Positions 1 through 54,293 of a stretch of DNA of 54,293 bases are shown here, one piece after another (within the stretch, counting starts at the first letter, position 1; the number at the start of each line of letters is the position of its first letter). Below the pieces are notes generated by a model. That model searched no databases. It was given only the letters and a program-made list of their open reading frames with translations, and had not been told where the DNA came from. Origin of the DNA: a virus (lineage: Duplodnaviria; Caudoviricetes); the IMG/VR virus record IMGVR_UViG_3300037042_006698, positions 1 to 54,293 of that record. One strand, written 5' to 3'. Made by a program: the position numbers and the translations under genes.

Positions 1-2
1 GC

Positions 3-335
3 CGCCGCGATGCCGCCCTTAAAGTCCTCATCTCTGCTCAGGAGAGAGCTGCATCAACGTGGGCGCCAATCTATGCTGTTGCCCTTGTCGTGTGCCCCGA
101 CCGAATGACAAGCGCGCGTCAAAAGCGGAAAAACGGCGATGATGTTTCTCTCACGATGCAAAACTCCTATCTCGGTAGCTTTGCGGCCGTTGGCGCACGA
201 AATCAAATTTGGGCAGGCGACATCGTCCGGGAGACTCTGTCGGATGCCGAAAGCTACATCCTTTCGTGCATTTCGCACATCAGGAAAGAGCCTTTTGAGC
301 GACTCATCGAAATGTTTGAGTCAGTTGATCGTTAA
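3..335 (+). CDS. hypothetical protein, 5'-truncated
   Basis: The frame of the 90..335 ORF stays open back to position 3 (RRDAALKVLISAQERAASTWAPIYAVALVVCPDR...). Confidence 0.5.
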   Translation, partial: RRDAALKVLISAQERAASTWAPIYAVALVVCPDRMTSARQKRKNGDDVSLTMQNSYLGSFAAVGARNQIWAGDIVRETLSDAESYILSCISHIRKEPFERLIEMFESVDR

Positions 336-378
336 AAAAGCCAGGCGCGCGGGAAGGACAATTCGCACGCGCCTGGCT
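334..378 (-). terminator. intrinsic terminator for the leftward lysis/RusA unit
   Basis: Stem AGCCAGGCGCG (339-349) / CGCGCCTGGCT (368-378) preceded by an A6 run, which is a U-tract on the minus strand; lies between convergent genes. Confidence 0.65.
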
Positions 379-440
379 CACCTGTGCGGAACAACGGAAC
401 CAAACAGGATATCGAAAGATTGCTGACGAGAATGACCCGT

Positions 441-830
441 TCAGATTACAGGCGACGCGGCTTGTTGGCAACCCTGCGGCTGAATCTCAATTCGAAGCCC
501 GTACGTTTTGCCACGCTCTTGAGCCACAATCCATTTCACCTGGCCTGCTCCGAGCACGTCAGCATCATCGACGCCCAAAAAAGCTGCAATCGCGTCACGA
601 ACCGCCTTGGTGGACGCTGCAAGGTTGTCTGAGTCCTTGATCGCACCTGGAGATACGCGCGTCATCTTGACAACGAATGGCGCAACAAAGCGCTGTCGGT
701 CGAACTTCGCTGTGCGAAGCATGAGCGTCACTAGATCCTTTTGCTCGCGGGACCTACGGTGACGCTTGGCCCAGTGATCGCGCCGATTCATCTCTGAAAC
801 GGTCTGAATTGGCACCATCACCGAGATCAT
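441..830 (-). CDS. rusA: RusA-like Holliday junction resolvase
   Basis: S-x-N near the N-terminus, DSDNLAASTKAVRDAI (D-x-D-N...K...D), GVDDAD, C-terminal GLRIEI strand. Confidence 0.75.
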   Translation of the reverse strand: MISVMVPIQTVSEMNRRDHWAKRHRRSREQKDLVTLMLRTAKFDRQRFVAPFVVKMTRVSPGAIKDSDNLAASTKAVRDAIAAFLGVDDADVLGAGQVKWIVAQERGKTYGLRIEIQPQGCQQAASPVI

Positions 831-836
831 GACGAG

Positions 837-1736
837 CTACTGAATCAGTTTGGCAAACTTGTCGCGACGGCTCTTCAATGCCTTGGCATAGTGAGACTCG
901 TCCGCCGTGTAGTAGCCCTTCAGCTTAAGCGCGTGCGAAAACCCGGCAGTGTCGCCAGCAATCACGAATGGCCAAGAGGAACCGAACTGCTTTTTAAGAA
1001 TCTCCAGATAGTCTTTTGCCCCGTCTTCAAGGGTGCGGAAGGCACGGAAACAGCAAACGGGGTGAGGGGGGAACGCCCACAGCACGACCTGGCCATTCGC
1101 CGTCGTGGATGTCGTTACCGCCGACTTGCTCACCTTATCGAATTCTGGACGACCGAAAGCAGCAGGATCGTCTTCGGAGCGACGAGGCTCCCGGTCTCCA
1201 GCGCGAGCCACGATTGCGTTCGCGGCTGAAGGCGCAAGGATCTCGTTGCAGGCGAAAAACTGCCAGGACCGGCCGTCGCTCCCACCAGGACGCCCCTTCA
1301 CGTTGCCGAGGTTGTAGCCCCAGCATCCGGCACCGTCTCCCGTCTCAAGACCCCAGTGTCCGAGAAGGACGAGCAAGGCGTCGCGGGAGAGTTCTGGGGC
1401 AAGCCGCGCGAGGGCCGCGTAAAGCTCCTCCGGCGTCACCTTGGTTCGTTTAGCTGGAAGACGCGTTGTGAGCGGTCTCTCTGGCTCCGGATCCGGCTGC
1501 GGCTCGGAAAGCGATACGGCTCGCGCCCACGTCTTGTTGCCGACGATTCCGTCCGGCTTTAGACCGTTCATCATCTGGAAGACGCGTGTGGCCTTCTCCG
1601 TCACTTCGCCGAACACGCCATCGGCATCTACCTTAATGATTTTCTGCCAGGTAGCCACAGCGGGGCCGTGATCGCCACGGCGCAGCACCGGGTTCTTTCC
1701 GTTGCTCGGTGCAGGCTTGTGCGTGTCGTCAGCCAT
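837..1736 (-). CDS. endolysin: N-terminal peptidoglycan-binding domain plus GH73-like glucosaminidase/muramidase
   Basis: LRRGDHGPAVATWQ...ADGVFGEVTEKATRVFQ...PDGIVGNKTW (PG-binding); LETG, YNLGNVKG, FRAFRTLEDGAKDY, GYYTADESHY (GH73-type motifs). Confidence 0.85.
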   Translation of the reverse strand: MADDTHKPAPSNGKNPVLRRGDHGPAVATWQKIIKVDADGVFGEVTEKATRVFQMMNGLKPDGIVGNKTWARAVSLSEPQPDPEPERPLTTRLPAKRTKVTPEELYAALARLAPELSRDALLVLLGHWGLETGDGAGCWGYNLGNVKGRPGGSDGRSWQFFACNEILAPSAANAIVARAGDREPRRSEDDPAAFGRPEFDKVSKSAVTTSTTANGQVVLWAFPPHPVCCFRAFRTLEDGAKDYLEILKKQFGSSWPFVIAGDTAGFSHALKLKGYYTADESHYAKALKSRRDKFAKLIQ

Positions 1737-1739
1737 GGT

Positions 1740-1964
1740 TCACGCCACCGTATCTTCTGCCAGGAGGGCTTCCTTCACCTTGTCGGAACATGGTGGCGGA
1801 CACTGCTTTGCTCGCCATTCAGCTACTTTTCTACGAAGTTTCCCTTGGTCCATGCGGGCCATCCAAATTGATACGTACTCGTTGCTGCGAGTTCGTACCT
1901 TCTCAAGCGTGGTGGCAAGCGCGATCACATTCGGGTCTTCGTTGGTAGCAGCAAAGCTCGACAT
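1740..1964 (-). CDS. small hypothetical protein in the lysis cassette
   Basis: 74-aa ORF packed 2-3 nt from both neighbours. Confidence 0.55.
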   Translation of the reverse strand: MSSFAATNEDPNVIALATTLEKVRTRSNEYVSIWMARMDQGKLRRKVAEWRAKQCPPPCSDKVKEALLAEDTVA

Positions 1965-1966
1965 GG

Positions 1967-2233
1967 TCAGTCCTCTCGATACGGGATGGCGCCGTTCGAT
2001 TCTGACCCGAGCAGATCACCCAGGTGATTCAGCGCCTTGATGACGCGGTCATGAAGCTCCAGCGCCAGTTCGGTGTATGCCTTGGCGTCCTTCACCCGAG
2101 CCTCGCACTCGGCACGATAGAGGCGGTTTGCCTCCTCCAGGCGGCGATCGAGGCGCAGAATGTATAAGAGCTGCGCCGCAATCACGACACCAGAAATGCC
2201 GTAGTCAGCGAGATGCGAATAAAGGCCCGACAC
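1967..2233 (-). CDS. holin-like small membrane protein
   Basis: N-terminal hydrophobic segment (YGISGVVIAAQLLYIL) followed by a coiled coil; upstream of the endolysin. Confidence 0.55.
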   Translation of the reverse strand: MSGLYSHLADYGISGVVIAAQLLYILRLDRRLEEANRLYRAECEARVKDAKAYTELALELHDRVIKALNHLGDLLGSESNGAIPYRED

Positions 2234-2240
2234 GTCGAGC

Positions 2241-2269
2241 AGTATAAAGCAATCGCCTGCTCATTCAAA
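2241..2269 (-). promoter_or_regulatory. sigma70-like promoter giving a leaderless transcript for the lysis cassette
   Basis: Minus strand reads TTGAAT-N16-TATACT-N7-GTG(2233); no Shine-Dalgarno sequence. Confidence 0.5.
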
Positions 2270-2291
2270 AAGTTCTTTTGCGTCCGGGCAT

Positions 2292-2411
2292 CTACGGATT
2301 CGACAGCAGTTGCCGGATGACCTTCTGTTGTCCAATCATAAGCCATAAAAGGACCAGAATGATGAGTTCGTTGCTGCTACGAGGATGAACCTGGAGAAGG
2401 AGCATTTCCAT
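2292..2411 (-). CDS. small hydrophobic peptide (37-39 aa), not in the ORF track
   Basis: MEMLLLQVHPRSSNELIILVLLWLMIGQQKVIRQLLSNP*; GGAG 6 nt upstream of the second ATG (2405). Confidence 0.35.
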   Translation of the reverse strand: MEMLLLQVHPRSSNELIILVLLWLMIGQQKVIRQLLSNP

Positions 2412-2505
2412 CTCCAAAGCGTAATCGACGAACTGCCGAATGTTCAAAACTGAGCTGTCAAGATTTTCTGGAAATTCTGCGCGCTTGCGTGCTTAATATC
2501 GGGCC

Positions 2506-2619
2506 ATGGCCAAAGGACAGGAAAAACCTGCGAAGACGAACAAGCCAAAGCTCTCCACGAAGGAGAAGCAGGACAAGAAGAAAACGAAGCAGCAGAAAAA
2601 GGCCACTTCGTCGGCGTGA
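2506..2619 (+). CDS. small lysine-rich protein (37 aa), not in the ORF track
   Basis: MAKGQEKPAKTNKPKLSTKEKQDKKKTKQQKKATSSA*; TAATAT 6 nt upstream of the ATG; stops 6 nt before the tRNA. Confidence 0.6.
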   Translation: MAKGQEKPAKTNKPKLSTKEKQDKKKTKQQKKATSSA

Positions 2620-2625
2620 CACTTT

Positions 2626-2697
2626 TCCGGGGTAGCTCAGTGGTAGAGCGACGCACTGTTAATGCGTTGGTCGCACGTTCGACCCGTGCCCCCGGAG
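2626..2697 (+). tRNA. trnN: tRNA-Asn (GTT)
   Basis: Acceptor TCCGGGG/CCCCGGA, D-arm GCTC-AGTGGTA-GAGC, anticodon arm ACGCA-CT GTT AA-TGCGT, T-arm GCACG-TTCGACC-CGTGC, discriminator G; followed by CCT rather than CCA. Confidence 0.95.
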
Positions 2698-2708
2698 CCT
2701 AGACGAAT

Positions 2709-3479
2709 ATGCCCTCCCCGAAGTATCCGCAGAGCCCGCTCGACAACCCGGCCTTCCGCCGCTGGTTCGGTGATTCCGTCGTCGTTGACGAGGACGGCGA
2801 GCCGCTCGTCGTTTACCACGGCACCGACAACGACGATTTCAAGTCATTCCGAGCCGAAGCTCTTCCCCGTGGGGGCCGAAAAGGACGACTTCTCGGAGAG
2901 GGCTTCTACTTCACGAGCGACCCCGACCAAGCCGCTCGATGGGGCAGGCATGTCATCGCAGCTTATCTCCGTATCGAGAACCCAAGAACGCAACGGGGTG
3001 GCCTGCTTGTGTCTGCCTCTTCCGATCAAGACGGAACGATTGCGGCAGGAGCGCCCGGCACACGCGACGGCGAGGTGTGGTTTATCGTGAAGAGCCCCTA
3101 CCAAATCAAGAGCGCGACCGACAACGACGGAAGCTTTGATCCCGACGACCCAGACTTCACTAGCAACGGTCGCACCTTCATCCCCCCGCAGATGGTCGCT
3201 GACGAAGCCGAATACGGCCTTCATCTGCGCGCGCAGCAGCCGCCATCGAACCGGTGCTGCACGGCGGTTGGTCTGGCGCGGGCAAAGCAGCTAAAGAACC
3301 GCGAGCCTGTCAGCGTCGATACGCTGAAGCGGATGCGGAGCTACTTCCAGCGCCATGCAGTGGACAAGAAAAGTCCGCGATGGGCTGTCGATTCAAAGGG
3401 TTTTCAGGCGTGGCTCCTATGGGGCGGCGACAGCGGACGAGACTGGTGCAATCGCATCCTCGACGGGCTTGGGGAGTAG
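2709..3479 (+). CDS. ADP-ribosyltransferase-like (polyvalent-protein type) domain fused to a phage virion-associated helical domain
   Basis: NPAFRRWFGDSVVVDEDGEPLVVYHGT, GEGFYFT and QIKSATDNDGSFD match the ART-PolyVal pattern; the C-terminal VGLARAKQL...TLKRMRSYFQRH...AWLLWGGD domain is common in phage head-region genes. Confidence 0.75.
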   Translation: MPSPKYPQSPLDNPAFRRWFGDSVVVDEDGEPLVVYHGTDNDDFKSFRAEALPRGGRKGRLLGEGFYFTSDPDQAARWGRHVIAAYLRIENPRTQRGGLLVSASSDQDGTIAAGAPGTRDGEVWFIVKSPYQIKSATDNDGSFDPDDPDFTSNGRTFIPPQMVADEAEYGLHLRAQQPPSNRCCTAVGLARAKQLKNREPVSVDTLKRMRSYFQRHAVDKKSPRWAVDSKGFQAWLLWGGDSGRDWCNRILDGLGE

Positions 3480-3484
3480 AGCGA

Positions 3485-4303
3485 ATGGCGAATCGCGCGC
3501 TGGTCATCGTCCACCTATCGAGCATCGAAAGCTATCGCTCGGCGTGCGGAAGAGACGCTGCGAACAACCTTGCGGACGCTCTTGAGCACGCCGCGAAGGA
3601 CGTCGTATCCAAGCACGGCATTGTTTACGTGGTCGATCAATTTTGGTCAGGCTCACTTCGCGACAGGGTGGCAAGGAACCTGGAGCGTGTGGGCGCAAAA
3701 TTCCTACGTTTCGACGAGGCCAAAACGACCTGGGAATGGTTTCTTCCGAGGCTTTATGGCCGCTTGCGGCGAGACAAGGTCGATCAAGTGACCGTCGCTG
3801 GCATTTGGTTTGACCCGAAGCTCGAAACGGGATGCGCTACGACCGTTTACCTCTACTTAAAGGGAAAATTCCCGACGATGGTTGACGAGGACTTGGTGGC
3901 TTGGGAATGCGACGAAGATGATGAAGACGTGCAACGAAACCCAAGCAGAGCCCTTTCTGCCGAAGAGACGGCTGACGAGTACGACCGTGGGCGCGCAAAC
4001 GAGTTCCTGACGGGAGGTTGTCTTGACTGGGCTCAGGCCTACATCGACCACGTAGGGGGAACGCTAGTCGGCGTTTTCGTTAACGGATCGATGGAACATG
4101 TCATGGTAAAGGACGGCAAGTTTGTCGTAGATGCCGTCGGCGTTCATCGTCCGAGTGCTGTCGTTTCTTGGTTCAAGAAAGCGTGGAAAACAAAAGACGT
4201 GAAGTTCTTAAAGCCACGGGAGAAAGACCTGCGGCTACTTGAGGCCGATGACGACCGATACGACGAGGCTCGCGCCCACGTTTACAACCAGTACAGACGA
4301 TGA
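3485..4303 (+). CDS. two-domain protein: isochorismatase-like fold plus papain-like Cys-His-Asp domain
   Basis: Start reassigned to ATG 3485 (GGGAG upstream). ALVIVH...VTVAGIW...GCATT; linker DEDDEDVQRNPS; then FLTGGCLDWA...MEHVMV...VVDAVG. Confidence 0.55.
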   Translation: MANRALVIVHLSSIESYRSACGRDAANNLADALEHAAKDVVSKHGIVYVVDQFWSGSLRDRVARNLERVGAKFLRFDEAKTTWEWFLPRLYGRLRRDKVDQVTVAGIWFDPKLETGCATTVYLYLKGKFPTMVDEDLVAWECDEDDEDVQRNPSRALSAEETADEYDRGRANEFLTGGCLDWAQAYIDHVGGTLVGVFVNGSMEHVMVKDGKFVVDAVGVHRPSAVVSWFKKAWKTKDVKFLKPREKDLRLLEADDDRYDEARAHVYNQYRR

Positions 4304-4767
4304 AACCGAATCCGCTCGAACCGATGTTCGCTGCTCAACTTGCACCTCGCGACGTGAGGCGTCTTGAGTCGATGGAAGCTGAGTGGGCGCGGTACAGCGA
4401 GCTTTCCGACCGAGCCTACGATCTCGGCATGACGAAGGAGGGAGACCTTCTTTCAGAAGCCGCCGACGCGGCTGCCGAGCAGTTCCTCAATGCCCTCGAC
4501 GCCATCGAGGAAGGCGAAGAATCCGACGCGGCGGAGGGCGACCTCGAAGGCACGCTCATTGAGGCGTACGAGGACCATCGAACCGGCGGTCATTCGCGGG
4601 GCCTTCACTCCAAAGCAGAACTAGCCAAGCATCTCCGATGGGCATTCTCCGAGTTTGGCGTAGACACGAGCGAAGCCTCGGACGAAGAGATTATTGAAGC
4701 AGCCTACGATGCGTGGCTTTGGAAGACGAAGCTCAGGCGAAGGCTCGAAAAAGCTCGTAGTAGATGA
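4300..4767 (+). CDS. acidic hypothetical protein
   Basis: ATGA overlap with the upstream gene; begins MKPNP. Confidence 0.7.
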   Translation: MKPNPLEPMFAAQLAPRDVRRLESMEAEWARYSELSDRAYDLGMTKEGDLLSEAADAAAEQFLNALDAIEEGEESDAAEGDLEGTLIEAYEDHRTGGHSRGLHSKAELAKHLRWAFSEFGVDTSEASDEEIIEAAYDAWLWKTKLRRRLEKARSR

Positions 4768-4768
4768 A

Positions 4769-6775
4769 TCAATCAAGCCATCCGCTCAAGAAACTTAGGT
4801 TCGATGGAGTCGTCAGTTCCACGCCTCGGCTCGCTTCCTTCTTCTCGGCGTCTCGCTCTGGCCAGTCTGAGCACTCGTCGCTGATCATACCAAGAAACAT
4901 GCTTGGACCGGTTGGCTGGTATTTGCCGTAGCGCATACGCTCGTTCGCGTAGCTGAGAGTCATCGACTTCCTCGCGCGAGAAGTTGCAACGAATGCAACG
5001 CGCTTTTCCTCCTCGACAGTTGGCGCATCGTCTCCTGGAGGCAGGATGCTTGCCTCAAATCCGACAACCCATACCGCATCGGCTTCAAGGCCCTTGAAGC
5101 CGTGAACCGTGGAGAGGATGACCTTCTCTCCCGATGCGTCATCAGATGCCGTGATGAGAGAGACCTCCTCAAGGTAACCGGCAAGGGTCGGCTTGGAAAC
5201 ACGGCGCTCATAAGCCGCGACCGCTCCGACGACGGCCTCGACGTGCTCAAGGTCGCGAGCGGCCTTTTGGGAGTCTGCGTGACGACCTTCCTTCTGAAGC
5301 TTCTCCAGCTTGTCGTGGAGCATCTTCCGGTAGCCACTCTGCGTCAAAAGGAAGTCCGTCACCTCGCTTGCCGACTTCTCTTCGAGCATCTGCGCCGCCG
5401 TTCGGTAGAGGTAGAAGAACTTGGTTAGGTTCTCGTGTGGCTTTCCCGTTACGACACCCTCGGCGAGGGCGGCTTGCACGCCACGCGCAAAGCTGACGCC
5501 TCGCTCCCGAGCACGCTCGCGAATCTTCGAGACGGCCTTGTCACCAAGACCTCGCGACGGATTGTTGATAACCCGCTCAAAATCGAGGTTCGAGTCCTGG
5601 TTCACGAGCAGGCGCAGGTAGGCAAGCGCATCCCGAACGACTTTGCGCTCGTAGAACGTGATCCCGCCGACAATGTCGTATCGAACCGCCCGGTTTCGAA
5701 GCTCATCCTCGATGGCGCGAGAAAGGACATGGTTTCGGTAGAGAACGACGCACTCGCTTGGGCGCGTACCCTGACGAATCTTGTCCTCGATGGCGCTCGC
5801 GACAAAGCGCGCCTCTTCGTCCTCATCGCGGAAACCTCGAATGAGGACTTTTTCGCCACGATTGTTTCCCGTCTCTGCGTCACCATTGACGACGAAGGCA
5901 TTGGCACACTCAACGATGTTCTGAGTTGAGCGGTAATTTGTCTTCATGTCCACGACGACCGCGTCCGGGTAATGAACGCGAGCGAAGTCGATGATGTTCT
6001 GCGGGCGGGCGCCTCGCCAGGCATAGAGGGATTGGTTCACGTCCCCGACCACGCTGAGGTTACGGCTTGCCGCGAACGCCTTTACGATACGGAACTGAAC
6101 CTCGCTTGTGTCCTGGTACTCGTCTACGAGCACGTGGGTCCACTTCTGCCTGAGGCTCTGACCGACGCTATCGCGGCCCTCGGCGGCACGCATGACAACG
6201 TTGAGAAGGTCGTCAAAGTCGAAGGCATTGTTGCCCTTTAGGATCGATTCGTACCGCTTCCAGGTGGCCTTCTGATCGGATGCAAGCTCATCGGACCCGT
6301 CTACGTCGCGCAGGTCCTCTGGCGTGTAGCCCTCAGACTTTGCGCGACTGATGAACTCCTGAATGTCGCTAGGCTTCACCTTCTTCGGGTCGATGTTCAG
6401 TTCGCCCATCGCTCCCTTGATGCAACCAAGGCAGTCGTCCTGGTCGTAGATGCTGAAGTCCTTCTTCCGTCCATCTCGGCTTCGGTCGTCCTCAAAGGAC
6501 CTGAGAAGTTTGCAGCACACCGAGTGGAAAGTGCCTGCCCAGATCGCATTCGCTTGTTGCGCTCCAACGATGTGGGCGATGCGTTCCTTCATCTCTTTTG
6601 CAGCCTTGTTCGTGAACGTCACGAGCAGGAGGCGCTTTGGATCGACTCCACGAGCAAGAAGCGACGCGGCGCGATGGGTGATTGCGCGGGTCTTTCCGCT
6701 ACCGGCGGTTGCGTTGATGAGGAGCGGACCGCTGCCGTGATCAACGGCCCGCTTCTGGGCGGCATTTAGGCTCAC
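4769..6775 (-). CDS. pcrA: UvrD/PcrA/Rep superfamily-1 DNA helicase
   Basis: ATAGSGKT, VTFTNKAAKEM, GTFHS, LVDEYQDT, VVGDVNQSLYAWRGA, NYRST, STVHGFKGLE, EEEKRVAFVATSRA. Confidence 0.95.
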   Translation of the reverse strand: MSLNAAQKRAVDHGSGPLLINATAGSGKTRAITHRAASLLARGVDPKRLLLVTFTNKAAKEMKERIAHIVGAQQANAIWAGTFHSVCCKLLRSFEDDRSRDGRKKDFSIYDQDDCLGCIKGAMGELNIDPKKVKPSDIQEFISRAKSEGYTPEDLRDVDGSDELASDQKATWKRYESILKGNNAFDFDDLLNVVMRAAEGRDSVGQSLRQKWTHVLVDEYQDTSEVQFRIVKAFAASRNLSVVGDVNQSLYAWRGARPQNIIDFARVHYPDAVVVDMKTNYRSTQNIVECANAFVVNGDAETGNNRGEKVLIRGFRDEDEEARFVASAIEDKIRQGTRPSECVVLYRNHVLSRAIEDELRNRAVRYDIVGGITFYERKVVRDALAYLRLLVNQDSNLDFERVINNPSRGLGDKAVSKIRERARERGVSFARGVQAALAEGVVTGKPHENLTKFFYLYRTAAQMLEEKSASEVTDFLLTQSGYRKMLHDKLEKLQKEGRHADSQKAARDLEHVEAVVGAVAAYERRVSKPTLAGYLEEVSLITASDDASGEKVILSTVHGFKGLEADAVWVVGFEASILPPGDDAPTVEEEKRVAFVATSRARKSMTLSYANERMRYGKYQPTGPSMFLGMISDECSDWPERDAEKKEASRGVELTTPSNLSFLSGWLD

Positions 6776-6778
6776 TTG

Positions 6779-7141
6779 CTAGCCCACCGAAAGGTTCGAG
6801 AGAACGAATCGAATACGCTCCGCCACGATCTGGTCAATGGCCTCAACCAAAAGAGCGTGCCCCTTGCTCTCTGACGGAGCCTTAAGGCGCGGAGTGCGGT
6901 AGTCGTAGTTCACGCCGTCGAGGAATTGTGTCGGGCTAATCCTAGCGACGTTTGGAGCGCGACCCAAAATCTTCTTGATGACCTTGGGAGCCTCTCGGCG
7001 ACTCTTTTTGGATGAACGGATGTTGTAAACGTACCCCTCAGAAAGGGTGATGTTTTCAGCTTTCGCCTTAGTGACAACCTCACTTGCTTTCATCGTTGAT
7101 GGCTGCTTGAGAACCCATGCTCGTTTTGATTCTTTTTTCAT
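6779..7141 (-). CDS. small basic putative DNA-binding protein
   Basis: MKASEVVTKAKAENITLSEGYVYNIRS resembles a helix-turn-helix; has its own promoter upstream. Confidence 0.6.
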   Translation of the reverse strand: MKKESKRAWVLKQPSTMKASEVVTKAKAENITLSEGYVYNIRSSKKSRREAPKVIKKILGRAPNVARISPTQFLDGVNYDYRTPRLKAPSESKGHALLVEAIDQIVAERIRFVLSNLSVG

Positions 7142-7168
7142 GTGAAGGTAGGTCTGTGTGGAGGCTGA

Positions 7169-7197
7169 AACCTAAGTCGAGGTTTCCATCATGTCAA
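7169..7197 (-). promoter_or_regulatory. sigma70-like promoter
   Basis: Minus strand TTGACA-N17-TAGGTT upstream of ATG 7141. Confidence 0.55.
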
Positions 7198-7199
7198 CC

Positions 7200-8906
7200 T
7201 CATACCGTGAAGGCAATCTGGCCAGTTGAAAAATCCTCAACGTTTCCTTTGACTCCAAGAACCTTTCCGAGCACGAATGCTTCGGCCTGCTCGTCCGTCA
7301 GATCGAGACCATCAACGACACCAGAAACAGTTGATTGCTTGTCCTTGAGAAGGATCTGAAGCCATTCATCGACGGTTCCTGCGGCGTCCAGGTAGGTAAT
7401 CACGCAGGAATTTTTTTGACCGATGCGATAGATGCGGTCTTCTGCCTGCACGAGCAGGGCAGGCTTCCACGCTCGCTCGACGAACAGGGTGTCGCTTGCC
7501 TTCGTTAGCGTGAGGCCGACGCCTGCGGCCTGAATAGAGCAGACGATCACGTCCAGCTCGCCGCGCTGAAAAGCATCCTTGTCGCTCGTTCGTTCCTTTT
7601 CGGACATCCCACCGATGATCTGCCCCACCTTAAACTTTCTCAAACCGGATGGGGACCTGAACTCCATCTCGCGAAGCTTGTCCGAGAGACCTACCGTCAC
7701 GTCACGGTGGTGCGCCATTACAACGAGGGGACGGCCTGTCCCTTCTGCGTGAGTGACAATCCATTCAATTGCAGCGTCGATTTTCCCGATAGCGGCGAGC
7801 TTTCGGAGCGCGGTGAGCTTAGTGACGGCGGGAGATGCGAGGTGCTTAATGACAGCGATGGGTCCGCCGTTCTCCTCCGTCCACGCGACGAAATCGCGTA
7901 AGGCCGACGCATACTCGCGACCCGTCTTGTCATCGAGCGGAACGTAGATCGTCTGACGACGCTTGGGTGGAAGGTTCAGAATCTCTTTCTTCCTCCGCAG
8001 CATCATCTGCGAAAGCAGACGATGGAGCTTCGGCGTGTTCGATGCTCCCGAAAAATCCCACGTCTTGACCCTCTGGCCTCGGCGACCGACTTCCGCAAGC
8101 TTGCCGTCGCAGAAGAATTGGCCGTAGAGAGCGTAGTTCCAGAACCGCTGCGGGTTGATCATGTAAAGGATCGGCCAAAGCTCGATGGGGCGGTTTTCAA
8201 GAGGTGTTCCGGTAAGAAAGAACCGCTTTTCCGTCGCATGGGCCGCAATCTGAGCGACGGCGAGCGACCGCTTGCTTCCGGAGAGTTTTGCCGTCTTTCC
8301 AAAGGCTTTCAGCGTCTTGACGTTGTGGGCCTCATCCACGATGAGCGTCGTTACAGGAACAGCCGTGATCGCCTCAACGTGAGAGGAAAGAATGTCGTAG
8401 TTGACGATGATGACGTCGTACTGCCAGAGCAGGCCGGGGTCGAGAGGCTTGGTACCCGTGACGATGTAGGACGTGAACTCTGGGCGCCATTTGGTGAACT
8501 CGCGCTGCCACTCGACCCGCATCGCCGCTGGGCACACGACAATGACGCGAGCATCTGCTGCGCCACAGGCTTGGAACGTTTTTCCGAGACCTGGCTCATC
8601 GGCGAGCAGTCCAGCCTTCACAGCGTCGAGCCAGCGGACACCGGTCACCTGGTAATCGAAGGCGCCGTCATGGACCTTCCTGTCCGATTGCGGCAGCGCA
8701 ACAGGCGGCACAGGAAGAGGGGAAGGTTTCAGGTCGCGGGACGCCAAGAACTCCAAATCACCACGCTGCTCTGGAACCTTTCCGACTCCGATCCTCGTTC
8801 CATCCTCGTTGTACCAGCAGACGAAGCGTGCTTCGCCGCTCGGGATGATGACCTTCTGCCCCTTAGAAAAGGCGCACCTCGGCTTTGCCGTGTCAGTCGT
8901 ACCCAT
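7200..8906 (-). CDS. SNF2-family (SMARCAL1/HARP-like) helicase
   Basis: LLADEPGLGKT, IVDEAH, LTGTPLENRPIELW, AAGVGLTLT, QAEDRIYRIGQ. Confidence 0.92.
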   Translation of the reverse strand: MGTTDTAKPRCAFSKGQKVIIPSGEARFVCWYNEDGTRIGVGKVPEQRGDLEFLASRDLKPSPLPVPPVALPQSDRKVHDGAFDYQVTGVRWLDAVKAGLLADEPGLGKTFQACGAADARVIVVCPAAMRVEWQREFTKWRPEFTSYIVTGTKPLDPGLLWQYDVIIVNYDILSSHVEAITAVPVTTLIVDEAHNVKTLKAFGKTAKLSGSKRSLAVAQIAAHATEKRFFLTGTPLENRPIELWPILYMINPQRFWNYALYGQFFCDGKLAEVGRRGQRVKTWDFSGASNTPKLHRLLSQMMLRRKKEILNLPPKRRQTIYVPLDDKTGREYASALRDFVAWTEENGGPIAVIKHLASPAVTKLTALRKLAAIGKIDAAIEWIVTHAEGTGRPLVVMAHHRDVTVGLSDKLREMEFRSPSGLRKFKVGQIIGGMSEKERTSDKDAFQRGELDVIVCSIQAAGVGLTLTKASDTLFVERAWKPALLVQAEDRIYRIGQKNSCVITYLDAAGTVDEWLQILLKDKQSTVSGVVDGLDLTDEQAEAFVLGKVLGVKGNVEDFSTGQIAFTV

Positions 8907-8942
8907 CAGCAGGTGGATCTAGTCCACACGAAGCGCTTGCTG

Positions 8943-9323
8943 TCAACCGCCATAGCCCATCGAGAACGCGAACCCTGCGAAACCCGAAAGAACATGCCAG
9001 ATCGCATGCGACCGGTCATAGCGACTTGGATTTCTACGAGCGTCCACGTACGCAACAAGCGCGAGAACCACGAAAACAAGACCTAGTGCGGCATACATCG
9101 GCCTCGTCGCATGGAACGTCATCCACGTGTTCGATGCGATGACCGCGTAGGCAAACGCATGGTCCGTGCGTTTCCATCGCGTCTCAACACTCGCGTGGTA
9201 GCAGAGCGTCACGAAAAAACTCGCGAGGTAAACGAACGATAGGACACTTCGTTGGTGCGCTAGAACCCAAACCGTCGGCAGAAGCGACAGCGTGGTAAGA
9301 AGCGAAAGGGACCTTTCTCTCAC
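8943..9323 (-). CDS. small polytopic membrane protein with CREST/hemolysin-III-like metal-binding motifs
   Basis: 4-5 hydrophobic segments; TLCYH, WKRTDH, SHAIWH (HxxxH). Confidence 0.6.
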   Translation of the reverse strand: MRERSLSLLTTLSLLPTVWVLAHQRSVLSFVYLASFFVTLCYHASVETRWKRTDHAFAYAVIASNTWMTFHATRPMYAALGLVFVVLALVAYVDARRNPSRYDRSHAIWHVLSGFAGFAFSMGYGG

Positions 9324-10648
9324 GGACCGATCGCGACCTCGTTCGGCTCGGTGTAGGCGACGGCAGCGGATGCAACTCCAAGGTCAAGAGGCGTTGCAGC
9401 AACCATCAAATCGCCCGTGTCGGTATCGTAGAACGTCTCAATGATGAACTTTCGGGCCAACTTTGGCGGGTGAACCTGCTTCTCAAGTCCTGACTTAAGC
9501 CGCTTGTAAGCAATCTTGTACGTCAGCCCAATAACGACCCCATCGGGATCAAGTGGCCTCATGTCGTGGCGGTCTCCGTCCAAAACCTGATAGCCATTCC
9601 ACACCTTGCGCGTGACGGAGTCGCCCTTGTCGCGCAGCCAATAGACAACCGCAACTCGACGACCACGCTTCAATTCTTCAAGGCACCAGTCCTCGTTCAC
9701 CCCGCTGAAGCTAAACGTCAGGTCGTAGTTCATGCCTGAAACGTCGCGACGTGGGACCTTGGTGTAATCGTACATCGAGAGTCGCGTGTCGCGGAGTCTG
9801 CCACCGAGCTTTCGACGGTCGAAGTATCCATGAAAAAGCTCTGGGCAGACCATCTCCCAAGGAATATCGCTGAGCAAGTTCGGGCGCACGTAAGGGCGGA
9901 CCTTGGAGTCGTATGAATCAACGATGTGCTTTTCGATCGCCGCAACGAACATGCGAGTCCATGCCTCAGGCTCAAGAATCAGCGACTCAGTTCGCACAAG
10001 TTTGGCTTTCCCATGCTCGTCCGTTATCGGGTTTTTGCCCGAATAAACGAGGCACGTTTCTCGACATGCCTGGCTACTGCCGACGCACAACCCCTGCCCA
10101 GCCATCGGCAAATTGCGCTTGGAGTATTCGCCTGCCAATCGATGGGGAAGTAGAGCGATTCCCTTGGAGTAACCTGGCTCAATTCCAGAAACCTTCTTGC
10201 CCTTCTCAAGCTTGAAGTTTTCGGTCAGGAAGCTTCCGCGCATGGAGGAGAGGGTATCGTACGCGCCAACGTACCTTCCCTTGTACGGTCCGCTCTCGTA
10301 CTTGTATCGGAAGATAGGCTTCAAGCGCTCAAACGCCTCCTGCTCCGACATGGCCATGGCCCTATCGAAGCTGACCCGGCTTATCAGCTTTCCACCGGAC
10401 ATCTTCCCAAGGCCTGAATTATTGAGCGCAAGCTCAGGCATCTTCGACGCAGCAACGTCGCGCGATGCGTTGGGCGTTGCTTTCGATAGGTCCGACTCCA
10501 GCGTGTCGAGGTCGCCCTCGAACTCAATGCGCGTGTGCCGAGGGTAAAGCTTCTCTGCTTCGGCAAGTGCCTCGACGAAGTTTGCACCCTCAAAGAACGC
10601 GTCCGGACCCTTCTCGTCGCCGACCGCCCAGCCTCGCTTGATCGCCAT
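9320..10648 (-). CDS. phage GP88-like protein with an N-terminal extension
   Basis: LCVGSSQACRETCL Cys cluster, VRPNLLSDIPWE, MYDYTK, YDLTFSFSG, DGDRHDMRPLD, GVVIGL. Confidence 0.75.
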   Translation of the reverse strand: MAIKRGWAVGDEKGPDAFFEGANFVEALAEAEKLYPRHTRIEFEGDLDTLESDLSKATPNASRDVAASKMPELALNNSGLGKMSGGKLISRVSFDRAMAMSEQEAFERLKPIFRYKYESGPYKGRYVGAYDTLSSMRGSFLTENFKLEKGKKVSGIEPGYSKGIALLPHRLAGEYSKRNLPMAGQGLCVGSSQACRETCLVYSGKNPITDEHGKAKLVRTESLILEPEAWTRMFVAAIEKHIVDSYDSKVRPYVRPNLLSDIPWEMVCPELFHGYFDRRKLGGRLRDTRLSMYDYTKVPRRDVSGMNYDLTFSFSGVNEDWCLEELKRGRRVAVVYWLRDKGDSVTRKVWNGYQVLDGDRHDMRPLDPDGVVIGLTYKIAYKRLKSGLEKQVHPPKLARKFIIETFYDTDTGDLMVAATPLDLGVASAAVAYTEPNEVAIGP

Positions 10649-10651
10649 AAT

Positions 10652-11263
10652 TCAGCCTTGGTATTCTAGGATCCAAACCTTTCCCAGTTCGGGGAAGGTT
10701 CCTTTACGCAGCTTCATGCCAGCCGCCTTTGGAACGTCAGTGTAGACGCTCTTTGGTGCGCCGCAGTGCTTCTTCTGCTCGTAGGAGAGCATCTCCAGGC
10801 GCTTTCGGGCTTGGCCTGACCGCTCCTTCATGAGCGTCATCGCTTGGGCATAGAAGACCTCAAGCCATGGGTCCAGCAGAGGAAGGGTCTCGGCAATATC
10901 CTCGGAGGATACCTCGATAAACTGGTCGCAGAACTCTTCAGAGCTGAGTTCCTTCTTCACCGTAAAGAGGTCCGTCTGAATCTCCTCGATAAGAATACAT
11001 TCCGGAAGCTCGGCGAACCGGACCCATCCCACTGTAAACGCGTTGCCCCTGCGCCAAACCGGATGGCCGGACATTAAGGACAGCTCTCGAATCGACTCAA
11101 CAACGACGCGATGCTTGCCCTTAAAGTTGCGAGCATCCAGGTTCAGTTGAAGGACCTGATTGGGGGCGGCACTCAATCGCTGGTCCTCGGACGCGTAACT
11201 TGTCTCGGTAGGGATCCAAACGACGCCCTCAGAGGCGGGCTGGTCACGGCGCGAAGCGTTCAT
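10652..11263 (-). CDS. stand-alone 'GWVR...EEIQ(S/T)D' domain protein, paralogue of the C-termini of 12761..14767 and 17248..18708
   Basis: Shared motifs NQVLQLNLD, SGHPV, FTVGWVRF, LIEEIQTD, EMLSYEQK, VYTDVPKAAGMKL, PELGKVW. Confidence 0.8.
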   Translation of the reverse strand: MNASRRDQPASEGVVWIPTETSYASEDQRLSAAPNQVLQLNLDARNFKGKHRVVVESIRELSLMSGHPVWRRGNAFTVGWVRFAELPECILIEEIQTDLFTVKKELSSEEFCDQFIEVSSEDIAETLPLLDPWLEVFYAQAMTLMKERSGQARKRLEMLSYEQKKHCGAPKSVYTDVPKAAGMKLRKGTFPELGKVWILEYQG

Positions 11264-11946
11264 GGAAGTTTCTTTCTTGCCCAGTCACTCACCCAATACC
11301 AACCGATAGCAATACCCGCAGCGGCTACCGCGAGGCCAGAACTTGCGCTAACGCCAGCAGCAGCAAAATTGCCGTCGTCAGCAAAGTCCGTGACCATCAC
11401 ACGAGGATTCGACAGATTTTTCTGGTAGAAGCCTCGGATCTTCGAAGCGATGTCCGCGACGGTGATCTTGCCGTCGTTGTCCGTATCCATCGGACGATTC
11501 TGCGCGTATGCGGAGGTTCCTTCAGAGTACGCAACTGCCGATGGCTCCCGAAGGGCAAAGCTCGGCGCGAAGATGAGCAGGTAGGTCTGATCAAGGGTCA
11601 GTGGCCTCCGTCCTCCGCTCATCCGAAGGAAGTAACTGACGACGTACTTAAGCTGCTCTTCGGGGCTCATTTGGGAGAGCCAGTCCTGGGCGTCTTTGCC
11701 AGGCATCGACATCCCAGCGTCCGCTGCTGCCGCCTTAGCCGCAGGCGCGCAGAACTGAATCAGACCGACGCAGCCTGACGTTGGGTTTCGAACAGATGAC
11801 GAGAACGTGCCTCCGCTCTCAAAAGCGATCACGGTGGCGAGAAAGTCTGGCTCGGTTCCGATCTCGTCGGCCGCCTCGATGAGCCTCTGTCGGAAGGATC
11901 TGCTCGTTCGGTGAAGCCCTGGAATGCCGATCAACGAGGCAGTCAT
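11260..11946 (-). CDS. lytic transglycosylase-like muramidase with an EF-hand-like loop and C-terminal membrane anchor
   Basis: Start at ATG 11946 (ATGA overlap). VIAFES, GLIQF, QLKYV, YAQNRPMDTDNDGKIT; C-terminal LAVAAAGIAIGWYWV-RKK. Confidence 0.8.
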   Translation of the reverse strand: MTASLIGIPGLHRTSRSFRQRLIEAADEIGTEPDFLATVIAFESGGTFSSSVRNPTSGCVGLIQFCAPAAKAAAADAGMSMPGKDAQDWLSQMSPEEQLKYVVSYFLRMSGGRRPLTLDQTYLLIFAPSFALREPSAVAYSEGTSAYAQNRPMDTDNDGKITVADIASKIRGFYQKNLSNPRVMVTDFADDGNFAAAGVSASSGLAVAAAGIAIGWYWVSDWARKKLP

Positions 11947-12764
11947 CGTTTTTTCTCCACCCACTTTTGGAAGTACCATCCAAGGCCAGCGCAGCTTGCA
12001 ACGGTTACGAGAAGGCCAAAAATAGAAGGCCCGTCCTCAATTCCAGATCCGGGAACCCTCGAAACCCAAGGCTGGAGCAGATTCTCCCAGAAAAGAGGCG
12101 CCATGTTTGCGTGGCCACCGTGCCCGACGTTGTCGTACTGGGCAAAGTAGAGATTCTTCCCAGCCGTCCAAAGCCTTGATGGATTGGGAAGCCCTTCCGG
12201 CAGCATTCCAGCCTCTTGAATCGCGTAGTTCGACCGGTGATTGATGGCGTCAATGGTCGAACGCATCGTCTCCGCGCCGGACTGATAGTAGACACCCTTT
12301 TTCTCGGTGGAAGGATTCGCACCGATAGATGCCGTCATCAGCATGAACTTCGACGGATCCTTCAGAGCATCCAGCGCAAACTCCACGTATCCCTGCGTTG
12401 GGAGAGGACTTTTCGACGTACCGGTTTCGTACGCCGCATCGTGCAGCATCACGCCTTTGATGCGAGCACGATCCTCTGGCGACATGAGCAGGCGCTTCCA
12501 GATGTGGCCCCCAGCGCTGAAGGCGCCGAGGTAGATGTTGCCGACCTCGTCCTCACGCAGACCTAGACGATCCAAGATACCGGGAAGAATCCTTCCTCCT
12601 GATGAGACAGCCAGATCGCCACACCTCTGCGCGGATGCCCCGCCCGCAGCCTTCCCGTCGCCCGTGCAAGGTAAAAACTTTTGCACTGCATCCGCAACAG
12701 TCGCCCCAGGTACCTGCGCCGCATTGACCGGACCCGCCCAAATAACAAGATCGGGAAAGCTCAT
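11943..12764 (-). CDS. alpha/beta-hydrolase with C-terminal membrane anchor
   Basis: Nucleophile elbow LGAFSAGG, MLHDA, late His (GHGGH); C-terminal IFGLLVTVASCAGLGWYF-KKR. Confidence 0.7.
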   Translation of the reverse strand: MSFPDLVIWAGPVNAAQVPGATVADAVQKFLPCTGDGKAAGGASAQRCGDLAVSSGGRILPGILDRLGLREDEVGNIYLGAFSAGGHIWKRLLMSPEDRARIKGVMLHDAAYETGTSKSPLPTQGYVEFALDALKDPSKFMLMTASIGANPSTEKKGVYYQSGAETMRSTIDAINHRSNYAIQEAGMLPEGLPNPSRLWTAGKNLYFAQYDNVGHGGHANMAPLFWENLLQPWVSRVPGSGIEDGPSIFGLLVTVASCAGLGWYFQKWVEKKR

Positions 12765-12819
12765 CGTCGCCTAGTCCTTCGGTTGGGCGTGTACGTCCAA
12801 ACCTGGCCAAGCTCCGGCA
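12759..12819. repeat. 61-bp exact direct repeat, second copy at 17246..17306
   Basis: GCTCATCGTCGCCTAGTCCTTCGGTTGGGCGTGTACGTCCAAACCTGGCCAAGCTCCGGCA at both loci; covers the 3' ends of the two pentapeptide genes. Confidence 0.9.
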
Positions 12820-14767
12820 GTGCAAGCGACGGCGCGAGCTTCATGCCCATCGACTTTGGCAGGTCGGTGTAGACGTTGCGGGGGGAGCCATGCTCCTTCT
12901 TCTGCGCGTAGTCGAGCATCTCGACCTTCATGCCATGCTCCTCGGCCAAGTCGAAGGTCAACCCAAGCGCATCCTCGTAAAAGCGATCTGCAAATGGCTG
13001 CATCAACGCAAGCGCCTGCTCAATGTCCTCTGGCTCAAGGCCTCGCGACTGAAGTTGACTCCTGAATTCTGGATCTTTAAGACCCTTTCGTACCCCGCCC
13101 ACGTCGCTTTGGACTTCCTCGACGAGAAATCGGTCGAAGAACTCGCAGTACCTAACCCAGCCAATCGTGAACCACCTCTTACCGGTCTTTACCGGGTGAC
13201 CGGAGCGAATCGAGACCTCCTTTACCTGTCGAAGGATGCTCCTCTGCTCGTCCGTGTAGACAGGGTCATCGAGGTCAACATTGAGCTGCAAAACCTTGTT
13301 TGCGACGTCACAAATTCTTTGAGCAGAACCGTGGTATCTCGACGAGGTTACGCGCCACGTAACCCCGTGCTTTGCAACAATTCGATCCAGAAGCTCAGGC
13401 GTAAAGTCGGCGCCTTGTGTCTCCGCCTTGATCTGCTCGAATTCCTGAGGGAAGAGCTTCTTAAAGGCGCCAGCCTTCATTGGCAAAGCTTGCTTCTTCA
13501 GCTTCGAGACTACCCGAGTCTTTTTGCCCAGCGCCAACGTTCCAGAGCCCGCAACGAACTCAAACTCAAGCAATGTACCCTTCCAAATCGCATCCTCAAT
13601 ACCGACAGCTTCTTCAAGGTCGATGTCCTTCACCTTTGCGTCCTTGAAACTCGCTCCCTCAAGATTCGCCTCGTTAAATCTTGACCGAGTAAGAACGGCC
13701 TCGTCGAAATACGCATTTTGAAGCTTCGACCTTGAGAAAGATGCCTCCCGCAAATCGGCTCTAAAGAAGTTTGCTCCTCTACAATCGGAACCCGCAAAGT
13801 TCGATCTCAAAAGATGAGCATTACGAAAATTTGACGAACGAAGATCGGCATCTTTGAAGCTAACCTGATCTCCACCTGAGGCCTGTTCAAGGTCGGCTTC
13901 AGTCATTACAACACCTGCAAAGCTACTGCCTGAAAGCCTCGCGCGCTGAAGCTTCGTACCTCGGAACGTAGAAGCTTCTGCGTTAACACGTTCCATTCCT
14001 GAGAAAGACATGTCTGCGGTGTCGAATGAAACGTACGAGACATCTGCCCCATCGAATCGAGCATAAACGAGTTTAGCGCCGTAGAAGTTGGAAAGAATGA
14101 GCTTAGCTCTGTCAAATCTAGCGTAAGCTAGGTTGGTATCTCGAAAATCTGCTTTGCCTCTTGCAAGGCTAAATTCTGCGCCCTTCAATTCGGCCGCATA
14201 GAAGTCAACCACCTTGAGTTCAGTTTCAGAGAAGTTGGCCTCTTCGCCCGACGTGTCGTGAAATAGAGAATTTACGATCTTTGCCTCAGAAAACGCGCAG
14301 TACGAAATGTCCGCACGCTCAAAGTAGGCATCCTCGATCAAAGCCCTCTTGAAGTTTGACTCACTAAGATTAGCGGCTCGGAATTTCGTGCCGCTGCATC
14401 GAGACGAATAGAAATCGACATTCGGGAGTTCGCATTGTTCGAAGTTGGCGAAGCTTAGGTCAGCGCCCTCGAAAACGACGATCTTCCCTTTAGACTTCCT
14501 GAAAGAAGCTCGGGTTAGGTTTGCGCCGCTGAAAACGACGCTCTCCATGGAGCACTTCGTGAAATCTGCGGCCATGAGATTAGCGTTTACGAAGCCAACT
14601 CCTCGCAACGAAGCTCCGGAAAAGTCTGCCTCCGCGAGGTTGGCCCCATCAAGAACTACGTCCTCAAGTTTTGCGCCTCTAAAATCAGCTCGCTGACCAT
14701 CTCTGCTTCTGGTTTCCACCCAAACAATATGGGCGGCCAAGATCGCGGTCAGTTCTTCGTTCGTCAT
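12761..14767 (-). CDS. pentapeptide-repeat protein with a C-terminal EEVQSD domain (copy A)
   Basis: Start reassigned to ATG 14767 (MTNEELTAI, ATGA overlap, matches copy B). Long A(D/N)(F/L)xx repeat tract; ends YTPNRRTRRR. Confidence 0.9.
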   Translation of the reverse strand: MTNEELTAILAAHIVWVETRSRDGQRADFRGAKLEDVVLDGANLAEADFSGASLRGVGFVNANLMAADFTKCSMESVVFSGANLTRASFRKSKGKIVVFEGADLSFANFEQCELPNVDFYSSRCSGTKFRAANLSESNFKRALIEDAYFERADISYCAFSEAKIVNSLFHDTSGEEANFSETELKVVDFYAAELKGAEFSLARGKADFRDTNLAYARFDRAKLILSNFYGAKLVYARFDGADVSYVSFDTADMSFSGMERVNAEASTFRGTKLQRARLSGSSFAGVVMTEADLEQASGGDQVSFKDADLRSSNFRNAHLLRSNFAGSDCRGANFFRADLREASFSRSKLQNAYFDEAVLTRSRFNEANLEGASFKDAKVKDIDLEEAVGIEDAIWKGTLLEFEFVAGSGTLALGKKTRVVSKLKKQALPMKAGAFKKLFPQEFEQIKAETQGADFTPELLDRIVAKHGVTWRVTSSRYHGSAQRICDVANKVLQLNVDLDDPVYTDEQRSILRQVKEVSIRSGHPVKTGKRWFTIGWVRYCEFFDRFLVEEVQSDVGGVRKGLKDPEFRSQLQSRGLEPEDIEQALALMQPFADRFYEDALGLTFDLAEEHGMKVEMLDYAQKKEHGSPRNVYTDLPKSMGMKLAPSLALPELGQVWTYTPNRRTRRR

Positions 14768-14967
14768 CGGCGCACCTGAGGCATCAATCCATGTCCATGA
14801 AGCGAAGCGAACTCGAAGACGCGCTGATTCGTTAGCTGAGGACGCGAGCACTGCTTCTCGGCTCGTTCGCCACAAGCCGAGCAGAAGCAGCGAATGAAGT
14901 ACCGCCCGTACGGGTCGTAGGACGCCTCCCAATGGGCGTATGGATGGTTGGGCACTGGTTGCATCAC
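14764..14967 (-). CDS. small Cys/His-rich (zinc-finger-like) protein
   Basis: CFCSACG...HGH; tightly packed in the operon. Confidence 0.6.
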   Translation of the reverse strand: MMQPVPNHPYAHWEASYDPYGRYFIRCFCSACGERAEKQCSRPQLTNQRVFEFASLHGHGLMPQVRR

Positions 14968-14968
14968 T

Positions 14969-15766
14969 TCAGACCTTGACCGTGCCGAGCGGCGGGATGG
15001 ATGTTACCACAGACGGAAGCGTGTCAGGAGGAGGAGCCACGGTATCCATGGCAACGCAGCGGGCTCGGGCGCACCGACCGAGGCTTCGGCAGCGCTGCAT
15101 TTTTGCCTCGTTCATCTTCGCGCCAAAGTGCTCTGTCTCGCCCTTGTGGTCTCGGACCACGGCGTACCCAGACTCCCGGTGAACAAATGGCTCCTGTAAA
15201 AGCTGCATCTGGTCAAACCACGATCCGCTCGGGGCGTAGGGATCAAACCAGGATGGATGGACGAAATTGCTAACGGAAATGGGCTTTCCGTTCACGGTAA
15301 TATCGTAGGCATCACCGTCAACTGGATCGCATACCTCCATAGAGAACTGACGGCCGTCCATCGTGTCGGCCCATCGGTTAACGCCAGGGTTGCCGAGAAG
15401 CTCAAGCACCTCGTGGCTTATTGTCTGCGATACGCTCGATGCCCCACGAGCTATGGCGCCGCCAAGCATCGTGATGGCTTTCGCCGCTACGAAACCACAG
15501 AAGAAGCCTTCCTTGTCACCATGATGCCACCCAAGCGCACCAGGTACCTGGCCGATATTGTCAACGACGTAAACAAGTCCTGCTCCCATCGGCACAGGAG
15601 CACCGTCATCGACGGCGATCACTGGAACGGGAGAAAGTCCCCACGCTGGCGCAAAGTCTCGAATTACCTGAATCGAAATTGCATCGATGATTGCCGTTAG
15701 GTAATCCGCCTGTTTTCCTACAAACAGCGACGATCGGTTGATGACGGCAACGCAGGTTACTCGCAC
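14969..15766 (-). CDS. zincin-like metallopeptidase (HExxE variant)
   Basis: GALGWH, TISHEVLE, MEVCDPV, VSNFVHPSWF. Confidence 0.65.
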   Translation of the reverse strand: MRVTCVAVINRSSLFVGKQADYLTAIIDAISIQVIRDFAPAWGLSPVPVIAVDDGAPVPMGAGLVYVVDNIGQVPGALGWHHGDKEGFFCGFVAAKAITMLGGAIARGASSVSQTISHEVLELLGNPGVNRWADTMDGRQFSMEVCDPVDGDAYDITVNGKPISVSNFVHPSWFDPYAPSGSWFDQMQLLQEPFVHRESGYAVVRDHKGETEHFGAKMNEAKMQRCRSLGRCARARCVAMDTVAPPPDTLPSVVTSIPPLGTVKV

Positions 15767-15768
15767 GG

Positions 15769-16182
15769 CTATTCGACCAGGGCCGCCTCGATGCGAGCGC
15801 TTTCAACGATACGAGGTGCCTTCATCGGCTTCATGCCTGGCTGAACAGGCACATTCATCGAAAGAAACAGAGCCTCAAGATCCCTATAGGCATCCACAAG
15901 TTCTTTGCGAGCCGCAACGACGTTTTGCTCATCGAGACTCTTCGAGGCAAGCGATATACCGTTCAACGCAGAGAGAGCCCGGCGGGCGCGGAACATCGCA
16001 ATCTCAACCTTCTCCTGCTCGCTGCCGTTTGGGTTCAGCTTGAACCATGACTTTTGACTGTCGTCGGCCACATCAATGATGCTACCCACCCACTGAGCCA
16101 CGTTGATTGCCCCTTGAATCGCAGGCAGAAACGAAGGGCAGCCAGCCAAAAACAGGCAAAGAGCCAGAGTCGTAACCTTCAC
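15769..16182 (-). CDS. lipoprotein
   Basis: Signal peptide II with lipobox: MKVTTLALCLFLAG-C; helical mature part. Confidence 0.75.
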   Translation of the reverse strand: MKVTTLALCLFLAGCPSFLPAIQGAINVAQWVGSIIDVADDSQKSWFKLNPNGSEQEKVEIAMFRARRALSALNGISLASKSLDEQNVVAARKELVDAYRDLEALFLSMNVPVQPGMKPMKAPRIVESARIEAALVE

Positions 16183-16814
16183 TGTGCGCTCGGCTTCCCA
16201 ATGGGCTTACCCTTTGCTCCGGCAAGGTTGGCGCCATTGAGGACGGCGCCTGCGATCTTGGCGCCTGCGAGATTGGCGCCTCTGAGGTTTGCGCCTTCGA
16301 GGTTCGTCACGCCGCTGCCTTCGCTTCGGAGGTCCGCGCCTTCGAGGTTCGCGCCTTCGAGGTCCGCGCCTTTGAGGTTCGCGCCGTAGAGGTCCGCGCC
16401 TTTGAGGTTCGCGCCGTAGAGGTTCGCGCTTTCGAGGTTCGCGACGTGGAGGAAGGCGCCTTTGAGGTTGGCGCCTTTGAGGTTGGCGCCTTTGAGGTTG
16501 GCGCGGAGGAGGTCGGCAAATTCAAGGTTGGCAAATTCAAGGTTGGCGCGGACGAGGTTGGCGCGTTCGAGCTTGGCGCGTTCGAGGTTGGCTCCTGGTA
16601 GGCGGGCGTCCATGAGGAAGGCGCGGACGAGGATGACTTCGTAAAGGTCGGCGCCTTCGAGGTTGGCTCCTGGTAGGCGGGCGTCCGGGAGGAAGGCGTG
16701 GCGGAGGTTGGCGCCTTTGAGGTTGGCGCGCTTCCCCCGCTTGAGGCTCGACTGCACCCACAGGTCGTGAGCTTGTAAAATGTCTTCTAGTTCTGTCTTG
16801 GTCAGCTTCTTCAC
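16179..16814 (-). CDS. pentapeptide-repeat protein (copy C, no C-terminal domain)
   Basis: ELEDILQAHDLWV...GKRANL cap then (A-N/D-L-x-x)n; GAGGA RBS before the GTG. Confidence 0.9.
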   Translation of the reverse strand: MKKLTKTELEDILQAHDLWVQSSLKRGKRANLKGANLRHAFLPDARLPGANLEGADLYEVILVRAFLMDARLPGANLERAKLERANLVRANLEFANLEFADLLRANLKGANLKGANLKGAFLHVANLESANLYGANLKGADLYGANLKGADLEGANLEGADLRSEGSGVTNLEGANLRGANLAGAKIAGAVLNGANLAGAKGKPIGKPSAQ

Positions 16815-16834
16815 TTCAATTCCTCGTTCTGGTC

Positions 16835-16859
16835 ACAGGAAGCGGGCGCCGCTTCCTGT
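16835..16859. promoter_or_regulatory. perfect 11-bp hairpin upstream of pentapeptide copy C
   Basis: ACAGGAAGCGG-GCG-CCGCTTCCTGT in a rare 100-nt intergenic gap. Confidence 0.5.
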
Positions 16860-16915
16860 TTGGCATATAAGACCACACTTGGCCTGTCTTTGTCAGCGCC
16901 CACGACCGGCGCAGA

Positions 16916-17251
16916 CTATTTCAGCGCCTCAGCGATTGCCTTGTCGGCCTCGTCGCCGATCTTGTTGATGTCGAGCCACTTGCCCCATGGCATCTGCGCG
17001 GTCGCGTAAAGGATGCTCGTCGCAAGCGCAAAGCCCGCAATCTGCTTTACCTCTTCGCGCCGCTCAGGCTTTGACGTTTCCTTGTCGGTCGCCCAATCGT
17101 AGACCATGTTGCTGATCCCAATACCCCCAACTACACCCATACCGAGGACCGCCCAATGACGGTAGTCGAAGTCGTTTGAAGACGGCTTCGGCGCGGGTAA
17201 AGAGGGCGGCGGCTTTGGATCCGCAGGACGGGCAACAACACGACGGCTCAT
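16916..17251 (-). CDS. small membrane protein
   Basis: Pro-rich N-terminus and two hydrophobic segments; ATGA overlap. Confidence 0.7.
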   Translation of the reverse strand: MSRRVVARPADPKPPPSLPAPKPSSNDFDYRHWAVLGMGVVGGIGISNMVYDWATDKETSKPERREEVKQIAGFALATSILYATAQMPWGKWLDINKIGDEADKAIAEALK

Positions 17252-18708
17252 CGTCGCCTAGTCCTTCGGTTGGGCGTGTACGTCCAAACCTGGCCAAGCT
17301 CCGGCATGGCCTCGGACGGGCCAAGCTTCATGCCCATCGACTTTGGAAGGTCGGTGTAGACGTTACGCGGAGAGCCGAACGGCTCCTTCTGCTTGTAGTC
17401 GAGCATCTCGACGTTCTTGCCCTGCTCGGCAGCCATGTCGAAGACAAGGGCGACAGCGTCCTCGTAGAATCTGTCTGCAAACGGCTGTACGAGCGCCATC
17501 GTCGCGTCAAGTTCTTCGGGGTTTATGCCGCTCCCAAGGAGACTCTCGGAAAACTCAGAATCTTTCAGTCCTTTACGAACACCGCCGACGTCGCTCTGCA
17601 CTTCCTCGATCAAGATCCGATCTGGAAAGACGCAGTACCGGATCCAGCCGACGGTAAACAGGTTGCTGCCAGCGGCGACGGGGTGACCACTTCGGCTGGA
17701 GACTTGTGCGACGGCCCGAAGCTGCTTGCGCTGCTCGTCGGTGTAGGCATCGTCGGAGATGTCGATGACAAGCATCAGGACATCGTTGGCGTTCGCGCAA
17801 ATCCGCTGCGCCGACGAAGTGTAACGGCCAGCGACGACGCCCCAAGTGAATCCGTGCTTGGCGACCAGCGATTCAAGAAGCTTCGGCGTAAAGTCCGCGC
17901 CTTGGGTGTCGGCCTTGATCTTCTCAAACTCGTCAGGGAAGAGCTTCTTGAACGCTCCAGCCTTCATGGGAAGCGCCTGCTTCTTCAGCTTCCCAAGGAC
18001 GCCAGCCTTTCGACCAAGCGCCGTCTTCGGCTTAAGCTCTGGAAGGACAAGTCCGATCGCGCCTTCGAGGTCCGCGCCTTCGAGGTCCGCGCCTTCGAGG
18101 TCCGCGCCTTCGAGGTCCGCGCGGGCGAGGTTCGCGAGGGCGAGGACCGCACCTGCGAGTTTTGCGCCTCTGAGGTTCGCGTCCATGAGGTTCGCGCTTA
18201 CGAGGTTCGCGTCTTTGAGGTCCGCGTCTATGAGGTTCGCGCGTACGAGGTTCGCGCCGTAGAGGTTCGCGCCGTAGAGGTTCGCGTCTTCGAGGTTCGC
18301 GCCTCCGAGGTTCGCGCCTTCGAGGTTCGCGCCTTCGAGGTTCGCGCGGTAGAGGTTCGCGCGGTAGAGGTTCGCGCGGTAGAGGTCCGCGCCTTCGAGT
18401 TTTGCGCCTCCGAGGTTCGCGCCGTAGAGGTCCGCGCCTTGGAGGTTCGCGCCGTAGAGGTTCGCGCCTACGAGGTTCGCGCCTTCGAGGTCCGCGTCTA
18501 TGAGGTTCGCGCCTACGAGGTTCGCGTCTTTGAGGCCCGCGTCTACGAGGTTCGCGCCTCCGAGGTTCGCGCCTCCGAGGTTCGCGCCTCTGAGGTTCGC
18601 GCCTTCGAGGTTTGCGCCTTCGAGGTCTGCGCGCATTCCATTTCGACCTTCGGTCTCGACCCAAACAATATGAGCGGCCACGATCGCGGTCAGTTCTTCG
18701 TTCGTCAT
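17248..18708 (-). CDS. pentapeptide-repeat protein with a C-terminal EEVQSD domain (copy B)
   Basis: MTNEELTAIV; highly regular 15-bp repeats; ends YTPNRRTRRR. Confidence 0.92.
   Translation of the reverse strand: MTNEELTAIVAAHIVWVETEGRNGMRADLEGANLEGANLRGANLGGANLGGANLVDAGLKDANLVGANLIDADLEGANLVGANLYGANLQGADLYGANLGGAKLEGADLYRANLYRANLYRANLEGANLEGANLGGANLEDANLYGANLYGANLVRANLIDADLKDANLVSANLMDANLRGAKLAGAVLALANLARADLEGADLEGADLEGADLEGAIGLVLPELKPKTALGRKAGVLGKLKKQALPMKAGAFKKLFPDEFEKIKADTQGADFTPKLLESLVAKHGFTWGVVAGRYTSSAQRICANANDVLMLVIDISDDAYTDEQRKQLRAVAQVSSRSGHPVAAGSNLFTVGWIRYCVFPDRILIEEVQSDVGGVRKGLKDSEFSESLLGSGINPEELDATMALVQPFADRFYEDAVALVFDMAAEQGKNVEMLDYKQKEPFGSPRNVYTDLPKSMGMKLGPSEAMPELGQVWTYTPNRRTRRR
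18060..18632. repeat. 15-bp-period tandem repeat encoding pentapeptide units
   Basis: (GAGGT(T/C)CGCGnnnnn)n on the plus strand. Confidence 0.9.
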
Positions 18709-19232
18709 CTTAATCCCCTCGGACGGAGCTGGCCGTCAAAGCACTGAATGAGGCAAGGACCGCAGTAACCCACCCTCTTCCCAGTGACGGCGTACGCGAT
18801 GGCGTCAGCCCAGAATTCGATCTCGTCGTCCGTCCGGTTGAGCCAGCGGCGCTGGACAGCCTTTTTCTTGTCGGCGCTCGCGTCGTCGGAAACCCATCGA
18901 GCGGGCTTGTCTCGCGATACGAACTCCCATCGCCCTGGATGCAGAAAATCGCTTGCGTGACCGAACTCGTGGCAAAGGATCGCCGTCAACGTGTCGAGCG
19001 GCAGATCCGCGCCCTCAGGAGCGATCTCGATGCGCTTGCCCGTAGTCGTACATGCGGCGAAGTGGCGCTCGGTGTCGTGCCGATCGGGATTGATGCGGAA
19101 CTCCACTAACGCGATACCGCCGTCTTCCCCAAAGCGTTCGTGGGCGTCCAGATAGACATCCCGCACTGCGTCAAACGAAGGCGCGATGATTAGCGCGGCC
19201 ATCGCTTCCTGATCAAGTGCGGGATGTCCCAT
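18705..19232 (-). CDS. HEXXH zinc metallopeptidase-like protein
   Basis: ILCHEFGHASD and downstream EFWADAIA (third ligand E). Confidence 0.75.
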   Translation of the reverse strand: MGHPALDQEAMAALIIAPSFDAVRDVYLDAHERFGEDGGIALVEFRINPDRHDTERHFAACTTTGKRIEIAPEGADLPLDTLTAILCHEFGHASDFLHPGRWEFVSRDKPARWVSDDASADKKKAVQRRWLNRTDDEIEFWADAIAYAVTGKRVGYCGPCLIQCFDGQLRPRGLR

Positions 19233-19238
19233 GGCGAA

Positions 19239-19724
19239 TCAGAGCCTACCGAGATGCTGCGCGACAGCTCGTGACTGCTGAGAAAACGCCATCTCAGCGT
19301 TCTGAGGCAGCCAGCGATTACGGCGACCCTCCGCAAGATGCTGATCGCACTCCTGCGGACGAATAAGCGGTCGCTGAATCGTGTTTCCACATCGGCAGCG
19401 GAGCTGCGGGTACCACGCGTACGGAACGCCTCGATGAACAACACTCGCAGTGTTCATCCACTGAGCAACTGCGTGTTGCCGCATCTGAGGATGCTGCGCG
19501 TAAGCCTCTTGAGGCGACACGTTGAATTTGATCGCGCAAAGCTCTGGCCACATCACGGTCATGTGGCGTGGCTTGCCGCACGACTCGCAGTGGATCTGAA
19601 CGACCAACCCTTCCGGTCCGTACTGATGCTGAACCGAATCGTAGGCCTGGAGTCCGTCCGAGCCGACAAAAATACCGTTCGTCCCCTCAAGGACGTCACC
19701 AAAACCGTCAAATACGTCACTCAT
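19239..19724 (-). CDS. hypothetical zinc-binding protein
   Basis: CESCG and CRCG pairs; ATGA overlap. Confidence 0.7.
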   Translation of the reverse strand: MSDVFDGFGDVLEGTNGIFVGSDGLQAYDSVQHQYGPEGLVVQIHCESCGKPRHMTVMWPELCAIKFNVSPQEAYAQHPQMRQHAVAQWMNTASVVHRGVPYAWYPQLRCRCGNTIQRPLIRPQECDQHLAEGRRNRWLPQNAEMAFSQQSRAVAQHLGRL

Positions 19725-20215
19725 CGTTTGCCCTTCCGTTTCGCTGATTTGTTCCGTTTCACACTGGTCGATGAAGACTTCGCGGGACCAACCTGACGAG
19801 GCGCATTGCTTGATTCATCAGCAACAACGGCTTCGTTGGTAGGTTCTTCAGGCTTTGGCAGCTCCACCGCGGTGTCGGAACACAAACCGCAGCGAGCGTG
19901 CGCGTCATCCTGAACTTTGAGAGGCTCTTCAGTTGGCTTCCCATCTTTTGGCGGCGCGCAAGTCGAGTCGGCTGATGCTGTCAAGCAAGACGCCGCACCA
20001 AGATGCTTTTGCGACGCACCACGCAGAATGTCAACGACGGACTTCATGAGCTTCACCGGGTCAAGCCCAACAGCTCGAAGAAAACCCGCGAAAGCCGCGT
20101 AGCGTGGATTCTTTTCAGCCAGCGCTTCCCATTCCTCTGCGGTACGGCGGCTCAAAGCGGCGTTTAGCACGCCGGTAATCAGCAACCAGCCTAAAACTAC
20201 GTAAGCGTCTTTCAT
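19721..20215 (-). CDS. membrane protein with an N-terminal hydrophobic helix
   Basis: MKDAYVVLGWLLITGVLNAAL; GAGAGG RBS before ATG 20215. Confidence 0.7.
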   Translation of the reverse strand: MKDAYVVLGWLLITGVLNAALSRRTAEEWEALAEKNPRYAAFAGFLRAVGLDPVKLMKSVVDILRGASQKHLGAASCLTASADSTCAPPKDGKPTEEPLKVQDDAHARCGLCSDTAVELPKPEEPTNEAVVADESSNAPRQVGPAKSSSTSVKRNKSAKRKGKR

Positions 20216-20223
20216 GGTGCCTC

Positions 20224-21018
20224 TCAAACGATGGCGCGGATGCCGCAGCTACGGCGACCATTCTTCGTCGCACAAGAATCGTCAGAGTCCGACGTGTTCG
20301 GGGTGGCCTTGCCGAGACCTTCCTTCTTCATGCGGTAGATAAGGTAACCACCGAGACCGGCGGAAATTAGGGCGTACGTTCCGCTGATCATCGCTTCACG
20401 CTTTCCGACCGGATCGCCTTGTATACCGTAGAGCGCAGCACGATAGCCATTCATGGCAGAGCCCGCAAAAAGCGTCCCGGCGATCGTTCCGTAAATGCCA
20501 CCAAACCTCATCCCTAAAACTGCTCCGAGGCCTGCGGCAACGGTGCTCACGCCAAGCATGTGGCCACGCTGCGCGGTATCGAGATTCGACGCCTGAGACG
20601 ACGGCGGCTGATAGCCAATATCGGCCGCACCGACGCTTCGGGCGGGCATTCTTGGCATCATGGGTCGTGGCATCCCCGAAGGATGCGGCAAAGCGGACAA
20701 GGGAATTGCAGCAGCGTGCGCCATCTGCTTCGGAGCGGGTAGCGACGGGTACGCCCGAGGAGGCTGACGATAAGGCGACGGATCCGGCGCCCGTGGCAAC
20801 ACCACAGGTGTCATGTCAGCATGCTTCGGCGGCTCTTGAGCTTTTTGCTCAGCGCTTTGGCCCGAAGAGACAAGCTGGAGGATTGGGCGACGGCTGTCCA
20901 GCTCGATAATCTGACCATCACCGGAATCCGGCGGCGCAAACGCTCCGGGCATAAGCGCGTCGGCGCCATTTGGCATCGACCAGTCATCTTCGTCCATGCC
21001 GCTCTGAAAACCGTTCAT
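20224..21018 (-). CDS. Pro-rich membrane protein, putative virion membrane protein
   Basis: AAGGAAG RBS before ATG 21018; about three Gly-rich hydrophobic segments; VGAAD before them, KATPN and KNGRR after. Confidence 0.75.
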   Translation of the reverse strand: MNGFQSGMDEDDWSMPNGADALMPGAFAPPDSGDGQIIELDSRRPILQLVSSGQSAEQKAQEPPKHADMTPVVLPRAPDPSPYRQPPRAYPSLPAPKQMAHAAAIPLSALPHPSGMPRPMMPRMPARSVGAADIGYQPPSSQASNLDTAQRGHMLGVSTVAAGLGAVLGMRFGGIYGTIAGTLFAGSAMNGYRAALYGIQGDPVGKREAMISGTYALISAGLGGYLIYRMKKEGLGKATPNTSDSDDSCATKNGRRSCGIRAIV

Positions 21019-21123
21019 TAGCAAGCTTCCTTGACTGCGATTGATGCTCCACCAATGAGCAAAATCTGGCGGGTCGCAGATATTCTACCTGCCATTGATG
21101 ACTACCACAAGAATCGTCAGTCG

Positions 21124-21153
21124 TTGACATGCTGGCAACTTAGGCCATAACCT
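21124..21153 (+). promoter_or_regulatory. sigma70-like promoter giving a leaderless transcript
   Basis: TTGACA(21124)-N18-TAACCT-N7-GTG(21161). Confidence 0.6.
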
Positions 21154-21160
21154 TCCGGCC

Positions 21161-21781
21161 GTGGGAAGCCTTACCGCCGCCGCCCTCTCCGCCGTGCTCC
21201 AGTTCGTGGCGCCGCATCTAGGCGATGACGTAAACAAGAATTACACCCACATCGTCCTGACCGAATCGCGAAAGCGCTCAATCGACCCGCTTCTGGTGGT
21301 CGCCCTCGTTGAGCATGAAAGCCACTGGCGGGCGGGAGCCATCTCAGAGGACGGAGAAGACTTCGGCCTTGGACAGATCCGAGGCCGATACGAACCTGCC
21401 TGCGTTAAAGAGTTCGACCCGGTAGGAGACCCATCAACCCCGTGCGAAGAGGCGAGAATGCGCCTGCTCGACGGGAGCTACAACCTGAAACGGACCATTG
21501 CCACCCTTGCGGAAAATAGAAAGCTATGTCGTCGAATTTTGAAGCAGAAAGTGTCTCAGGCGTCGGTTTTGGCGAGCTACGGAGGAATGAACAACCCGGA
21601 CGCTCAGGTCTGGTGTGGGCACAAGAAAATGGGGCGTCGATGGCGGCAGCTCCCGGTGCGTCAGGAGTTGAAGGAAATTCTCGACCTTCAATCCCGCCTC
21701 CGGCGCCAACTCCCCAAGCTCCTCCGGCATCACCGCCCCCGGCGGCACTCCTCCACTCCTGGGGCTACAACCGGTCTCTGA
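21161..21781 (+). CDS. SLT-family lytic transglycosylase
   Basis: IDPLLVVALVEHESHW (catalytic ES), DFGLGQI, LLDGSYNL, LASY. Confidence 0.8.
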   Translation: MGSLTAAALSAVLQFVAPHLGDDVNKNYTHIVLTESRKRSIDPLLVVALVEHESHWRAGAISEDGEDFGLGQIRGRYEPACVKEFDPVGDPSTPCEEARMRLLDGSYNLKRTIATLAENRKLCRRILKQKVSQASVLASYGGMNNPDAQVWCGHKKMGRRWRQLPVRQELKEILDLQSRLRRQLPKLLRHHRPRRHSSTPGATTGL

Positions 21782-22080
21782 CCCCAGAAGAAATCCGGCG
21801 CAGCGTCCTCGACAAGGAGCACGTCTGGCAACTCGCGACGAGGCCTCTTCAGCCCGACGACGTGGCTCGGCTCTGTTTTCGTCGCGTTCAACAAATCGCT
21901 GAACGTGACAGCAAGCATGATGTCCCGAAAGACCTTTGCGACTTTGCCGACGTTGGTGAGGTAATATTCCTCGACGAAAACAGTCAACCAGTCGAGTTCG
22001 ATGCGGTTGACGTCGTATTCATGAAGAACGGCAGGCCTGTGAAATTCTCCCGAGCCATCGTGGCTTGGGAAAGCAAGTGA
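21640..22080 (+). CDS. hypothetical protein (start uncertain)
   Basis: The 3' part (PEEIRRSVLDKEH...) fills the gap to 22093; the 5' part overlaps the SLT gene. Confidence 0.45.
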   Translation: MAAAPGASGVEGNSRPSIPPPAPTPQAPPASPPPAALLHSWGYNRSLTPEEIRRSVLDKEHVWQLATRPLQPDDVARLCFRRVQQIAERDSKHDVPKDLCDFADVGEVIFLDENSQPVEFDAVDVVFMKNGRPVKFSRAIVAWESK

Positions 22081-22092
22081 GGAAGTGATACG

Positions 22093-22602
22093 ATGGACGG
22101 TCACTGGAGCGCATCGCCAATGGTCATCTTTATGTCGATCATGATGGGAACCGGCGTGGCCGTCATCGTTTCGCTTTTGGAACGTCGCTTTCGAAGGCGA
22201 ATGACGCCCCAAACGATCGCCGATTGGCTGCCCGCGCTTGAGAGGGCGAACCTGGCCGTTGTGTACGCCTCCTCCGAGCTTGCTCAACGGGTCAAAGAGC
22301 TTGCCATTCTGCGCGACGAGATGCCGCCGGAGTGCCAGCGCATCGCTGACCAGGTGCTTCACTATACCCAGGTCGTCGAGGAGCAGCTTTTTGAGGAACT
22401 CGCTGAGCGTGGCGTGGTGCCGCGCTACATGTTCGGAGGACCCGTGTCGGACCTCGCGAAATCGCGGGCTGCCCAAGACGCCACGATCGAACCGGTTGTC
22501 GTAGACGTGGAAATCGATGGCGATGCGCCTGAAAACGTAATCGCCCTCCCGTCTCAGCCTCCTCGTGAGTGGGTTGGCAGGCAGCTTCTTCGGAGACTCT
22601 GA
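22093..22602 (+). CDS. hypothetical protein with an N-terminal membrane anchor
   Basis: GAGGA RBS; MVIFMSIMMGTGVAVIVSLL-ERRFRRR. Confidence 0.7.
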   Translation: MDGHWSASPMVIFMSIMMGTGVAVIVSLLERRFRRRMTPQTIADWLPALERANLAVVYASSELAQRVKELAILRDEMPPECQRIADQVLHYTQVVEEQLFEELAERGVVPRYMFGGPVSDLAKSRAAQDATIEPVVVDVEIDGDAPENVIALPSQPPREWVGRQLLRRL

Positions 22603-22610
22603 CGCTTGAG

Positions 22611-23960
22611 CTAATCGTCGATCATCGAGAAGCCGATAAACCCGGCGACCAATCCGATCCCGCCGACGATCAGCGCTTTCGAAGCGTCAAGCTCGCCAGT
22701 TCCGGAGCCGATGTTCGCGTTGGTCGTCGTGCTACCTTTTCCCAGTTGCGATTGCTCCCAGGAAACGCTTGCGTCTTCGGTCGTCTTGCCGTGATCGCCA
22801 TCGGCTCCGTAAGGGGCGAGGTTGTATCCTTGGCTGATAAGGAACTTTTGCCAAGCGACAACGGCGGCGCCTTTGTCTCCGCGACGGGTCCTCGTCGGGA
22901 CACCGGAAGACGATGGGACCTGATTCGAACCGCCGCCGGACGGAGCACCCTGACCGATCGGACCGGGCGCAGGCGGATTCTTACCGCAGATGTCCTCGCC
23001 AAAGGCTTTCGCCTCGGGAGAGAACTCCCCGATCCCAGCCAGCGCGAGCAACGCGCAAACGTTCGGTTTCTCGTAAGGAACGAGAGGCAAGCGCATGTTG
23101 AGCGTACCCTCGTGGCTCAGGAGACCCGCTAGCTTCGGATCGTTCGCAAGGTCGTAGATGTCAATGCACTTGGTGCGGCCAGGTCCGCCTGGCGCATCGC
23201 ATGCGCCACCGTCTTTGCAAACGTAGCTGCTTCCGAAGCCGGAAACGGCGTTCGGGACGCAAAGCTGAACCGATCTCGCAACCAGCATGATGACCTGCGA
23301 GTAGTCGCTGTGGCCGTAGTCGTGTGCGTGACCAGGCGTCTGCACCACGTCAACGTTCGGGATGAGCGTGACGCTCTTCGGCTGCGCGCCTTTTGCCGTC
23401 CTGAAGAAACCGTAGTTCTCCGAGGAAACAGCTCCCCCGCTCGTTTTACCCTTGCGGCTTGTCCACGCACTTACGGTCCAATATTTTCCAATGTTGGCGA
23501 TGAGCGGGGTGCTGAACTTCAGAACATTCCTGGGGTATTCAACGCTCTTTTTTGCCTTGTCCGAATGGCGTACGAACGTATCCGTGTCCGCCATCTTATT
23601 AATGTCGGCCTGCGTGCCGGTCATACCGATAAACGGATCGACACGGATCGTCGCTTGCTTCCAAATCTCGTCAACGAGCTTCGGCGTCAGCAAGGTCGCG
23701 TTGTAGTAGTCAGCGACCTTCTGCATCGTGACGGGCGTGACGCCGGGGTAGAATCCGTCTTCCCACTGATCGCCAAGCATTAGGGGTTCGGCCGTGACAT
23801 AGAACGTCGCGCGATAAGGCCCGTAGTCAACCGAAATGGGGCGCCATCGAGCAATCGCTTGGCCATTCTTGATGAGCTGAAGGATGGCGTCTTCGCGAGC
23901 GGGACCAGGCTTTTTAGGAAGCGATGCCGCGATCTGAGGGCCCTTGAGAGACGTTGCCAT
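22611..23960 (-). CDS. enzyme-like domain plus peptidoglycan-binding domain plus C-terminal membrane anchor
   Basis: LLTPKLVDEIW, NYGFF, HAHDYGHSDYSQ; RRGDKGAAVVAWQKFL...GADGDHGKTT; ALIVGGIGLVAGFIGF. Confidence 0.75.
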   Translation of the reverse strand: MATSLKGPQIAASLPKKPGPAREDAILQLIKNGQAIARWRPISVDYGPYRATFYVTAEPLMLGDQWEDGFYPGVTPVTMQKVADYYNATLLTPKLVDEIWKQATIRVDPFIGMTGTQADINKMADTDTFVRHSDKAKKSVEYPRNVLKFSTPLIANIGKYWTVSAWTSRKGKTSGGAVSSENYGFFRTAKGAQPKSVTLIPNVDVVQTPGHAHDYGHSDYSQVIMLVARSVQLCVPNAVSGFGSSYVCKDGGACDAPGGPGRTKCIDIYDLANDPKLAGLLSHEGTLNMRLPLVPYEKPNVCALLALAGIGEFSPEAKAFGEDICGKNPPAPGPIGQGAPSGGGSNQVPSSSGVPTRTRRGDKGAAVVAWQKFLISQGYNLAPYGADGDHGKTTEDASVSWEQSQLGKGSTTTNANIGSGTGELDASKALIVGGIGLVAGFIGFSMIDD

Positions 23961-23974
23961 GTCCTATTCCTTTA

Positions 23975-24247
23975 TCAGCCAACAGTGCCAGCGCCGATGC
24001 GCGTCTGAAGAAGCGCATAGAGCGCATCCTTCATCGACGAGTAGATGCTTCCGGCCGGATCCACCGCCATAACCTCATCCGACGAGAACGATACCGCACC
24101 GCTATCCTTCTGCTCGAATCCGTTCGGTCCATTGACTCCGCGAACGTAAAGGATCTGAACCGACATCGGATCAACCGTGACGGAAAATCCGGTGATACGA
24201 ACCGTGTCGATAACGATTTCTTGTGGGGTATGGAGGGTGAAGGGCAT
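23975..24247 (-). CDS. small putative virion/fibre-associated protein
   Basis: AAGGA RBS before ATG 24247 (MPFTLHTPQE); lies in the fibre gene cluster. Confidence 0.65.
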   Translation of the reverse strand: MPFTLHTPQEIVIDTVRITGFSVTVDPMSVQILYVRGVNGPNGFEQKDSGAVSFSSDEVMAVDPAGSIYSSMKDALYALLQTRIGAGTVG

Positions 24248-24301
24248 ACGAAATCCTTGACGACGTGGAGAATACCTCAAACGGACGCGCCGCGAGGAAT
24301 T

Positions 24302-24796
24302 TTACGTTTGCGCTCCTTCAAACGTGAAAGTGCCGAGGTCGGCAGTTACCGACCCCCCGGTTGCTGTTCCGAAGAACGCAATGCTGGTGATTCGTAGCCC
24401 GTCTTTGTTGAAGTAGACCTGGCTCCGATTCATCGTGAGCGCACCGACCGTAGACGTGTTGGTGTACTCGCTCGTCGATCCATCTGACCAGTAGAGGCGA
24501 AGGCCTGGAGTCACCTTCTGGGCACCACCCGAGGTCACTGCGGCAGGAAGGGTCCACCACGCAGGAGAAATGCTTTGATACGTGGATGCGGGGCTATACG
24601 AGCCTAAAATCACCGTTCCACTGTACTGCTGCGAAGACGGATTAAAAGACTTGCTGAACTCCAGAGCGGGACGCGCTGAGCCGCCGCCACCGGAGGTCGC
24701 TGGAATCCATTTGCCGACCGATACGCTGTAGGTGACGACCTGGCCATCCGTAGCGCCGGACTGGGCAAGCTGCTTGAGTTCAATGCTGCCGCCCAT
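24302..24796 (-). CDS. putative spike/fibre-associated protein
   Basis: LKQLAQSGATDGQVVTY...KWIPAT-GGGG fibre-type motif followed by a beta-rich domain. Confidence 0.7.
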   Translation of the reverse strand: MGGSIELKQLAQSGATDGQVVTYSVSVGKWIPATSGGGGSARPALEFSKSFNPSSQQYSGTVILGSYSPASTYQSISPAWWTLPAAVTSGGAQKVTPGLRLYWSDGSTSEYTNTSTVGALTMNRSQVYFNKDGLRITSIAFFGTATGGSVTADLGTFTFEGAQT

Positions 24797-24798
24797 GA

Positions 24799-25290
24799 CT
24801 ACTCCACGTTGACTTCAAGCCAGCTTCCGTAAACGAGGACCTTGTCGCTCGATTCTCGGATCACTTCCAACGTCACTCGAAAAAGTTCGGCGCGGGCAAG
24901 AAGCTTCTCGTTCAAACGAAACGACATGCGTTGCTTGCCGTTCGTTGATCCTTGAAGCATTTCGCTTTCTCCAAGCCTGAGTTCGCTTGGATCGCCGCAG
25001 CCGTAGTAAATCCTAAACTTGAAGCGGCTTGTTGCGCTTGTGGCTTCGTATTCGGTAATGACGCAGAAATCCCGCTCCCCCCAGTTTCTCGGAATGAGCA
25101 TCGGCATATAACCAATGCGACATGGGTCCGGATCTTCAGGGGAAGCAGGCTTCGTATTGACTTCGATACCACCGAGAAGGATGCCGTCGTAGCTCCAAAA
25201 GTGCGCGCTTGAACCGAGGCTCAGCGGCGTCAACATGACGGTCGCTGGGTTCTCGACGAAAGGAAACTGTTTGGCGCGTACGACGGGCAT
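24799..25290 (-). CDS. hypothetical beta-rich protein, putative structural
   Basis: N-terminus VRAKQF echoes IKGKQL (fibre) and IELKQL (downstream gene). Confidence 0.65.
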   Translation of the reverse strand: MPVVRAKQFPFVENPATVMLTPLSLGSSAHFWSYDGILLGGIEVNTKPASPEDPDPCRIGYMPMLIPRNWGERDFCVITEYEATSATSRFKFRIYYGCGDPSELRLGESEMLQGSTNGKQRMSFRLNEKLLARAELFRVTLEVIRESSDKVLVYGSWLEVNVE

Positions 25291-25313
25291 CTTTCAGATG
25301 TCTACCTCAAATA

Positions 25314-28151
25314 TCAGGCAAACGCGATGTAATCGAAATCGACCGAGTCGCTGATGCCGAGCTGGAAGCCAGCAATGCTTCCGTTCCAATACAGCTTGTC
25401 TCCGGCGGCGATAGCACCGAAGGCGCGAGCCGAGGTGCCTGCATTACCCGAGAAGTAGCAGTCCTTGGTCTTGACGCCGTTACCGACCTCGTAAGAGATA
25501 CCGTTGATACGAACCGCCACGTAGCTGCTAAGCGCAGGCACCGAGACGATACCTGTCGCGCAGGCCTGGTCGCCGTCAGCCGAAGTAGCTGACGCTGCCA
25601 TGCCCTTGTTGGCCGCCGACGGGGCGGGCGCTGCATGGACGTGGTCTACGCGAGCAAGTTGAGTGGCAGTGCCAGCCGCGTCAGCCGTACCGACAGGCGC
25701 GATGGCGCTGCCGTAATCAGCCGACACGCTGTTTGCACCGACAACGATACCGTTGCCAGCGCCGACGGCCAGCGCTGAGCCGCCACCACCCGTAAGACCG
25801 TCGCCCGCTGCGCCTGCCGCAATGCGGAGGGCGTCGGACGAAATTTCGATCGTCGAGTTGTCAACGTTGACGTCAAGCGGAGCGCCAGCGCCGCCGCTCA
25901 AGCCAGAGCCAGCCGCGCCCGACGCGATCTGAAGCTGGTTCGAGCCGTTCACGCTGACGGTGGTTCCGTCAACAAGAACGTTGAGAGTGTTCGCGCTCTT
26001 CTCAAGCGCCACACCCGCGAGAACGACACCGGCACTGGAGAATTGCACGAACGTGATAGGAGTCGTGCCAAGCGTTCCTCCAGCGTTCGAGGTGCATACC
26101 CAGCCCGTGTCAGCCTGGGAAGTGCCCTGCTCGATGAACGTGAATGCGCCTGGGAAATCCGACCATGCGTCCATGTCAGGCGAACGAGACCAAGATCCAG
26201 CGGCAACGATATAGATGCCGTTGTCAGCCGAGTTGGTCTGGTTCTTTACGAGGATGCGGTTGCCTGCGGAGAGGGCAACGCCATCAACGGTCTGCGTTCC
26301 GCTGAGGGTCAGGTTCCCCGTGCTTGCCGCAACGCAGGAAGCCTTGATGTCGAGGCCCTGAGCGACGCTGTCAACGTACGCCTTCGTTGCGGCATCCTGG
26401 TCGTTGACCGGATCAGCAACGTTGGTGAGGTTGTTCGAGCCCATGGACTGAGCGCCCGAGAACGCGTTCGCGCCAGAGGCAATGATGACGCTCGAATCAA
26501 CCTTCGCTGACGTAACAGCGTTGTTGTCGAGCTTTGCCGTGGTGACGTTCGCGTCCGCAATCTTCGCCGTCGTGACGGCCGAATCCGCGATCTTTACCGT
26601 CGTGACGTTCGAGTCCGCGAGCTTCGAAGTGATAACCGACGAGTCGAGGATCTGAGACGAGGTCACCGCGTTCGCGGCAATCTTCGCGCTAGTCACGGAG
26701 TTGTCGTCGAGCTTCGCAGTCGTAACCGCAAGCGGCCCGAGCTGGTCGGTCGTAACCGCTCCGCCCGCAATCTTCGACGTGGTAACCGAGCCCGTCGCGA
26801 TCTTCGAAGAGGTAACCGCCTCGTCAGAAATCTTCGACGTGATGACGGCGCCCGAAACGAGGTTGACGGTATCAACCGAGTTTCCGTCGAGCTTGCCGAG
26901 AACAACCGCGCCGTTAAGGATCTGCGTGCTGGTCACCGAGTTCGCAGCAAGCTGCGCGTTGGTGATGGTCGCGTTCGCGATCTTCTGCGCGGTCACCGAG
27001 AAGTCAGCGAGCTTCGCCGTCGTCACCGACGAGTCGAGAAGCTGGCTGGTGGTCACGGCGCTCGCAGCAATCTGCGCGCTGGTGACCGCGTTGTCCGCAA
27101 TCTTGGCCGTCGTAACGGCATTCGCCGCGAGCTTCGCCGTCGTCACCGACGAGTCGAGAAGCTGGGTCGTGGTGACCGAGTTCGCCGCAAGCTGCGCGTT
27201 AGTGATGCTTGCGTTAACGATCTGCTGAGCGCCGATCGTGAAATTCGCGATCTGGCTGTTGGTGATCGTGTTGTTGACGAGGTTGCCACCGAGGATGGTG
27301 TAGGGGGCAATCTGCGCGCTGGTGATCGTGTTGTTCGCGATCTGGGCGCTGGTGACCGCATTGTTTGAAATCTTCGACGTCGTGACGGCGAAGTTGATGA
27401 TCTGGTTGGGGCCAACCGAGTTGAACGCAAGCTGCGCGCTGGTCACAGCGTTCGCCGCGATCTTCGCCGTCGTGACGGCGTTGTCGCCAAGCTTCGCCGT
27501 GATCACCGAGGAGTCGAGGATCTGCGCCGAGGTTACCGCGCTAGCGGCAATCTTCGCGCTGGTGACCGCGTTGTCATCGATCTTCGCCGTCGTGACGGCG
27601 AGCGAGGCAAGCTCATCGGTTCCGACAGCGCCGGAAGCGATCTGGTCCGCACCAACCGCGCCGAACGCGATTTTCGCGCTGGTCACCGCATTCGCCGCGA
27701 TTTTCGCGGTGATGACGGCGTCCGTCGCAAGCTCGTCGCTCCCGACGGCAGCGTTGGCAATCTGATCCGCGCCAACCGCGCTGAACGCGATCTTGGCGCT
27801 GGTCACGGCGTTGTCGTCGAGCTTCGCCGTGGTGACTGCGAGCGCTGCAAGTTCGTCGGTACCGACGGCAGCGTTAGCGATCTGATCCGAACCAACGGCG
27901 CCCGTCGCGATTTTCGCGCTGGTCACGGCGTTGTCGGCGAGCTTGCCGGTCGTGACCGAAAGCGCGGCGAGCTGATCGGTGTTAACCGCACTCGACGCGA
28001 TTTGCGACGAAGTGACAGCGTTATCAGCAATCTTTGCCGTGGTGACAGCGTTTGCGGTGATCTTGGCAGTCGTAACCGCCGAGTCCACGAGGTTGGTAGT
28101 ATTTACACCGTCATTACCGGTGCCGAGCTGCTTGCCTTTAATGAGAGCCAC
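25314..28151 (-). CDS. long fibre/spike protein with 10-aa shaft repeats
   Basis: About 50 (N/S)AVT(T/S)AKIA(D/A) units, then the phage-fibre module DAATKAYVD...QGLDIK...TVDGV...RILVKNQ...NGIY, then Gly-rich AGxGL repeats. Confidence 0.9.
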   Translation of the reverse strand: MALIKGKQLGTGNDGVNTTNLVDSAVTTAKITANAVTTAKIADNAVTSSQIASSAVNTDQLAALSVTTGKLADNAVTSAKIATGAVGSDQIANAAVGTDELAALAVTTAKLDDNAVTSAKIAFSAVGADQIANAAVGSDELATDAVITAKIAANAVTSAKIAFGAVGADQIASGAVGTDELASLAVTTAKIDDNAVTSAKIAASAVTSAQILDSSVITAKLGDNAVTTAKIAANAVTSAQLAFNSVGPNQIINFAVTTSKISNNAVTSAQIANNTITSAQIAPYTILGGNLVNNTITNSQIANFTIGAQQIVNASITNAQLAANSVTTTQLLDSSVTTAKLAANAVTTAKIADNAVTSAQIAASAVTTSQLLDSSVTTAKLADFSVTAQKIANATITNAQLAANSVTSTQILNGAVVLGKLDGNSVDTVNLVSGAVITSKISDEAVTSSKIATGSVTTSKIAGGAVTTDQLGPLAVTTAKLDDNSVTSAKIAANAVTSSQILDSSVITSKLADSNVTTVKIADSAVTTAKIADANVTTAKLDNNAVTSAKVDSSVIIASGANAFSGAQSMGSNNLTNVADPVNDQDAATKAYVDSVAQGLDIKASCVAASTGNLTLSGTQTVDGVALSAGNRILVKNQTNSADNGIYIVAAGSWSRSPDMDAWSDFPGAFTFIEQGTSQADTGWVCTSNAGGTLGTTPITFVQFSSAGVVLAGVALEKSANTLNVLVDGTTVSVNGSNQLQIASGAAGSGLSGGAGAPLDVNVDNSTIEISSDALRIAAGAAGDGLTGGGGSALAVGAGNGIVVGANSVSADYGSAIAPVGTADAAGTATQLARVDHVHAAPAPSAANKGMAASATSADGDQACATGIVSVPALSSYVAVRINGISYEVGNGVKTKDCYFSGNAGTSARAFGAIAAGDKLYWNGSIAGFQLGISDSVDFDYIAFA
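26500..28095. repeat. degenerate 30-bp-period coding repeat (fibre shaft)
   Basis: Recurring plus-strand words such as ATCTTCGCCGTCGTGAC and GCGCTGGTCACCG at 30-nt multiples. Confidence 0.85.
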
Positions 28152-28239
28152 TGTTTTTTCTCCTGAAATCTTGAACGTTCAAAAAGCGGTCAGAAACCGC
28201 AGCAATCTATCTCTTAAGCAGACTTAATTACAAGGCTGC

Positions 28240-28539
28240 TTAGGCTACTACGTAATCCGCAGATATGACGTCAGGCGTGACACCTGGTTCCGGGGTAAAA
28301 GACAGCAGGACAGCATTAAAGCCGGTTCCAGGCCCCCCCGTCTCAATTGGCACATAGTCGTCATTCGCTATGAGCCTAACGCCGTTCAAGTAAACTCCTA
28401 CCTGCGAGAACGCGGATGGAAATGTAAAAGTCCGGTTTACGCCGTTGATGGCGCCACTCGGGATAACGCTCAGCCGCTCCGCATGGACCGTTGGAACGAT
28501 CTGAAGCTGGCCAATGAACGGATCAAATTTGACGGCCAT
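28240..28539 (-). CDS. small beta-rich fibre-associated protein
   Basis: PSGAINGVNRTFTF...VYLNGVRL...DDY...TPEPG...ISADY motif typical of phage fibre accessory domains. Confidence 0.7.
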   Translation of the reverse strand: MAVKFDPFIGQLQIVPTVHAERLSVIPSGAINGVNRTFTFPSAFSQVGVYLNGVRLIANDDYVPIETGGPGTGFNAVLLSFTPEPGVTPDVISADYVVA

Positions 28540-28826
28540 TACGACGACCGCGTCACTCCGGTCAACCGACCGGTTCCGTCGTAATTGAGGGTTACCGTGG
28601 CAACTACGGCGCCGGTCGGACCTCCCGCACGATAAGTGACCGTGCCGACATTTTCCGTCTCTCCGACGTAGGTCATCGAGATGTAGTCAAACTGGTAGGG
28701 GATAAGCTGGGCGACGTTTCTTACCAGCCACGCCTGGGAACCGGCTGCCCCCTGATCAACGGTGCCCCCGTCTCCGCCGCCCGACGGAGCCAGCACCCAA
28801 CCTGAGAATGCCTGCTGGTGACTCAT
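28539..28826 (-). CDS. small putative structural protein
   Basis: AAAGGA RBS before ATG 28826; FDYISMTY...VTYRAGG...VATVTLNYD...LTGVTRS. Confidence 0.65.
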   Translation of the reverse strand: MSHQQAFSGWVLAPSGGGDGGTVDQGAAGSQAWLVRNVAQLIPYQFDYISMTYVGETENVGTVTYRAGGPTGAVVATVTLNYDGTGRLTGVTRSS

Positions 28827-28907
28827 CGAAGTGGTCCTTTTATCGTCCAAATCAGCGAGAGGCGCGTCTATTTTATCAGTCTCTTATGAAGATCAAAAGA
28901 GCTTTAG

Positions 28908-29390
28908 TCACGATACATTAAGCTTTTTCGATGCCAGCAAAAAGACAAGCATTGCAGCAGCCGCCGCGCCTAGCAGAAGAGAGCCGTCTGGGTTCTTGCG
29001 GAACTTTTTTACCTTGGAAGCAATCCTGGATGGCTGCCTACTGAATTGTTTGCCCTTCAGGAGGCTTTGCCGTTTTGTACGAGTTGTCGCTCGGTACTCG
29101 GACGCGCTCAGTGCTTGGATAGCCTTCTTTGGAAGGTACCGCTCGCCGGTTTCAAGCGATGGGCGACCGCTCTTGGTCGTCCACTGCTGCTTGGTCCATC
29201 GTACGAGCGAATTGTCACGACGCTTCTGGCCGAGGTAGCGGCCACCCGCCTCTTTGTATTTCTTGACGGCGAGCTGAGCCTTCCTGGCGCTCCATTGACC
29301 GGGGCGGCCTCCAAGATGTCCGGAAATCACATCTCGTTTGATTGACTCCCAAAGCTTCGGGTCAGCTCGGCGGGCGCTCTTTGGTCGCAC
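28908..29390 (-). CDS. basic DUF5872-like protein with C-terminal membrane anchor
   Basis: GGRPGQWSARKAQL, YKEAGGRY, SLVRWTKQQW, GERYLPKKA, GKQF; then RKNPDG and LLLGAAAAAMLVFLL. Confidence 0.75.
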   Translation of the reverse strand: MRPKSARRADPKLWESIKRDVISGHLGGRPGQWSARKAQLAVKKYKEAGGRYLGQKRRDNSLVRWTKQQWTTKSGRPSLETGERYLPKKAIQALSASEYRATTRTKRQSLLKGKQFSRQPSRIASKVKKFRKNPDGSLLLGAAAAAMLVFLLASKKLNVS

Positions 29391-29393
29391 GGA

Positions 29394-29840
29394 TCACCTG
29401 GCCGTTGCCAGACGGCCAACCCGAACACGGGGCGAGGACTTTGCCTTTGGTTTGGCTTTGGATCGTGAACCCATCGAAGCCCTTCCGAGGCCTGCAACCG
29501 GAGCAGAAATAGGCTCAATTTTCAACGGAGCCACAGTCGGCACGCCCGCCTGCTTTTCTGTTTTCCAAAGCATGAACGGAATAAGGCCAACCAGCAAACC
29601 CATTGCCGAATAGGCACCAATCTGCTGAAGCGACATGTCTTTTAGAATCGGACCGCGATCTTTTGGCTCCTCGTACATAACAAGGATTGCCTCGCTTAGA
29701 CCCTGGACTGCCGCCAAAGTCGTAGCGGTTTTCGCGTCGATATTCTTGTTGCGGAGTTTGATGATGAGGCCGTTTACAACACCCGTAGCGACGGAAATTG
29801 GAAACGGATGTTCCAGCAGGTATCCGGTATCGATTTTCAT
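29394..29840 (-). CDS. membrane protein with a basic tail
   Basis: Hydrophobic segments, VAGLG, Lys/Arg-rich C-terminus. Confidence 0.7.
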   Translation of the reverse strand: MKIDTGYLLEHPFPISVATGVVNGLIIKLRNKNIDAKTATTLAAVQGLSEAILVMYEEPKDRGPILKDMSLQQIGAYSAMGLLVGLIPFMLWKTEKQAGVPTVAPLKIEPISAPVAGLGRASMGSRSKAKPKAKSSPRVRVGRLATAR

Positions 29841-29846
29841 TTTGGT

Positions 29847-30470
29847 TCAACCGACGATGCCGTCTTTTTCGATGTCGAGTTCTTCGCCGATGATGATGAA
29901 GTAGACGCCATCTTCTGGCGTGTAGACGAAGAGAAAAGGCGTCAATTGGCCATCCACCTTCATCTTGCTGGCTCCGAGCATTCCGTGCTTTACACTGAGC
30001 GTGATAACGCCGTCGTCCTTGTGATCTCCGAACTCCGGCTCGTCGTCATTCCCTTCGATATGAAGGACGACGTTTGCTTCCTTGAAGATTCCGAGAACCG
30101 CGAAGCTCTCGGGCATGAGGAGGCGACCGCCTGCCGACGATTTTGCGAGAGAGACGTAAGGGCCGATGGTTTTCAGCGTTCGCCCAAGGTCGCCCTCCGC
30201 ACGAATGACGCCGGGAACAGCGAAGATGCGGTTCCGGCTCTCGGCGATGTGCTTGTAGACCTCGATTTCTCGCTTGCCGCTCTTGCCCTTCGGCTTCCAC
30301 TTGTCCGAAGCGTATGCGACGCCCAGCGAATCGCCGACCTGCTGGACCATGTCGGGCCAGTCAAACTCGAACTCCTCTTCGTATTCGACCGGACGATCCT
30401 TGAACGTCGTCGAGATGTTGCGAGCAATCTCGGCAGCTTCGAACACACGCACGCGGCTTCGAGACGACAT
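29847..30470 (-). CDS. hypothetical protein
   Basis: 207-aa ORF packed within the operon; codon usage as in neighbouring genes. Confidence 0.75.
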   Translation of the reverse strand: MSSRSRVRVFEAAEIARNISTTFKDRPVEYEEEFEFDWPDMVQQVGDSLGVAYASDKWKPKGKSGKREIEVYKHIAESRNRIFAVPGVIRAEGDLGRTLKTIGPYVSLAKSSAGGRLLMPESFAVLGIFKEANVVLHIEGNDDEPEFGDHKDDGVITLSVKHGMLGASKMKVDGQLTPFLFVYTPEDGVYFIIIGEELDIEKDGIVG

Positions 30471-30473
30471 GAT

Positions 30474-30722
30474 TCAACGCTTTAAAAAGAGGATGAGCGC
30501 CACACCGGCGGCCAGGCCGATCCCGCCAACGATTACAATACGTCGGTCGATGCCAAGAATTTTGTCACTATCGGATCCATTGGTAGGCTCTAAACCAAAT
30601 GCCGACGTGACCGACCGCTCGTAGGGAGCCGTCGGCGGTGTAACGAAAGGGCCCTCCTGGCTCTGCCAAGCAACGCCATCAGTACCGGCAACTGCCTGCA
30701 TGTATGCGACGTTCATATTCAT
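30474..30722 (-). CDS. small tail-anchored membrane protein
   Basis: YMQAVAG near the N-terminus; IVIVGGIGLAAGVALILFL-KR. Confidence 0.7.
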   Translation of the reverse strand: MNMNVAYMQAVAGTDGVAWQSQEGPFVTPPTAPYERSVTSAFGLEPTNGSDSDKILGIDRRIVIVGGIGLAAGVALILFLKR

Positions 30723-30725
30723 TCC

Positions 30726-31175
30726 TCAAGCCTCCGCGAGCGATTGACCACGGTTCTTCATCAACGCGATAACCACTAGAAAAGCAGACGTTCCAAGGAC
30801 CATGGGAACTAGCCAATTCGTTTTTTCACTGCTTTTGGCAGTAAGCTGGTCAATGCGTGCCGCCGCATAATCTCGGAATCCTCTGTTCTTCTCGTTCTCA
30901 GTCGTGCCTTCAATGTATAGGCGGAACCATCGAACAGCAGATTTTGAGTCTCCAAGGCTGTCAAAGTTGTCGCCGAGTTTGATCGCAACGTTTGGCGCGG
31001 GACAAATATCGTATGCCTTCAAATAGATGGCAATCGCTTCATGCCTCTTGCCAGCATCCTGAAGAGCTAACGCTTGATAAAAAAGGTCCGAGACTCTCTT
31101 CTTGTCGGACTCGGAACACTTTGAGATGTCGTAAGCCGACAACCCGGCAACAGCTTGAGCGTAAAACGGCTGCAT
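30726..31175 (-). CDS. TPR-like protein with C-terminal membrane anchor
   Basis: LFYQALALQDAGKRHEAIAIYLKAY...KLG...SAVRWFRLY; WLVPMVLGTSAFLVVIALM-KNR. Confidence 0.75.
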   Translation of the reverse strand: MQPFYAQAVAGLSAYDISKCSESDKKRVSDLFYQALALQDAGKRHEAIAIYLKAYDICPAPNVAIKLGDNFDSLGDSKSAVRWFRLYIEGTTENEKNRGFRDYAAARIDQLTAKSSEKTNWLVPMVLGTSAFLVVIALMKNRGQSLAEA

Positions 31176-31190
31176 GAATGTATCTCTCTG

Positions 31191-31580
31191 TTACCTAGAA
31201 AGGACCATTGTGGCCCCTACAGTTCCAAGAATGGCTCCGGTAAACTTCTGGTCGCTCCACCAAAGCAGCGCGGCTGTGCCAGCAACAGCAAGACCAATCA
31301 TCACCCTCTGAGAGTCTAGCGGGATGTCTCCAAGGCCAGAAACCTCTGACGAGGGTTTTTGCTTGCAAGCAACTACCATCCCACGCGCCTGCAAACCGTT
31401 TCCAATCTCGCGAGCAGCGGAAGGTAGCGGTCGGCCCGCCTCCATGGAAGGTACGCCAAGTTTCGTTGCTCTCGAACTCAGATAGTTCGGCACCGGAAGA
31501 TCGCCATTGACCGGTATCTGACGATTGTCCTCAAAATAACGGTAAAGCCCGCTAGGCTGGTCAAAACATGAGTAAATCAT
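31191..31580 (-). CDS. membrane-anchored hypothetical protein
   Basis: GGAGA RBS before ATG 31580 (MIYSCFD); VSGLGD followed by two hydrophobic segments. Confidence 0.7.
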   Translation of the reverse strand: MIYSCFDQPSGLYRYFEDNRQIPVNGDLPVPNYLSSRATKLGVPSMEAGRPLPSAAREIGNGLQARGMVVACKQKPSSEVSGLGDIPLDSQRVMIGLAVAGTAALLWWSDQKFTGAILGTVGATMVLSR

Positions 31581-31581
31581 G

Positions 31582-32508
31582 TCAATTCTCCGATTCCTTT
31601 GACGTTGCCTTCTTGATTGCGGGGATGCCGTAAACGACTCCCACGTACGCAATGAGAGCCAGGCCAGCGTACTTGACGAGACCCGTCGAAGCTTCAGTCA
31701 CGATATCGGTGCCTGGTCCTTTTTGAGCTAACTCGGCAAGAACTTTGTTGCACTCCGCAGGGTCTTGCTTGCAGAGCCTTTCAAGGACGGCGTTGTACTG
31801 TTCAGTCTTCTTGTCCTGAAGCTGAAGGATAACAAACGCCGATATCGCAGCAACAGCGACGGCAACAGCCCCATAGACGACAGCTACCGGTAGAACCCCT
31901 AGACCAGATGCACCACTTGAGCTGCTATCTGGCCAGTTTTTACAGAGAAAATTCTGCGTTCCGTCTGCTTCCGTGGACCACCGGCAGTCGTATTCCCCTA
32001 AAATTGCACCAAGGCTTCCGTCCCGATCCATCTTGACGATAGAAGCGAACGTCAGAAGTCGTGCTTCCGAATCAATGTCCGCATCCACCAGAGTGTAATC
32101 GTAACTTCTGCCCGCATACCTGGAAACGACCTTGCCAGCCCACGCAGGGACACCTTTAGCAGCTTGTCCGTAGCTTCCGATGATGAACGCCTTGGCAACG
32201 CTTTGGCTTAGTCCTAGCTTTACTTCGTCCGCGACACGAGAAACGCCTTTAGACGTGAGACCAACAAGCTCGGAGCCATGTTGGTTTTCCCACGATGAAA
32301 TGATCGCGGCCGCATCTTTGTAGGCCTTCGGACTGTAAGCAAGGTTTGACGTGTACTTACTGATTGCCCGTCGCGCTGCCAAAAGACCAGACAAAATCTG
32401 CTCCCCGCGCGTGCCTCCAGGGAAGCTTTGCGCGATGGAACGGATCCCCGTGTTTTCAATGAGAGACACCTGCGAAGAGTCGGGCAATCCTGAAAGGCTC
32501 AATAGCAT
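31582..32508 (-). CDS. membrane protein
   Basis: ASGLG immediately before TM1; second TM near the C-terminus followed by KK. Confidence 0.75.
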   Translation of the reverse strand: MLLSLSGLPDSSQVSLIENTGIRSIAQSFPGGTRGEQILSGLLAARRAISKYTSNLAYSPKAYKDAAAIISSWENQHGSELVGLTSKGVSRVADEVKLGLSQSVAKAFIIGSYGQAAKGVPAWAGKVVSRYAGRSYDYTLVDADIDSEARLLTFASIVKMDRDGSLGAILGEYDCRWSTEADGTQNFLCKNWPDSSSSGASGLGVLPVAVVYGAVAVAVAAISAFVILQLQDKKTEQYNAVLERLCKQDPAECNKVLAELAQKGPGTDIVTEASTGLVKYAGLALIAYVGVVYGIPAIKKATSKESEN

Positions 32509-32522
32509 GTCGTCACCTTGCT

Positions 32523-32759
32523 TCAGCGGTACGGATGATGAACGAGGTCGCCGCCAGAAGACATCCCAAAGCGATCGAAAGGCTTTTCGCTCATGCCTCT
32601 TTTAGCGATGAACATCGTCATCGGTTCGGCGGTTTTCGCTTCGGCTGCGATAACCTCAAGGGCTTGCCGATAGTCCTCGCAAAACACGCCTACCTGACTG
32701 CCGTCTGGATAGACAACGGTCAGAATGAAGGTCTGGGGCGTGCTCGCTTTCGGCGACAT
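32523..32759 (-). CDS. small hypothetical protein
   Basis: 78-aa ORF in the operon. Confidence 0.55.
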   Translation of the reverse strand: MSPKASTPQTFILTVVYPDGSQVGVFCEDYRQALEVIAAEAKTAEPMTMFIAKRGMSEKPFDRFGMSSGGDLVHHPYR

Positions 32760-32761
32760 TG

Positions 32762-33112
32762 CTAGAACTTGATCTTAGGGGAAAAGATCACAAAGCCGAG
32801 AAGGACAACTGCTCCCGCTCCAAGAACAAGCATCGGAACGGACACACCGAGAATTTTCGAGCCGCCATCATCCCCGTTGAACGGCACTTCCGCGTAAGGT
32901 CGTGTCGAGTAGCGGTACCCAGGCTGCGGGTAATTAAACACGGGGCCGTGATAGCGCGTCGGGTAGGGGTGCTGATGCGGAATCATCGGATTCGGCACGC
33001 CGCCGTACGTGTTGCCGTAGATGCTGTCCCGTTCGGGACGCGGCGCCATCGGGCGAGGCATGTTCGGCACGACGAAATTGGTAAGCTGAATGGCGTCTCG
33101 ATCGAAAGGCAT
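32762..33112 (-). CDS. Pro/Tyr-rich tail-anchored protein
   Basis: Start reassigned to ATG 33112 (MPFDRD); C-terminal VPMLVLGAGAVVLLGFVIF-SPKIKF. Confidence 0.7.
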   Translation of the reverse strand: MPFDRDAIQLTNFVVPNMPRPMAPRPERDSIYGNTYGGVPNPMIPHQHPYPTRYHGPVFNYPQPGYRYSTRPYAEVPFNGDDGGSKILGVSVPMLVLGAGAVVLLGFVIFSPKIKF

Positions 33113-33113
33113 A

Positions 33114-34322
33114 TCAACCACCCTTTTTGGGCCAGAGCATCCGGATGGCAACACCTGCGGCGACACCAGCGATGCCGAGAGCAACGTACGTTCCGATGTT
33201 GCTTTCACCCGAATCAGTACCCAAGCCGCTCGCTGCAATAAAACGCTGCGGGCGATTGTAGGCGCTTCCGGAAGATGAAGCATACCGTCGCGTCACCTGC
33301 GGCGACTGACGCGGCCCTGCTGCCATTGAAAGGGGAGCGCGCGAGGGCATAAATTGAACGCCCTCGGGATGCTTTGCAATTGGGAGGTTCGCTCCGGCGG
33401 GCCTCGGCATACCCATGGAGTACGCCTGAAGATCGAGAGACGGCGCTGCCGAAACCATGGGGTCGCCCATGTAAGGGAATGCTGGCATGCTGACCGAGTA
33501 ATCTTCGGTAGCAGCAGCGACCAGCATCGAAGGCGGGGTCACCTGGGGAGTCTGAGGAACCTTCGTCTCCGACGGCTTCATCGGCGCGATCTGGGTGCTC
33601 GGCCAGCCTGGAACCTCGCTCGTTTCAAACATTGGATCGCGAGCGGGGCGACCTGGGATGCCCGTCATGTTCGAACGACGAGCGCCGAGCTTCGGATCCT
33701 CGCAGAACGGGATCAGGGAGCCTCCACGGCTCGTCGGCTTGGGTTCCAGGTTAAAAGACTCGGCAGGAGCAAACGTGCTGTCCGGGTCCCAGCCCTTACC
33801 ACCGACACCAGGCTTTGCGTACGGCTCGTAACGGGTCGTCGGATCGAGGTAGGGCAGTGCGTCACCGTGCTCAACGTAATTGAGACCACCGGACGGAATG
33901 CCGACAACCTCGGCACCGGAAGTGATGTCGGTGATTTCTCGATTGACCGTGAACGGAACCTCGCGAGCGTGGTTTCCAGGAATTGAGTAGTGCGCCGCGA
34001 AGACACCGAGATCGGGATTCACTGTGGCGGGACGACGGAACGGGTCGAATACCCCGCTACCGAAAACATCATCCTGCTGCTCCATGTCGCTCACGTCTGC
34101 GTGATCGGAAATCTGATCTTCGTCGTGCATCGTCGGCATCTTTGTCTCTCCAAAGCCGCTCAAAAACCGCCCGTGCTCAGAGGCAAGGCGACGCGACTCA
34201 ACCGGGTTGAGCTGTCCAAGCAGCGGAAGGTTCCGGCTGATTGGGTCCCTATTCACGACCTCGCCCGTATAAGGCTGGTGCGAGGGCGCAAGAAGCAAGT
34301 CGAGTTCTTCGTCGCCAATCAT
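33114..34322 (-). CDS. Pro-rich, largely disordered tail-anchored protein
   Basis: AAGGAG RBS; LSGFGE, ASGLGTD; YVALGIAGVAAGVAI-KKGG. Confidence 0.8.
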   Translation of the reverse strand: MIGDEELDLLLAPSHQPYTGEVVNRDPISRNLPLLGQLNPVESRRLASEHGRFLSGFGETKMPTMHDEDQISDHADVSDMEQQDDVFGSGVFDPFRRPATVNPDLGVFAAHYSIPGNHAREVPFTVNREITDITSGAEVVGIPSGGLNYVEHGDALPYLDPTTRYEPYAKPGVGGKGWDPDSTFAPAESFNLEPKPTSRGGSLIPFCEDPKLGARRSNMTGIPGRPARDPMFETSEVPGWPSTQIAPMKPSETKVPQTPQVTPPSMLVAAATEDYSVSMPAFPYMGDPMVSAAPSLDLQAYSMGMPRPAGANLPIAKHPEGVQFMPSRAPLSMAAGPRQSPQVTRRYASSSGSAYNRPQRFIAASGLGTDSGESNIGTYVALGIAGVAAGVAIRMLWPKKGG

Positions 34323-34343
34323 AATCGCTCCTTGATGCTCAGA

Positions 34344-35111
34344 TCAGCGGTTTCGCTTCCAGTCACCGCAGCCGCAGCCGCCAAGTCCGTCGGGACCTGC
34401 GCCTACGCCGTTAACGGGTCCGAGGGTGGGCATGATGCTTTCGCGCGGAAAATTGTCGCGAACAACGGGACCGCCAAACACGCTCTTGCCCATCATACGG
34501 GGCCGAGCAAACGACACTGCAACCGGGATAGGCTGCGAAGGCATCACGCCCGCGACGCGAACCGGCTGAGAAAATGTCACCTGAACGGGCTGCGCCGAAC
34601 TTGCGGCATCGCCGAAACCATTGACCGGTCCGGGAGTCGGCATAAGGCTGCGCTGACCAATGTTTCGAAGGCCGAGCTGGTTGTCGGGAAGAGTTCGAAT
34701 GTCCCTTCCGCTACCGATGACCCGTGGCTCTTTCTCTTGGAAATAACCGCCGCCAGCGGAATAGCCAACATCCACAGTGCTTCCGTCTAGGATGCCGCCC
34801 TTAGGAGTGTATCCAGCGCGAGCAACACGCCCCGCAGGCTGACCGAGCATTGGCAAACGGTTGACCATCACGGCACGCGGATCCATTGGCTGCGGTGAGG
34901 ATGAGATCTTTCGCGCCTGAACGGAGCTTTGAAAATCCCCCATTCCGACCTTTGAGAAACCGATGTCCTCGTACTTCGGAGACGTCCCCATCACTGAGCG
35001 AGGACCGGGCGGCCAAGGTCGAGCCGGGACCGACGGGAAAATCCCAATGTCGCGCGTCCCCGCGTCAGTTGCCTCGGCACCGAAAATTCCACCACGCGAT
35101 TGATTGCTCAT
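34344..35111 (-). CDS. Gly/Pro-rich protein with repeated G-hydrophobic-G motifs
   Basis: GGAG RBS before ATG 35111; VGMGD, NGFGD, NGVGA, DGLGG; internal repeat S(L/I)MPT(P/L)GPVNG(F/V)G. Confidence 0.75.
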   Translation of the reverse strand: MSNQSRGGIFGAEATDAGTRDIGIFPSVPARPWPPGPRSVMGTSPKYEDIGFSKVGMGDFQSSVQARKISSSPQPMDPRAVMVNRLPMLGQPAGRVARAGYTPKGGILDGSTVDVGYSAGGGYFQEKEPRVIGSGRDIRTLPDNQLGLRNIGQRSLMPTPGPVNGFGDAASSAQPVQVTFSQPVRVAGVMPSQPIPVAVSFARPRMMGKSVFGGPVVRDNFPRESIMPTLGPVNGVGAGPDGLGGCGCGDWKRNR

Positions 35112-35152
35112 TGAATGTCTCCGTCTGTTCTTTAGAATCTGACGCCGCGTCA

Positions 35153-35332
35153 CTATCGTGCGGCAAAAGGCTTAAGCTCGCTTGAGAGTACAAGAACTGT
35201 CGCCGCAAGCCCAATACCAAGAAGCCATGGAATTGCCTTTTGCAACGCTCCTGTCGCGACTGGTTCAGCCGGTGGAGGGGCAAGGACGTTAGCCTCGTCA
35301 ACGCCCAATGGTCGCGCGACACGATAGCTCAT
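35153..35332 (-). CDS. 59-aa membrane protein, not in the ORF track
   Basis: MSYRVARPLGVDEANVLAPPPAEPVATGALQKAIPWLLGIGLAATVLVLSSELKPFAAR*; ATGA overlap with 35329..35958. Confidence 0.75.
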   Translation of the reverse strand: MSYRVARPLGVDEANVLAPPPAEPVATGALQKAIPWLLGIGLAATVLVLSSELKPFAAR

Positions 35333-35958
35333 CGTTTGATCGCTCGAACAAAAAGGGCTCCCGCAACAAAGCTGCCTCCGATGAGTGCAAATGTCTTGAA
35401 GTTCACCGGCAGCCCAAAGATACGGTTGCCATTGAGCTTTGATCCAGGACGTGCAGCCTTTTCGAGGTCGGCCGGGATCGAGACAACGAGGTGCGACCCT
35501 CCGGCACGAGCGAGGCTGAAGATTTCTTTTGGATTTTTCGACAAAACAAGACCGAACATTCCTGCGGCGTTCGGCTTTGAATCCATGAGAACGGCAAACC
35601 CGTTTTTGATTTCACTTCCGACATCGACGCTCGTTTTGGCATCGTCGGGACCTAGTTTGACGTCGAATGACGACGCACCACGCGGGAGCTTCGTTCCAGG
35701 TACAGGGGTAAGCTTCCAGGCGTTGGTAAGTGTCTCGGAGATCAGAATCGGCACATATTTGAGAGCGCTACCGCTGCGGCTCTCCGATAAAAACTGGCCC
35801 GACTTAACGCCATCCGCAGTCCACTGAGCCGTCTTCAGAGCCGCCTGAAAAGCCGGATCCTTTTGGCCATCTGGCGTCAATTCAACCTGGGGGACCTGCG
35901 ACGACGAAGCGCCAGCGGGAGCATCAGCACCAAACGATTTTGCAAGACGGTACGACAT
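35329..35958 (-). CDS. tail-anchored hypothetical protein
   Basis: MSYRLAKSFGAD; C-terminal FALIGGSFVAGALFV-RAIKR. Confidence 0.75.
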   Translation of the reverse strand: MSYRLAKSFGADAPAGASSSQVPQVELTPDGQKDPAFQAALKTAQWTADGVKSGQFLSESRSGSALKYVPILISETLTNAWKLTPVPGTKLPRGASSFDVKLGPDDAKTSVDVGSEIKNGFAVLMDSKPNAAGMFGLVLSKNPKEIFSLARAGGSHLVVSIPADLEKAARPGSKLNGNRIFGLPVNFKTFALIGGSFVAGALFVRAIKR

Positions 35959-35970
35959 GATGTTTTTCCT

Positions 35971-36558
35971 TCAATCTAGATCCCAAGTGAGGATTTCCTG
36001 CGCGCGCTCAGCGGCCTCTCGCTCCCGAGGACCCGCCACGGAATCCATCCAAATCCACTCGTTTGTCTTCGGCTCTTGAACACGGCAGGCGACGTGCGTC
36101 AGCGTATTGGGGGCGAAACCAAGCGCAACAAACTGCGGACGGCGACCTAGCTGCATTGCCATCGTCGCACACATGAGCGCCTGCTCGTCGCAGTCCACCG
36201 CCGTCGTCCCGAAGTTCATGATCTCCTCAACCATGCGCTGCGGATCCTTGACCAGTTCAACGTGCCTTGGGTCGTTGATGTAGCGGAAAATAGGCGTGCC
36301 AGGACGAACGGGGCTCGGCTGAACGAGGATGTTCCGAAGCGCGATGATTTCGCCCAAATAATCCTTCGGACAAACGTCGCGAACCACCCACTCGGTAAAC
36401 CGACGAACGAGGATGCTTCTCTCGCCTCGATCGCCGAGAGCGAGGTTCGCCATCAGGGCAAGCGTGTCCTTTGCGCCTCGAAAAGGTCGAGTCGTCACAG
36501 GAGGAGCGGCACCGAGAAAACTGTAGGTATGGGGCGGCATAAGCGCGCACGAGTCCAT
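35971..36558 (-). CDS. transglutaminase-like cysteine protease
   Basis: Cys-His-Asp triad: VDCDEQA, THVACRV, WIWMD; FRYINDP...ELVKDP. Confidence 0.85.
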   Translation of the reverse strand: MDSCALMPPHTYSFLGAAPPVTTRPFRGAKDTLALMANLALGDRGERSILVRRFTEWVVRDVCPKDYLGEIIALRNILVQPSPVRPGTPIFRYINDPRHVELVKDPQRMVEEIMNFGTTAVDCDEQALMCATMAMQLGRRPQFVALGFAPNTLTHVACRVQEPKTNEWIWMDSVAGPREREAAERAQEILTWDLD

Positions 36559-36634
36559 TCAACCCCGCGCCAGCCGCACGTTCCCTCAGGGTCCGCCAAG
36601 GAGCCTAACCCAGGGGACCCTGAGAGTCCAGGTC

Positions 36635-36841
36635 TTAAACGCGGGCCACCGGCGCTCGACGATTTCCATCGCCGAGCGCGTTTCCATTAGGCATGTCGTA
36701 GATACGAAAAGATGGCGTAATGCGGTCCGCTGCGTACAGCGGACCTAGTCCCATCATGGCCCGAATTGCATCGACCATCGATCGACCAAAGTCCTGATCG
36801 TCGGTAGTAGGGCCAGTCCGCTTACGTTTTGCAACCGTCAC
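36635..36841 (-). CDS. small hypothetical protein
   Basis: GTGA overlap with the upstream gene; DAIRAMMGLGPLY. Confidence 0.55.
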   Translation of the reverse strand: MTVAKRKRTGPTTDDQDFGRSMVDAIRAMMGLGPLYAADRITPSFRIYDMPNGNALGDGNRRAPVARV

Positions 36842-39246
36842 GGAGAATATCCCTGCTCTTGAACCTTCGCCGTGGCGATCTTCCAGAGGTTGGCAACGAA
36901 ACGCTGACCATCGCGAGTTGCAATGGCGGTGTTGGCGGAGAGCTGCTGAGCAGTTTCAACAATGTCCTGGGGCTTGAACTGACCGAGTAGCATTGCCGTC
37001 TGTTCAGGTCCGATTTCGGAAATGACGCCAATCGCGAAAGTTTCCGGACTTAGAACCTTGTTCGCTACCGCCCCTTCAAGTTTTTCAAAGAACTCGATAA
37101 TCAACGCGCCCGTGTCTCCTGCCGTCTTTTCGGAAGGAGCCTGTGACGATGTCGTGTCCGATGAACTGGCCATCGAAGGACTGCCGACTACGGCGAGCTG
37201 TGACTCCACGCTGCCTGGCGCCTGCATGGTCGATTCTGAAGCCACCTGCGCTTGGAGCGGCGAGGCCATAACGGACGGTGTTGGGGCAAAAGGCACGGGG
37301 CTCGTCGGTGGCGAATACGCGGAGCCGAAGGGAGACGACATCGCTTCCCGTGAGGGAGGCGCGCTATTGGCCGATTGGGATACGGGGGCGGCTGGAGGTG
37401 CGTACCGTGCTTGACGGGAAACAGCCTGTTGCGCCTGAGGGGCCTGTGTTTGCGGCGCCGCAAGCTGCCTAACCTGGCGCTGTTGAATCTCCCGCGCCTG
37501 AGCCTGGCCCTGCTGCATTTGCTGCTGTTGGGCCATCTGCATCTGCTGCTGCTGGGCCATCTGCATCTGCTGCGCCTGAAGCATCGAGTCCGCCTGGTCC
37601 TTTCTGGCTTGCATGATTTTTTCAAGGACCTGTGGTGCGCTGTCAAACGCTTGGCGAGCGAGTCCGAGAAATTGTGCCATCGTAGAGTTCGACTCTCCTT
37701 CGGGCTTCTCGGAGGCTATCGAAGCGTCAACTAGGCCGAGTTCGGCGCCCATTTCACGAATCTCGCGGATGGCCGTCATCGGATCCTTGTGCTGCTTTGC
37801 CCGCTCCTGATCGAGGCGGTCACGCAAATCGGAGTTCTCGCGCCTTAGATCGGCTACCTCTGATCTGATTCGCTGCTCTTCGGCCTTGACCGCCTCGCGC
37901 TTCATTTCAGCCGACTCTCGGGCGAGTGTCGATTGAGCGCGCTCGCTTTGGCGGATGCTCTCGATCTCGCGAGCCGTCATGTCGCGGACGCTCTGAAGTT
38001 CACGATCAGTGGAGAGACGCAAATCTGCGATGCGCTGGTCAAACGTCTCTCGAAGCTGAGTGACCTCGGCCTGCTTCTGAGCTGTGATCTGGTCAATACG
38101 GTAACGGGAGTCCTCGCGAAGGCGCTCGCGCTCAAGAGTCTGAGCGGACTCGTAGTTGCGGCGCTCCTCGTCATTCCGACGCGTCATGTCCTCGACGATT
38201 CTTCGATGGTCCTTCGAAATGTCATCGAGCTTTTTGGAGTTCTCATCCATGATCCGCCGACGCTCCTCGTCTGCGCGGTCACGCACCTCTCGAAGCTGAG
38301 AAGCTGACTGGTCCTTCAACTCGGCGATTCGCGCGTCATACGACACGCGCATGTCGCTGACGACTTTGGTCTCGACAGCAAGGGTCGTCGCCGTCGCCTT
38401 TTGCTTCAGTTCGATGATCTCTTCTTGTAAGCGACGGATCTCAGCGTCTTTCTGGCTGACGTCGGACTGTGCTCCATTCTTGACTGCAATGAGTTCTTGC
38501 CGAATTCGATCCGCCTCGTCGCGCCAGAATTCAATCTGTGCGGTCTTCAAACCTTGGACGTCATCGACCATGCGCTTGGTCGTCTCGTAAAAGTTCGGCA
38601 CAAGGTCTCGTTGGATTCGATCCGCCTTTTCCTCGGCACGTTGCCGGTCAAGGTGCAGACGGTCTCGCTCACGAGCGTCGAGTTGCATGCGCTGGGTTTC
38701 AACCTGGGTGTTCACGTTGCCACTTCCGTCGGGGATTGAAATTGTTGAAGCGGAATCACCGCCGATGTTTGGATCGCCAGAAACCCGAAAGCGAACGTCC
38801 TTAGCGGTCTTGTAGTCGCTTAGCGTTCCTTCGTTCTGGGTGGTTGGCTTCATCACCAATACTTGGTAGACGCCGCCGCCAAAGCGCGACCGAAACTCCT
38901 CAAGGCTAATGCGGTCGTAAATCTCGCATAGAAAGCCTGCGGTCGAATGGCCGCGAAACGACTTGGGTTCAAACCGCGTAATCCGAAGCTTCCAGTCTCC
39001 CTTTCCGATTTCCGGAAACGAGTCGTAAAGGTCCTCAAGCGAAACCACGCTTGAAGACGAACGGTTCTTGTCCCTCGATGCGTCGCGGTCGCGATCCCGA
39101 GAAGGCTTTAGAGCAAACTCCGGATCCGGTTGAAACACTGGCGATTCGCCAACGTCGTCCCAAAGCGGCGCATCGGGTAGCACAAAGGACTGGGCTTCTT
39201 GCTGCCGTCCGAGTTCGGAGGCGGCATCATCTGAGGCTTGGGTCAT
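36838..39246 (-). CDS. large coiled-coil protein with a Gln/Pro-rich linker
   Basis: N-terminal globular part (RFGGGVYQV), roughly 300-aa E/R-rich coiled coil, QMQMAQQQ repeats, helical C-terminal domain. Confidence 0.85.
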   Translation of the reverse strand: MTQASDDAASELGRQQEAQSFVLPDAPLWDDVGESPVFQPDPEFALKPSRDRDRDASRDKNRSSSSVVSLEDLYDSFPEIGKGDWKLRITRFEPKSFRGHSTAGFLCEIYDRISLEEFRSRFGGGVYQVLVMKPTTQNEGTLSDYKTAKDVRFRVSGDPNIGGDSASTISIPDGSGNVNTQVETQRMQLDARERDRLHLDRQRAEEKADRIQRDLVPNFYETTKRMVDDVQGLKTAQIEFWRDEADRIRQELIAVKNGAQSDVSQKDAEIRRLQEEIIELKQKATATTLAVETKVVSDMRVSYDARIAELKDQSASQLREVRDRADEERRRIMDENSKKLDDISKDHRRIVEDMTRRNDEERRNYESAQTLERERLREDSRYRIDQITAQKQAEVTQLRETFDQRIADLRLSTDRELQSVRDMTAREIESIRQSERAQSTLARESAEMKREAVKAEEQRIRSEVADLRRENSDLRDRLDQERAKQHKDPMTAIREIREMGAELGLVDASIASEKPEGESNSTMAQFLGLARQAFDSAPQVLEKIMQARKDQADSMLQAQQMQMAQQQQMQMAQQQQMQQGQAQAREIQQRQVRQLAAPQTQAPQAQQAVSRQARYAPPAAPVSQSANSAPPSREAMSSPFGSAYSPPTSPVPFAPTPSVMASPLQAQVASESTMQAPGSVESQLAVVGSPSMASSSDTTSSQAPSEKTAGDTGALIIEFFEKLEGAVANKVLSPETFAIGVISEIGPEQTAMLLGQFKPQDIVETAQQLSANTAIATRDGQRFVANLWKIATAKVQEQGYSP

Positions 39247-39255
39247 GGTTGAACC

Positions 39256-39771
39256 TCAGATTGCAGCCGATTCGTATTCGTCTTCTTCTGCTTCCGCTTC
39301 CGATTCATCGTCGGATTCAGCTTCGTCGTCTTCATCCGTATCGGCCGTATTTTCGCTAACCCATTCGCGAACTCGCTCAACGAGAAGCATCGCCTCGCTT
39401 AGCCTCTGATCTGCATCTGAATTGATGCTTGCGCTGCTGTCGCGAATGAGGCGAACGAAAACTTCGCACGTCGCGGCCAGGCTTAAGATCATGTTTGCCT
39501 CGTCTTCGCCAAGAATAGGTGGCTCTGATCCAGCCTCCAGCGTGCTCAGGCGAGCATCCACATCTTGGAGACTGTCGCTGACGTATTGTCGGAACTGCAA
39601 AAAATAACCGACAAGGTCCTCCATCACGCTGAGGCCAGTATCGCTTAGCTCCGAAAGAACTTTCTTCGGCGTCGGCTCAGCAATCTTTCCCAGGCGTTCT
39701 CGCTGAAGGCGTACGTCGGCCCAAAGATTTGTAAGTGCATCCTGCTCAATCGAGTCAATTTGCTGGGTCAT
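39256..39771 (-). CDS. helical protein with an acidic tail
   Basis: C-terminal DTDEDDEAESDDESEAEAEEDEYE. Confidence 0.75.
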   Translation of the reverse strand: MTQQIDSIEQDALTNLWADVRLQRERLGKIAEPTPKKVLSELSDTGLSVMEDLVGYFLQFRQYVSDSLQDVDARLSTLEAGSEPPILGEDEANMILSLAATCEVFVRLIRDSSASINSDADQRLSEAMLLVERVREWVSENTADTDEDDEAESDDESEAEAEEDEYESAAI

Positions 39772-39820
39772 AGGTCTTTCAGTCGTTCGGGTGTTGTTCC
39801 AAAAGGTGCTGGCGGCGCGC

Positions 39821-40663
39821 TTACGCGAGCCGGAAAGGCTTTACAAGCTCAAGGTGGCGCTTGCTGTTCAACCGCGTTCGGTCGAAGCTTTCGAGGTACT
39901 TCTCAGTTGTCGCTGGGTCAACAGGGTTGCGGTAGTCGCAGGCATAAACTGCCTCGTCGCGCAAGGACATGTACGCACCGCCAACGCTGCGTCGTGCTGA
40001 GCAGTTGTAAAATCGAATCAGATGGCCATGCTCTTTCGGATTCGGAACGTCGTCATTCGCCATCACCTGACGCAGGAAATGTTTGCAGCGCTCGCGGCGC
40101 ATGCGGACAGCGACGTAAAATTCTTCCTCGCGCACTACCGCCACGCCAAACTTCCGCTCAACCCGCGATGGCTCGAATTCCCTGCGCTCACGCTCTTCGC
40201 CGGTTGACGCATGGAAACGCGACAAAACGTTGGCAAACATCGTGCTCTCACGAGCCTCCGCTGGCGTGAAGCGCTGACCAGATTTGCGCTCCCATCCTCG
40301 GGCTTCGACCTCGTCATCGAAAAGCTCAACAAACATCGTGTCGTCTTCCACGCAGACGACGGTGTCACGCGTGAAAGGATGAGCCGCCGCCAAATCATGA
40401 CGCTCGTCGGCGGGAACGGGCATGCCGTCTACCGGGCTTTCGACGAGAATCGATGTGATCGGCTGATACGCTTCGAAAATTTCCTCGCGCAACGAGACTT
40501 CCGCATCATCCGCTTTACCATCACGCTCTGTCACGCCTACCTCGCATTCATCTGCTGGCACGTCGCAGTCAAAACCGTCCGCCTCGGCGAGTGGTTCATC
40601 CTCAAGCTCTTTTCGGTCTTGTTCCACGGCGGCCAAGGTAGTGATGAAGCGCGACCGGCGCAA
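39821..40663 (-). CDS. hypothetical protein (start uncertain)
   Basis: Acidic N-terminus; C-terminal domain with Cys in RCKHF, NCSAR and ACDYR. Confidence 0.65.
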   Translation of the reverse strand: MRRSRFITTLAAVEQDRKELEDEPLAEADGFDCDVPADECEVGVTERDGKADDAEVSLREEIFEAYQPITSILVESPVDGMPVPADERHDLAAAHPFTRDTVVCVEDDTMFVELFDDEVEARGWERKSGQRFTPAEARESTMFANVLSRFHASTGEERERREFEPSRVERKFGVAVVREEEFYVAVRMRRERCKHFLRQVMANDDVPNPKEHGHLIRFYNCSARRSVGGAYMSLRDEAVYACDYRNPVDPATTEKYLESFDRTRLNSKRHLELVKPFRLA

Positions 40664-40998
40664 TCCTTGACAGAGTATGTCCTAAAAACGACTTTCATCG
40701 ACGACCGAAAAACGCGATCATCATGCTGTAATCGTTAACGTTTTCGCCGGAAAGCGGACACGATCGAAAATTCCCCTGTTGACCGACGATGGCCCAATCG
40801 TTCAGGCTGTCGATCCGCTCGGAAGGAATTCGCCTTCCGGCACGACAAAAAGCAGCGGGCGTTCGCTTCGACTCGAACGCCCGCTCGCGCATACAAGCGC
40901 AGGGAACTTTTGGACCCAACTGAAAGCTACCCTGCGCGAACAGCCACGTCAAGACAGTACAACGTATTGTCATGTAGTGTCACTTCGCAGGTCAGGGA

Positions 40999-42168
40999 AT
41001 GCCGAACAATCTTAGGTCAACGACCAGCAAGAGCGCACGCAAGCGCAAGCGGGGCGAGTCGGAAGAGGACTACGCAAAGCGCATTGCGCGAATTGAGTCA
41101 AAGCGACTCAGCGAAGCAAAGCGAAGGCAAAAAAGCTCATCGTCTAAAAGTCAAGACGATTCTTTGGGCGAGAAGCTTGGCGCTGATCATATCTTTTCTG
41201 AGCAGTCAACCTCAAAGACGTCTCCCGTTGTTGAGCGTTTTTTGGAGCAGCACTCTGCCGACCTGACAAGCGCGTCTGCCGAGGTCGAAAAATTGAGGCG
41301 ATTGCTCTCCGACGAGCGGCGCGAAAGGGAGCGCCTTCAGCGCGAAATTGCCATCCGCGACGAACTCGTAAACCACCGAAATGACGTGGCCGAGCAGTCG
41401 AATTCTGTAAAGTCCCTGTTTTTGAATCAATCAATTGAAATCATTGACCTTTCTTCGTCTCGTGGGCACGAGCATGCAGATCACGAAATCATTGACCTTT
41501 TTGCACATGATGGACAGGTGCCAGAAATCGTGTCCACAATTGCTCCTAACCATGCAAATTCTAAAGAACTTTCTGCCTCCCCTGGACACCTGGAAAGTGA
41601 CCCTACCTCTAAGAATATCTCCTTAAGAGATATTCTTAGAGGTAGGGCGACTCACCGGCCTGTTTGGGGCTCCGGCGAATCAGAGCGGGAGCGGCGGAGA
41701 GATCCGGAGCAAACAAAAAACGATGCGCGACCCGAACCAACGATGACGCTTGCGGAGGCAGCCGAGAAGCTGCTATGGGTTGGTTGGGTTGACCGTGCGC
41801 GCCGTGAATTTCCTTCCGATCCGCTTCTCGTTCGCTTCGGCGCTCGTGAGGAACGTGCGTGGTCGGATGTCGTCGCAAGCACCGCTGAGTTCGTCGGTTG
41901 CGACAACGTCAACGCCGTCTGCGACCCGATTCCGTTCGCCCTCGAACTGACGTGGACGCTGCGTTATGCGCTGGATTCGCTTCCAGCAGCAACGCCAGTC
42001 CTCGATGTTTGTTGGCGCTACATCTCGTCGTTCATGAAGCCTCAGCCTCGCTCACGCCTCGGCGTGTACGCTGGAACTGAAAAGCTTGAAGTTGTCAAGA
42101 GAAAGTTTGAGGCGGTTGAATTTGAGCTTTCGACGGGGATGCTCGTCATTCAGCGGGGGGACGTCTGA
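40999..42168 (+). CDS. putative replication initiator/organiser
   Basis: First gene of the rightward operon, coupled to a DnaB-like helicase (TGATG); contains internal direct repeats and a long palindrome in a low-complexity linker. Confidence 0.55.
   Translation: MPNNLRSTTSKSARKRKRGESEEDYAKRIARIESKRLSEAKRRQKSSSSKSQDDSLGEKLGADHIFSEQSTSKTSPVVERFLEQHSADLTSASAEVEKLRRLLSDERRERERLQREIAIRDELVNHRNDVAEQSNSVKSLFLNQSIEIIDLSSSRGHEHADHEIIDLFAHDGQVPEIVSTIAPNHANSKELSASPGHLESDPTSKNISLRDILRGRATHRPVWGSGESERERRRDPEQTKNDARPEPTMTLAEAAEKLLWVGWVDRARREFPSDPLLVRFGAREERAWSDVVASTAEFVGCDNVNAVCDPIPFALELTWTLRYALDSLPAATPVLDVCWRYISSFMKPQPRSRLGVYAGTEKLEVVKRKFEAVEFELSTGMLVIQRGDV
41437..41500. repeat. 16-bp direct repeat GAAATCATTGACCTTT x2 (iteron-like)
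   Basis: Copies at 41437-41452 and 41485-41500, 48 nt apart. Confidence 0.75.
41601..41647. repeat. perfect 21-bp inverted repeat, candidate replication origin element
   Basis: CCCTACCTCTAAGAATATCTC-CTTAA-GAGATATTCTTAGAGGTAGGG; AT-rich core. Confidence 0.9.
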
Positions 42169-43541
42169 TGTCCGAAGAGGCAGCTCCCGTCGCGCAGCCA
42201 AAAAGCCATCGCGACCTCCTGATGGCGAAGCAAAACGGCTTCGACGTGGAAGACTTCAAGCTCTTCCTTTGGCGTCGTGAAGAGGAGTTGATTCGTTCGG
42301 CAATTGCCTACCCTCAGCAGTACGCAAACAGTGGTCTTGAGGTAGGCCATTTCGAGGCACCCATGCACCGCGTGGCGTGGCAAGCGTTTGAGTCGCTTGT
42401 CACGACTTATCCGGAAATGGAAAAGCTCGATGGCGGCTCGTTCGTGAGCGAGATGCTTTCGGCTGCTCCTGACATCGCCGCCGGTGCGATGAACTGGATG
42501 CTGTCGCTTTTGAACGAGCTTCCGGTCAATCCTGAAATCGGAATTGATCAGATTGTTCGCGACTTATTTTACCACGCGAGGCTCCGCAATTGGTCCAGCG
42601 TGCAGAAGCGTTATTTTGCACGGATCGGAAAAGACACAAACCTCGCAGACCTACAGGCATCCATCGTCAGCACCTCGCGCGACGTCGTTTATGCCTACGA
42701 GGGCGAGGGGCGTGTATCGCCGCCTCTCTCATCGCTTGCTTGGGATGCTCGTGACCGAGACAAGATTAGCGTCGTAAAGACGGGCATTGATGCCATCGAC
42801 AGGGCGGCGGGCGGCGGCCACGGAAGAGGAGAGCTTCTCGTTTGGGGAGGTGGAACGAGCCATGGAAAGTCGTTCGCGATGCAGCGGCTACTGAGAAACC
42901 AGGCGGAGATGGGACAGAGCGCGCTCTACGTAAGTTGCGAGGACGCGCTTGAGCTTATGCAGTGTCGCATGCTGGCGGACTACTGCTCCGACATCTCGCC
43001 AAAAGACATACGTATGCGAGCGGCAGATCCGGAAAGGGTCGAGGCCGCGTTTGAAAAGATGCGCCAAGAGCTAGGCGACCGCGTGACCGTCGTTGAGCAC
43101 AAGAAGCCGACGGTGAGCCAAGTCTGCAACCTTGTTCGCTACTACAAGTACGCGCGGAAGGTTGACCTGGTCATCATTGACTACCTCCAAGCTATCAACG
43201 ATGACAACCCAAGCGGCCAGAAGACGATGGATACCGCGAACGTCATCGCGAAGCTGAAGAAGTGTTTTACGGAGTGCAAAGTGGCGGGCGTCGTGCTCAC
43301 GCAGTACGCACGTAACGAGTACCGCGAGGGCGAGGAGCCAAGCATCAACGCGGCGAAGTACGCAGGCGACATTGAGAATGAAGCCGAGGTTCTTGTCTTC
43401 ATGTGGAAGGACAAGGACGACACGCTGCACGTCAAGCTTCCGAAAGTGAAATGGAGCCGCGCAAAAGCCCTTCGCTACAAGATCCCCGTAAACCCGATCA
43501 CCGGTTGCCATGGAGTCTGGCAAGAAGATTTTGATGACTGA
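42168..43541 (+). CDS. dnaB: DnaB-like replicative helicase
   Basis: VKTGIDAID...GG...GELLVWGGGTSHGKS (Walker A), YVSCE, LVIIDYLQ, VLTQ, GDIENEAEVLVFM. Confidence 0.88.
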   Translation: MSEEAAPVAQPKSHRDLLMAKQNGFDVEDFKLFLWRREEELIRSAIAYPQQYANSGLEVGHFEAPMHRVAWQAFESLVTTYPEMEKLDGGSFVSEMLSAAPDIAAGAMNWMLSLLNELPVNPEIGIDQIVRDLFYHARLRNWSSVQKRYFARIGKDTNLADLQASIVSTSRDVVYAYEGEGRVSPPLSSLAWDARDRDKISVVKTGIDAIDRAAGGGHGRGELLVWGGGTSHGKSFAMQRLLRNQAEMGQSALYVSCEDALELMQCRMLADYCSDISPKDIRMRAADPERVEAAFEKMRQELGDRVTVVEHKKPTVSQVCNLVRYYKYARKVDLVIIDYLQAINDDNPSGQKTMDTANVIAKLKKCFTECKVAGVVLTQYARNEYREGEEPSINAAKYAGDIENEAEVLVFMWKDKDDTLHVKLPKVKWSRAKALRYKIPVNPITGCHGVWQEDFDD

Positions 43542-43549
43542 GGAGGAAC

Positions 43550-44614
43550 ATGAGAGAGCTGACGATCCACGAGGTTGCGAGAATGTTCAACAGGTCGGTT
43601 GATAGCATTGGCAAGAGGAGCCACTGCCCGATTCGCAAGCACAAGAGGGAGGACAAGACGTTCAAGATTTTTAGGACTTCTGAAGGATCGGTTCTTTGGA
43701 AGTGCTTCAGTTGCGACAAGCCAGACGACGCTGGCGACGCAGTAAAGCTCTACAGCCTGCTCGGAGGCGTCGATAGAAAGACCGCTTGGCTTGAGCTTAA
43801 AGACCAAGGGTTTGCCGTCCCAGGCGCGAAAGAAAGCGATCGACCAGCCAGTAGCGGAAGTCGCCCACCAATCCGAAAGATGGCGATGTCAGTTGAAGGT
43901 AGGCCTCTTGAGCCAAGATCCATACTTGCGATGCCTGAAGAGCGCTGGGATGAACTCAGCCTCCAGCGCCTTGGGGCGGTAGAAAGGTTCGCTCGCGACA
44001 GAGGGCTCGACGCAGCAGCCATTCGAAAACTCGATGTCGTCGATATGGGTTATGACGCCGTTGGCTTTGGATACCGGGATCCGGCGACTGGTAAACCCTG
44101 CCGCGTGAAGGCGCGCGCTCTCGACCGCAAGACTTTCTGGATTGAGCCCCGCGCAAGCAAGGGAGAGGATGGCGTCGCGCTGAGCCCGCTCTACATGGCA
44201 GACAAGTTAGAAGTCGCCCAAGGGATCCAGGGCGTGGCAGTGATCACCGAGGGAGAGGTCGATGCGCTCACGCTGAGGTACATGGGCATCCGCAACGTTG
44301 TGTCGCTACCTGATGGAAGCGGTTCTGCATCAAAGGTTGACCTGAAGCCTATCTGGTTTCGATCCGCGCTTGTACTGAGCGCAGTGGATTCTGATGACGA
44401 GGGCGATAGAGCCCACCGCGATCTGTATGCGAGGTGCGTTGCGATGCAGAAGCAGATTGCGCGAGTCAGGTGGCAGATCGGAAGCGGGCCGCTATTCAAG
44501 GACGCAAACGATGCGCTGAAGTCAGGTTGGAAGCGCGAGCAATTCGTCTTTTGCCTTCAGCAGTCTGCCAATGAACTCCGTGGATACGAGGTGAGCCTTG
44601 CAAGCGCATGCTGA
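43550..44614 (+). CDS. DNA primase (Zn finger plus TOPRIM, T7/Twinkle-like)
   Basis: CPIRKH...WKCFSC, ITEGEVDALT, VVSLPDG, AVDSDDEG, KDANDAL; GAGGAGG RBS. Confidence 0.9.
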   Translation: MRELTIHEVARMFNRSVDSIGKRSHCPIRKHKREDKTFKIFRTSEGSVLWKCFSCDKPDDAGDAVKLYSLLGGVDRKTAWLELKDQGFAVPGAKESDRPASSGSRPPIRKMAMSVEGRPLEPRSILAMPEERWDELSLQRLGAVERFARDRGLDAAAIRKLDVVDMGYDAVGFGYRDPATGKPCRVKARALDRKTFWIEPRASKGEDGVALSPLYMADKLEVAQGIQGVAVITEGEVDALTLRYMGIRNVVSLPDGSGSASKVDLKPIWFRSALVLSAVDSDDEGDRAHRDLYARCVAMQKQIARVRWQIGSGPLFKDANDALKSGWKREQFVFCLQQSANELRGYEVSLASAC

Positions 44615-45167
44615 ACCAGAACCGACAAAGCCCGTCTCGCAAGAAAACCTCGCTCAGGCGCGGCGAAGGAATCAACTCGCTAAAGAACTTGAGGAGGACT
44701 CAATGATTGTCTCTTCTGGTGCGAGGCTCATGAACCGCCCGCTCGATAACGCGAAAGCAAAATTCATCGAGGACTTTATAAAGGCGCGAGTCTTCGAACG
44801 TTTTCCTGTCATTGAATCCGACCTAGTCGATGAAGCCCAGGTTCGATGGGCGAGTGACCTCATCACCAAGCCACGAACGATTCTGGATGTTACGGCGTCA
44901 GAGGTTGAGGCCGCCTTTTTACAAGCAGGCGCCGAGGCTCCCGCCTCGTCTTCGATTATCGCGACGAAGATCCTTTCAAGCGACACCGGAGCATCTCGGG
45001 GAACGCTCGCTGACGCGACGAACTCCGAGCTTGAGGTACACCTTGTGCTCGGGCATATCGCGGCGCTTGGTTATCGATGGCCTCCCAGGATCACGATTGC
45101 AGTTGCTCGTCGAATCGCCATCGTACTTTTGAATCGTCACAAGTTTGAAGAAGGACAAGGACAATGA
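44598..45167 (+). CDS. hypothetical protein (start uncertain)
   Basis: Fills the operon gap; ATGA overlap with the next gene. Confidence 0.6.
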   Translation: MQAHAEPEPTKPVSQENLAQARRRNQLAKELEEDSMIVSSGARLMNRPLDNAKAKFIEDFIKARVFERFPVIESDLVDEAQVRWASDLITKPRTILDVTASEVEAAFLQAGAEAPASSSIIATKILSSDTGASRGTLADATNSELEVHLVLGHIAALGYRWPPRITIAVARRIAIVLLNRHKFEEGQGQ

Positions 45168-45583
45168 AACCAGCCACAAGCATCTACGTCGCCTCTGCAA
45201 CTGAGCAGCTCGTTCTTGTCGAGCATTATGTCGATCGCCTTAGAAGCGCTGGCTTCCTCATTACCTACGAATGGACCAAGGATGTTCGGGAGGGCGGCTT
45301 CAAACCGGACGTTGAACTTTCTGACGTTCAACGACGGTATGCCGCTCGAATGGACTCGCATGGCGTAAAGATGGCGGACATGGTTTGGGTTGTTACCCCA
45401 GCCACCAAGTCTCAAGGGTGCGGAATGTGGATCGAAATGGGAATGGCGTTGGCGCTCGGAAAGCGGATCATCGTAAGCGGGCCACTCGCCCGTCGAAGCG
45501 TCTTTGCTGAGCTTGCAGAGGCCGTGTACGACGACCACGAGCACGCCCTTGAACACATCTTCAAGAAAGCCGTCGCTGCGTGA
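45164..45583 (+). CDS. nucleoside 2-deoxyribosyltransferase / nucleotide N-hydrolase-like protein
   Basis: IYVAS, D..GVKMADMV, SQGCGMWIEMGMALALGKRII (E-x-G-x-A motif). Confidence 0.75.
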   Translation: MKPATSIYVASATEQLVLVEHYVDRLRSAGFLITYEWTKDVREGGFKPDVELSDVQRRYAARMDSHGVKMADMVWVVTPATKSQGCGMWIEMGMALALGKRIIVSGPLARRSVFAELAEAVYDDHEHALEHIFKKAVAA

Positions 45584-46098
45584 GCTTCCCGCACCACAAG
45601 TCTTGGGCGGATGTCGGTGAGTTCATCAAGCAACGAGTTGAGGTTGCCAAAAACGAGCACGACCATACGGCCACCGAATGCGTTTACGCGCATTTCAGAA
45701 GGTGGGCGTTCTTGCGAGGTGAGGGGGCTGTATCAGCAGAGGTATTCGACGTTCGATTCTCCAAAGCGATGAAGCTTCAATCGTACAAAGACGGAGAATT
45801 TAGGTTTTATCCTGTTTTGCTGAAAGACCCTCCAACCAAAGATGACGACGACCTTGAGTTTCAGAAACCGAAGGGTCGAGTCGTTCGAGGTCAGGTCAGG
45901 ATCCTTCGAGCAATGCAGTTCCATGACAACGTCATTCAGGTCGGAACTGTCCTCGACTGGATGGAGTCGAGTGATTACGAGAAGCAAAACATCGAACGCA
46001 TGACGAAAGATGCTGGCAACCGAGCCATGTCGTGGCTCATTGTCGAGTTCAAGGGCACGCGCAGGTACGTGCCCGCGACCAATGTGGAGAGAGTCTAG
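45580..46098 (+). CDS. hypothetical protein
   Basis: GTGA overlap; N-terminal part weakly resembles a winged helix (VYAHFRRWA...FSKAM). Confidence 0.7.
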   Translation: MSFPHHKSWADVGEFIKQRVEVAKNEHDHTATECVYAHFRRWAFLRGEGAVSAEVFDVRFSKAMKLQSYKDGEFRFYPVLLKDPPTKDDDDLEFQKPKGRVVRGQVRILRAMQFHDNVIQVGTVLDWMESSDYEKQNIERMTKDAGNRAMSWLIVEFKGTRRYVPATNVERV

Positions 46099-46406
46099 TG
46101 AGCAAACGTCTCTGGAAAAAGGTTGCCAAGAATCGAAAGCGATCGGGAAAACGAGAACAAAAGATCGGAACCATTGAGCCTGTCGGAATGCGAGTAGGAC
46201 CCGAAGGCGGCGAGCTTTTGGTTACGAACTGCGCTTTTTGCGGTTACCCGACCACAGAGACATGGGTCCTCGTCACGGGAGAATCCGGCTGCGAGCTTTG
46301 CGTCATCGACGAGGACGAGGCGATATTTTGTCGGGTTTTAGAAAAGGTCGGTGACCAGGTCAAGATGCACCTGCTTGGCAAGCCCGGTCCGCACGTTGAA
46401 ACTTGA
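46098..46406 (+). CDS. small Cys-containing hypothetical protein
   Basis: GTG overlapping the upstream TAG; CAFCG and CELC pairs. Confidence 0.55.
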   Translation: MSKRLWKKVAKNRKRSGKREQKIGTIEPVGMRVGPEGGELLVTNCAFCGYPTTETWVLVTGESGCELCVIDEDEAIFCRVLEKVGDQVKMHLLGKPGPHVET

Positions 46407-46440
46407 CGCGAAACAATCCCCGCTGATAATTCGCGGGACC

Positions 46441-46767
46441 ATGGCACGCCCCTTTTTTCTTTCGGAGCACGCTCGACATATGCTGTCCGACATTGCTCGA
46501 TGGTCCGACTCCAACGAGACTGAATGCCTGGAGCGATCGATTCGCAGCCTTTGGTATGCTGTAGTGCTACGAAATCGAGTCGTTGACGCGTGGGTCGGAA
46601 CGATGAAGCGGGTTCGAGCTATCATCGACCCGCCGACCCGACCCGACGCATTATCGAGGCTTCGTCGATCCATAGAGGTCGGAAGCCCATCCGCCTCCCC
46701 GGAGGGCGAAGCCGGTCCCCTTGGAGATGAGGCGCTTGGCGGCTGGTTCGTCACACTTGACGCATAG
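46441..46767 (+). CDS. hypothetical protein; 3' end overlaps the antisense FmdB-like gene
   Basis: MARPFFLSEHARHMLSDIARW...CLERSIR resembles a ribbon-helix-helix. Confidence 0.4.
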   Translation: MARPFFLSEHARHMLSDIARWSDSNETECLERSIRSLWYAVVLRNRVVDAWVGTMKRVRAIIDPPTRPDALSRLRRSIEVGSPSASPEGEAGPLGDEALGGWFVTLDA

Positions 46768-46848
46768 CCGGACGGGTTCATCACTGATTCGTTGCAGCGT
46801 TTCCCATTCGTGGCCGCATTTGGCGCATCCGTATTCGTAGGTAGGCAT
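46651..46848 (-). CDS. FmdB-family zinc-ribbon protein
   Basis: MPTYEYGCAKCGHEWETLQRISDEPVRLCVKC...KRLIS...GFALRGGGWASDLY. Confidence 0.9.
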   Translation of the reverse strand: MPTYEYGCAKCGHEWETLQRISDEPVRLCVKCDEPAAKRLISKGTGFALRGGGWASDLYGSTKPR

Positions 46849-46910
46849 GTCGTTGCCGAAGCTAGCTACGGATTGACTTCGTGGCAACATTCAGAGAGAG
46901 GATGATTCAC

Positions 46911-47417
46911 ATGAAGATTTTCGACGCAGTGAAGCGGGCACGGTTGTTGGCAAAGTCGATCATGGAGGAGCCGCTTGAGCTTCCTGAACCGACGCCGGAG
47001 GTCTACGAGGATACCCGGCTTGATGACGCTCTTGCGCGGATGAAGGTCCTTGAGAGGATCAACAGCGAGTATTTCGACGTTATTGAGCGAATCGAAAAAG
47101 AGCGCGACCAGTGGAAGGACATGTTCTTCACGCAGGCGAGCGAGCACCAAAACGCTCAAGCGTTGCTTCAGAAGATGCTCGCGGACTGCTCGAATAACCT
47201 TCGCGCCGCCCTTAGTCAGCTCAATTTCTTCCGAAAGGGCGCTGACCTGGAGACCGTCATCACGCCAAAGTCACTTATCGATTTTCCGACTGACCTTCCC
47301 GATCAATACGGCGCGAAAATGAAGAAGCTTGCTTCAGAGGCGCTTCCCCAGACGAACGGTCTGACCGAGCGGGAACGGATTTCGGTAACACTTCCTGCTG
47401 CAAGCTCAGTCGGCTGA
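46911..47417 (+). CDS. coiled-coil hypothetical protein
   Basis: GAGAGG RBS; helical heptad pattern. Confidence 0.7.
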   Translation: MKIFDAVKRARLLAKSIMEEPLELPEPTPEVYEDTRLDDALARMKVLERINSEYFDVIERIEKERDQWKDMFFTQASEHQNAQALLQKMLADCSNNLRAALSQLNFFRKGADLETVITPKSLIDFPTDLPDQYGAKMKKLASEALPQTNGLTERERISVTLPAASSVG

Positions 47418-47428
47418 AGCTTTTTTTC

Positions 47429-47457
47429 TTGCACGGACCAGAAGCAGACATTAGCTT
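47429..47457 (+). promoter_or_regulatory. sigma70-like promoter for the ibrAB-like operon
   Basis: TTGCAC-N17-TAGCTT preceded by a T-tract; GAAAGG RBS before GTG 47470. Confidence 0.55.
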
Positions 47458-47469
47458 CCGGAAAGGTTC

Positions 47470-48669
47470 GTGAAAGTCTATCGCGAAGAAAATGTTTTTG
47501 AGGCGGCGGTTCGACGGATCTCGTGGTGTTTTGACCGCTACGAGAACGTGTGCGTGTCTTTCAGCGGCGGGAAAGATTCGACCGTTCTGATGCACCTGAC
47601 GTGCGCCGAAGCACGAAGGCGCGGTCGAAGGGTCCAGGTCCTCTTCATTGACTGGGAGGCGCAGTACCGTCTTACGATTCAGCACGTCGAGCGAATGTTC
47701 GCAGACTACGCGGATGTGATCGAGCCGATCTGGGTTTGCCTTCCGCTAACGACGGTCAACGCGTGCAGCGCGTTTGAGCCTGAATGGTCGTGCTGGGATC
47801 CGTCGAAAGCTGGCCTTTGGGTGAGGGACGTTCCTGAGTGCGCGGTTCGCGATCCTCTTGCCTTTACGTTTTACGAGCCGTCGATGACGTTTGAACATTT
47901 CGTCGATGCGTTCACTCGGCACCTTGGACCATCAACGGTTCAGCTTCTCGGCCTTCGGTCGGATGAAAGCTCTGCAAGGTTTCTGTCGATATGCGATGAC
48001 CTAAAGAACGTGGATGGTCTCCGATGGACAACGGAGACGCTTCCAGGAGTCGTGAAAGGCACGCCCATCTACGACTGGTCGGCGAAGGATGTGTGGGTGT
48101 TTCACGCCAAGACTGGGCTTGCCTATAACCGGGTGTACGATCGGTTTCATCAGGCCGGTCTCAGCCTCTCGCAGATGCGCGTGTGCGAGCCGTACGGCAA
48201 CGAGCAGAGAAAGGGCTTGCAGCTCTTTCACGCTATCGAGCCTGAAACATGGTCAAAGGTTGCCGCTCGCGTATCAGGGGCGAACGCCTGCGCGCTTTAC
48301 TCGAAAGAGCGCGGAAACATCTTGGGCGACCGAAAGATCGAGTTGCCGAACGGGCACACTTGGCGTTCGTTTACCGAGTTTCTTCTCGCGACGATGCCTT
48401 CTCGTACGGCAGAGCATTACCGAAACAAGATTGCCGTCTACATCAAGTGGTATCGCGAGCACGGGGTCGATGAACTTCCCGAGACGGCCGATGGCGACTT
48501 GAAAGCGAAAGACGTTGGTTCATGGAGGCGGATCTGCCGAGCCATTTTGAAGAACGACTACTGGTGTAGCTCGCTTGGGTTTTCGCCGCAGAAGACTAAG
48601 TCCTACGAGCGGTACCGAAAGATCATGGAAAGGCGCAGGAATGACTGGGGAATCTTCGCAAATCGTTGA
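47470..48669 (+). CDS. ibrA: PAPS-reductase-family / DUF3440 protein (IbrA/YbdN-like)
   Basis: VSFSGGKDS PP-loop, LFIDWEAQY, LGLRSDES, PIYDW, MRVCEPYG, WRRICRAILKNDYWC. Confidence 0.92.
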   Translation: MKVYREENVFEAAVRRISWCFDRYENVCVSFSGGKDSTVLMHLTCAEARRRGRRVQVLFIDWEAQYRLTIQHVERMFADYADVIEPIWVCLPLTTVNACSAFEPEWSCWDPSKAGLWVRDVPECAVRDPLAFTFYEPSMTFEHFVDAFTRHLGPSTVQLLGLRSDESSARFLSICDDLKNVDGLRWTTETLPGVVKGTPIYDWSAKDVWVFHAKTGLAYNRVYDRFHQAGLSLSQMRVCEPYGNEQRKGLQLFHAIEPETWSKVAARVSGANACALYSKERGNILGDRKIELPNGHTWRSFTEFLLATMPSRTAEHYRNKIAVYIKWYREHGVDELPETADGDLKAKDVGSWRRICRAILKNDYWCSSLGFSPQKTKSYERYRKIMERRRNDWGIFANR

Positions 48670-49288
48670 AAAGGTACGGGCTGCACTCGCGTGCGCGAAG
48701 GACCTGCCTCTCGATGAACTTGTAGCGGTTTTGAACGAGATTCGTCGCGCCATTCAGCACGCGAGCCCATTCAAGGACGAGCCCGTTGACCTTGTGACGT
48801 GGGTCCGAGCCGACTGCCTAACAGGAAACGACTACAACCCGAACACCGTTGCACCTCCGGAGATGGAGCTGCTCCGACATTCGATTCGATCGGACGGCTA
48901 CACGCAGCCGATCGTTGCGTTCGAGAAGGACGGAAAGTTCGAGGTGGTGGATGGTTTCCACCGCCACCGGGTAGGAAAGGAAACACCGGATATTCAGGCA
49001 CGTCTTTCAGGCTACCTTCCGGTTGTCGTCATCAACCAAAGCCGCGATGGCAAGAGTGACCGCATGGCTTCGACGATCCGGCACAATCGGGCGCGAGGAA
49101 AGCATCAGGTCGATGCCATGAGCGACATCGTCATTGAACTCTTTCGTCGAGGATGGTCGAACGATCAGATCGGCAATGAGCTTGGCATGCAAGAGGATGA
49201 GGTCCTGAGGCTTAAGCAAGTTTCAGGGCTCGCGGATTTGTTCAAGGACGCCGAATTTTCTAAGTCCTGGGATTGGATTCCAGAATGA
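48641..49288 (+). CDS. ibrB: ParB/Srx-like nuclease-domain protein (IbrB/YbdM-like)
   Basis: SPFKDEPVD, NDYNPNTVAPPEMELL, DGYTQPIV, VVDGFHR, STIRHNRARGKH, LGMQEDEVLRLKQ. Confidence 0.92.
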   Translation: MTGESSQIVEKVRAALACAKDLPLDELVAVLNEIRRAIQHASPFKDEPVDLVTWVRADCLTGNDYNPNTVAPPEMELLRHSIRSDGYTQPIVAFEKDGKFEVVDGFHRHRVGKETPDIQARLSGYLPVVVINQSRDGKSDRMASTIRHNRARGKHQVDAMSDIVIELFRRGWSNDQIGNELGMQEDEVLRLKQVSGLADLFKDAEFSKSWDWIPE

Positions 49289-50124
49289 TCGTGCATCAAA
49301 GCCTCGACCGGGATTTCTTTGCAATCATCGATACGCCGGAGAAGGCGTACGTGCTCGGTTTGATTTGGTCGGACGGAACCATCGACTCGCGGAGCAAGCA
49401 GGTGAGGCTCAGGCTTCACCAGAAGGATGGAGAGGTTCTGGAGGCTATCTCGAAGATCGTTGGCGGAGTGTCACCGAAAACGATCGCTCCGAGCGGCAAC
49501 GCAAAATCGCCTCAATCGGCTCTCATCTGGAGCAGTCAGAAGATGGTTTCGGATCTTGAGAAACTAGGCCTCTGCCGAAACAAGGATCAGGTTCTTCCAA
49601 AAGCCCAGATGGTTGACCTTCGCTTCGAAGCCGATTTCGTTAGGGGCCTCGTCGATGGCGACGGGTGCGTTCAGTTCGTGAACTCGACACCCAGGATCTC
49701 GTTCAGGAACAGAAACGACCACCTTCTTGGGTTTGTTCGTAACTTCTGGAAGCGCGCAACTGGCGTTGATGTGTCGCTCGACGGAAAGAAGCCACACAAG
49801 GGCACTGGGAGAATTTATCCAAGCGTCTACATGAGCGGCACGAACGCCGTTGCTGCTGCAAATGCGACGTACGACGGAGCCCGTATAGCGATGGCAAGAA
49901 AGCTGTCGGTGGTCCACGAGTTCAAACGCTGGGTTCCAAGTCCTCACCGAAACCGGTTCCGATTCGGACCTGTCATCAAGCGAATTGGAAGCTCGGGCAA
50001 CTCTGCTGCCCTGCTTCTTGATGCAGCGGTTGCAGGTCATCTTGGGGTTTCAAAAGGCGACTACGTTGAGATTGAGCTGATGTCAGACTGCTCGCTGTCT
50101 GTTCGTCGATCAAAAAAACCTTGA
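49285..50124 (+). CDS. LAGLIDADG homing-endonuclease-like protein with a C-terminal AbrB/MazE-like domain
   Basis: FFAIIDTPEKAYVLGLIWSDG and FVRGLVDGDGC; C-terminal GNSAALLLDAAVAGHLGVSKGDYVEIEL; ATGA overlap. Confidence 0.85.
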   Translation: MIVHQSLDRDFFAIIDTPEKAYVLGLIWSDGTIDSRSKQVRLRLHQKDGEVLEAISKIVGGVSPKTIAPSGNAKSPQSALIWSSQKMVSDLEKLGLCRNKDQVLPKAQMVDLRFEADFVRGLVDGDGCVQFVNSTPRISFRNRNDHLLGFVRNFWKRATGVDVSLDGKKPHKGTGRIYPSVYMSGTNAVAAANATYDGARIAMARKLSVVHEFKRWVPSPHRNRFRFGPVIKRIGSSGNSAALLLDAAVAGHLGVSKGDYVEIELMSDCSLSVRRSKKP

Positions 50125-50236
50125 CCCAATCTTGCGGGCATGGTTTTCTTTGACCCGAAGTAACGGTTCGTCTGCCGGGAGCACTTTTGAGCGACTGGGG
50201 GCAGGCCACTGTGCTTAAAAGCACAAGTGCGTCCCC

Positions 50237-52684
50237 ATGCCGAAAGCAGCTTTGGCAAAACCTATCTCGCGTAATCAGGCATTGTCCTACGACAGGACAG
50301 TGCCGAATGGCCTTGGCGTGACGGCAATCTCAGCCGTGAACGGCCGTGGGAGCTACGCGCGCTTCGCGGCGAATCGTTACAAGGCAACGCGCAGCATTAT
50401 CGGCGGCGCTGGTTCGTCTTCCGAACTCTCACCGAATGGAGACGGGATGTTTTACTACAAGAACAAGAAAAGCGCGCCGAAGATGAGCGCAAAGGCCAAG
50501 AAGAAGTGCGCTCCGCTCGTGAGCAAGGCTGTCTCGGAGGCGAAAGCGGCCCTCGACAAACTTGCCAAGAAGTCGAAGCCCGCGAAAAAGGCCAAGAAGC
50601 GCAAGCTGAGCGCTGCCCAAAAGGCGGCGCTCAAGAAGGGTCAGGCCATGATGGCTGCTCGTCGCGCGGCGATTGCCTCCGGTCGTCCTCTTCCGAAGAA
50701 AGCCCCCAAGAAGGCCGCCCCCAAGAAGGCCGCCCCCAAGAAGGCGAAAAAGGCTTCCAAGAAGGCTCCGAAGCGGGCAAAGAAGTACCAGCCGAAGCCT
50801 TTCGTGCGTAAGGCTGCTCCGAAGCGTAAGGCTGCTCCGAAGCGTAAGGCTGCTCCGAAGCGTAAGGCTGCCGCAAAGCACAAGGCGCCGAAGCATAGCG
50901 CCAAGAAGTCCAAGAAGTTTAAGCGTGTCAAAGCGCTCTACGTTCTTGCTAACCGCAAGTATCGCGCAAACCTCAGCTACGATCAGCTCGTCGCGTACGA
51001 GGCTGCTCGCGCGAAGAAGTCCGCTCCGGCTGCTGCCCAGTCTGCTGCCGCCCCGGCGCGGGGTCTCGCTGCTTACCGGCAGCTCCGCGCGCAGGTGAAG
51101 TCGCTCAAGGATGCTGCCCGTGGCGAGGCGGGTCCCGCGAAGGCCGCTCGCGACAAGGCGAAGGCAGACTACGCTGCGGCGGTGAAGTCGTTTAAGGGTA
51201 AGAAGGACGCTGGGTCGAAGGCCCAGCTTCGTCAAGCCAAGGCGACCCTCGACGTGGCGCAGGCGCAGTATGATTACGCGCAGCACCTTACCGATGCGAA
51301 GATCGCTGCGGCTCAGGGCATGCTTCCCGCCAAGAAGGCACGCAAGGCTCGCAAGCCGGTTCAGCCTCGCGTGTTCGGCGCTCAGTACAAGTCGAAGCGC
51401 GTTCGCGTCGGCAAGAGCGGTCACGCGAACGTTGTGGCGCGCATCGGCAAGAAGGGCGTTGCCACCTACATGTACCTCGACAAGAAAGGCAAGGCGCGCA
51501 AGCTCCCTGACTGGATGGTCGCCGGTGCCCCGAGCGCCGAAGCGTTCGAGAAGAAGCCTGCGTATAAGGAGCGCCTTGCAGCTCGCCGCAAGAAGGCGGC
51601 CGAGTCGGTCAGCAAGAAGGTCCTCGCAGGCAACTATCCGTTCACCCCGAATAAGCGGGTGGTGACTTTTGAACAGTGGGCAAAATCTATGAAGAAGAAG
51701 CACAAGAAGCACGGTAAGGCTCGCCACAACCCGCTTATGCAGGCAGCGGCGAACAAGAAGCGCGGTCGCAAGCACCGCAAGGCTCGTCGCAACCCCCTCA
51801 TGCAGGCAGCGGCGAACAAGAAGCGTGGTCGCAAGCACTCGAAGCGCATGCACCGTAACGGCCAGGTTGCGACGTACATCAGCAACATGGGCGCTTACGC
51901 TTCGGACCTCCTTGAGGTTTTGAAGAGCGGCGCGGTCGTCAGCGGCGGCCTCATCGCCCACAAGGCGCTGACCAACGTCGTCGTCGAGCAGGCGTTCGGC
52001 AAGATTGAGTTCCTCGGCAAGCTCCCCGCGAAGTACCAGAAGAGCGTCGCGGCTGTCGCCGTGGCGGCCGTTGGTATCCCGCTTTCGACGAAGTTCGGCG
52101 GCCAGTATGGCAAGAAGGTCAGCATGGGCATGGGCGCCGCCCTCGTCCACACGCTGTTCTCCGAGCTGCTCGGCGGCATGGACTCGACGGCGAAGTACAA
52201 GCAGTACCTCGGATCGTACACCGAGGCCGACATGAGGCTTCCGATGGGCTCGTACTACGAGTTCCAGCCGGGTCAGTCTTATGCCGGAATGGGTGAGTAC
52301 ATTGAGCAGTCCGGCCCTTTGGCCGGTTTCGGTGAGCTTCAGCAAGCGGCGGCCGGTTTCGGCTCGCCCGCGCTGATGCAGGCCGCTGCTGGGGTTGGCG
52401 AGTACATTGTGTCCGGTGCCGAGGGTATCGGCGAGTACGAGCAGGTTCGCCCTGAGTACACCGCGCCCCATTCGCTTCGTGAAGGCATCGCGCCGAGCCT
52501 CGGTTCGGCCGAGCAAGCGCTGAACATCGCGGAGGCGGCGGCTGGAGTGGGTGGTCTTGGAAATCAGGACCTCTCCCTTGAGCAGACCGTCTACCCGCAA
52601 GGTCAGGCCCTCGATATCGGGGACCAGCCTGGCGGAAGCCGTGCCGGTGTCTTTTACGGCGGCAACGGCGTGTTTGGTCCCTGA
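50237..52684 (+). CDS. histone-H1-like, membrane-linked putative virion core/scaffold protein
   Basis: KKAAPKK and KAAPKR repeats, a duplicated KARxNPLMQAAANKKRGRKH, hydrophobic helices, then an acidic tail with G-(M/F/V/I)-G-E repeats; directly upstream of the capsid candidate. Confidence 0.8.
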   Translation: MPKAALAKPISRNQALSYDRTVPNGLGVTAISAVNGRGSYARFAANRYKATRSIIGGAGSSSELSPNGDGMFYYKNKKSAPKMSAKAKKKCAPLVSKAVSEAKAALDKLAKKSKPAKKAKKRKLSAAQKAALKKGQAMMAARRAAIASGRPLPKKAPKKAAPKKAAPKKAKKASKKAPKRAKKYQPKPFVRKAAPKRKAAPKRKAAPKRKAAAKHKAPKHSAKKSKKFKRVKALYVLANRKYRANLSYDQLVAYEAARAKKSAPAAAQSAAAPARGLAAYRQLRAQVKSLKDAARGEAGPAKAARDKAKADYAAAVKSFKGKKDAGSKAQLRQAKATLDVAQAQYDYAQHLTDAKIAAAQGMLPAKKARKARKPVQPRVFGAQYKSKRVRVGKSGHANVVARIGKKGVATYMYLDKKGKARKLPDWMVAGAPSAEAFEKKPAYKERLAARRKKAAESVSKKVLAGNYPFTPNKRVVTFEQWAKSMKKKHKKHGKARHNPLMQAAANKKRGRKHRKARRNPLMQAAANKKRGRKHSKRMHRNGQVATYISNMGAYASDLLEVLKSGAVVSGGLIAHKALTNVVVEQAFGKIEFLGKLPAKYQKSVAAVAVAAVGIPLSTKFGGQYGKKVSMGMGAALVHTLFSELLGGMDSTAKYKQYLGSYTEADMRLPMGSYYEFQPGQSYAGMGEYIEQSGPLAGFGELQQAAAGFGSPALMQAAAGVGEYIVSGAEGIGEYEQVRPEYTAPHSLREGIAPSLGSAEQALNIAEAAAGVGGLGNQDLSLEQTVYPQGQALDIGDQPGGSRAGVFYGGNGVFGP
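50806..50871. repeat. 18-bp tandem repeat GCGTAAGGCTGCTCCGAA x3.7
   Basis: Encodes RKAAPK repeats. Confidence 0.9.
51716..51838. repeat. 63-bp-period tandem duplication
   Basis: Encodes KAR(H/R)NPLMQAAANKKRGRKH twice. Confidence 0.85.
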
Positions 52685-52831
52685 TCTGTGTTAGATTGCG
52701 ATGCGGGGACTGGTTTTGGGAATTGAACCAGCCTTCGCATCGAAAAATAATCATTCCCTGGCGAGGGGGAACCAGACCCCTAAGGGCAAAACCGGCCCCC
52801 AAAAAACGGTAGCCATCAAGGAAATACGACA

Positions 52832-53602
52832 ATGCCGAAACTTACCAATGTTCGTGAGCGTGTTCACCAGCCCTTTCGCGACACCCTCGTTCGCACCTCC
52901 GGTATGTATACCGGAAATATCACCGACGTGACCCGCCTCTTCACCGTTGCGGGCAAGCCCGAAGGTGAAACCAACCTGCCGAACGGCAGCACGCTCCCGA
53001 GCGACCAGTCGATGGTTGTTCTCGCGTGCCGCGTGTTCACGCACTTCCGCAACTCGATCCAGCGCAGCACCTCGCCGCTCTCGATCGGTGGCCAGGACAT
53101 CCTGCGCCACAACGGTGACTTCGTCTACCCGGCGGACGCCGCAACGGCGACCCAGTTCGCCCAGCTCCTCAACGGCCAGGCCGTTGGCGAGCCGGAAGAC
53201 TGCTTCCGCCTCTGGTGGCAGGCGCAGGACCAGCTCCTTTGGAGCTTCGGTGCTGGAGACAAGTTCTCCATCACCAGCATGCCCTCGGCGTATTTCCCGT
53301 ACGGCGGCGGCTTGGCCCAGGGCCAGATGCAGCAAACCGACCTTATCTACTGGTCGAACGGTATGCCGAGCCACGAGGGTATCCTCCGTCTCGCGCGCGC
53401 CGTGCTCATCCCCCCGCGCCAGAACATCAAGTGCGAAGCGCAGATCAGCCCCCTCTCGGCTCTTTCGAACGCCGCGACGGTCAGCTCGACCCAGGGCGCC
53501 CGCAACTTGCTCTCGCTGCGCGACAACTTGAACGCCCCCGACCTTATCAACAAGGTTGTGTCGTTCACGTTTGACGGCCTTTTCAGCCGCGACGTGCAGT
53601 GA
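52832..53602 (+). CDS. candidate major capsid protein (single jelly-roll type)
   Basis: AAGGA RBS and strong codon bias; beta-strand-rich pattern HQPFRDTL...LFT...ETNL...LP...NGMP...VLIPPRQNI...FDGLFSRDVQ; no HK97 features; downstream hairpins. Confidence 0.6.
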   Translation: MPKLTNVRERVHQPFRDTLVRTSGMYTGNITDVTRLFTVAGKPEGETNLPNGSTLPSDQSMVVLACRVFTHFRNSIQRSTSPLSIGGQDILRHNGDFVYPADAATATQFAQLLNGQAVGEPEDCFRLWWQAQDQLLWSFGAGDKFSITSMPSAYFPYGGGLAQGQMQQTDLIYWSNGMPSHEGILRLARAVLIPPRQNIKCEAQISPLSALSNAATVSSTQGARNLLSLRDNLNAPDLINKVVSFTFDGLFSRDVQ

Positions 53603-53607
53603 GACCA

Positions 53608-53690
53608 CGCGCGGTCGGCCGGATACGGCCTCCGCGCTCTCTCGCGAAAATGCCCGACTCGGCCTTCCGGTCGGGTCGGGCATTTCGTTT
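53608..53690 (+). terminator. tandem hairpins / terminator after the capsid candidate
   Basis: GCGCGG..GGCCG-GATA-CGGCC..CCGCGC, then AAATGCCCGACTCGGCC-TTCC-GGTCGGGTCGGGCATTT followed by T-rich sequence. Confidence 0.7.
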
Positions 53691-53758
53691 CATTCTTCTC
53701 CGTTACCGGTGTCATCACCCTGGCTCTGACATGGCCTTGGTGGTCGAAAGGAAGTGTC

Positions 53759-54293
53759 ATGAACCAGTACGACGTTTCTGATTTTGCTCGGGCGCTTGAG
53801 CAGATGCGGTCCGACTTCAACCAGGGCCTCAATCGCGTTGCGGGTGGTCTGCGTAACTACAACGACAAGCAGCTCGCGCAAATGCACGGGCGCATGGAGG
53901 AGTTGTCTCGCGTAACGAACTCGATGCACGCGAAGCGTAGCGGCCGATTCTGGCAGGGTCGCACGACGATGATCGAGGATATCCCCGGTCGTCGCGTCCC
54001 CTACGTCCTCGTGGTAGACATCCCGATCAGCTCCTCGGATACAAGCATCCGCGAGTCGTCGGTTACGATTTCGCAAGAAGGCCCCTTCGTTGCCGTCAAG
54101 CGTATGGCGACGTTCCAGAGCGTTCTTGAGTACCAGGTGAACACCGTTTCAGAAGGAATTGCCCGATTTACCGGCCGGTCGTTCGGTCGCTATCGACCGG
54201 TGCATTCGGTCTGCGACATCATGGACTCGCAGCACAACACGCTTGGAAACACGAGCCAGTGGTTCCTCGCGGCGCTTGCGAACCCGAACGCCG
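53759..54293 (+). CDS. 3'-truncated protein, candidate second capsid protein
   Basis: AAAGGAAG RBS; MNQYDVSDFARALEQ...IEDIPGRRVPYVLVVDIPI...VTISQEGPFVAVKR...; open to the window end; helical N-terminus then beta-strands. Confidence 0.65.
   Translation, partial: MNQYDVSDFARALEQMRSDFNQGLNRVAGGLRNYNDKQLAQMHGRMEELSRVTNSMHAKRSGRFWQGRTTMIEDIPGRRVPYVLVVDIPISSSDTSIRESSVTISQEGPFVAVKRMATFQSVLEYQVNTVSEGIARFTGRSFGRYRPVHSVCDIMDSQHNTLGNTSQWFLAALANPNA

Follow-up and report, generated by a model that had tools for sequence, protein, structure and literature searches.

Short glycine-containing cleavage sites have been described for viral maturation proteases. The type-1 site of the adenovirus protease is given as (M/I/L)XGX-G in passages of PMC7998265. 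For the mavirus virophage, excerpts of PMC6048507 describe a protease that cleaves a variable C-terminal domain at four places, at GG|X and GX|G, and so releases pieces of 12-14 residues; 10 of 12 virophage capsid proteins conserve these sites. A small-residue site, Ala108|Ala109, is cut by the LapG protease, giving AGPSAAGTGG (excerpts of PMC3032545).

The DNA studied here, a stretch of 54,293 nucleotides (the window), belongs to an uncultivated group of large bacterial viruses whose complete relatives are about 138-144 kb long. We compared it with a complete 143.7-kb relative (G004) and with further relatives (G001 and L002). The original prediction held that an Asn-centred tag and a second tag, G-[LFMVI]-G, mark unrelated proteins on opposite sides of an internal membrane. 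All 23 tag strings that it quoted are found in the genes it named, with four G-[LFMVI]-G copies in 34344-35153 and nine in the core protein (50237-52684). We find that the Gly tag is, at the level of sequence, a real short linear motif, with Φ-[S/A/N]-G-[F/L/I/V/M]-[G/D] as its best form, a five-residue pattern that was sharpened post hoc, after the data had been seen. Capsid, portal, terminase and packaging ATPase families were recognised in none of five related records; the motif-bearing proteins are putative virion components.

Table 1. Positions of Gly sites, the candidate enzyme and a tandem duplication in the window
Feature	Coordinates	Strand	Description
SGFGS	23229-23243	-	Residues 240-244 of the 449-aa protein 22611-23960, just past a widely shared N-terminal domain
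AGIGE	23025-23039	-	Residues 308-312 of 22611-23960; of 21 sequences, the 3 closest and no others retain it
AGLG	29484-29495	-	Residues 116-119 of 29394-29840, C-terminal of the helix
SGLGD	31326-31340	-	Residues 105-109 of 31191-31652, just N-terminal of a hydrophobic helix
SGLG	31897-31908	-	Residues 201-204 of 31582-32508, adjoining the first helix
FNGDDGG	32861-32881	-	In 32762-33283; degenerate motif copy, absent from the original prediction
ASGLGT (site 2)	33216-33233	-	Residues 364-369 of 33114-34322, about 10 residues ahead of the C-terminal anchor
LSGFGE (site 1)	34146-34163	-	Residues 54-59 of the 402-aa tail-anchored protein 33114-34322
VGMGD, NGFGD, NGVGA, DGLGG	34377-34949	-	Four G-Φ-G sites in the 269-aa low-complexity protein 34344-35153
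Candidate enzyme	35971-36558	-	195-aa transglutaminase-fold protein, mid-block
63-nt tandem duplication	51707-51832	+	Codes KHGKARHNPLMQAAANKKRGR twice; repeat family D6, 89% identity; source of RHNP and RRNP
Core tail array	52280-52561	+	Residues 682-775 of the Lys/Ala-rich core protein (815 aa); seven G-Φ-G copies, the first five at intervals of 10-13 residues

Tag statistics for the window are based on 65 curated ORFs, 26 of them classed as 'structural' and 39 as others. The bare G-[LFMVI]-G occurs 25 times in the structural ORFs against 12.9 expected. Without the core protein, and with shuffling within windows of 20 and 40 residues that keeps local composition, the count is 16 against 12.9 and not significant, so that the bare pattern is not enriched outside the core. 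The form [SA]G[LFMVI]G is found 12 times in the structural ORFs (2.9-3.2 expected), 7 times without the core (2.5-2.6 expected; matched by 13-16 of 1000 shuffles) and 5 times in the other ORFs (3.0-3.1 expected). The motif did not stand out in an unbiased reduced-alphabet 4-mer scan restricted to the window, where it ranked 213 of 2451 by number of carrier proteins. The signal within the window alone is modest and, given the outcome of the scan, the case rests on homologues and on replication in a relative.

For this replication in G004 the pattern was fixed beforehand. The corresponding gene block (1-15.6 kb and 33-68.5 kb) holds 19 copies of [SA]G[LFMVI]G against 6.5 expected, a count reached by none of 500 local shuffles, and 13 against 5.9 without the core (2 of 500 shuffles). 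Twelve proteins of the block carry it (5.8 expected), at most three of which match a window protein by BLAST. Outside the block the motif is if anything depleted (4 versus 7.3). Unrelated families share flank preferences, with a hydrophobic residue at -4 and Ser or Ala at -3. What stands of the original Gly tag, judged from these comparisons, is a motif that recurs in unrelated proteins, is conserved in homologues and is confined to one gene block.

The Gly sites hold fixed positions in families that otherwise show little conservation. For 33114-34322, across 31 aligned sequences, down to 37% identity, site 1 reads R-[FY]-L-[SNP]-G-[FLVM]-[GD], with G-Φ-G in 29 and G-Φ-[GD] in all 31; neither L54 nor G56 varies, whereas the residues that directly follow the motif are hypervariable. 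The column of site 2 holds G-Φ-G in 23 and G-Φ-[GD] in 25 of the 31, within a linker that is otherwise unalignable. Among 15 non-redundant homologues from IMG/VR loci, 13 have site 1 as R-x-Φ-[AS]-G-[LMF]-G and about 12 have site 2 as [PA]-[VI]-[SN]-G-Φ-G, both being retained down to 29% identity; such homologous sites cannot be counted as independent of one another.

The motif is also kept, to varying degrees, in other proteins of the block. In the 22611 family (21 sequences, down to 30% identity), the SGFGS place has G-Φ-G in 16 and Φ/A-x-G-Φ-[GD] in 17, and G241 is at least 90% conserved. Many of the 150 matches listed for this protein stop at query residues ~228-238, which puts the site at a domain boundary. 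The second site of the protein, AGIGE, is weakly conserved and may be a chance match. The 14 sequences of the 31191 family have G-[LI]-G in close relatives and R-S-L-A-G-[ILMV]-D (Φ-x-G-Φ-D) in distant ones, while the SGLG of 31582-32508 is kept in one of two relatives (VSGLGV in G001; AAMGI, which is not G-Φ-G, in G004). All four sites of 34344-35153 align with AGLGN, SGMGE, SGFGS and DGLGQ in the sole available homologue, from L002 (28% identity over 168 aligned residues). For 29394-29840 no homologue was found among the loci compared. In the 32762 family, seven of eight members have G-[LF]-[GD] at the aligned place, where the window copy reads G-D-D. In four G001 paralogues (T-x-L-[SA]-G-[FY]-G-D-S) the motif begins around residues 13-16, and in three G004 ORFs around residues 24-28. 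The Gly sites lie at junctions of conserved domains with hypervariable linkers, a placement typical of processing sites.

The tail array of the core protein recurs in its homologues in G001 (859 aa) and G004 (761 aa), with six to seven [SA]-G-Φ-G copies at intervals of 9-23 residues and the last copy about 40 residues further on (AEAAAGVG). Most of these units read Q-A-A-A-G-Φ-G, and in the three genomes a Gln lies five residues ahead of the first Gly in most tail units.

The Asn tag looks like chance, its occurrences reflecting dipeptide bias, duplications and paralogy. In 1000 whole-protein shuffles of the 65 ORFs, N[PG] was observed 91 times against 72.7 expected, split into 41 versus 31.4 in the structural ORFs and 50 versus 41.2 in the others; NP alone was enriched solely in the non-structural ORFs (24 versus 15.0). 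In G004, N[PG] or PN gave 126 versus 115.8 and 163 versus 149.5. The supposed address signal comes down to a generic NP/PN/NG bias that is equally strong in non-structural proteins. The duplication that produces two of the quoted strings is missing from the G001 core homologue, both carriers of YTPNRRTRRR are paralogues (repeat families D3-D5), and KATPN is an exact 5-mer common to two proteins, where 116 five-mers are common to different proteins against 91.4 after shuffling. At least seven of the nine examples checkable in relatives lack conservation there. Of the core tags only FTPN[KR] and PNG[LI]G are retained in homologues; SPNG, LANRKYRAN, RHNP/RRNP, HRNG, KATPN, KNGRR and VGAAD are retained in none of those compared.

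The proposed division by membrane side is not supported: FRKNPDG (28908) and the Gly sites of 31191, 31582 and 33114 all lie N-terminal of a C-terminal anchor, and the Gly site of 29394 lies C-terminal of its helix. No helix is predicted in 34344-35153, nor in the window core protein at the threshold used. The Gly tag is not a general property of membrane-anchored proteins either: G-Φ-[GD] lies within 25 residues of the anchor in 3 of 10 tail-anchored ORFs in the window, 2 of 16 in G004 and 1 of 14 in G001, and these proteins have a background rate of 8-11%. These figures also make it very improbable that the C-terminal copies are sortase-, exosortase- or rhombosortase-type signals processed by a host or viral sorting enzyme, although 33114 and several 31191-family members do show motif, spacer, helix and a Lys/Arg-rich end, since other copies of the motif are found close to N-termini, at internal junctions, after the 29394 helix and in tandem in the core tail, and the spacer to the helix is variable, at about 10 residues or more.

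A candidate enzyme is encoded in the same block. The 35971-36558 protein is near-universal in the group, with 222 homologues, none named and none with a Pfam assignment, and is the best-conserved gene of the block (57-99% identity). Twenty-seven sequences show no variation at D122-C123-D124, H155 or D172, and the AF2 model (pLDDT 86.9) predicts a transglutaminase-like fold carrying this invariant Cys-His-Asp triad. The top structural match is 3kd4, a putative protease (Z 13.3, rmsd 2.9, 137 aligned), followed by factor XIII and TG3/TG2 (Z 9.9-10.7), the putative cysteine protease 3isr (Z 9.8), PNGase, LapG (Z 8.3) and CPR-C4 (Z 8.0). Because the fold is common to transglutaminases, PNGase, N-acetyltransferases and isopeptidases, it does not establish the protein as a protease. 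Motif-bearing genes accompany it in all 20 IMG/VR loci in which it was found, with a 33114 homologue within 10 kb in 18.

We tentatively favour a reading in which the Gly sites are maturation cleavage sites of the adenovirus/virophage-protease form, with 35971-36558 as the likely enzyme. Cutting within or beside G-Φ|G would take short leaders off N-termini, split domains from one another, release ectodomains from their C-terminal membrane anchors and shorten the Lys/Ala-rich core protein at its repeat-bearing tail; the mid-block Cys-His-Asp protein would be the most likely cutter. Of the original proposal that Gly tags bind capsid or scaffold or mark cleavage sites, we share the cleavage half; the part that concerns membrane side finds no support.

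The nearest competitor, itself somewhat unlikely, is that the motif serves docking or assembly by binding one partner shared by all its carriers, which might be the capsid shell, a scaffold or the 802-aa coiled-coil protein. Membrane proteins and core would then be brought into the particle, with the tandem tail copies providing multivalent binding. Encapsulin cargo-loading peptides with a Gly-hydrophobic-Gly-like core are a precedent. Conservation and confinement to the gene block serve docking and cleavage equally, and the six to seven tandem tail copies kept in three genomes fit avidity well. Nevertheless, the most conserved candidate shell protein (52832-53602) is poorly modelled (pLDDT 49.6). 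Sites at about residues 13-28 before a conserved domain, or abutting anchors, suit removal of leaders and anchors at least equally, and closely spaced sites are all cuttable in mavirus.

It is rather unlikely that there is no shared recognition at all, G-Φ-G/D being independent local turns, hinges or helix-near Gly packing whose recurrence reflects Gly/Ala/Ser-rich linkers and a post hoc pattern. The unenriched bare pattern without the core, the unremarkable unbiased scan and the weak conservation of AGIGE (3 of 21) and of the 31582 site would agree with this, and family-internal conservation is also expected for a structural turn. Against it, local shuffles still leave 12 copies against about 3, the pre-fixed pattern replicates in G004 mostly in proteins without window homologues, and the -4/-3 preferences are common to unrelated families.

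Less probable again is a true transglutaminase, with the motif, or at any rate its Q-A-A-A-G-Φ-G units, supplying flexible Gln donors to be cross-linked to Lys of core or shell. Factor XIII, TG3 and TG2 rank high in the structural comparison, most tail units in three genomes carry the Gln, the N-termini of 30474 and 30726 read YMQAVAG and YAQAVAG, and the core protein is very Lys-rich. Yet Gln is absent near most non-core sites (RFLSGFGE, AVSGFGS, VNGFGD, EVSGLGD), the invariant parts of the motif are its Gly residues and hydrophobic positions, and proteases make up the best fold match and several further ones.

Cleavage at the Gly sites, our preferred reading, would have known counterparts. 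The statement that no such system had been described does not hold for the Gly tag, as GX|G and (M/I/L)XGX|G sites appear in the excerpts of PMC6048507 and PMC7998265. In form the motif equals the adenovirus type-1 site as quoted there, and the spacing of the core tail repeats (9-13 residues) resembles the reported mavirus pieces. The enzyme differs: the adenovirus and virophage GX|G-cutting enzymes are of the adenain kind (clan CE), unlike 35971-36558, whose solved fold relatives include LapG, a protease with a small-residue site.

The original prediction held that unrelated proteins of this virus share two short peptide tags, one Asn-centred (NP, PN or NG) and one G-Φ-G with Φ a hydrophobic residue, placed on opposite sides of a membrane. 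We analyzed both in 65 ORFs (16,973 residues), curated from a mechanical list with the help of codon-position GC and runs of ORFs on one strand; genes are named by their start coordinate. All 23 quoted strings are found at the places described. As a signal, the Asn tag does not stand. N[PG] occurs 91 times compared to 72.7 expected (1000 whole-protein shuffles), and the 26 ORFs classed as structural (41 vs 31.4) do not exceed expectation more strongly than do the other 39 (50 vs 41.2). NP and TPN are enriched in the 39 non-structural ORFs only (1000 shuffles). Likewise, N[PG]/PN are at expectation in both genome parts of a complete relative, G004 (126 vs 115.8 and 163 vs 149.5). The Asn-tag excess is a mild NP/PN/NG excess of the usual kind.

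The examples are also not independent, because RHNP and RRNP are the two copies within one 63-nt tandem duplication (translation checked) and YTPNRRTRRR forms the ends of two paralogous pentapeptide-repeat proteins (repeat families D3-D5). The presence of KATPN in two proteins is unremarkable, since 116 exact 5-mers are common to different proteins compared to 91.4 in shuffles. Homologues of the core protein, an 815-aa Lys/Ala-rich protein, keep FTPN[KR] and PNG[LI]G; SPNG, LANRKYRAN, RHNP/RRNP, HRNG, KATPN, KNGRR and VGAAD are not kept in homologues. The Asn-tag proteins 3485, 4300, 9320, 28908 and 12761 have no homologues in the relatives' loci examined. DFTSNG (2709) does mark a true domain junction, as proposed, because the G004 homologue begins right after it; as a tag it falls, that homologue having none. 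A two-residue Asn tag found by visual reading of raw sequence cannot be told apart from dipeptide bias plus paralogy.

The frequency of the Gly tag in the window, with four copies of G-[LFMVI]-G in 34344 and nine in the core protein, bears out the proposal only in part. The bare motif is in excess in the structural set (25 vs 12.9), but the difference is not significant when the core protein is left out and shuffling is confined to 20- or 40-residue windows (16 vs 12.9); outside the set it occurs 16 times compared to 14.8. Using shuffles confined to 20- or 40-residue windows, which preserve local composition, we found 12 copies of [SA]G[LFMVI]G in structural ORFs compared to about 3, 7 without the core protein compared to about 2.6 (a number reached in 13-16 of 1000 shuffles) and 5 in other ORFs compared to about 3. 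When an acidic or hydroxyl residue is required behind the motif, the resulting five-residue form, a pattern chosen after seeing the examples, occurs 9 times compared to 0.7 expected. Finally, in an unbiased scan of reduced-alphabet 4-mers across the window, small-G-Φ-G ranks 213 of 2451 (6 proteins vs 2.6 expected). The evidence from the window alone is only suggestive.

We repeated the analysis in G004 (143,727 bases, with direct terminal repeats), setting the pattern [SA]G[LFMVI]G in advance and using 40-residue local shuffles. In a block comprising 1-15.6 kb and 33-68.5 kb, which includes some glycosyl- and methyltransferases and whose ORF calling at 60% G+C is crude, the motif occurs 19 times compared to 6.5 expected, a number reached in none of 500 shuffles. 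Without the core protein, 13 copies remain compared to 5.9 (2 of 500 shuffles reach 13). The copies in the block are spread over 12 proteins (5.8 expected), and the remaining 140 ORFs carry 4 compared to 7.3. At most 3 of the 12 motif proteins have a BLAST match in the window; therefore the G004 enrichment is not a mere re-sighting of the window sites.

The motif is also conserved in homologues. The tail-anchored 33114 protein (402 aa, with LSGFGE at residues 54-59 and ASGLGT at residues 364-369) has 34 unnamed homologues. Across an alignment whose most distant members have 37% identity, 31/31 sequences show R-[FY]-L-[SNP]-G-[FLVM]-[GD] at the first site and 29/31 show G-Φ-G there, with Leu invariant at -4 (31/31) and hypervariable sequence immediately behind. 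The second site, about 10 residues before the anchor in an otherwise unalignable linker, is G-Φ-G in 23/31 and G-Φ-[GD] in 25/31. Among 15 further, more distant homologues from IMG/VR loci, 13 have the first site and about 12 the second. For 22611, 16-17 of 21 sequences retain the motif at residue 240 and only 3/21 at residue 308. Taken as Φ/A-x-G-Φ-[GD], the motif is present at three sites in 31/31, 23/31 and 17/21 aligned sequences.

Smaller families extend this picture. Close relatives of 31191 have G-Φ-G and distant ones R-S-L-A-G-Φ-D at the same place; 7 of 8 members of the 32762 family have G-[LF]-[GD], the window copy having degenerated to G-D-D. The single homologue available for 34344, 28% identical over 168 aligned residues, has G-Φ-G opposite all four sites, and one of two relatives retains the 31582 site. 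Each core protein (window, the related record G001 and G004) carries 6-7 copies of [SA]-G-Φ-G at 9-23-residue spacing, plus a final one about 40 residues further along. Four adjacent G001 paralogues share T-x-L-[SA]-G-[FY]-G-D-S, which begins at about residues 13-16. No homologues of 29394, 30474, 30726 or 35329 were found in the relatives' loci examined. Judged from these alignments, the consensus is Φ-[S/A/N]-G-[F/L/I/V/M]-[G/D], and the residue behind it is free.

Two of the motif proteins have further features. The core protein contains histone-H1-like AKKAAPKK/APKRKAA repeats at about residues 85-230 and further basic stretches, followed by a moderately hydrophobic region (about 555-650) and the G-Φ-G tail; G001 and G004 share this layout, although the basic part is barely alignable. 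The N-terminal domain of 22611 (residues 1-235), with invariant D-Y-S-Q and a His, belongs to no Pfam family and is widespread. The protein has 807 matches, 195 of them at E <=1e-10, among 1.84 billion representatives searched; among the matches listed, most cover this domain only and end near residue 230. Because the domain is fused to a Cys-rich segment, a peptidoglycan-binding domain and an anchor, 22611 is probably a cell-wall enzyme.

A candidate enzyme for the Gly tag is the 195-aa protein 35971, encoded mid-block in a gene order kept in relatives (39821 - 39256 - 36838 - 35971 - ... - 33114 - 32762 - 31582 - 31191 - 29847). It is the best-conserved gene of the minus-strand block 22611-40663, with 222 homologues at 57-99% identity, none named. 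All 27 sequences compared have D-C-D (122-124), H155 and D172, and C123/H155/D172, ordered and spaced as is typical of the transglutaminase-core fold, would form a Cys-His-Asp triad. The AF2 model is confident (pLDDT 86.9) and has this fold: its closest structures are 3kd4 (Z 13.3, rmsd 2.9, 137 aligned), 4kty (10.7), 3isr (9.8), 2f4o (8.5) and 4fgo (8.3). By name, these and further matches comprise a putative protease (3kd4), factor XIII (10.7), TG3 (10.3), TG2 (9.9), a putative cysteine protease (3isr), PNGase (Z 8.5), LapG (Z 8.3) and CPR-C4 (Z 8.0). Foldseek also ranks 3kd4 best (E 3.8e-4). Adenain/Ulp1 chains are absent among the structural matches listed. The protein matches no Pfam family (Transglut_core, BTLCP or similar) or PHROG family at E 0.01, and no PDB entry by sequence or profile. 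Since curated sequence families are unmatched, superfamily membership is at fold level only. Peptidase_C5 (PF00770) has no match in 4 records, with control genomes equally silent.

The N-terminus of 35971 (residues 1-22) has a leader variable in length and sequence, followed by [GS]-[FY]-L-G-x-L-P with Gly invariant, which may be a related or autoprocessing site. A predicted complex of 35971 with residues 30-90 of the 33114 family, run without controls, had a score of 0.00 and a mark of 0.32 and weighs neither way. Both neighbours, 35329 and 35153, open with MSYR[LV]A[KR] followed by Φ-G-x-D. Starts of the form M-S-[YF]-[RAS] are common to otherwise unrelated ORFs, namely these two, the G001 ORFs at 1401 and 8051 and several members of the 35971 family; they may be a common N-terminal signal, or chance.

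The explanation we tentatively put first is that the Gly-tag sites are maturation cleavage sites cut by 35971. It is favoured because the sites have the form of those of the adenovirus protease, their distribution follows the mavirus pattern and LapG offers a precedent for the enzyme. Proteins including the histone-like core protein and the membrane-anchored set would be cut at Φ-x-G-Φ|G, and the enzyme would be the transglutaminase-like Cys-His-Asp protein. We infer that the motif proteins are located in the virion, that they are cut and that 35971 is the enzyme.

Among the alternatives, a docking motif is the strongest, although we think it unlikely. Somewhat less probable is that unrelated local structures were brought together by post hoc choice of the pattern; the five-residue form was such a choice, and the G004 pattern was fixed beforehand. 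We doubt even more that the transglutaminase fold cross-links the Gln-bearing units of the core tail. A C-terminal sorting signal is very improbable, and as a general pre-anchor signal (sortase, exosortase or rhombosortase type) it is rejected: the motif lies within 25 residues of the anchor in only 3/10, 2/16 and 1/14 tail-anchored ORFs (window, G004 and G001) against a background of 8-11%, and is also found far from any anchor.

The same counts bear on the proposed link to membranes. Because most tail-anchored ORFs have no motif near the anchor, the Gly tag is neither a C-terminal sorting signal nor, as had been suggested, a mark of membrane proteins generally. A split of the two tags by membrane side is not supported either: FRKNPDG (28908) and the Gly tags of 31191, 31582 and 33114 all lie N-terminal of C-terminal anchors. 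In 29394 the Gly tag is positioned behind the helix. No helix is found in 34344 or, at the Kyte-Doolittle threshold, in the window core protein, and one is found in the G004 core protein.

The window, a linear whole IMG/VR record of 54,293 bases (completeness 36% by CheckV), is a member of a sizeable uncultivated virus group. Its complete relatives measure about 138-144 kb, direct terminal repeats being present in two of them, and a further record is a 182-kb fragment. By motifs, it encodes UvrD-like and SNF2-like helicases, DnaB and a primase, whose homologues in relatives are annotated. Its domains include PG_binding_1, SLT, GP88, ART-PolyVal, PAPS_reduct+DUF3440, ParB_N, LAGLIDADG, Nuc_deoxyrib_tr and DUF5872. 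PG_binding_1, SLT, DnaB and a DnaG-type primase (the latter in G004) point to a bacterial host. A C-terminal hydrophobic helix followed by a few, often basic, residues is found in 10 window ORFs. Pfam gives no family for the minus-strand block and the core protein, and their sole PHROG match is the peptidoglycan-binding part of 22611. An IMG/VR single-protein scan with 29847-30470 returned no relatives, and megablast of 29000-41000 against phage records gave no matches.

In five related records (four complete), Terminase_6N, Terminase_6C, Phage_capsid (HK97-type), Phage_portal and Peptidase_S78 (PF04586) have no Pfam match; for Peptidase_S78 positive controls matched in 4 genomes, and divergent members could escape. 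Peptidase_S77 (PF03420) is likewise found in 0/5, but its controls are equally silent. FtsK/Pox_A32 signals in relatives were considered as a packaging ATPase and rejected, being Walker-A matches in the DnaB helicase and a DnaC-like loader only. By Pfam and PHROG, 30 G004 ORFs yielded only replication enzymes, glycosyl- and methyltransferases and a 'tail protein' repeat.

Several other genes of the window are of note (see table). The ART-PolyVal protein consists of two modules, and G004 (130158-130847) has only the C-terminal one (61% identity), fused to a different tail. Three pentapeptide-repeat proteins are found among 10652, 12761, 16179 and 17248; the two long ones have a common N-terminal segment and C-terminal domain (76-78% nucleotide identity in parts), the latter also recognizable by eye as the 203-aa ORF. 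The ORF 18705 is kept at 44-46% identity in G004 and in a further relative's locus (L016), and its H-E-F-G-H motif makes it a second possible protease.

Coordinates of the genes and features discussed
Feature	Position	Strand	Remark
tRNA-Asn (anticodon GTT)	2626-2699	+	just upstream of the ART-PolyVal gene
ART-PolyVal protein	2709-3479	+	
203-aa ORF	10652-11263	-	resembles the C-terminal domain of the two long pentapeptide-repeat proteins
ORF 12761	12761-14932	-	pentapeptide-repeat set
ORF 16179	16179-16814	-	pentapeptide-repeat set
ORF 17248	17248-18708	-	pentapeptide-repeat set
175-aa ORF	18705-19232	-	zinc-protease-like motif
Probable cell-wall enzyme	22611-23960	-	
Tail-anchored protein	33114-34322	-	
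Neighbour of candidate enzyme	35153-35332	-	
Neighbour of candidate enzyme	35329-35958	-	
Candidate enzyme	35971-36558	-	
LAGLIDADG_3 homing-endonuclease-like ORF	49273-50124	+	between the ParB_N-like gene and the core gene
Core protein	50237-52684	+	
256-aa protein	52832-53602	+	homologues at 60-89% identity; no family
ORF cut by the window end (380 aa in G004)	53759-54292	+	directly after 52832-53602
Probable shadow ORF	52751-53683	-	GC3 0.84 on the plus strand
Probable shadow ORF	53690-54076	-	GC3 0.75 on the plus strand

The last two plus-strand genes are candidate shell proteins, because in the window, G001 and G004 alike the pair directly follows the core gene. The AF2 model of 52832 (29 sequences) is too poor for structure search (pLDDT 49.6), and PDB sequence and profile searches with it are empty; Atlas gives a weak feature-space lead (0.78) to PRD1 P3/P2 capsid clusters. 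For its 380-aa neighbour, a weak PDB match to a 'major capsid protein' (8h89_A, E 0.011) was not reproduced by a 6-sequence profile, and Atlas places this neighbour in no named cluster.

The wider proposal is that uncultivated, widespread large bacterial viruses mature their particles in the manner of adenovirus and virophages, cut by a transglutaminase-like enzyme of a different fold; we consider it improbable as a whole. If true, virion maturation directed by GXG sites would have been invented a second time, by convergence on the site logic of adenovirus and virophage. A transglutaminase-fold enzyme would then join the short list of virion maturation proteases, as a protease class new to phage morphogenesis. 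If the sites are cut, they map the mature ends of about a dozen proteins that otherwise resist annotation, in a virus group that is common but uncharacterized; public data contain 661 homologues of the 52832 family alone. In the main texts of the literature on large bacterial double-jelly-roll viruses and DUF5872 we found nothing on this group, and in the main texts searched no transglutaminase-like maturation protease in phages.

In large tailed phages such as T4, phiKZ and SPN3US, one phage protease cuts many head and internal proteins at a short consensus. These prohead proteases are serine proteases that remove N-terminal propeptides at sites ending in Glu, whereas the residue behind G-Φ-G is not conserved here.

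The adenovirus protease (adenain, AVP) is described as recognizing (M/I/L)XGX-G and (M/I/L)XGG-X (PMC7998265). The sites here, Φ-[SA]-G-Φ-G with Leu invariant at -4 of the first 33114 site, match these in form only. Adenovirus possesses basic, histone-like core proteins (PMC4246237), and a basic histone-like core protein is among the putative substrates here. In contrast, the candidate enzyme has a transglutaminase-like rather than an adenain fold, and the gene content points to a bacterial host. The variable C-terminal domain of the mavirus capsid protein has four close GG|X and GX|G sites that the protease MVP cuts and that are conserved across virophages while their surroundings vary (PMC6048507). 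Similarly, the core tail array (9-13 residues apart) and the second 33114 site are conserved motifs in variable linkers. MVP belongs to the clan CE cysteine proteases, and mavirus is a small eukaryotic virus of the double-jelly-roll type; the virus here has a genome of about 140 kb or more and a candidate enzyme of another fold.

LapG cuts LapA at one conserved small-residue site, Ala108|Ala109, and frees it from its anchor; a transglutaminase-fold enzyme can thus be a site-specific, anchor-releasing protease (PMC3032545). The 35971 model is of the same fold class (rmsd 4.3 to LapG, 125 aligned; Foldseek probability 0.98-1.00). The two have no sequence-level relation, the LapG site is Ala-Ala and not G-Φ-G, and LapG is a non-viral, periplasmic regulator of adhesion. 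GXG-type protease sites are already known from adenovirus and virophage; what would be new here is their use in a bacterial virus group and by a different candidate enzyme class.

What the first reader, a model, noticed from the sequence alone, without database searches (positions are those of the whole stretch)
50237..54293. Core-protein plus two capsid-like genes suggest a large tailless jelly-roll virus
Seen: an H1-like membrane-linked protein, then a 256-aa beta-rich gene with strong codon bias and a terminator, then a second beta-rich gene. No terminase, portal, HK97 capsid or tail-tube gene is recognisable in 54 kb. Established: internal-membrane viruses such as SH1 and P23-77 use two single-jelly-roll capsid proteins. 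Inference: this is a related but much larger and probably unclassified lineage infecting a peptidoglycan-containing bacterium.
Basis: inference. Interest (0 to 1): 0.85.

Follow-up and report, generated by a model that had tools for sequence, protein, structure and literature searches.

The report
Jelly-roll capsid genes, large tailless phage
The end of this contig carries what are probably the shell and DNA-coating genes of an uncultured bacterial virus of about 150 kb that shows none of the head, portal, packaging or tail genes of ordinary phages and instead has a jelly-roll shell protein of the kind known from much smaller membrane-containing viruses.

Summary
At 50237-54293 lie a very basic, alanine/lysine-rich 815-aa gene, a 256-aa gene with the strongest codon bias measured in the window and a 17-bp terminator hairpin, and a third gene cut by the contig end. 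None has a Pfam or PHROG hit.

An AlphaFold2 model of the 256-aa protein is confident (pLDDT 88.6). It is a beta-sandwich whose weak Foldseek matches (none at E <= 0.001 in PDB) are mostly jelly-roll virus capsid proteins, led by Sulfolobus polyhedral virus 1. The full-length relative of the third gene modelled poorly (pLDDT 63), so its fold is open.

The window is only about 36% of its genome. A complete relative (143,727 bp, terminal repeats) carries the same gene trio. HMM searches found no terminase, portal, HK97 capsid or FtsK/A32-type ATPase in it or in four other records.

Best reading (0.55): the morphogenesis module of an undescribed lineage of large, probably tailless and membrane-containing bacterial viruses. 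Kinship with SH1/P23-77 is not shown, and their packaging ATPase is missing. This scan has noted the same lineage before on other DNA. Three literature searches found no description. All evidence is computational.

The parts
50237..52684 (+). 815-aa basic protein: Lys/Ala-rich residues 1-550, mildly hydrophobic 551-650, acidic Gly-rich tail with four GxGE[YL] motifs. Candidate DNA-condensing core protein.
   Evidence: Composition. No Pfam or PHROG hit. Homologue present in 5 of 5 related records, directly upstream of the 256-aa gene.
52723..52751 (+). Sigma-70-like promoter match upstream of the 256-aa gene
   Evidence: 9 of 12 hexamer positions matched. One site was found in the region against 0.7 expected, so this is weak.
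52832..53602 (+). 256-aa single jelly-roll protein; candidate major capsid protein
   Evidence: AF2 pLDDT 88.6, pTM 0.85. Foldseek top PDB hits are SPV1 6oj0_Z and 6oj0_A, and 36 of 44 listed rows are virus capsid proteins, all with E > 0.001. BFVD top hits are capsid proteins. GC3 0.84 and Nc 32.8. 661 homologues. 59-70% identity among the five records.
53648..53685 (+). Intrinsic-terminator-like hairpin (17 pairs, 10 G-C, loop of 4) with a T-rich tail
53759..54293 (+). First 178 codons of a 343-380-aa conserved structural protein (second capsid candidate), cut by the contig end
   Evidence: 42-52% identity to full-length relatives. 645 homologues of the L001 relative. AF2 of that relative gave pLDDT 63: a helix at 8-55, then beta-rich. 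Weak jelly-roll capsid hits.
28908..40663 (-). Conserved divergent block that probably belongs to the same morphogenesis set. It holds the 280-aa (39821-40663), coiled-coil 802-aa (36838-39246) and 195-aa (35971-36558) core genes and a run of proteins with C-terminal hydrophobic anchors (28908, 30474, 30726, 31582, 32762, 33114, 35329).
   Evidence: Synteny with G002 3.2-15.6 kb and presence in 4-5 of 5 records. Anchors. Coiled-coil and Pro/Gln-rich make-up. No family hits.

Best explanation
The three genes are the start of the virion morphogenesis operon of an uncultured bacterial virus. The virus belongs to a widespread, undescribed lineage with genomes of roughly 140-250 kb.

The 256-aa protein is a single jelly-roll capsid protein, probably the major one (the fold is modelled; the role is inferred). 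The truncated gene encodes a second conserved beta-rich virion protein of about 350 aa (role inferred, fold unresolved).

The 815-aa Lys/Ala-rich protein most likely coats and condenses the DNA into a core. Its hydrophobic middle and acidic GxGE-repeat tail may tie that core to an inner membrane or to the shell (inferred).

No complete relative shows a terminase, a portal or an FtsK/A32-type ATPase. The genome may therefore be enclosed as a pre-condensed nucleoprotein, as in Sulfolobus polyhedral virus 1, rather than pumped into a preformed shell (inferred, the weakest step). The many tail-anchored proteins of the divergent conserved block would sit in the virion membrane (inferred).
For: - Fold: AF2 model of the 256-aa protein has pLDDT 88.6 and pTM 0.85. 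The best PDB matches are the SPV1 capsid chains 6oj0_Z (E 0.022) and 6oj0_A (E 0.032, prob 0.99, TM 0.36 by query and 0.50 by target). 36 of the 44 listed rows are jelly-roll capsid proteins, among them PRD1 P3, PBCV-1, SGIV, PCV2, SPMV and SH1. In BFVD, 1 hit has E <= 0.001 (an iridovirus capsid fragment), followed mostly by capsid proteins.
- Signs of an abundant core virion protein: strongest codon bias of 25 genes and its own terminator. It is one of the two most conserved proteins shared among the five records, at 59-70% identity. It has 661 homologues, none named.
- Conserved trio: basic ~800-aa gene, ~256-aa gene and ~350-aa gene lie in the same order in 5 of 5 records.
- Complete relative G002 (143,727 bp, 123-bp terminal repeat, CheckV 100%): no terminase, portal, capsid, tube or sheath PHROG among 148 ORFs (25 of 65 families listed) or among 71 ORFs of the syntenic regions (25 of 26 listed).
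- Six-frame HMM searches of all five records gave 0 of 5 for each of PF03237, PF03354, PF04466, PF17289, PF05876 (terminase), PF05065 (HK97 capsid), PF04860, PF05133 (portal), PF01580 (FtsK) and PF04665 (A32).
- The only Walker-A ORFs in the window are the UvrD and DnaB helicases; other pattern matches lie in ORFs that are not candidate ATPases. None of G002's Walker-A ORFs is a conserved candidate.
- 10 of 63 window ORFs end in a hydrophobic anchor, clustered in the conserved block.
- Weak hint of transcription: contigs from 4 of 4 RNA libraries laid (4 studies) match 52247-53604 almost exactly. Such libraries can also hold DNA.
Against: - No fold match reaches E <= 0.001 in PDB, and TM-scores are low (0.2-0.5). 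Jelly-roll sandwiches also occur in decoration proteins, fibre knobs, carbohydrate-binding modules and hydrolases; 8 of the 44 listed rows are of that kind.
- The second protein modelled poorly (pLDDT 63; the Atlas model has pLDDT 0.49), so 'two jelly-roll capsid proteins' is not shown.
- Profile searches against PDB sequences found nothing meaningful. The two proteins are not detectably related to each other.
- Missing HMM hits do not prove that a divergent terminase, portal or HK97 protein is absent. 40 of the 65 PHROG families were not displayed.
- A fibre protein with phage tail-fibre-type repeats is present.
- No virion, membrane or host has been observed.
- The window holds only 36% of its genome.
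Confidence: 0.55

Rival explanations
1. A very divergent tailed phage (Caudoviricetes). Its HK97 capsid protein, portal and terminase exist but escape Pfam and PHROG profiles. The 256-aa jelly-roll protein would be a head decoration/cement protein or a fibre or receptor-binding part, and the basic 815-aa protein an internal head protein.
For: - A fibre protein with tail-fibre-type repeats.
- Atlas neighbours are labelled Uroviricota, though these are automatic labels.
- Jelly-roll cement proteins exist in tailed phages; the Pam1 capsid chain 7eel_H appears among the hits of the second model.
- Genome size and the replication genes (DnaB, primase, UvrD, SNF2) are typical of large phages.
- 40 of the 65 PHROG families were not displayed.
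Against: - Ten hallmark Pfam families gave 0 of 5 records each, including one complete genome.
- No head or tail PHROG was listed for 148 and 71 ORFs of the complete relative, nor for 64 window ORFs.
- Genes shared by the five records include no P-loop ATPase and no candidate of portal size. The ~800-aa core proteins are low-complexity: one coiled-coil, one basic.
- No HK97-fold entry appears among the listed Foldseek rows for either model.
Confidence: 0.2
2. A PRD1/adenovirus-type design. [quoted passage not shown]
For: - The top rows for the 343-aa model are double jelly-roll proteins: vaccinia D13 (E 0.0036), Sputnik, STIV, SGIV and Melbournevirus capsid proteins.
- 343-380 aa is the size range of small double jelly-roll capsid proteins such as STIV and PRD1 P3 (recalled).
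- Relatives of the 256-aa protein without the middle insert are about 190-210 aa, the size of penton proteins (penton sizes recalled).
Against: - The model is poor (pLDDT 63) and the TM-scores are 0.15-0.23, so the hits may mean nothing.
- About 13 strands are modelled, fewer than the 16 of two jelly rolls.
- The 256-aa gene, not the 350-aa gene, has the strongest codon bias and conservation. A penton protein is needed in far fewer copies.
- The A32-type ATPase typical of that lineage is absent.
Confidence: 0.15
3. Not a virus. The element would be a large plasmid or other mobile element, and the jelly-roll proteins would build a cell-surface layer, a compartment or a secreted structure.
For: - No hallmark virus gene has a significant sequence match.
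- All 15 loci found in genome collections lie on MAG contigs.
Against: - The records are classed as viral, with terminal repeats on the complete one.
- Lysis-type enzymes, a fibre protein, homing endonucleases and phage-type replication genes are present.
- The MAG labels span 10 or more unrelated taxa, as expected of mis-binned virus contigs.
- The nearest folds are capsid proteins.
Confidence: 0.05

Closest known systems
Portogloboviridae: Sulfolobus polyhedral virus 1 (SPV1), capsid proteins VP4 and VP10, core protein VP1 (PDB 6OJ0; ICTV profile PMC8459092, whole text read)
   Same: The best Foldseek matches of the 256-aa model are SPV1 capsid chains. In SPV1 single jelly-roll proteins form the shell over a lipid layer, around a nucleoprotein core made of a DNA-coating protein. 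The profile lists no packaging ATPase among its nine annotated ORFs and does list a glycosyltransferase and a methyltransferase. Here there is likewise a basic DNA-binding-type protein next to the capsid gene, no packaging ATPase, and conserved glycosyltransferases in relatives.
   Different: SPV1 infects a hyperthermophilic archaeon and has a 20-kb circular genome without replication genes. This lineage has genomes of about 140 kb or more, bacterial-type DnaB, primase and helicases, and peptidoglycan enzymes. The fold match is weak (E 0.02-0.03) and there is no sequence similarity. The 815-aa basic protein has no shown relation to VP1.
SH1, HHIV-2 and P23-77 group (two single jelly-roll capsid proteins, internal membrane; Sphaerolipoviridae, Simuloviridae, Matshushitaviridae)
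   Same: Two adjacent small beta-rich structural genes. SH1 and HHIV-2 capsid chains appear among the weak fold matches. Tail-anchored membrane proteins are frequent.
   Different: Genomes of that group are 16-31 kb (16-19 kb for Simuloviridae in the abstract listed; the rest recalled). Their FtsK/HerA-type packaging ATPase has no counterpart here. The SH1/HHIV-2 matches rank low (ranks 27 and 50). The second protein's fold is unresolved.
PRD1-type double jelly-roll viruses (Tectiviridae, Corticoviridae, Autolykiviridae and metagenomic groups; PMC5894146, seen in a search listing only)
   Same: Tailless membrane-containing bacterial viruses with jelly-roll capsids. PRD1 P3 and other double jelly-roll proteins are among the weak matches.
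   Different: Known prokaryotic members have small genomes; the abstract of PMC11071308, listed, gives under 50 kbp for Preplasmiviricota. They encode an A32-type ATPase, which is absent here. A double jelly roll is not shown here.
Large tailed phages (Caudoviricetes)
   Same: Genome size, replication and helicase genes, homing endonucleases, a repeat-rich fibre protein and endolysin-type enzymes.
   Different: No HK97 capsid, portal, terminase, tube, sheath or baseplate family was detected in a complete relative. The 'baseplate hub' hit covers only positions 378-530 of the 536-position profile. That stretch is probably the lysozyme part; this is my reading, supported by the endolysin hits.

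Membership tests
Duplodnaviria / Caudoviricetes (tailed phages) | HK97-fold major capsid protein | tested here: not met
   PF05065 gave 0 of 5 records. No capsid PHROG was listed. No HK97-fold entry among the listed Foldseek rows of either model. Other capsid Pfam families (such as PF03864, PF07068 and PF11651) were not searched, and structure was predicted for only two proteins.
Duplodnaviria / Caudoviricetes (tailed phages) | Large terminase subunit (ATPase-nuclease) | tested here: not met
   PF03237, PF03354, PF04466, PF17289 and PF05876 each gave 0 of 5 records. No conserved Walker-A ORF.
Duplodnaviria / Caudoviricetes (tailed phages) | Portal protein | tested here: not met
   PF04860 and PF05133 each gave 0 of 5. 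The ~800-aa core proteins are coiled-coil or basic low-complexity proteins. Other portal families were not searched.
SH1/P23-77 group (two vertical single jelly-roll capsid proteins) | Two adjacent major capsid proteins, each with a single jelly roll | tested here: inconclusive
   The first protein is a confident jelly-roll-type model. The second has pLDDT 63 with only weak hits. The orientation of the rolls in a capsid cannot be told.
SH1/P23-77 group (two vertical single jelly-roll capsid proteins) | FtsK/HerA-superfamily (A32-like) genome-packaging ATPase | tested here: not met
   PF01580 and PF04665 each gave 0 of 5 records, including the complete 143.7-kb relative.
SH1/P23-77 group (two vertical single jelly-roll capsid proteins) | Internal lipid membrane | not testable with these tools
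   Indirect only: 10 of 63 ORFs have C-terminal hydrophobic anchors.
Portogloboviridae (SPV1) | Single jelly-roll capsid proteins homologous to VP4/VP10 | tested here: inconclusive
   Best PDB fold matches, but with E 0.022 and 0.032 and TM 0.27-0.50. No sequence-profile match to PDB chains.
Portogloboviridae (SPV1) | Nucleoprotein core made by a dedicated DNA-coating protein; no packaging ATPase | tested here: inconclusive
   A conserved 743-859-aa Lys/Ala-rich protein lies next to the capsid gene in 5 of 5 records, and no ATPase was found. DNA binding is inferred from composition only.
Portogloboviridae (SPV1) | About 20-kb circular genome, hyperthermophilic archaeal host | tested here: not met
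   The complete relative is 143,727 bp. Bacterial-type replication and peptidoglycan enzymes are present.
PRD1-type double jelly-roll viruses (Bamfordvirae) | [quoted passage not shown] | tested here: inconclusive
   Weak double jelly-roll hits (D13 at E 0.0036, STIV, Sputnik) to a low-confidence model.

The most novel reading that the evidence does not exclude
This is a realm-level, undescribed lineage of bacterial viruses with 140-250-kb genomes. It builds a membrane-lined icosahedral shell from small jelly-roll proteins. It encloses its DNA without any packaging motor, as a nucleoprotein condensed by a giant histone-H1-like protein. That architecture is so far known only from a 20-kb archaeal virus.
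Probability: 0.3. Interest if true: 0.9.

Novelty: new variant of a known kind. Interest (0 to 1): 0.75.

Why it matters
All described jelly-roll-capsid viruses of bacteria and archaea have small genomes (about 10-50 kb), and large bacterial virus genomes are assumed to be tailed phages. If this holds, a widespread freshwater and sediment lineage of about 150 kb uses jelly-roll shell proteins, many membrane-anchored proteins and a huge basic DNA-coating protein, and has no recognisable packaging motor. That would break the size limit and add a major branch to the virus world. It would also make it possible to test how a large genome is enclosed without a terminase or an A32-type ATPase. In practice, such contigs are now auto-labelled as tailed phages.

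Tried and rejected
- Searches of the GenBank phage collection by tblastn with the 256-aa and 178-aa proteins found no match.
- Profile searches of both families against PDB sequences gave only chance hits to coiled coils, apolipoproteins and antibody fragments.
- hhalign between the two families gave probability 2.3%, so they are not detectable paralogues.
- ESM Atlas look-ups of the 802-aa core protein and of the 343-aa relative gave only unnamed viral clusters.
- Complex prediction on the L001 pair (264 aa + 343 aa) returned 'no answer', score 0.00 against a mark of 0.32. It counts neither for nor against binding.
- Circular closure of the window: no terminal or inverted repeat. Reading the last ORF across the ends gives an unrelated tail, so the contig is a fragment.
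- The PHROG 'baseplate hub' (phrog_196) and 'tail protein' (phrog_4577) hits were followed up. The first covers only profile positions 378-530 of 536, in a 239-aa tail-anchored muramidase-like protein. The second covers a ~60-aa repeat in three G002 proteins. Neither shows a tail.
- A conserved 444-aa protein of the relatives, considered as a possible packaging enzyme, looks like a GT-B glycosyltransferase (with the PHROG glycosyltransferase hits).
- Host: the scan of species-representative genomes gave 15 loci, all on MAG contigs with 10 or more different taxon labels and none in an isolate genome. No host could be named.
- RNA libraries: parts of the stretch without cover, and the matches at 50701-50745 (a Lys/Ala repeat, probably from other organisms), are not used. 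Seven runs of four studies hold half or more of the sampled words (labelled sediment, freshwater or plain metagenome), and one of them may be the source sample.
- Literature: three full-text searches listed no paper describing large bacterial viruses with jelly-roll capsids and no terminase. Only listings and abstract openings were seen, except PMC8459092, which was read whole. Supplements were not opened.
- My simple gene caller mis-called some strands in the GC-rich relatives (for example G003 at 175.9-177.8 kb), so one search used stop-to-stop ORFs instead.

Full report
WHAT IS THERE

The window is the whole held record: one contig of 54,293 bp with no direct or inverted terminal repeat. 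IMG/VR and CheckV rate it linear and 36% complete.

Three genes lie on the + strand at its 3' end: 50237-52684 (815 aa), 52832-53602 (256 aa), and 53759-54293 (178 codons, open at the contig end). None hits any Pfam or PHROG family.

The 815-aa protein has three parts:
- Residues 1-550 are strongly basic and alanine-rich (K+R up to 22 per 50 residues).
- Residues 551-650 are mildly hydrophobic. Only the windows at 603-604 reach a Kyte-Doolittle mean of 1.5.
- Residues 651-815 are acidic and glycine-rich, with four GxGE[YL] motifs.

The 256-aa gene has the strongest codon bias of the 25 genes measured (GC3 0.84, Nc 32.8). A weak promoter-like site precedes it, and a 17-pair hairpin with a T-rich tail follows at 53648-53685. 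Two limits apply: 'H1-like' is compositional, and 'membrane-linked' is not shown.

RELATIVES

Four IMG/VR records carry the same genes:
- G001: 75 kb, 52% complete.
- G002: 143,727 bp, with a 123-bp direct terminal repeat and 100% complete by CheckV.
- G003: 182 kb, 73% complete.
- G004: 38 kb, 26% complete.

All five records have, in the same order, a 743-859-aa basic protein, a 254-264-aa protein and a 343-380-aa protein. The window's last ORF is therefore the N-terminal half of the third gene (42-52% identity).

Both small proteins have about 650 metagenomic homologues, none with a name or a Pfam domain (661 and 645). A search of 50%-identity representatives found 84 clusters for the 256-aa protein. 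These include ~190-210-aa forms that lack residues ~80-125, so the core is about 200 aa.

Among ORFs shared by the records, the 256-aa protein (59-70% identity) and a 195-aa protein (35971-36558; 56-66%) are the most conserved.

Contigs of all four RNA libraries laid match 52247-53604 almost exactly. This is a weak hint of transcription, because such libraries can carry DNA.

FOLDS

With a 58-sequence alignment, the 256-aa protein gave a confident AlphaFold2 model (pLDDT 88.6, pTM 0.85). It is a beta-sandwich with a helical insert at 103-134.

Foldseek against PDB found nothing at E <= 0.001. The best rows are the capsid chains of Sulfolobus polyhedral virus 1 (6oj0_Z at E 0.022; 6oj0_A at E 0.032, prob 0.99, TM 0.36/0.50). 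36 of the 44 listed rows are jelly-roll virus capsid proteins (PRD1 P3, PBCV-1, SGIV, PCV2, SPMV, SH1, picornaviruses, polyomaviruses). The other 8 are hydrolase, CBM or TNF-like sandwiches.

Against BFVD, one hit reaches E <= 0.001 (an iridovirus capsid fragment), and named rows are mostly capsid proteins. I read this as a viral-type single jelly roll, shown at fold level only.

The full-length L001 relative of the third gene modelled poorly (pLDDT 63, pTM 0.54). It has a helix at 8-55 and then about 13 strands. Its weak hits are again mostly jelly-roll capsid or scaffold proteins: 26 of 40 listed rows, 12 of them the same vaccinia D13 protein, best E 0.0036, TM 0.15-0.23. On such a model they prove little.

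The two families are not detectably related to each other or to any PDB sequence.

IS IT A TAILED PHAGE IN DISGUISE?

In the window, 64 ORFs were scanned with PHROGs and 30 of them also with Pfam. The hits are:
- DnaB, primase, UvrD and SNF2 helicases.
- PAPS reductase with ParB, and a LAGLIDADG endonuclease.
- Pentapeptide-repeat proteins and a GP88 domain.
- Endolysin and transglycosylase families.
- Repeat-driven 'tail fiber' hits of a 945-aa fibre protein.

No terminase, portal, capsid, tube, sheath or baseplate protein was hit.

The window is only a third of a genome, so the real test is the complete relative G002:
- 148 of its 195 called ORFs were scanned. The 47 left out were 37 shorter than 95 aa, 7 already annotated by Pfam, and 3 that span fetched pieces. 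The 25 listed of 65 PHROG families include none of these hallmarks.
- A second scan of the 71 ORFs in the regions syntenic with the window listed 25 of 26 families, again with none. The only exception is a marginal 'tail terminator' at E 0.0049.
- Six-frame HMM searches of all five records gave 0 of 5 for each of five terminase families, HK97 capsid, two portal families, FtsK and poxvirus A32.
- The 'baseplate hub' hit covers only the last quarter of its profile, in a tail-anchored muramidase-like protein. The 'tail protein' hit is a 60-aa repeat.

Genes shared by the records include no P-loop ATPase. The shared ~800-aa protein (36838-39246) is a Glu/Arg-rich coiled coil with a Pro/Gln-rich linker, not a portal.

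Absence of HMM hits is not proof, and 40 PHROG families were not displayed. I therefore keep a divergent tailed phage as a rival at 0.2.

OTHER FEATURES THAT FIT A MEMBRANE-CONTAINING PARTICLE

Ten of 63 window ORFs end in a hydrophobic C-terminal anchor. Seven of them sit in the conserved block at 28.9-36 kb. The other three are the muramidase-like 11260-11979, the 449-aa endolysin-like 22611-23960, and 31582-32508. Relatives carry conserved glycosyltransferases and PG_binding_1 proteins just downstream of the trio.

HOW IT MOST LIKELY WORKS

- Shown: a conserved, apparently highly expressed jelly-roll protein sits between a giant basic protein and a second conserved beta-rich protein. The lineage has no recognisable packaging motor.
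- Inferred: the 256-aa protein forms the capsomers of an icosahedral shell, and the ~350-aa protein is a second shell or vertex protein.
- Inferred: the basic protein condenses the DNA, and its hydrophobic and acidic C-terminal parts tie the core to a membrane or shell.
- Inferred: the tail-anchored proteins populate an inner membrane, and the fibre protein serves host recognition.
- Inferred, and the least secure step: the genome is enclosed as a nucleoprotein rather than pumped in.

This matches the published architecture of SPV1: a single jelly-roll VP4/VP10 shell, a lipid layer and a VP1-DNA core (PMC8459092, read whole). That match is a resemblance in how it works, not membership. SPV1 is a 20-kb archaeal virus, the fold match is weak and there is no sequence similarity.

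COMPARISON AND NOVELTY

- Membership in the SH1/P23-77 group fails on the packaging ATPase and on genome size. It is inconclusive on the second jelly roll.
- Membership in tailed phages fails on all three hallmark genes, as far as HMMs can see.
- A PRD1-like design (double jelly roll plus penton) remains possible at 0.15.

Three full-text searches found no description of such a lineage (listings only). The scan's own notes show that other agents reached the same reading on other DNA of this lineage: 102 notes in at least 79 genomes, including a complete 144-kb genome. Those are unchecked AI notes and I do not count them as evidence. My fold, synteny and absence results were obtained before I read them.

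I rate this a new variant of a known kind (jelly-roll, probably membrane-containing virus) with unusual size and no known motor. Interest is 0.75, limited by wholly computational evidence, weak fold statistics, one unresolved protein and a fragmentary window.

Noticed in passing
window 28908-35958 (-), 11260-11979 (-), 22611-23960 (-): 10 of 63 ORFs end in a C-terminal hydrophobic anchor without an N-terminal signal-like segment (19-aa Kyte-Doolittle mean of 1.6 or more). They include a muramidase-like and an endolysin-like protein. This density of tail-anchored proteins is unusual for a phage.
   Followed up: partly
window 25314-28151 (-): A 945-aa fibre protein built from dozens of ~11-aa 'NAVTSAKIA'-type repeats, with a distinct C-terminal domain. 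Its PHROG 'tail fiber' and 'head decoration' hits come from the repeats.
   Followed up: partly
window 36838-39246 (-): An ~800-aa core protein present in 5 of 5 related records. It has a conserved N-terminal domain, a long Glu/Arg-rich coiled coil, a Pro/Gln-rich linker and a conserved C-terminal domain. It has no family hit; a scaffold-like role is possible.
   Followed up: partly
window 35971-36558 (-): A 195-aa protein with no Pfam or PHROG hit that is as conserved as the capsid candidate (56-66% identity across records).
   Followed up: no
window 47470-49288 (+): A PAPS-reductase/DUF3440 gene overlapping a ParB-like gene (phrog_2302 and phrog_2159, both strong hits), followed by a LAGLIDADG endonuclease at 49273-50124, directly upstream of the structural genes.
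   Followed up: no
window 12761-14932 (-), 17248-18708 (-), 16179-16814 (-): Large pentapeptide-repeat proteins (Pfam Pentapeptide, E 1e-63 and 1e-77 for the first two). The third also appears to be one, judging from the repeat-family PHROG hits.
   Followed up: no
window 2626-2699 (+): A single tRNA-Asn (anticodon GTT).
   Followed up: no
L011:5788-9456 (-) (G002 125788-129456) and homologues in G001 and G003: A ~1200-aa protein with a tyrosine-recombinase (Phage_integrase) domain at residues 308-487, conserved in three relatives at 35-36% identity. It is absent from the window fragment.
   Followed up: no
L007:9471-10802 (+) (G002) with homologues in G001 and G003: A conserved ~445-aa protein with a GT-B-type glycosyltransferase signature (…SRGEGFDMPAxDAKLxGN…). 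G002 also has a 1103-aa glycosyltransferase-methyltransferase fusion. This suggests glycosylated virion proteins.
   Followed up: partly
G004 32850-34043 and 34201-34977 (L031): G004 has two copies of the 256-aa family side by side (397 aa and 258 aa), so the capsid candidate has been duplicated in at least one relative.
   Followed up: no

Follow-up and report, generated by a model that had tools for sequence, protein, structure and literature searches.

A protein with a basic front, a hydrophobic middle and an acidic glycine-rich tail, encoded directly upstream of putative shell genes in an undescribed group of large environmental viruses

In adenoviruses a large amount of basic, histone-like viral protein is packed with the dsDNA, and the core proteins and capsid precursors (pVII, pX (Mu) and pVI) are cut by the viral protease (PMC4246237, PMC5491326). 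One partner, protein VI, combines a membrane-active peptide with binding to the inner face of the main shell protein, where VII and VI compete for the same site (bioRxiv 10.1101/857581). Viruses of prokaryotes, in contrast, as a rule pump naked DNA into preformed shells, and proteins that condense packaged DNA are hardly known among them. The membrane-containing Thermus phage P23-77 has a basic minor capsid protein, VP11 (187 aa, about 22 kDa, pI 10.63, 147 copies per capsid; PMC12429598), whose gene lies upstream of those for the two shell proteins VP16 and VP17, with five annotated genes, among them an identified packaging ATPase, between VP11 and VP16; VP11 reportedly aids assembly through lipid-protein interactions (Pawlowski et al. 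2015). In PRD1 and other membrane-containing icosahedral viruses, linker and tape-measure proteins such as P16 and P30 (for P30, Rydman et al. 2001) are small anchored or extended proteins that lie between the shell and the internal membrane, and are not known to carry a basic DNA-binding arm. Lys/Ala/Pro-rich basic repeats are also typical of linker histone H1 tails and of bacterial H1-like proteins.

We examined a protein that joins parts comparable to those of the adenovirus core in a single chain, encoded on a 54,293-nt stretch of viral DNA (the window; IMG/VR record IMGVR_UViG_3300037042_006698). The ORF at 50237..52684 (+) encoded 815 aa within a stop-to-stop frame of 821 aa without internal stops, and its start was supported by homologues that begin with the same residues, MPK(I/A)ALAK..(I)(T/S)RNQALSY. 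A long antisense ORF (50429..52600, 723 aa) is most simply a by-product of composition, because protein-level conservation follows the + frame. The ORF and each sequence feature listed in the initial annotation were confirmed. The protein founded a family of its own: 107 metagenomic homologues were found at E<=1e-3, but no Pfam (E<=0.01) or PHROG family matched it, no Pfam family matched any of 62 family members, no PDB sequence relative was found at E<=0.1, and tblastn of this protein and of its 256-aa neighbor against 50,697 phage records found no match. A locus search with the single sequence likewise found nothing, whereas an alignment-based search recovered relatives. Sequence homology to linker histone H1 (no Linker_histone or other Pfam domain) or to adenovirus core proteins VII, X or VI was therefore not found, and the 'histone-H1-like' label of the initial annotation holds as a statement about composition only. 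The family gave an hhalign probability of 0.14% against VP11, in which we saw no hydrophobic module or Gly/aromatic tail.

The order of islands, arms, hydrophobic module and tail was the same in alignments of 25 (A1) and 62 (A6) members, and 20 of the 25 carried the N-terminal island on the same polypeptide as the tail. Residues 1-545 contained 154 K+R and 22 D+E (net +132, pI 11.35, 22% Ala). They open with a conserved island (residues 1-75, 50237..50461; ITRKQALSYxRTxPNxxGVTAIxxVNGxGxYxRRY), which was also found by tblastn upstream of the 256-aa homologue at two loci (L025 and L026). A first basic arm follows (residues 76-245, 50462..50971; 66 K+R, 2 D+E, 26% Ala, pI 11.95), with H1-like repeats AAPKK and KRKAAP and perfect tandem repeats of 15 bp x2.9 (50702-50745) and 18 bp x3.7 (50806-50871); neither the length nor the sequence of this arm was conserved between homologues. 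An Ala/Lys/Gln-rich stretch (residues 246-372, 50972..51352, net +16) was alignable only among the closest relatives. The central island (residues 373-480, 51353..51676; RxYGxGK..ARxG..TYxYxTKxGxxRKIPxxAxxG ... RRxRAA ... FTPN) contained G430, R451 and N472, which were invariant in A1 and conserved at 90% or more in A6. A second basic arm (residues 481-545, 51677..51871; 25 K+R, 0 D+E) held two RRNPLMQAAANKKRGRKH units, with LMQAAAN at 500 and 521. As these copies lie in a 63-bp tandem duplication (51707-51838, 2.1 copies, 89% match), they represent one recent event and not two independent ones, and QA[AL]AN was present in only 23 of 108 family members.

The hydrophobic module (residues 546-650, 51872..52186) was opened by N550, invariant in both alignments, and comprised three Ala/Gly/Val-rich segments at 555-584, 596-623 and 627-648 with a conserved Pro (AAVGIP). 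These were weak in this copy, with a best 19-residue Kyte-Doolittle mean of 1.51, under the usual 1.6, and low hydrophobic moments, whereas 99 of 108 family members reached 1.6 or more (median 1.85). Two hydrophobic peaks were seen in 69 members, three in 33, one in 5 and four in 1. The acidic Gly/aromatic tail (residues 651-815, 52187..52681; 6 K+R, 18 D+E, net -12, pI 4.18, 18% Gly, 17 aromatic residues) was the best conserved part of the protein (26-68% identity over 276 aa), with GSYYEF, QAAAG-hydrophobic-G repeats, GIGEYE, EGIxPxLxSAExAL..AEAAAGVG and a terminal PGGSRAGVFxGGxGVFG (RAGVFxGGxGhFG across the family). The repeats listed in the initial annotation were found at LGSY 658, MGSYY 670, AGMGEY 683, AGFGEL 696, LQQAAAG 701, AGFGSP 706, LMQAAAG 713, AGVGEY 718, EGIGEY 729 and AGVGGLG 769. 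QAAA[GN] occurred four times against 0.029 expected, and G-hydrophobic-G-[EQSG] six times against 0.33 expected; none of 20000 composition-preserving shuffles reached either count.

Conservation of the gene next to capsid homologues had been set as a test beforehand. The gene lay directly upstream of a 256-aa protein (52832..53602, +), followed by proteins of ~350 and ~300 aa, in 12 of 12 IMG/VR loci. Starting from the 256-aa neighbor instead, six loci were found on metagenome-assembled genome (MAG) contigs, and the gene was present in 4 of the 4 that had at least 1.8 kb of upstream sequence. The 256-aa protein was the most conserved of the lineage, with 50-68% identity in 12 of 12 loci and 823 clusters at E<=1e-5 (52-79% identity among the 120 listed), and was followed by a terminator-like hairpin in a consensus scan (53648..53685, +; 17-pair stem, 10 G-C pairs). 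The second neighbor (53759..54293, +; 178 aa before running off the window) belonged to a ~320-380 aa family, with 42% identity to the 380-aa protein of locus L003, presence in 12 of 12 loci and 128 representatives at E<=1e-3. On the other side, a 178-aa protein (46881..47417, +) had its homologue directly upstream of the focal gene in G001/L003 (G001 being one of the complete relatives) and on its upstream side in L002, L004 and L005, but was separated from it here by three inserted genes.

That the neighbors are shell proteins is putative. Structure predictions of the 256-aa (12 sequences) and 380-aa (11 sequences) proteins were poor (pLDDT 44.6 and 47.7); the 256-aa model was beta-rich, and only weak jelly-roll-like leads came back. 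An Atlas search gave only unnamed viral clusters, with PRD1 P3 and P2 clusters at 0.77-0.78, the level of a lead; Foldseek of the 256-aa model against BFVD gave nothing at E<=0.001 (best TM 0.24), and a VIA wide search with the 380-aa model returned only coiled coils on its N-terminal helix. Pfam, PHROG and PDB searches gave no meaningful hit for either neighbor, and a Pfam scan of 55 distant hits of the ~350-aa family showed no capsid family. The P23-77 shell proteins did not match the neighbors (0.17% and 0.06%), and hhalign of the two neighbors against each other gave a probability of 2%, so they are not detectable paralogues. A complex prediction of the 256-aa protein with tail residues 650-815 gave no answer (score 0.01) and counts neither way.

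Relatives were genomes of 136-179 kb with terminal repeats, four of which were scored 100% complete by CheckV. Terminase_6N matched in 0 of 5 records, TerL_ATPase and Phage_capsid in 0 of 6, Pox_A32 in 0 of 6, and Peptidase_S49, ClpP and S78 in 0 of 5; the only FtsK_SpoIIIE match was a weak P-loop match inside a DnaB-like helicase, and no terminase, HK97-fold capsid protein or prohead protease appeared among about 44 of the 188 ORFs of G001 scanned in Pfam or PHROGs, though such absences do not exclude divergent forms. Genes in these records looked prokaryotic (UvrD, DnaB, ParB-like, PAPS reductase), but the six MAG contigs carried mixed labels (Methanomicrobiales, Pirellulales x2, Pseudomonadota, Pseudomonadales, Gemmatimonadota), so no host is proposed. 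Literature searches on histone H1-like proteins in bacteriophages and membrane-containing virions, and on double jelly-roll viruses of prokaryotes, listed no paper using the former term and nothing matching this lineage, and are our whole basis for calling it undescribed, although supplementary files may hold relevant lists.

The tail motif was shared with small proteins of the same viruses. On the minus strand, 30474..30722 encoded 82 aa starting MNMNVAYMQAVAGT, with YMQAVAG at residues 7-13, and 30726..31175 encoded 149 aa starting MQPFYAQAVAGL, with YAQAVAG at residues 5-11; each had one C-terminal hydrophobic anchor, and the latter, searched as a single sequence, had no relative in IMG/VR. 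Outside the focal protein, QA[AV]AG thus occurred in two window proteins against at most 0.14 expected for the whole proteome. The five non-focal carriers seen (two in the window and those of L007, L010 and L013/G005) each had the motif within the first 70 residues and a C-terminal anchor. A 282-aa carrier family kept TRGGLFGPGGYGGGIFDG...EQAAAGI invariant in 3 of 3 members, resembling the focal C terminus, GSRAGVFxGGxGhFG. Many ORFs of these genomes carried a crude hydrophobic anchor (17-26% of ORFs), which is in favor of the reading below, whereas two of four complete relatives (G001 and G003) had no second carrier of the motif.

We tentatively postulate, at somewhat less than even confidence, that the gene encodes a virion-internal nucleoprotein-linker of a lineage of large dsDNA viruses. 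In this view, the Lys/Arg/Ala arms, poorly conserved and grown by tandem duplication, would bind the packaged DNA without sequence specificity and neutralize its charge; the hydrophobic module would anchor the protein in a lipid layer or a hydrophobic protein core; and the tail would be a docking module. As the same two tail motifs sit at the free, anchor-distal ends of the small anchored proteins, they may bind a common partner, most simply the putative shell proteins encoded immediately downstream; the tail and the small proteins would then have a role like that of the PRD1 linkers, although an internal membrane is not demonstrated here. Our analysis establishes that the gene is real, its architecture conserved, its gene order fixed and its motifs shared beyond chance, whereas DNA binding is inferred from composition, anchoring from hydrophobicity that is marginal in this copy, and docking from motif sharing and gene order; the virion context is itself inferred, as no viral hallmark gene was recognized in these genomes, and no experiment or confident structure bears on any step. 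Two membrane passes, as the two peaks of most members might suggest, would place the arms and the tail on the same side. The basic arm, which ranged from about 65 aa (homologue P0138) to more than 800 aa (P0105), could also be a spacer rather than a DNA binder. The initial annotation's proposal that one polypeptide bridges condensed DNA, membrane and capsid is thus supported in part.

Its second idea, a polyprotein cleaved by analogy with adenovirus pVII/pX, is doubtful but could hold together with the above. An unidentified protease would cut small-x-small sites after the last Ala of QAAAG and QAAAN and remove the short N-terminal YxQAVA peptides of the small anchored proteins, releasing basic core peptides, a membrane-active middle and an acidic tail. 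The motif recurs at arm and tail borders and at the N termini of the five other anchored proteins, N472 and N550 sit at module borders, and short database forms (P0110, P0111, P0121; 268-280 aa) begin at the border between the basic arm and the hydrophobic module. However, these may be gene calls at internal starts, as is P0109 on a near-identical sequence; the QAAAN units are recent and restricted; and a repeated motif is also what a multivalent docking module would look like. No protease gene supports cleavage: besides S49, ClpP and S78, Peptidase_C48 (PF02902) matched in 0 of 5 records with one control genome matching, and adenain (Peptidase_C5, PF00770) in 0 of 6, a search in which the controls were also silent. 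Asn-dependent self-cleavage at the border Asn residues and a signal-peptidase-like A-x-A rule remain guesses.

Two further alternatives are unlikely, to a similar degree. An assembly scaffold or chaperone, nucleating the shell on DNA or membrane and absent from or degraded in the mature particle, would fit the position directly upstream of the putative shell genes, where scaffold genes often sit, and a repetitive tail that looks disordered and has many weak motifs, but a net charge of +132 and a hydrophobic module are not typical of known scaffolds, and the extreme C terminus and the islands are conserved like parts of a stable complex. A non-structural protein, either tethering the replicating or partitioning genome to the cell membrane or acting as a basic envelope-spanning spacer of the TolA/TonB kind, would fit the basic low-complexity arm with hydrophobic segments, as K/A-rich spacers occur in envelope-spanning proteins and one source named a homologue 'colicin import membrane protein'; a ParB-like gene and other DNA-handling genes also lie nearby. 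However, the ParB-like, PAPS-reductase-like and LAGLIDADG genes are an insertion specific to this window (in G001 the conserved upstream gene abuts the focal gene), the invariant partner is the 256-aa gene block and not replication genes, and the tail motifs are shared with small anchored proteins and not with DNA enzymes. A genome-delivery protein, with a module membrane-active at entry like the membrane-disrupting peptide of adenovirus protein VI that is kept silent on hexon (bioRxiv 10.1101/857581) and a basic arm escorting the DNA, is least likely, as it rests on the Ala/Gly/Val-rich segments and their conserved Pro, nothing here bears on entry, and hydrophobic moments are low (0.02-0.16), unlike those of amphipathic lytic peptides.

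More speculatively, and improbably on present evidence, these could be viruses of prokaryotes of about 140-180 kb with jelly-roll-type shells, an internal lipid layer and no packaging motor, in which this protamine-like protein first condenses the genome and its anchor and tail then recruit membrane and shell around it. That would be an adenovirus- or protamine-style nucleoprotein core in a bacterial or archaeal virus, with QAAAG-hydrophobic-G as a lineage-wide signal that docks inner proteins to the shell or marks them for processing.

Proteins that condense packaged DNA are established in adenoviruses and some other eukaryotic viruses; here, a single conserved protein of a widespread lineage joins a very large polycationic arm to a hydrophobic module and a putative shell-side motif, in viruses whose four complete relatives showed none of the hallmark packaging or capsid genes that we searched for. 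If our reading holds, it gives a handle on how an unrecognized group of large viruses builds and fills its particle, and a short motif that would mark the group's inner virion proteins. Even if the mechanism is wrong, the family and its three constant neighbors are good markers for finding and classifying this lineage.

The window, a linear IMG/VR record of 54,293 bases, was scored 36% complete by CheckV and carried a tRNA-Asn (GTT) gene at 2626-2699. The focal ORF (50237..52684, + strand) encoded 815 residues in a frame that was open for 821 codons without a stop, and its N-terminus matched that of homologues from the first residues, so the start and the single long reading frame are sound. 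A 723-aa antisense ORF (50429..52600, - strand) ran through the gene and is best taken as a by-product of composition. On a near-identical contig, one gene call (P0109) started the focal protein at an internal codon to give 437 aa, and automatic annotation of this gene is therefore unreliable.

All observations of the initial annotation, which had described a basic front, hydrophobic helices and an acidic repeat tail, were confirmed. Residues 1-545 carried 154 K+R against 22 D+E (net +132, pI 11.35), whereas residues 651-815 were acidic (net -12, pI 4.18), with 18% Gly and 17 aromatic residues. Three hydrophobic segments were situated at 555-584, 596-623 and 627-648. Every Gly/aromatic motif that had been listed and all four (L/M/Q)QAAA(N/G) sites were found in place, and the two small minus-strand proteins at 30474 and 30726 began with YMQAVAG and YAQAVAG, respectively. 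QAAA[GN] occurred four times against 0.029 expected, a count reached in 0 of 20000 shuffles. One correction is required, as the two LMQAAAN units belonged to a 63-bp tandem duplication (51707-51838) and represent one recent event. The basic arm also held perfect 15-bp and 18-bp tandem repeats.

No Pfam or PHROG family matched the protein or any of 62 relatives, no related sequence was found in the PDB, and a search of 50,697 phage records returned nothing similar. In contrast, a search with the C-terminal 276 residues found 107 proteins at E<=1e-3 (460-1105 aa, 26-68% identity), all of them metagenomic and on contigs of up to 183 kb. Alignments of 25 and 62 members showed a fixed plan: an N-terminal island (ITRKQALSYxRTxPNxxGVTAIxxVNGxGxY), basic arms that were not alignable and varied greatly in length, a central island (RxYGxGK...TYxYxTKxGxxRKIP...FTPN), a further basic stretch, an invariant Asn (N550) opening the hydrophobic module, and the tail. 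The tail comprised GSYYEF, one to six QAAAG-hydrophobic-G units (three being commonest, in 45 of 108 members), GIGEYE, EGIxPxLxSAExALxxAEAAAGVG and the terminal PGGSRAGVFxGGxGhFG. The QAAAN form was confined to 23 of 108 members. The window copy was at the low end of the family in hydrophobicity, with a best 19-residue Kyte-Doolittle mean of 1.51, whereas 99 of 108 members reached 1.6 or more (median 1.85). With a 15-residue window, 69 members showed two peaks, 33 showed three, five showed one and one showed four, and hydrophobic moments were low (0.02-0.16). Membrane insertion, by whatever number of passes, is plausible for the family but is inferred from hydrophobicity alone.

An alignment-based scan of IMG/VR gave 12 loci on contigs of 38-182 kb. 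Four of those records (G001, G003, G004 and G005) had direct terminal repeats and were scored 100% complete, at 143.7, 179.4, 138.4 and 136.2 kb. In 12 of 12 loci the focal gene was followed by a ~256-aa protein (50-68% identical to that of the window), then a ~320-380-aa protein, then a ~275-376-aa protein; the window showed the first of these and the 5' part of the second. Searching in the other direction, six MAG contigs were found from the 256-aa protein. Four of these had at least 1.8 kb upstream and all four carried a focal homologue there, three found by tblastn and the fourth a divergent 824-aa ORF recognised by its motifs, whereas the other two contigs had 62 and 0 upstream bases. Lack of conservation beside capsid homologues had been named beforehand as grounds for refutation, and, as far as the neighbour is concerned, this test failed to refute the interpretation. 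On the upstream side, three genes in the window (47470-50124), a PAPS-reductase/DUF3440 gene, an overlapping ParB-like gene and a LAGLIDADG endonuclease, separated the focal gene from the conserved upstream gene (46881-47417). In G001 these two conserved genes were only 88 bp apart, and the three genes look like a mobile insertion. One relative's locus (L005, 12294-13487) had a second copy of the 256-aa gene, lengthened to 397 aa by an internal insertion of roughly 95-130 residues, which could be an inserted domain or an intein-like element.

The 256-aa protein was the most conserved gene seen, with 823 clusters in public metagenomes at E<=1e-5 and 52-79% identity among the 120 listed. It was preceded by a promoter-like site and followed by a 17-pair terminator-like hairpin. 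No Pfam, PHROG or PDB relative was found for it or for the other two downstream proteins. Two structure predictions for these neighbours, run on shallow alignments, gave poor models (pLDDT 44.6 and 47.7) that were mostly beta strands, and the nearest named clusters in the Atlas were PRD1 P3 and P2, at 0.77-0.78. These are two weak leads in one direction and no more, and the designation of putative shell proteins is an inference from conservation and position.

Across five or six records, profile searches returned no Terminase_6N, TerL_ATPase, HK97 Phage_capsid or Pox_A32, no Peptidase_C48, S49, ClpP or S78, and no PRD1 P3_N or adenain, though controls were silent for the latter two. The only FtsK-type match was a P-loop inside a DnaB-like helicase. 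About 44 of the 188 ORFs of G001, the largest ones, were scanned in Pfam or PHROGs and showed primase, helicases, an exonuclease, glycosyl- and methyltransferases, a MoxR-type AAA ATPase next to a VWA-domain protein (93868-96573), a tyrosine-recombinase domain and a TnpB/IS605 OrfB-like gene (123285-124460), but no head or packaging gene. The only tail-like signal seen in that genome came from three adjacent proteins of 964, 506 and 481 aa (56875-62755) that shared a ~57-residue domain matching PHROG 4577, 'tail protein'. The window belongs to a lineage of 136-179 kb genomes with direct terminal repeats in which we could recognise no terminase, HK97 capsid, portal-type head gene, A32/FtsK packaging ATPase or maturation protease, though absence of HMM matches does not prove absence of the genes. 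The MAG contigs carried mixed labels and did not identify a host. A second block of the window (20224-40663, minus strand) was shared with G001 (412-15528) and included 207-aa, 308-aa (anchored), 402-aa and 802-aa proteins without known families, and the many small anchored ORFs at 29-32 kb lay inside it. The window also encoded two large pentapeptide-repeat proteins of 723 aa (12761-14932) and 486 aa (17248-18708), and a 945-aa repeat protein (25314-28151) that matched many PHROG 'tail fiber' families through its repeats.

Between 17% and 26% of ORFs had a crude hydrophobic anchor. Outside the focal protein, QA[AV]AG occurred in two window proteins, where at most 0.14 occurrences are expected for the whole proteome, in one protein of G005, and in ORFs of two relatives' loci, L007 and L010, whereas G001 and G003 had no second carrier. 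All five carriers had the motif within their first 70 residues and a hydrophobic anchor at the C-terminus, followed by a few basic residues. The carriers of 282-319 aa (three relatives, 64-68% identical; L010 2004-2963, L013 1942-2790, which is also L056 1001-1846, and L057 1001-1840) kept TRGGLFGPGGYGGGIFDGSQMGFG...EQAAAGI invariant at the N-terminus. This is the same pair of motifs as in the focal tail (QAAAG-hydrophobic-G, then RAGVFxGGxGhFG at the very end), again at the anchor-distal free end. This family, with its invariant Gly/aromatic plus EQAAAGI N-terminus, also had two Cys-containing repeats (DGKFGxxTCGA) that recall peptidoglycan-binding domains, and a C-terminal anchor, and its members could be virion-associated wall-binding proteins. 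We read the motif pair as a common docking module, or alternatively a common processing signal, for proteins held by a hydrophobic anchor. If three segments cross a membrane, the basic arm and the tail of the focal protein would lie on opposite sides, matching the small carriers, whose basic ends and motif ends are also on opposite sides of their anchor; with two passes this argument fails.

The initial annotation had proposed that one polypeptide bridges condensed DNA, membrane and capsid, possibly as a cleaved polyprotein by analogy with adenovirus, and this interpretation was partly supported. We tentatively favour, as the likeliest reading though short of an even case, a virion-internal linker, whose polycationic arms would bind and neutralise DNA, whose hydrophobic module would anchor it, and whose tail would dock on the putative shell proteins encoded next to it. 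The reading frame, the family plan, the gene order and the shared motifs were shown by the analysis, whereas this role, including DNA binding, anchoring and docking, is inferred. A precursor-cleavage version is unlikely on present evidence, but does not exclude the linker reading. It has some support from recurrent small-x-small sites, border Asn residues (N550 invariant in both alignments, N472 invariant in 25 sequences and at 90% or more in 62) and short database forms starting at the arm/module border, but no protease was found behind it, and the short forms may be gene-calling artefacts; P0109 is an internal-start call on a near-identical sequence. Scaffold, non-structural tether and entry protein are lesser rivals.

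The nearest functional parallels are the adenovirus core and protein VI system, the basic minor capsid protein VP11 of the membrane-containing phage P23-77 (PMC12429598), and the capsid-membrane linker proteins of PRD1-type viruses. No sequence relation to any of them was seen; Pfam was silent and hhalign probabilities against P23-77 proteins were 0.2% or less. The description 'histone-H1-like' holds for composition only. Literature searches, which did not extend to supplementary files, found no description of such a protein or lineage. The protein, whose role is inferred, founds a new family with an unusual, conserved three-part design, sitting in the core module of a widespread and unclassified group of large viruses.
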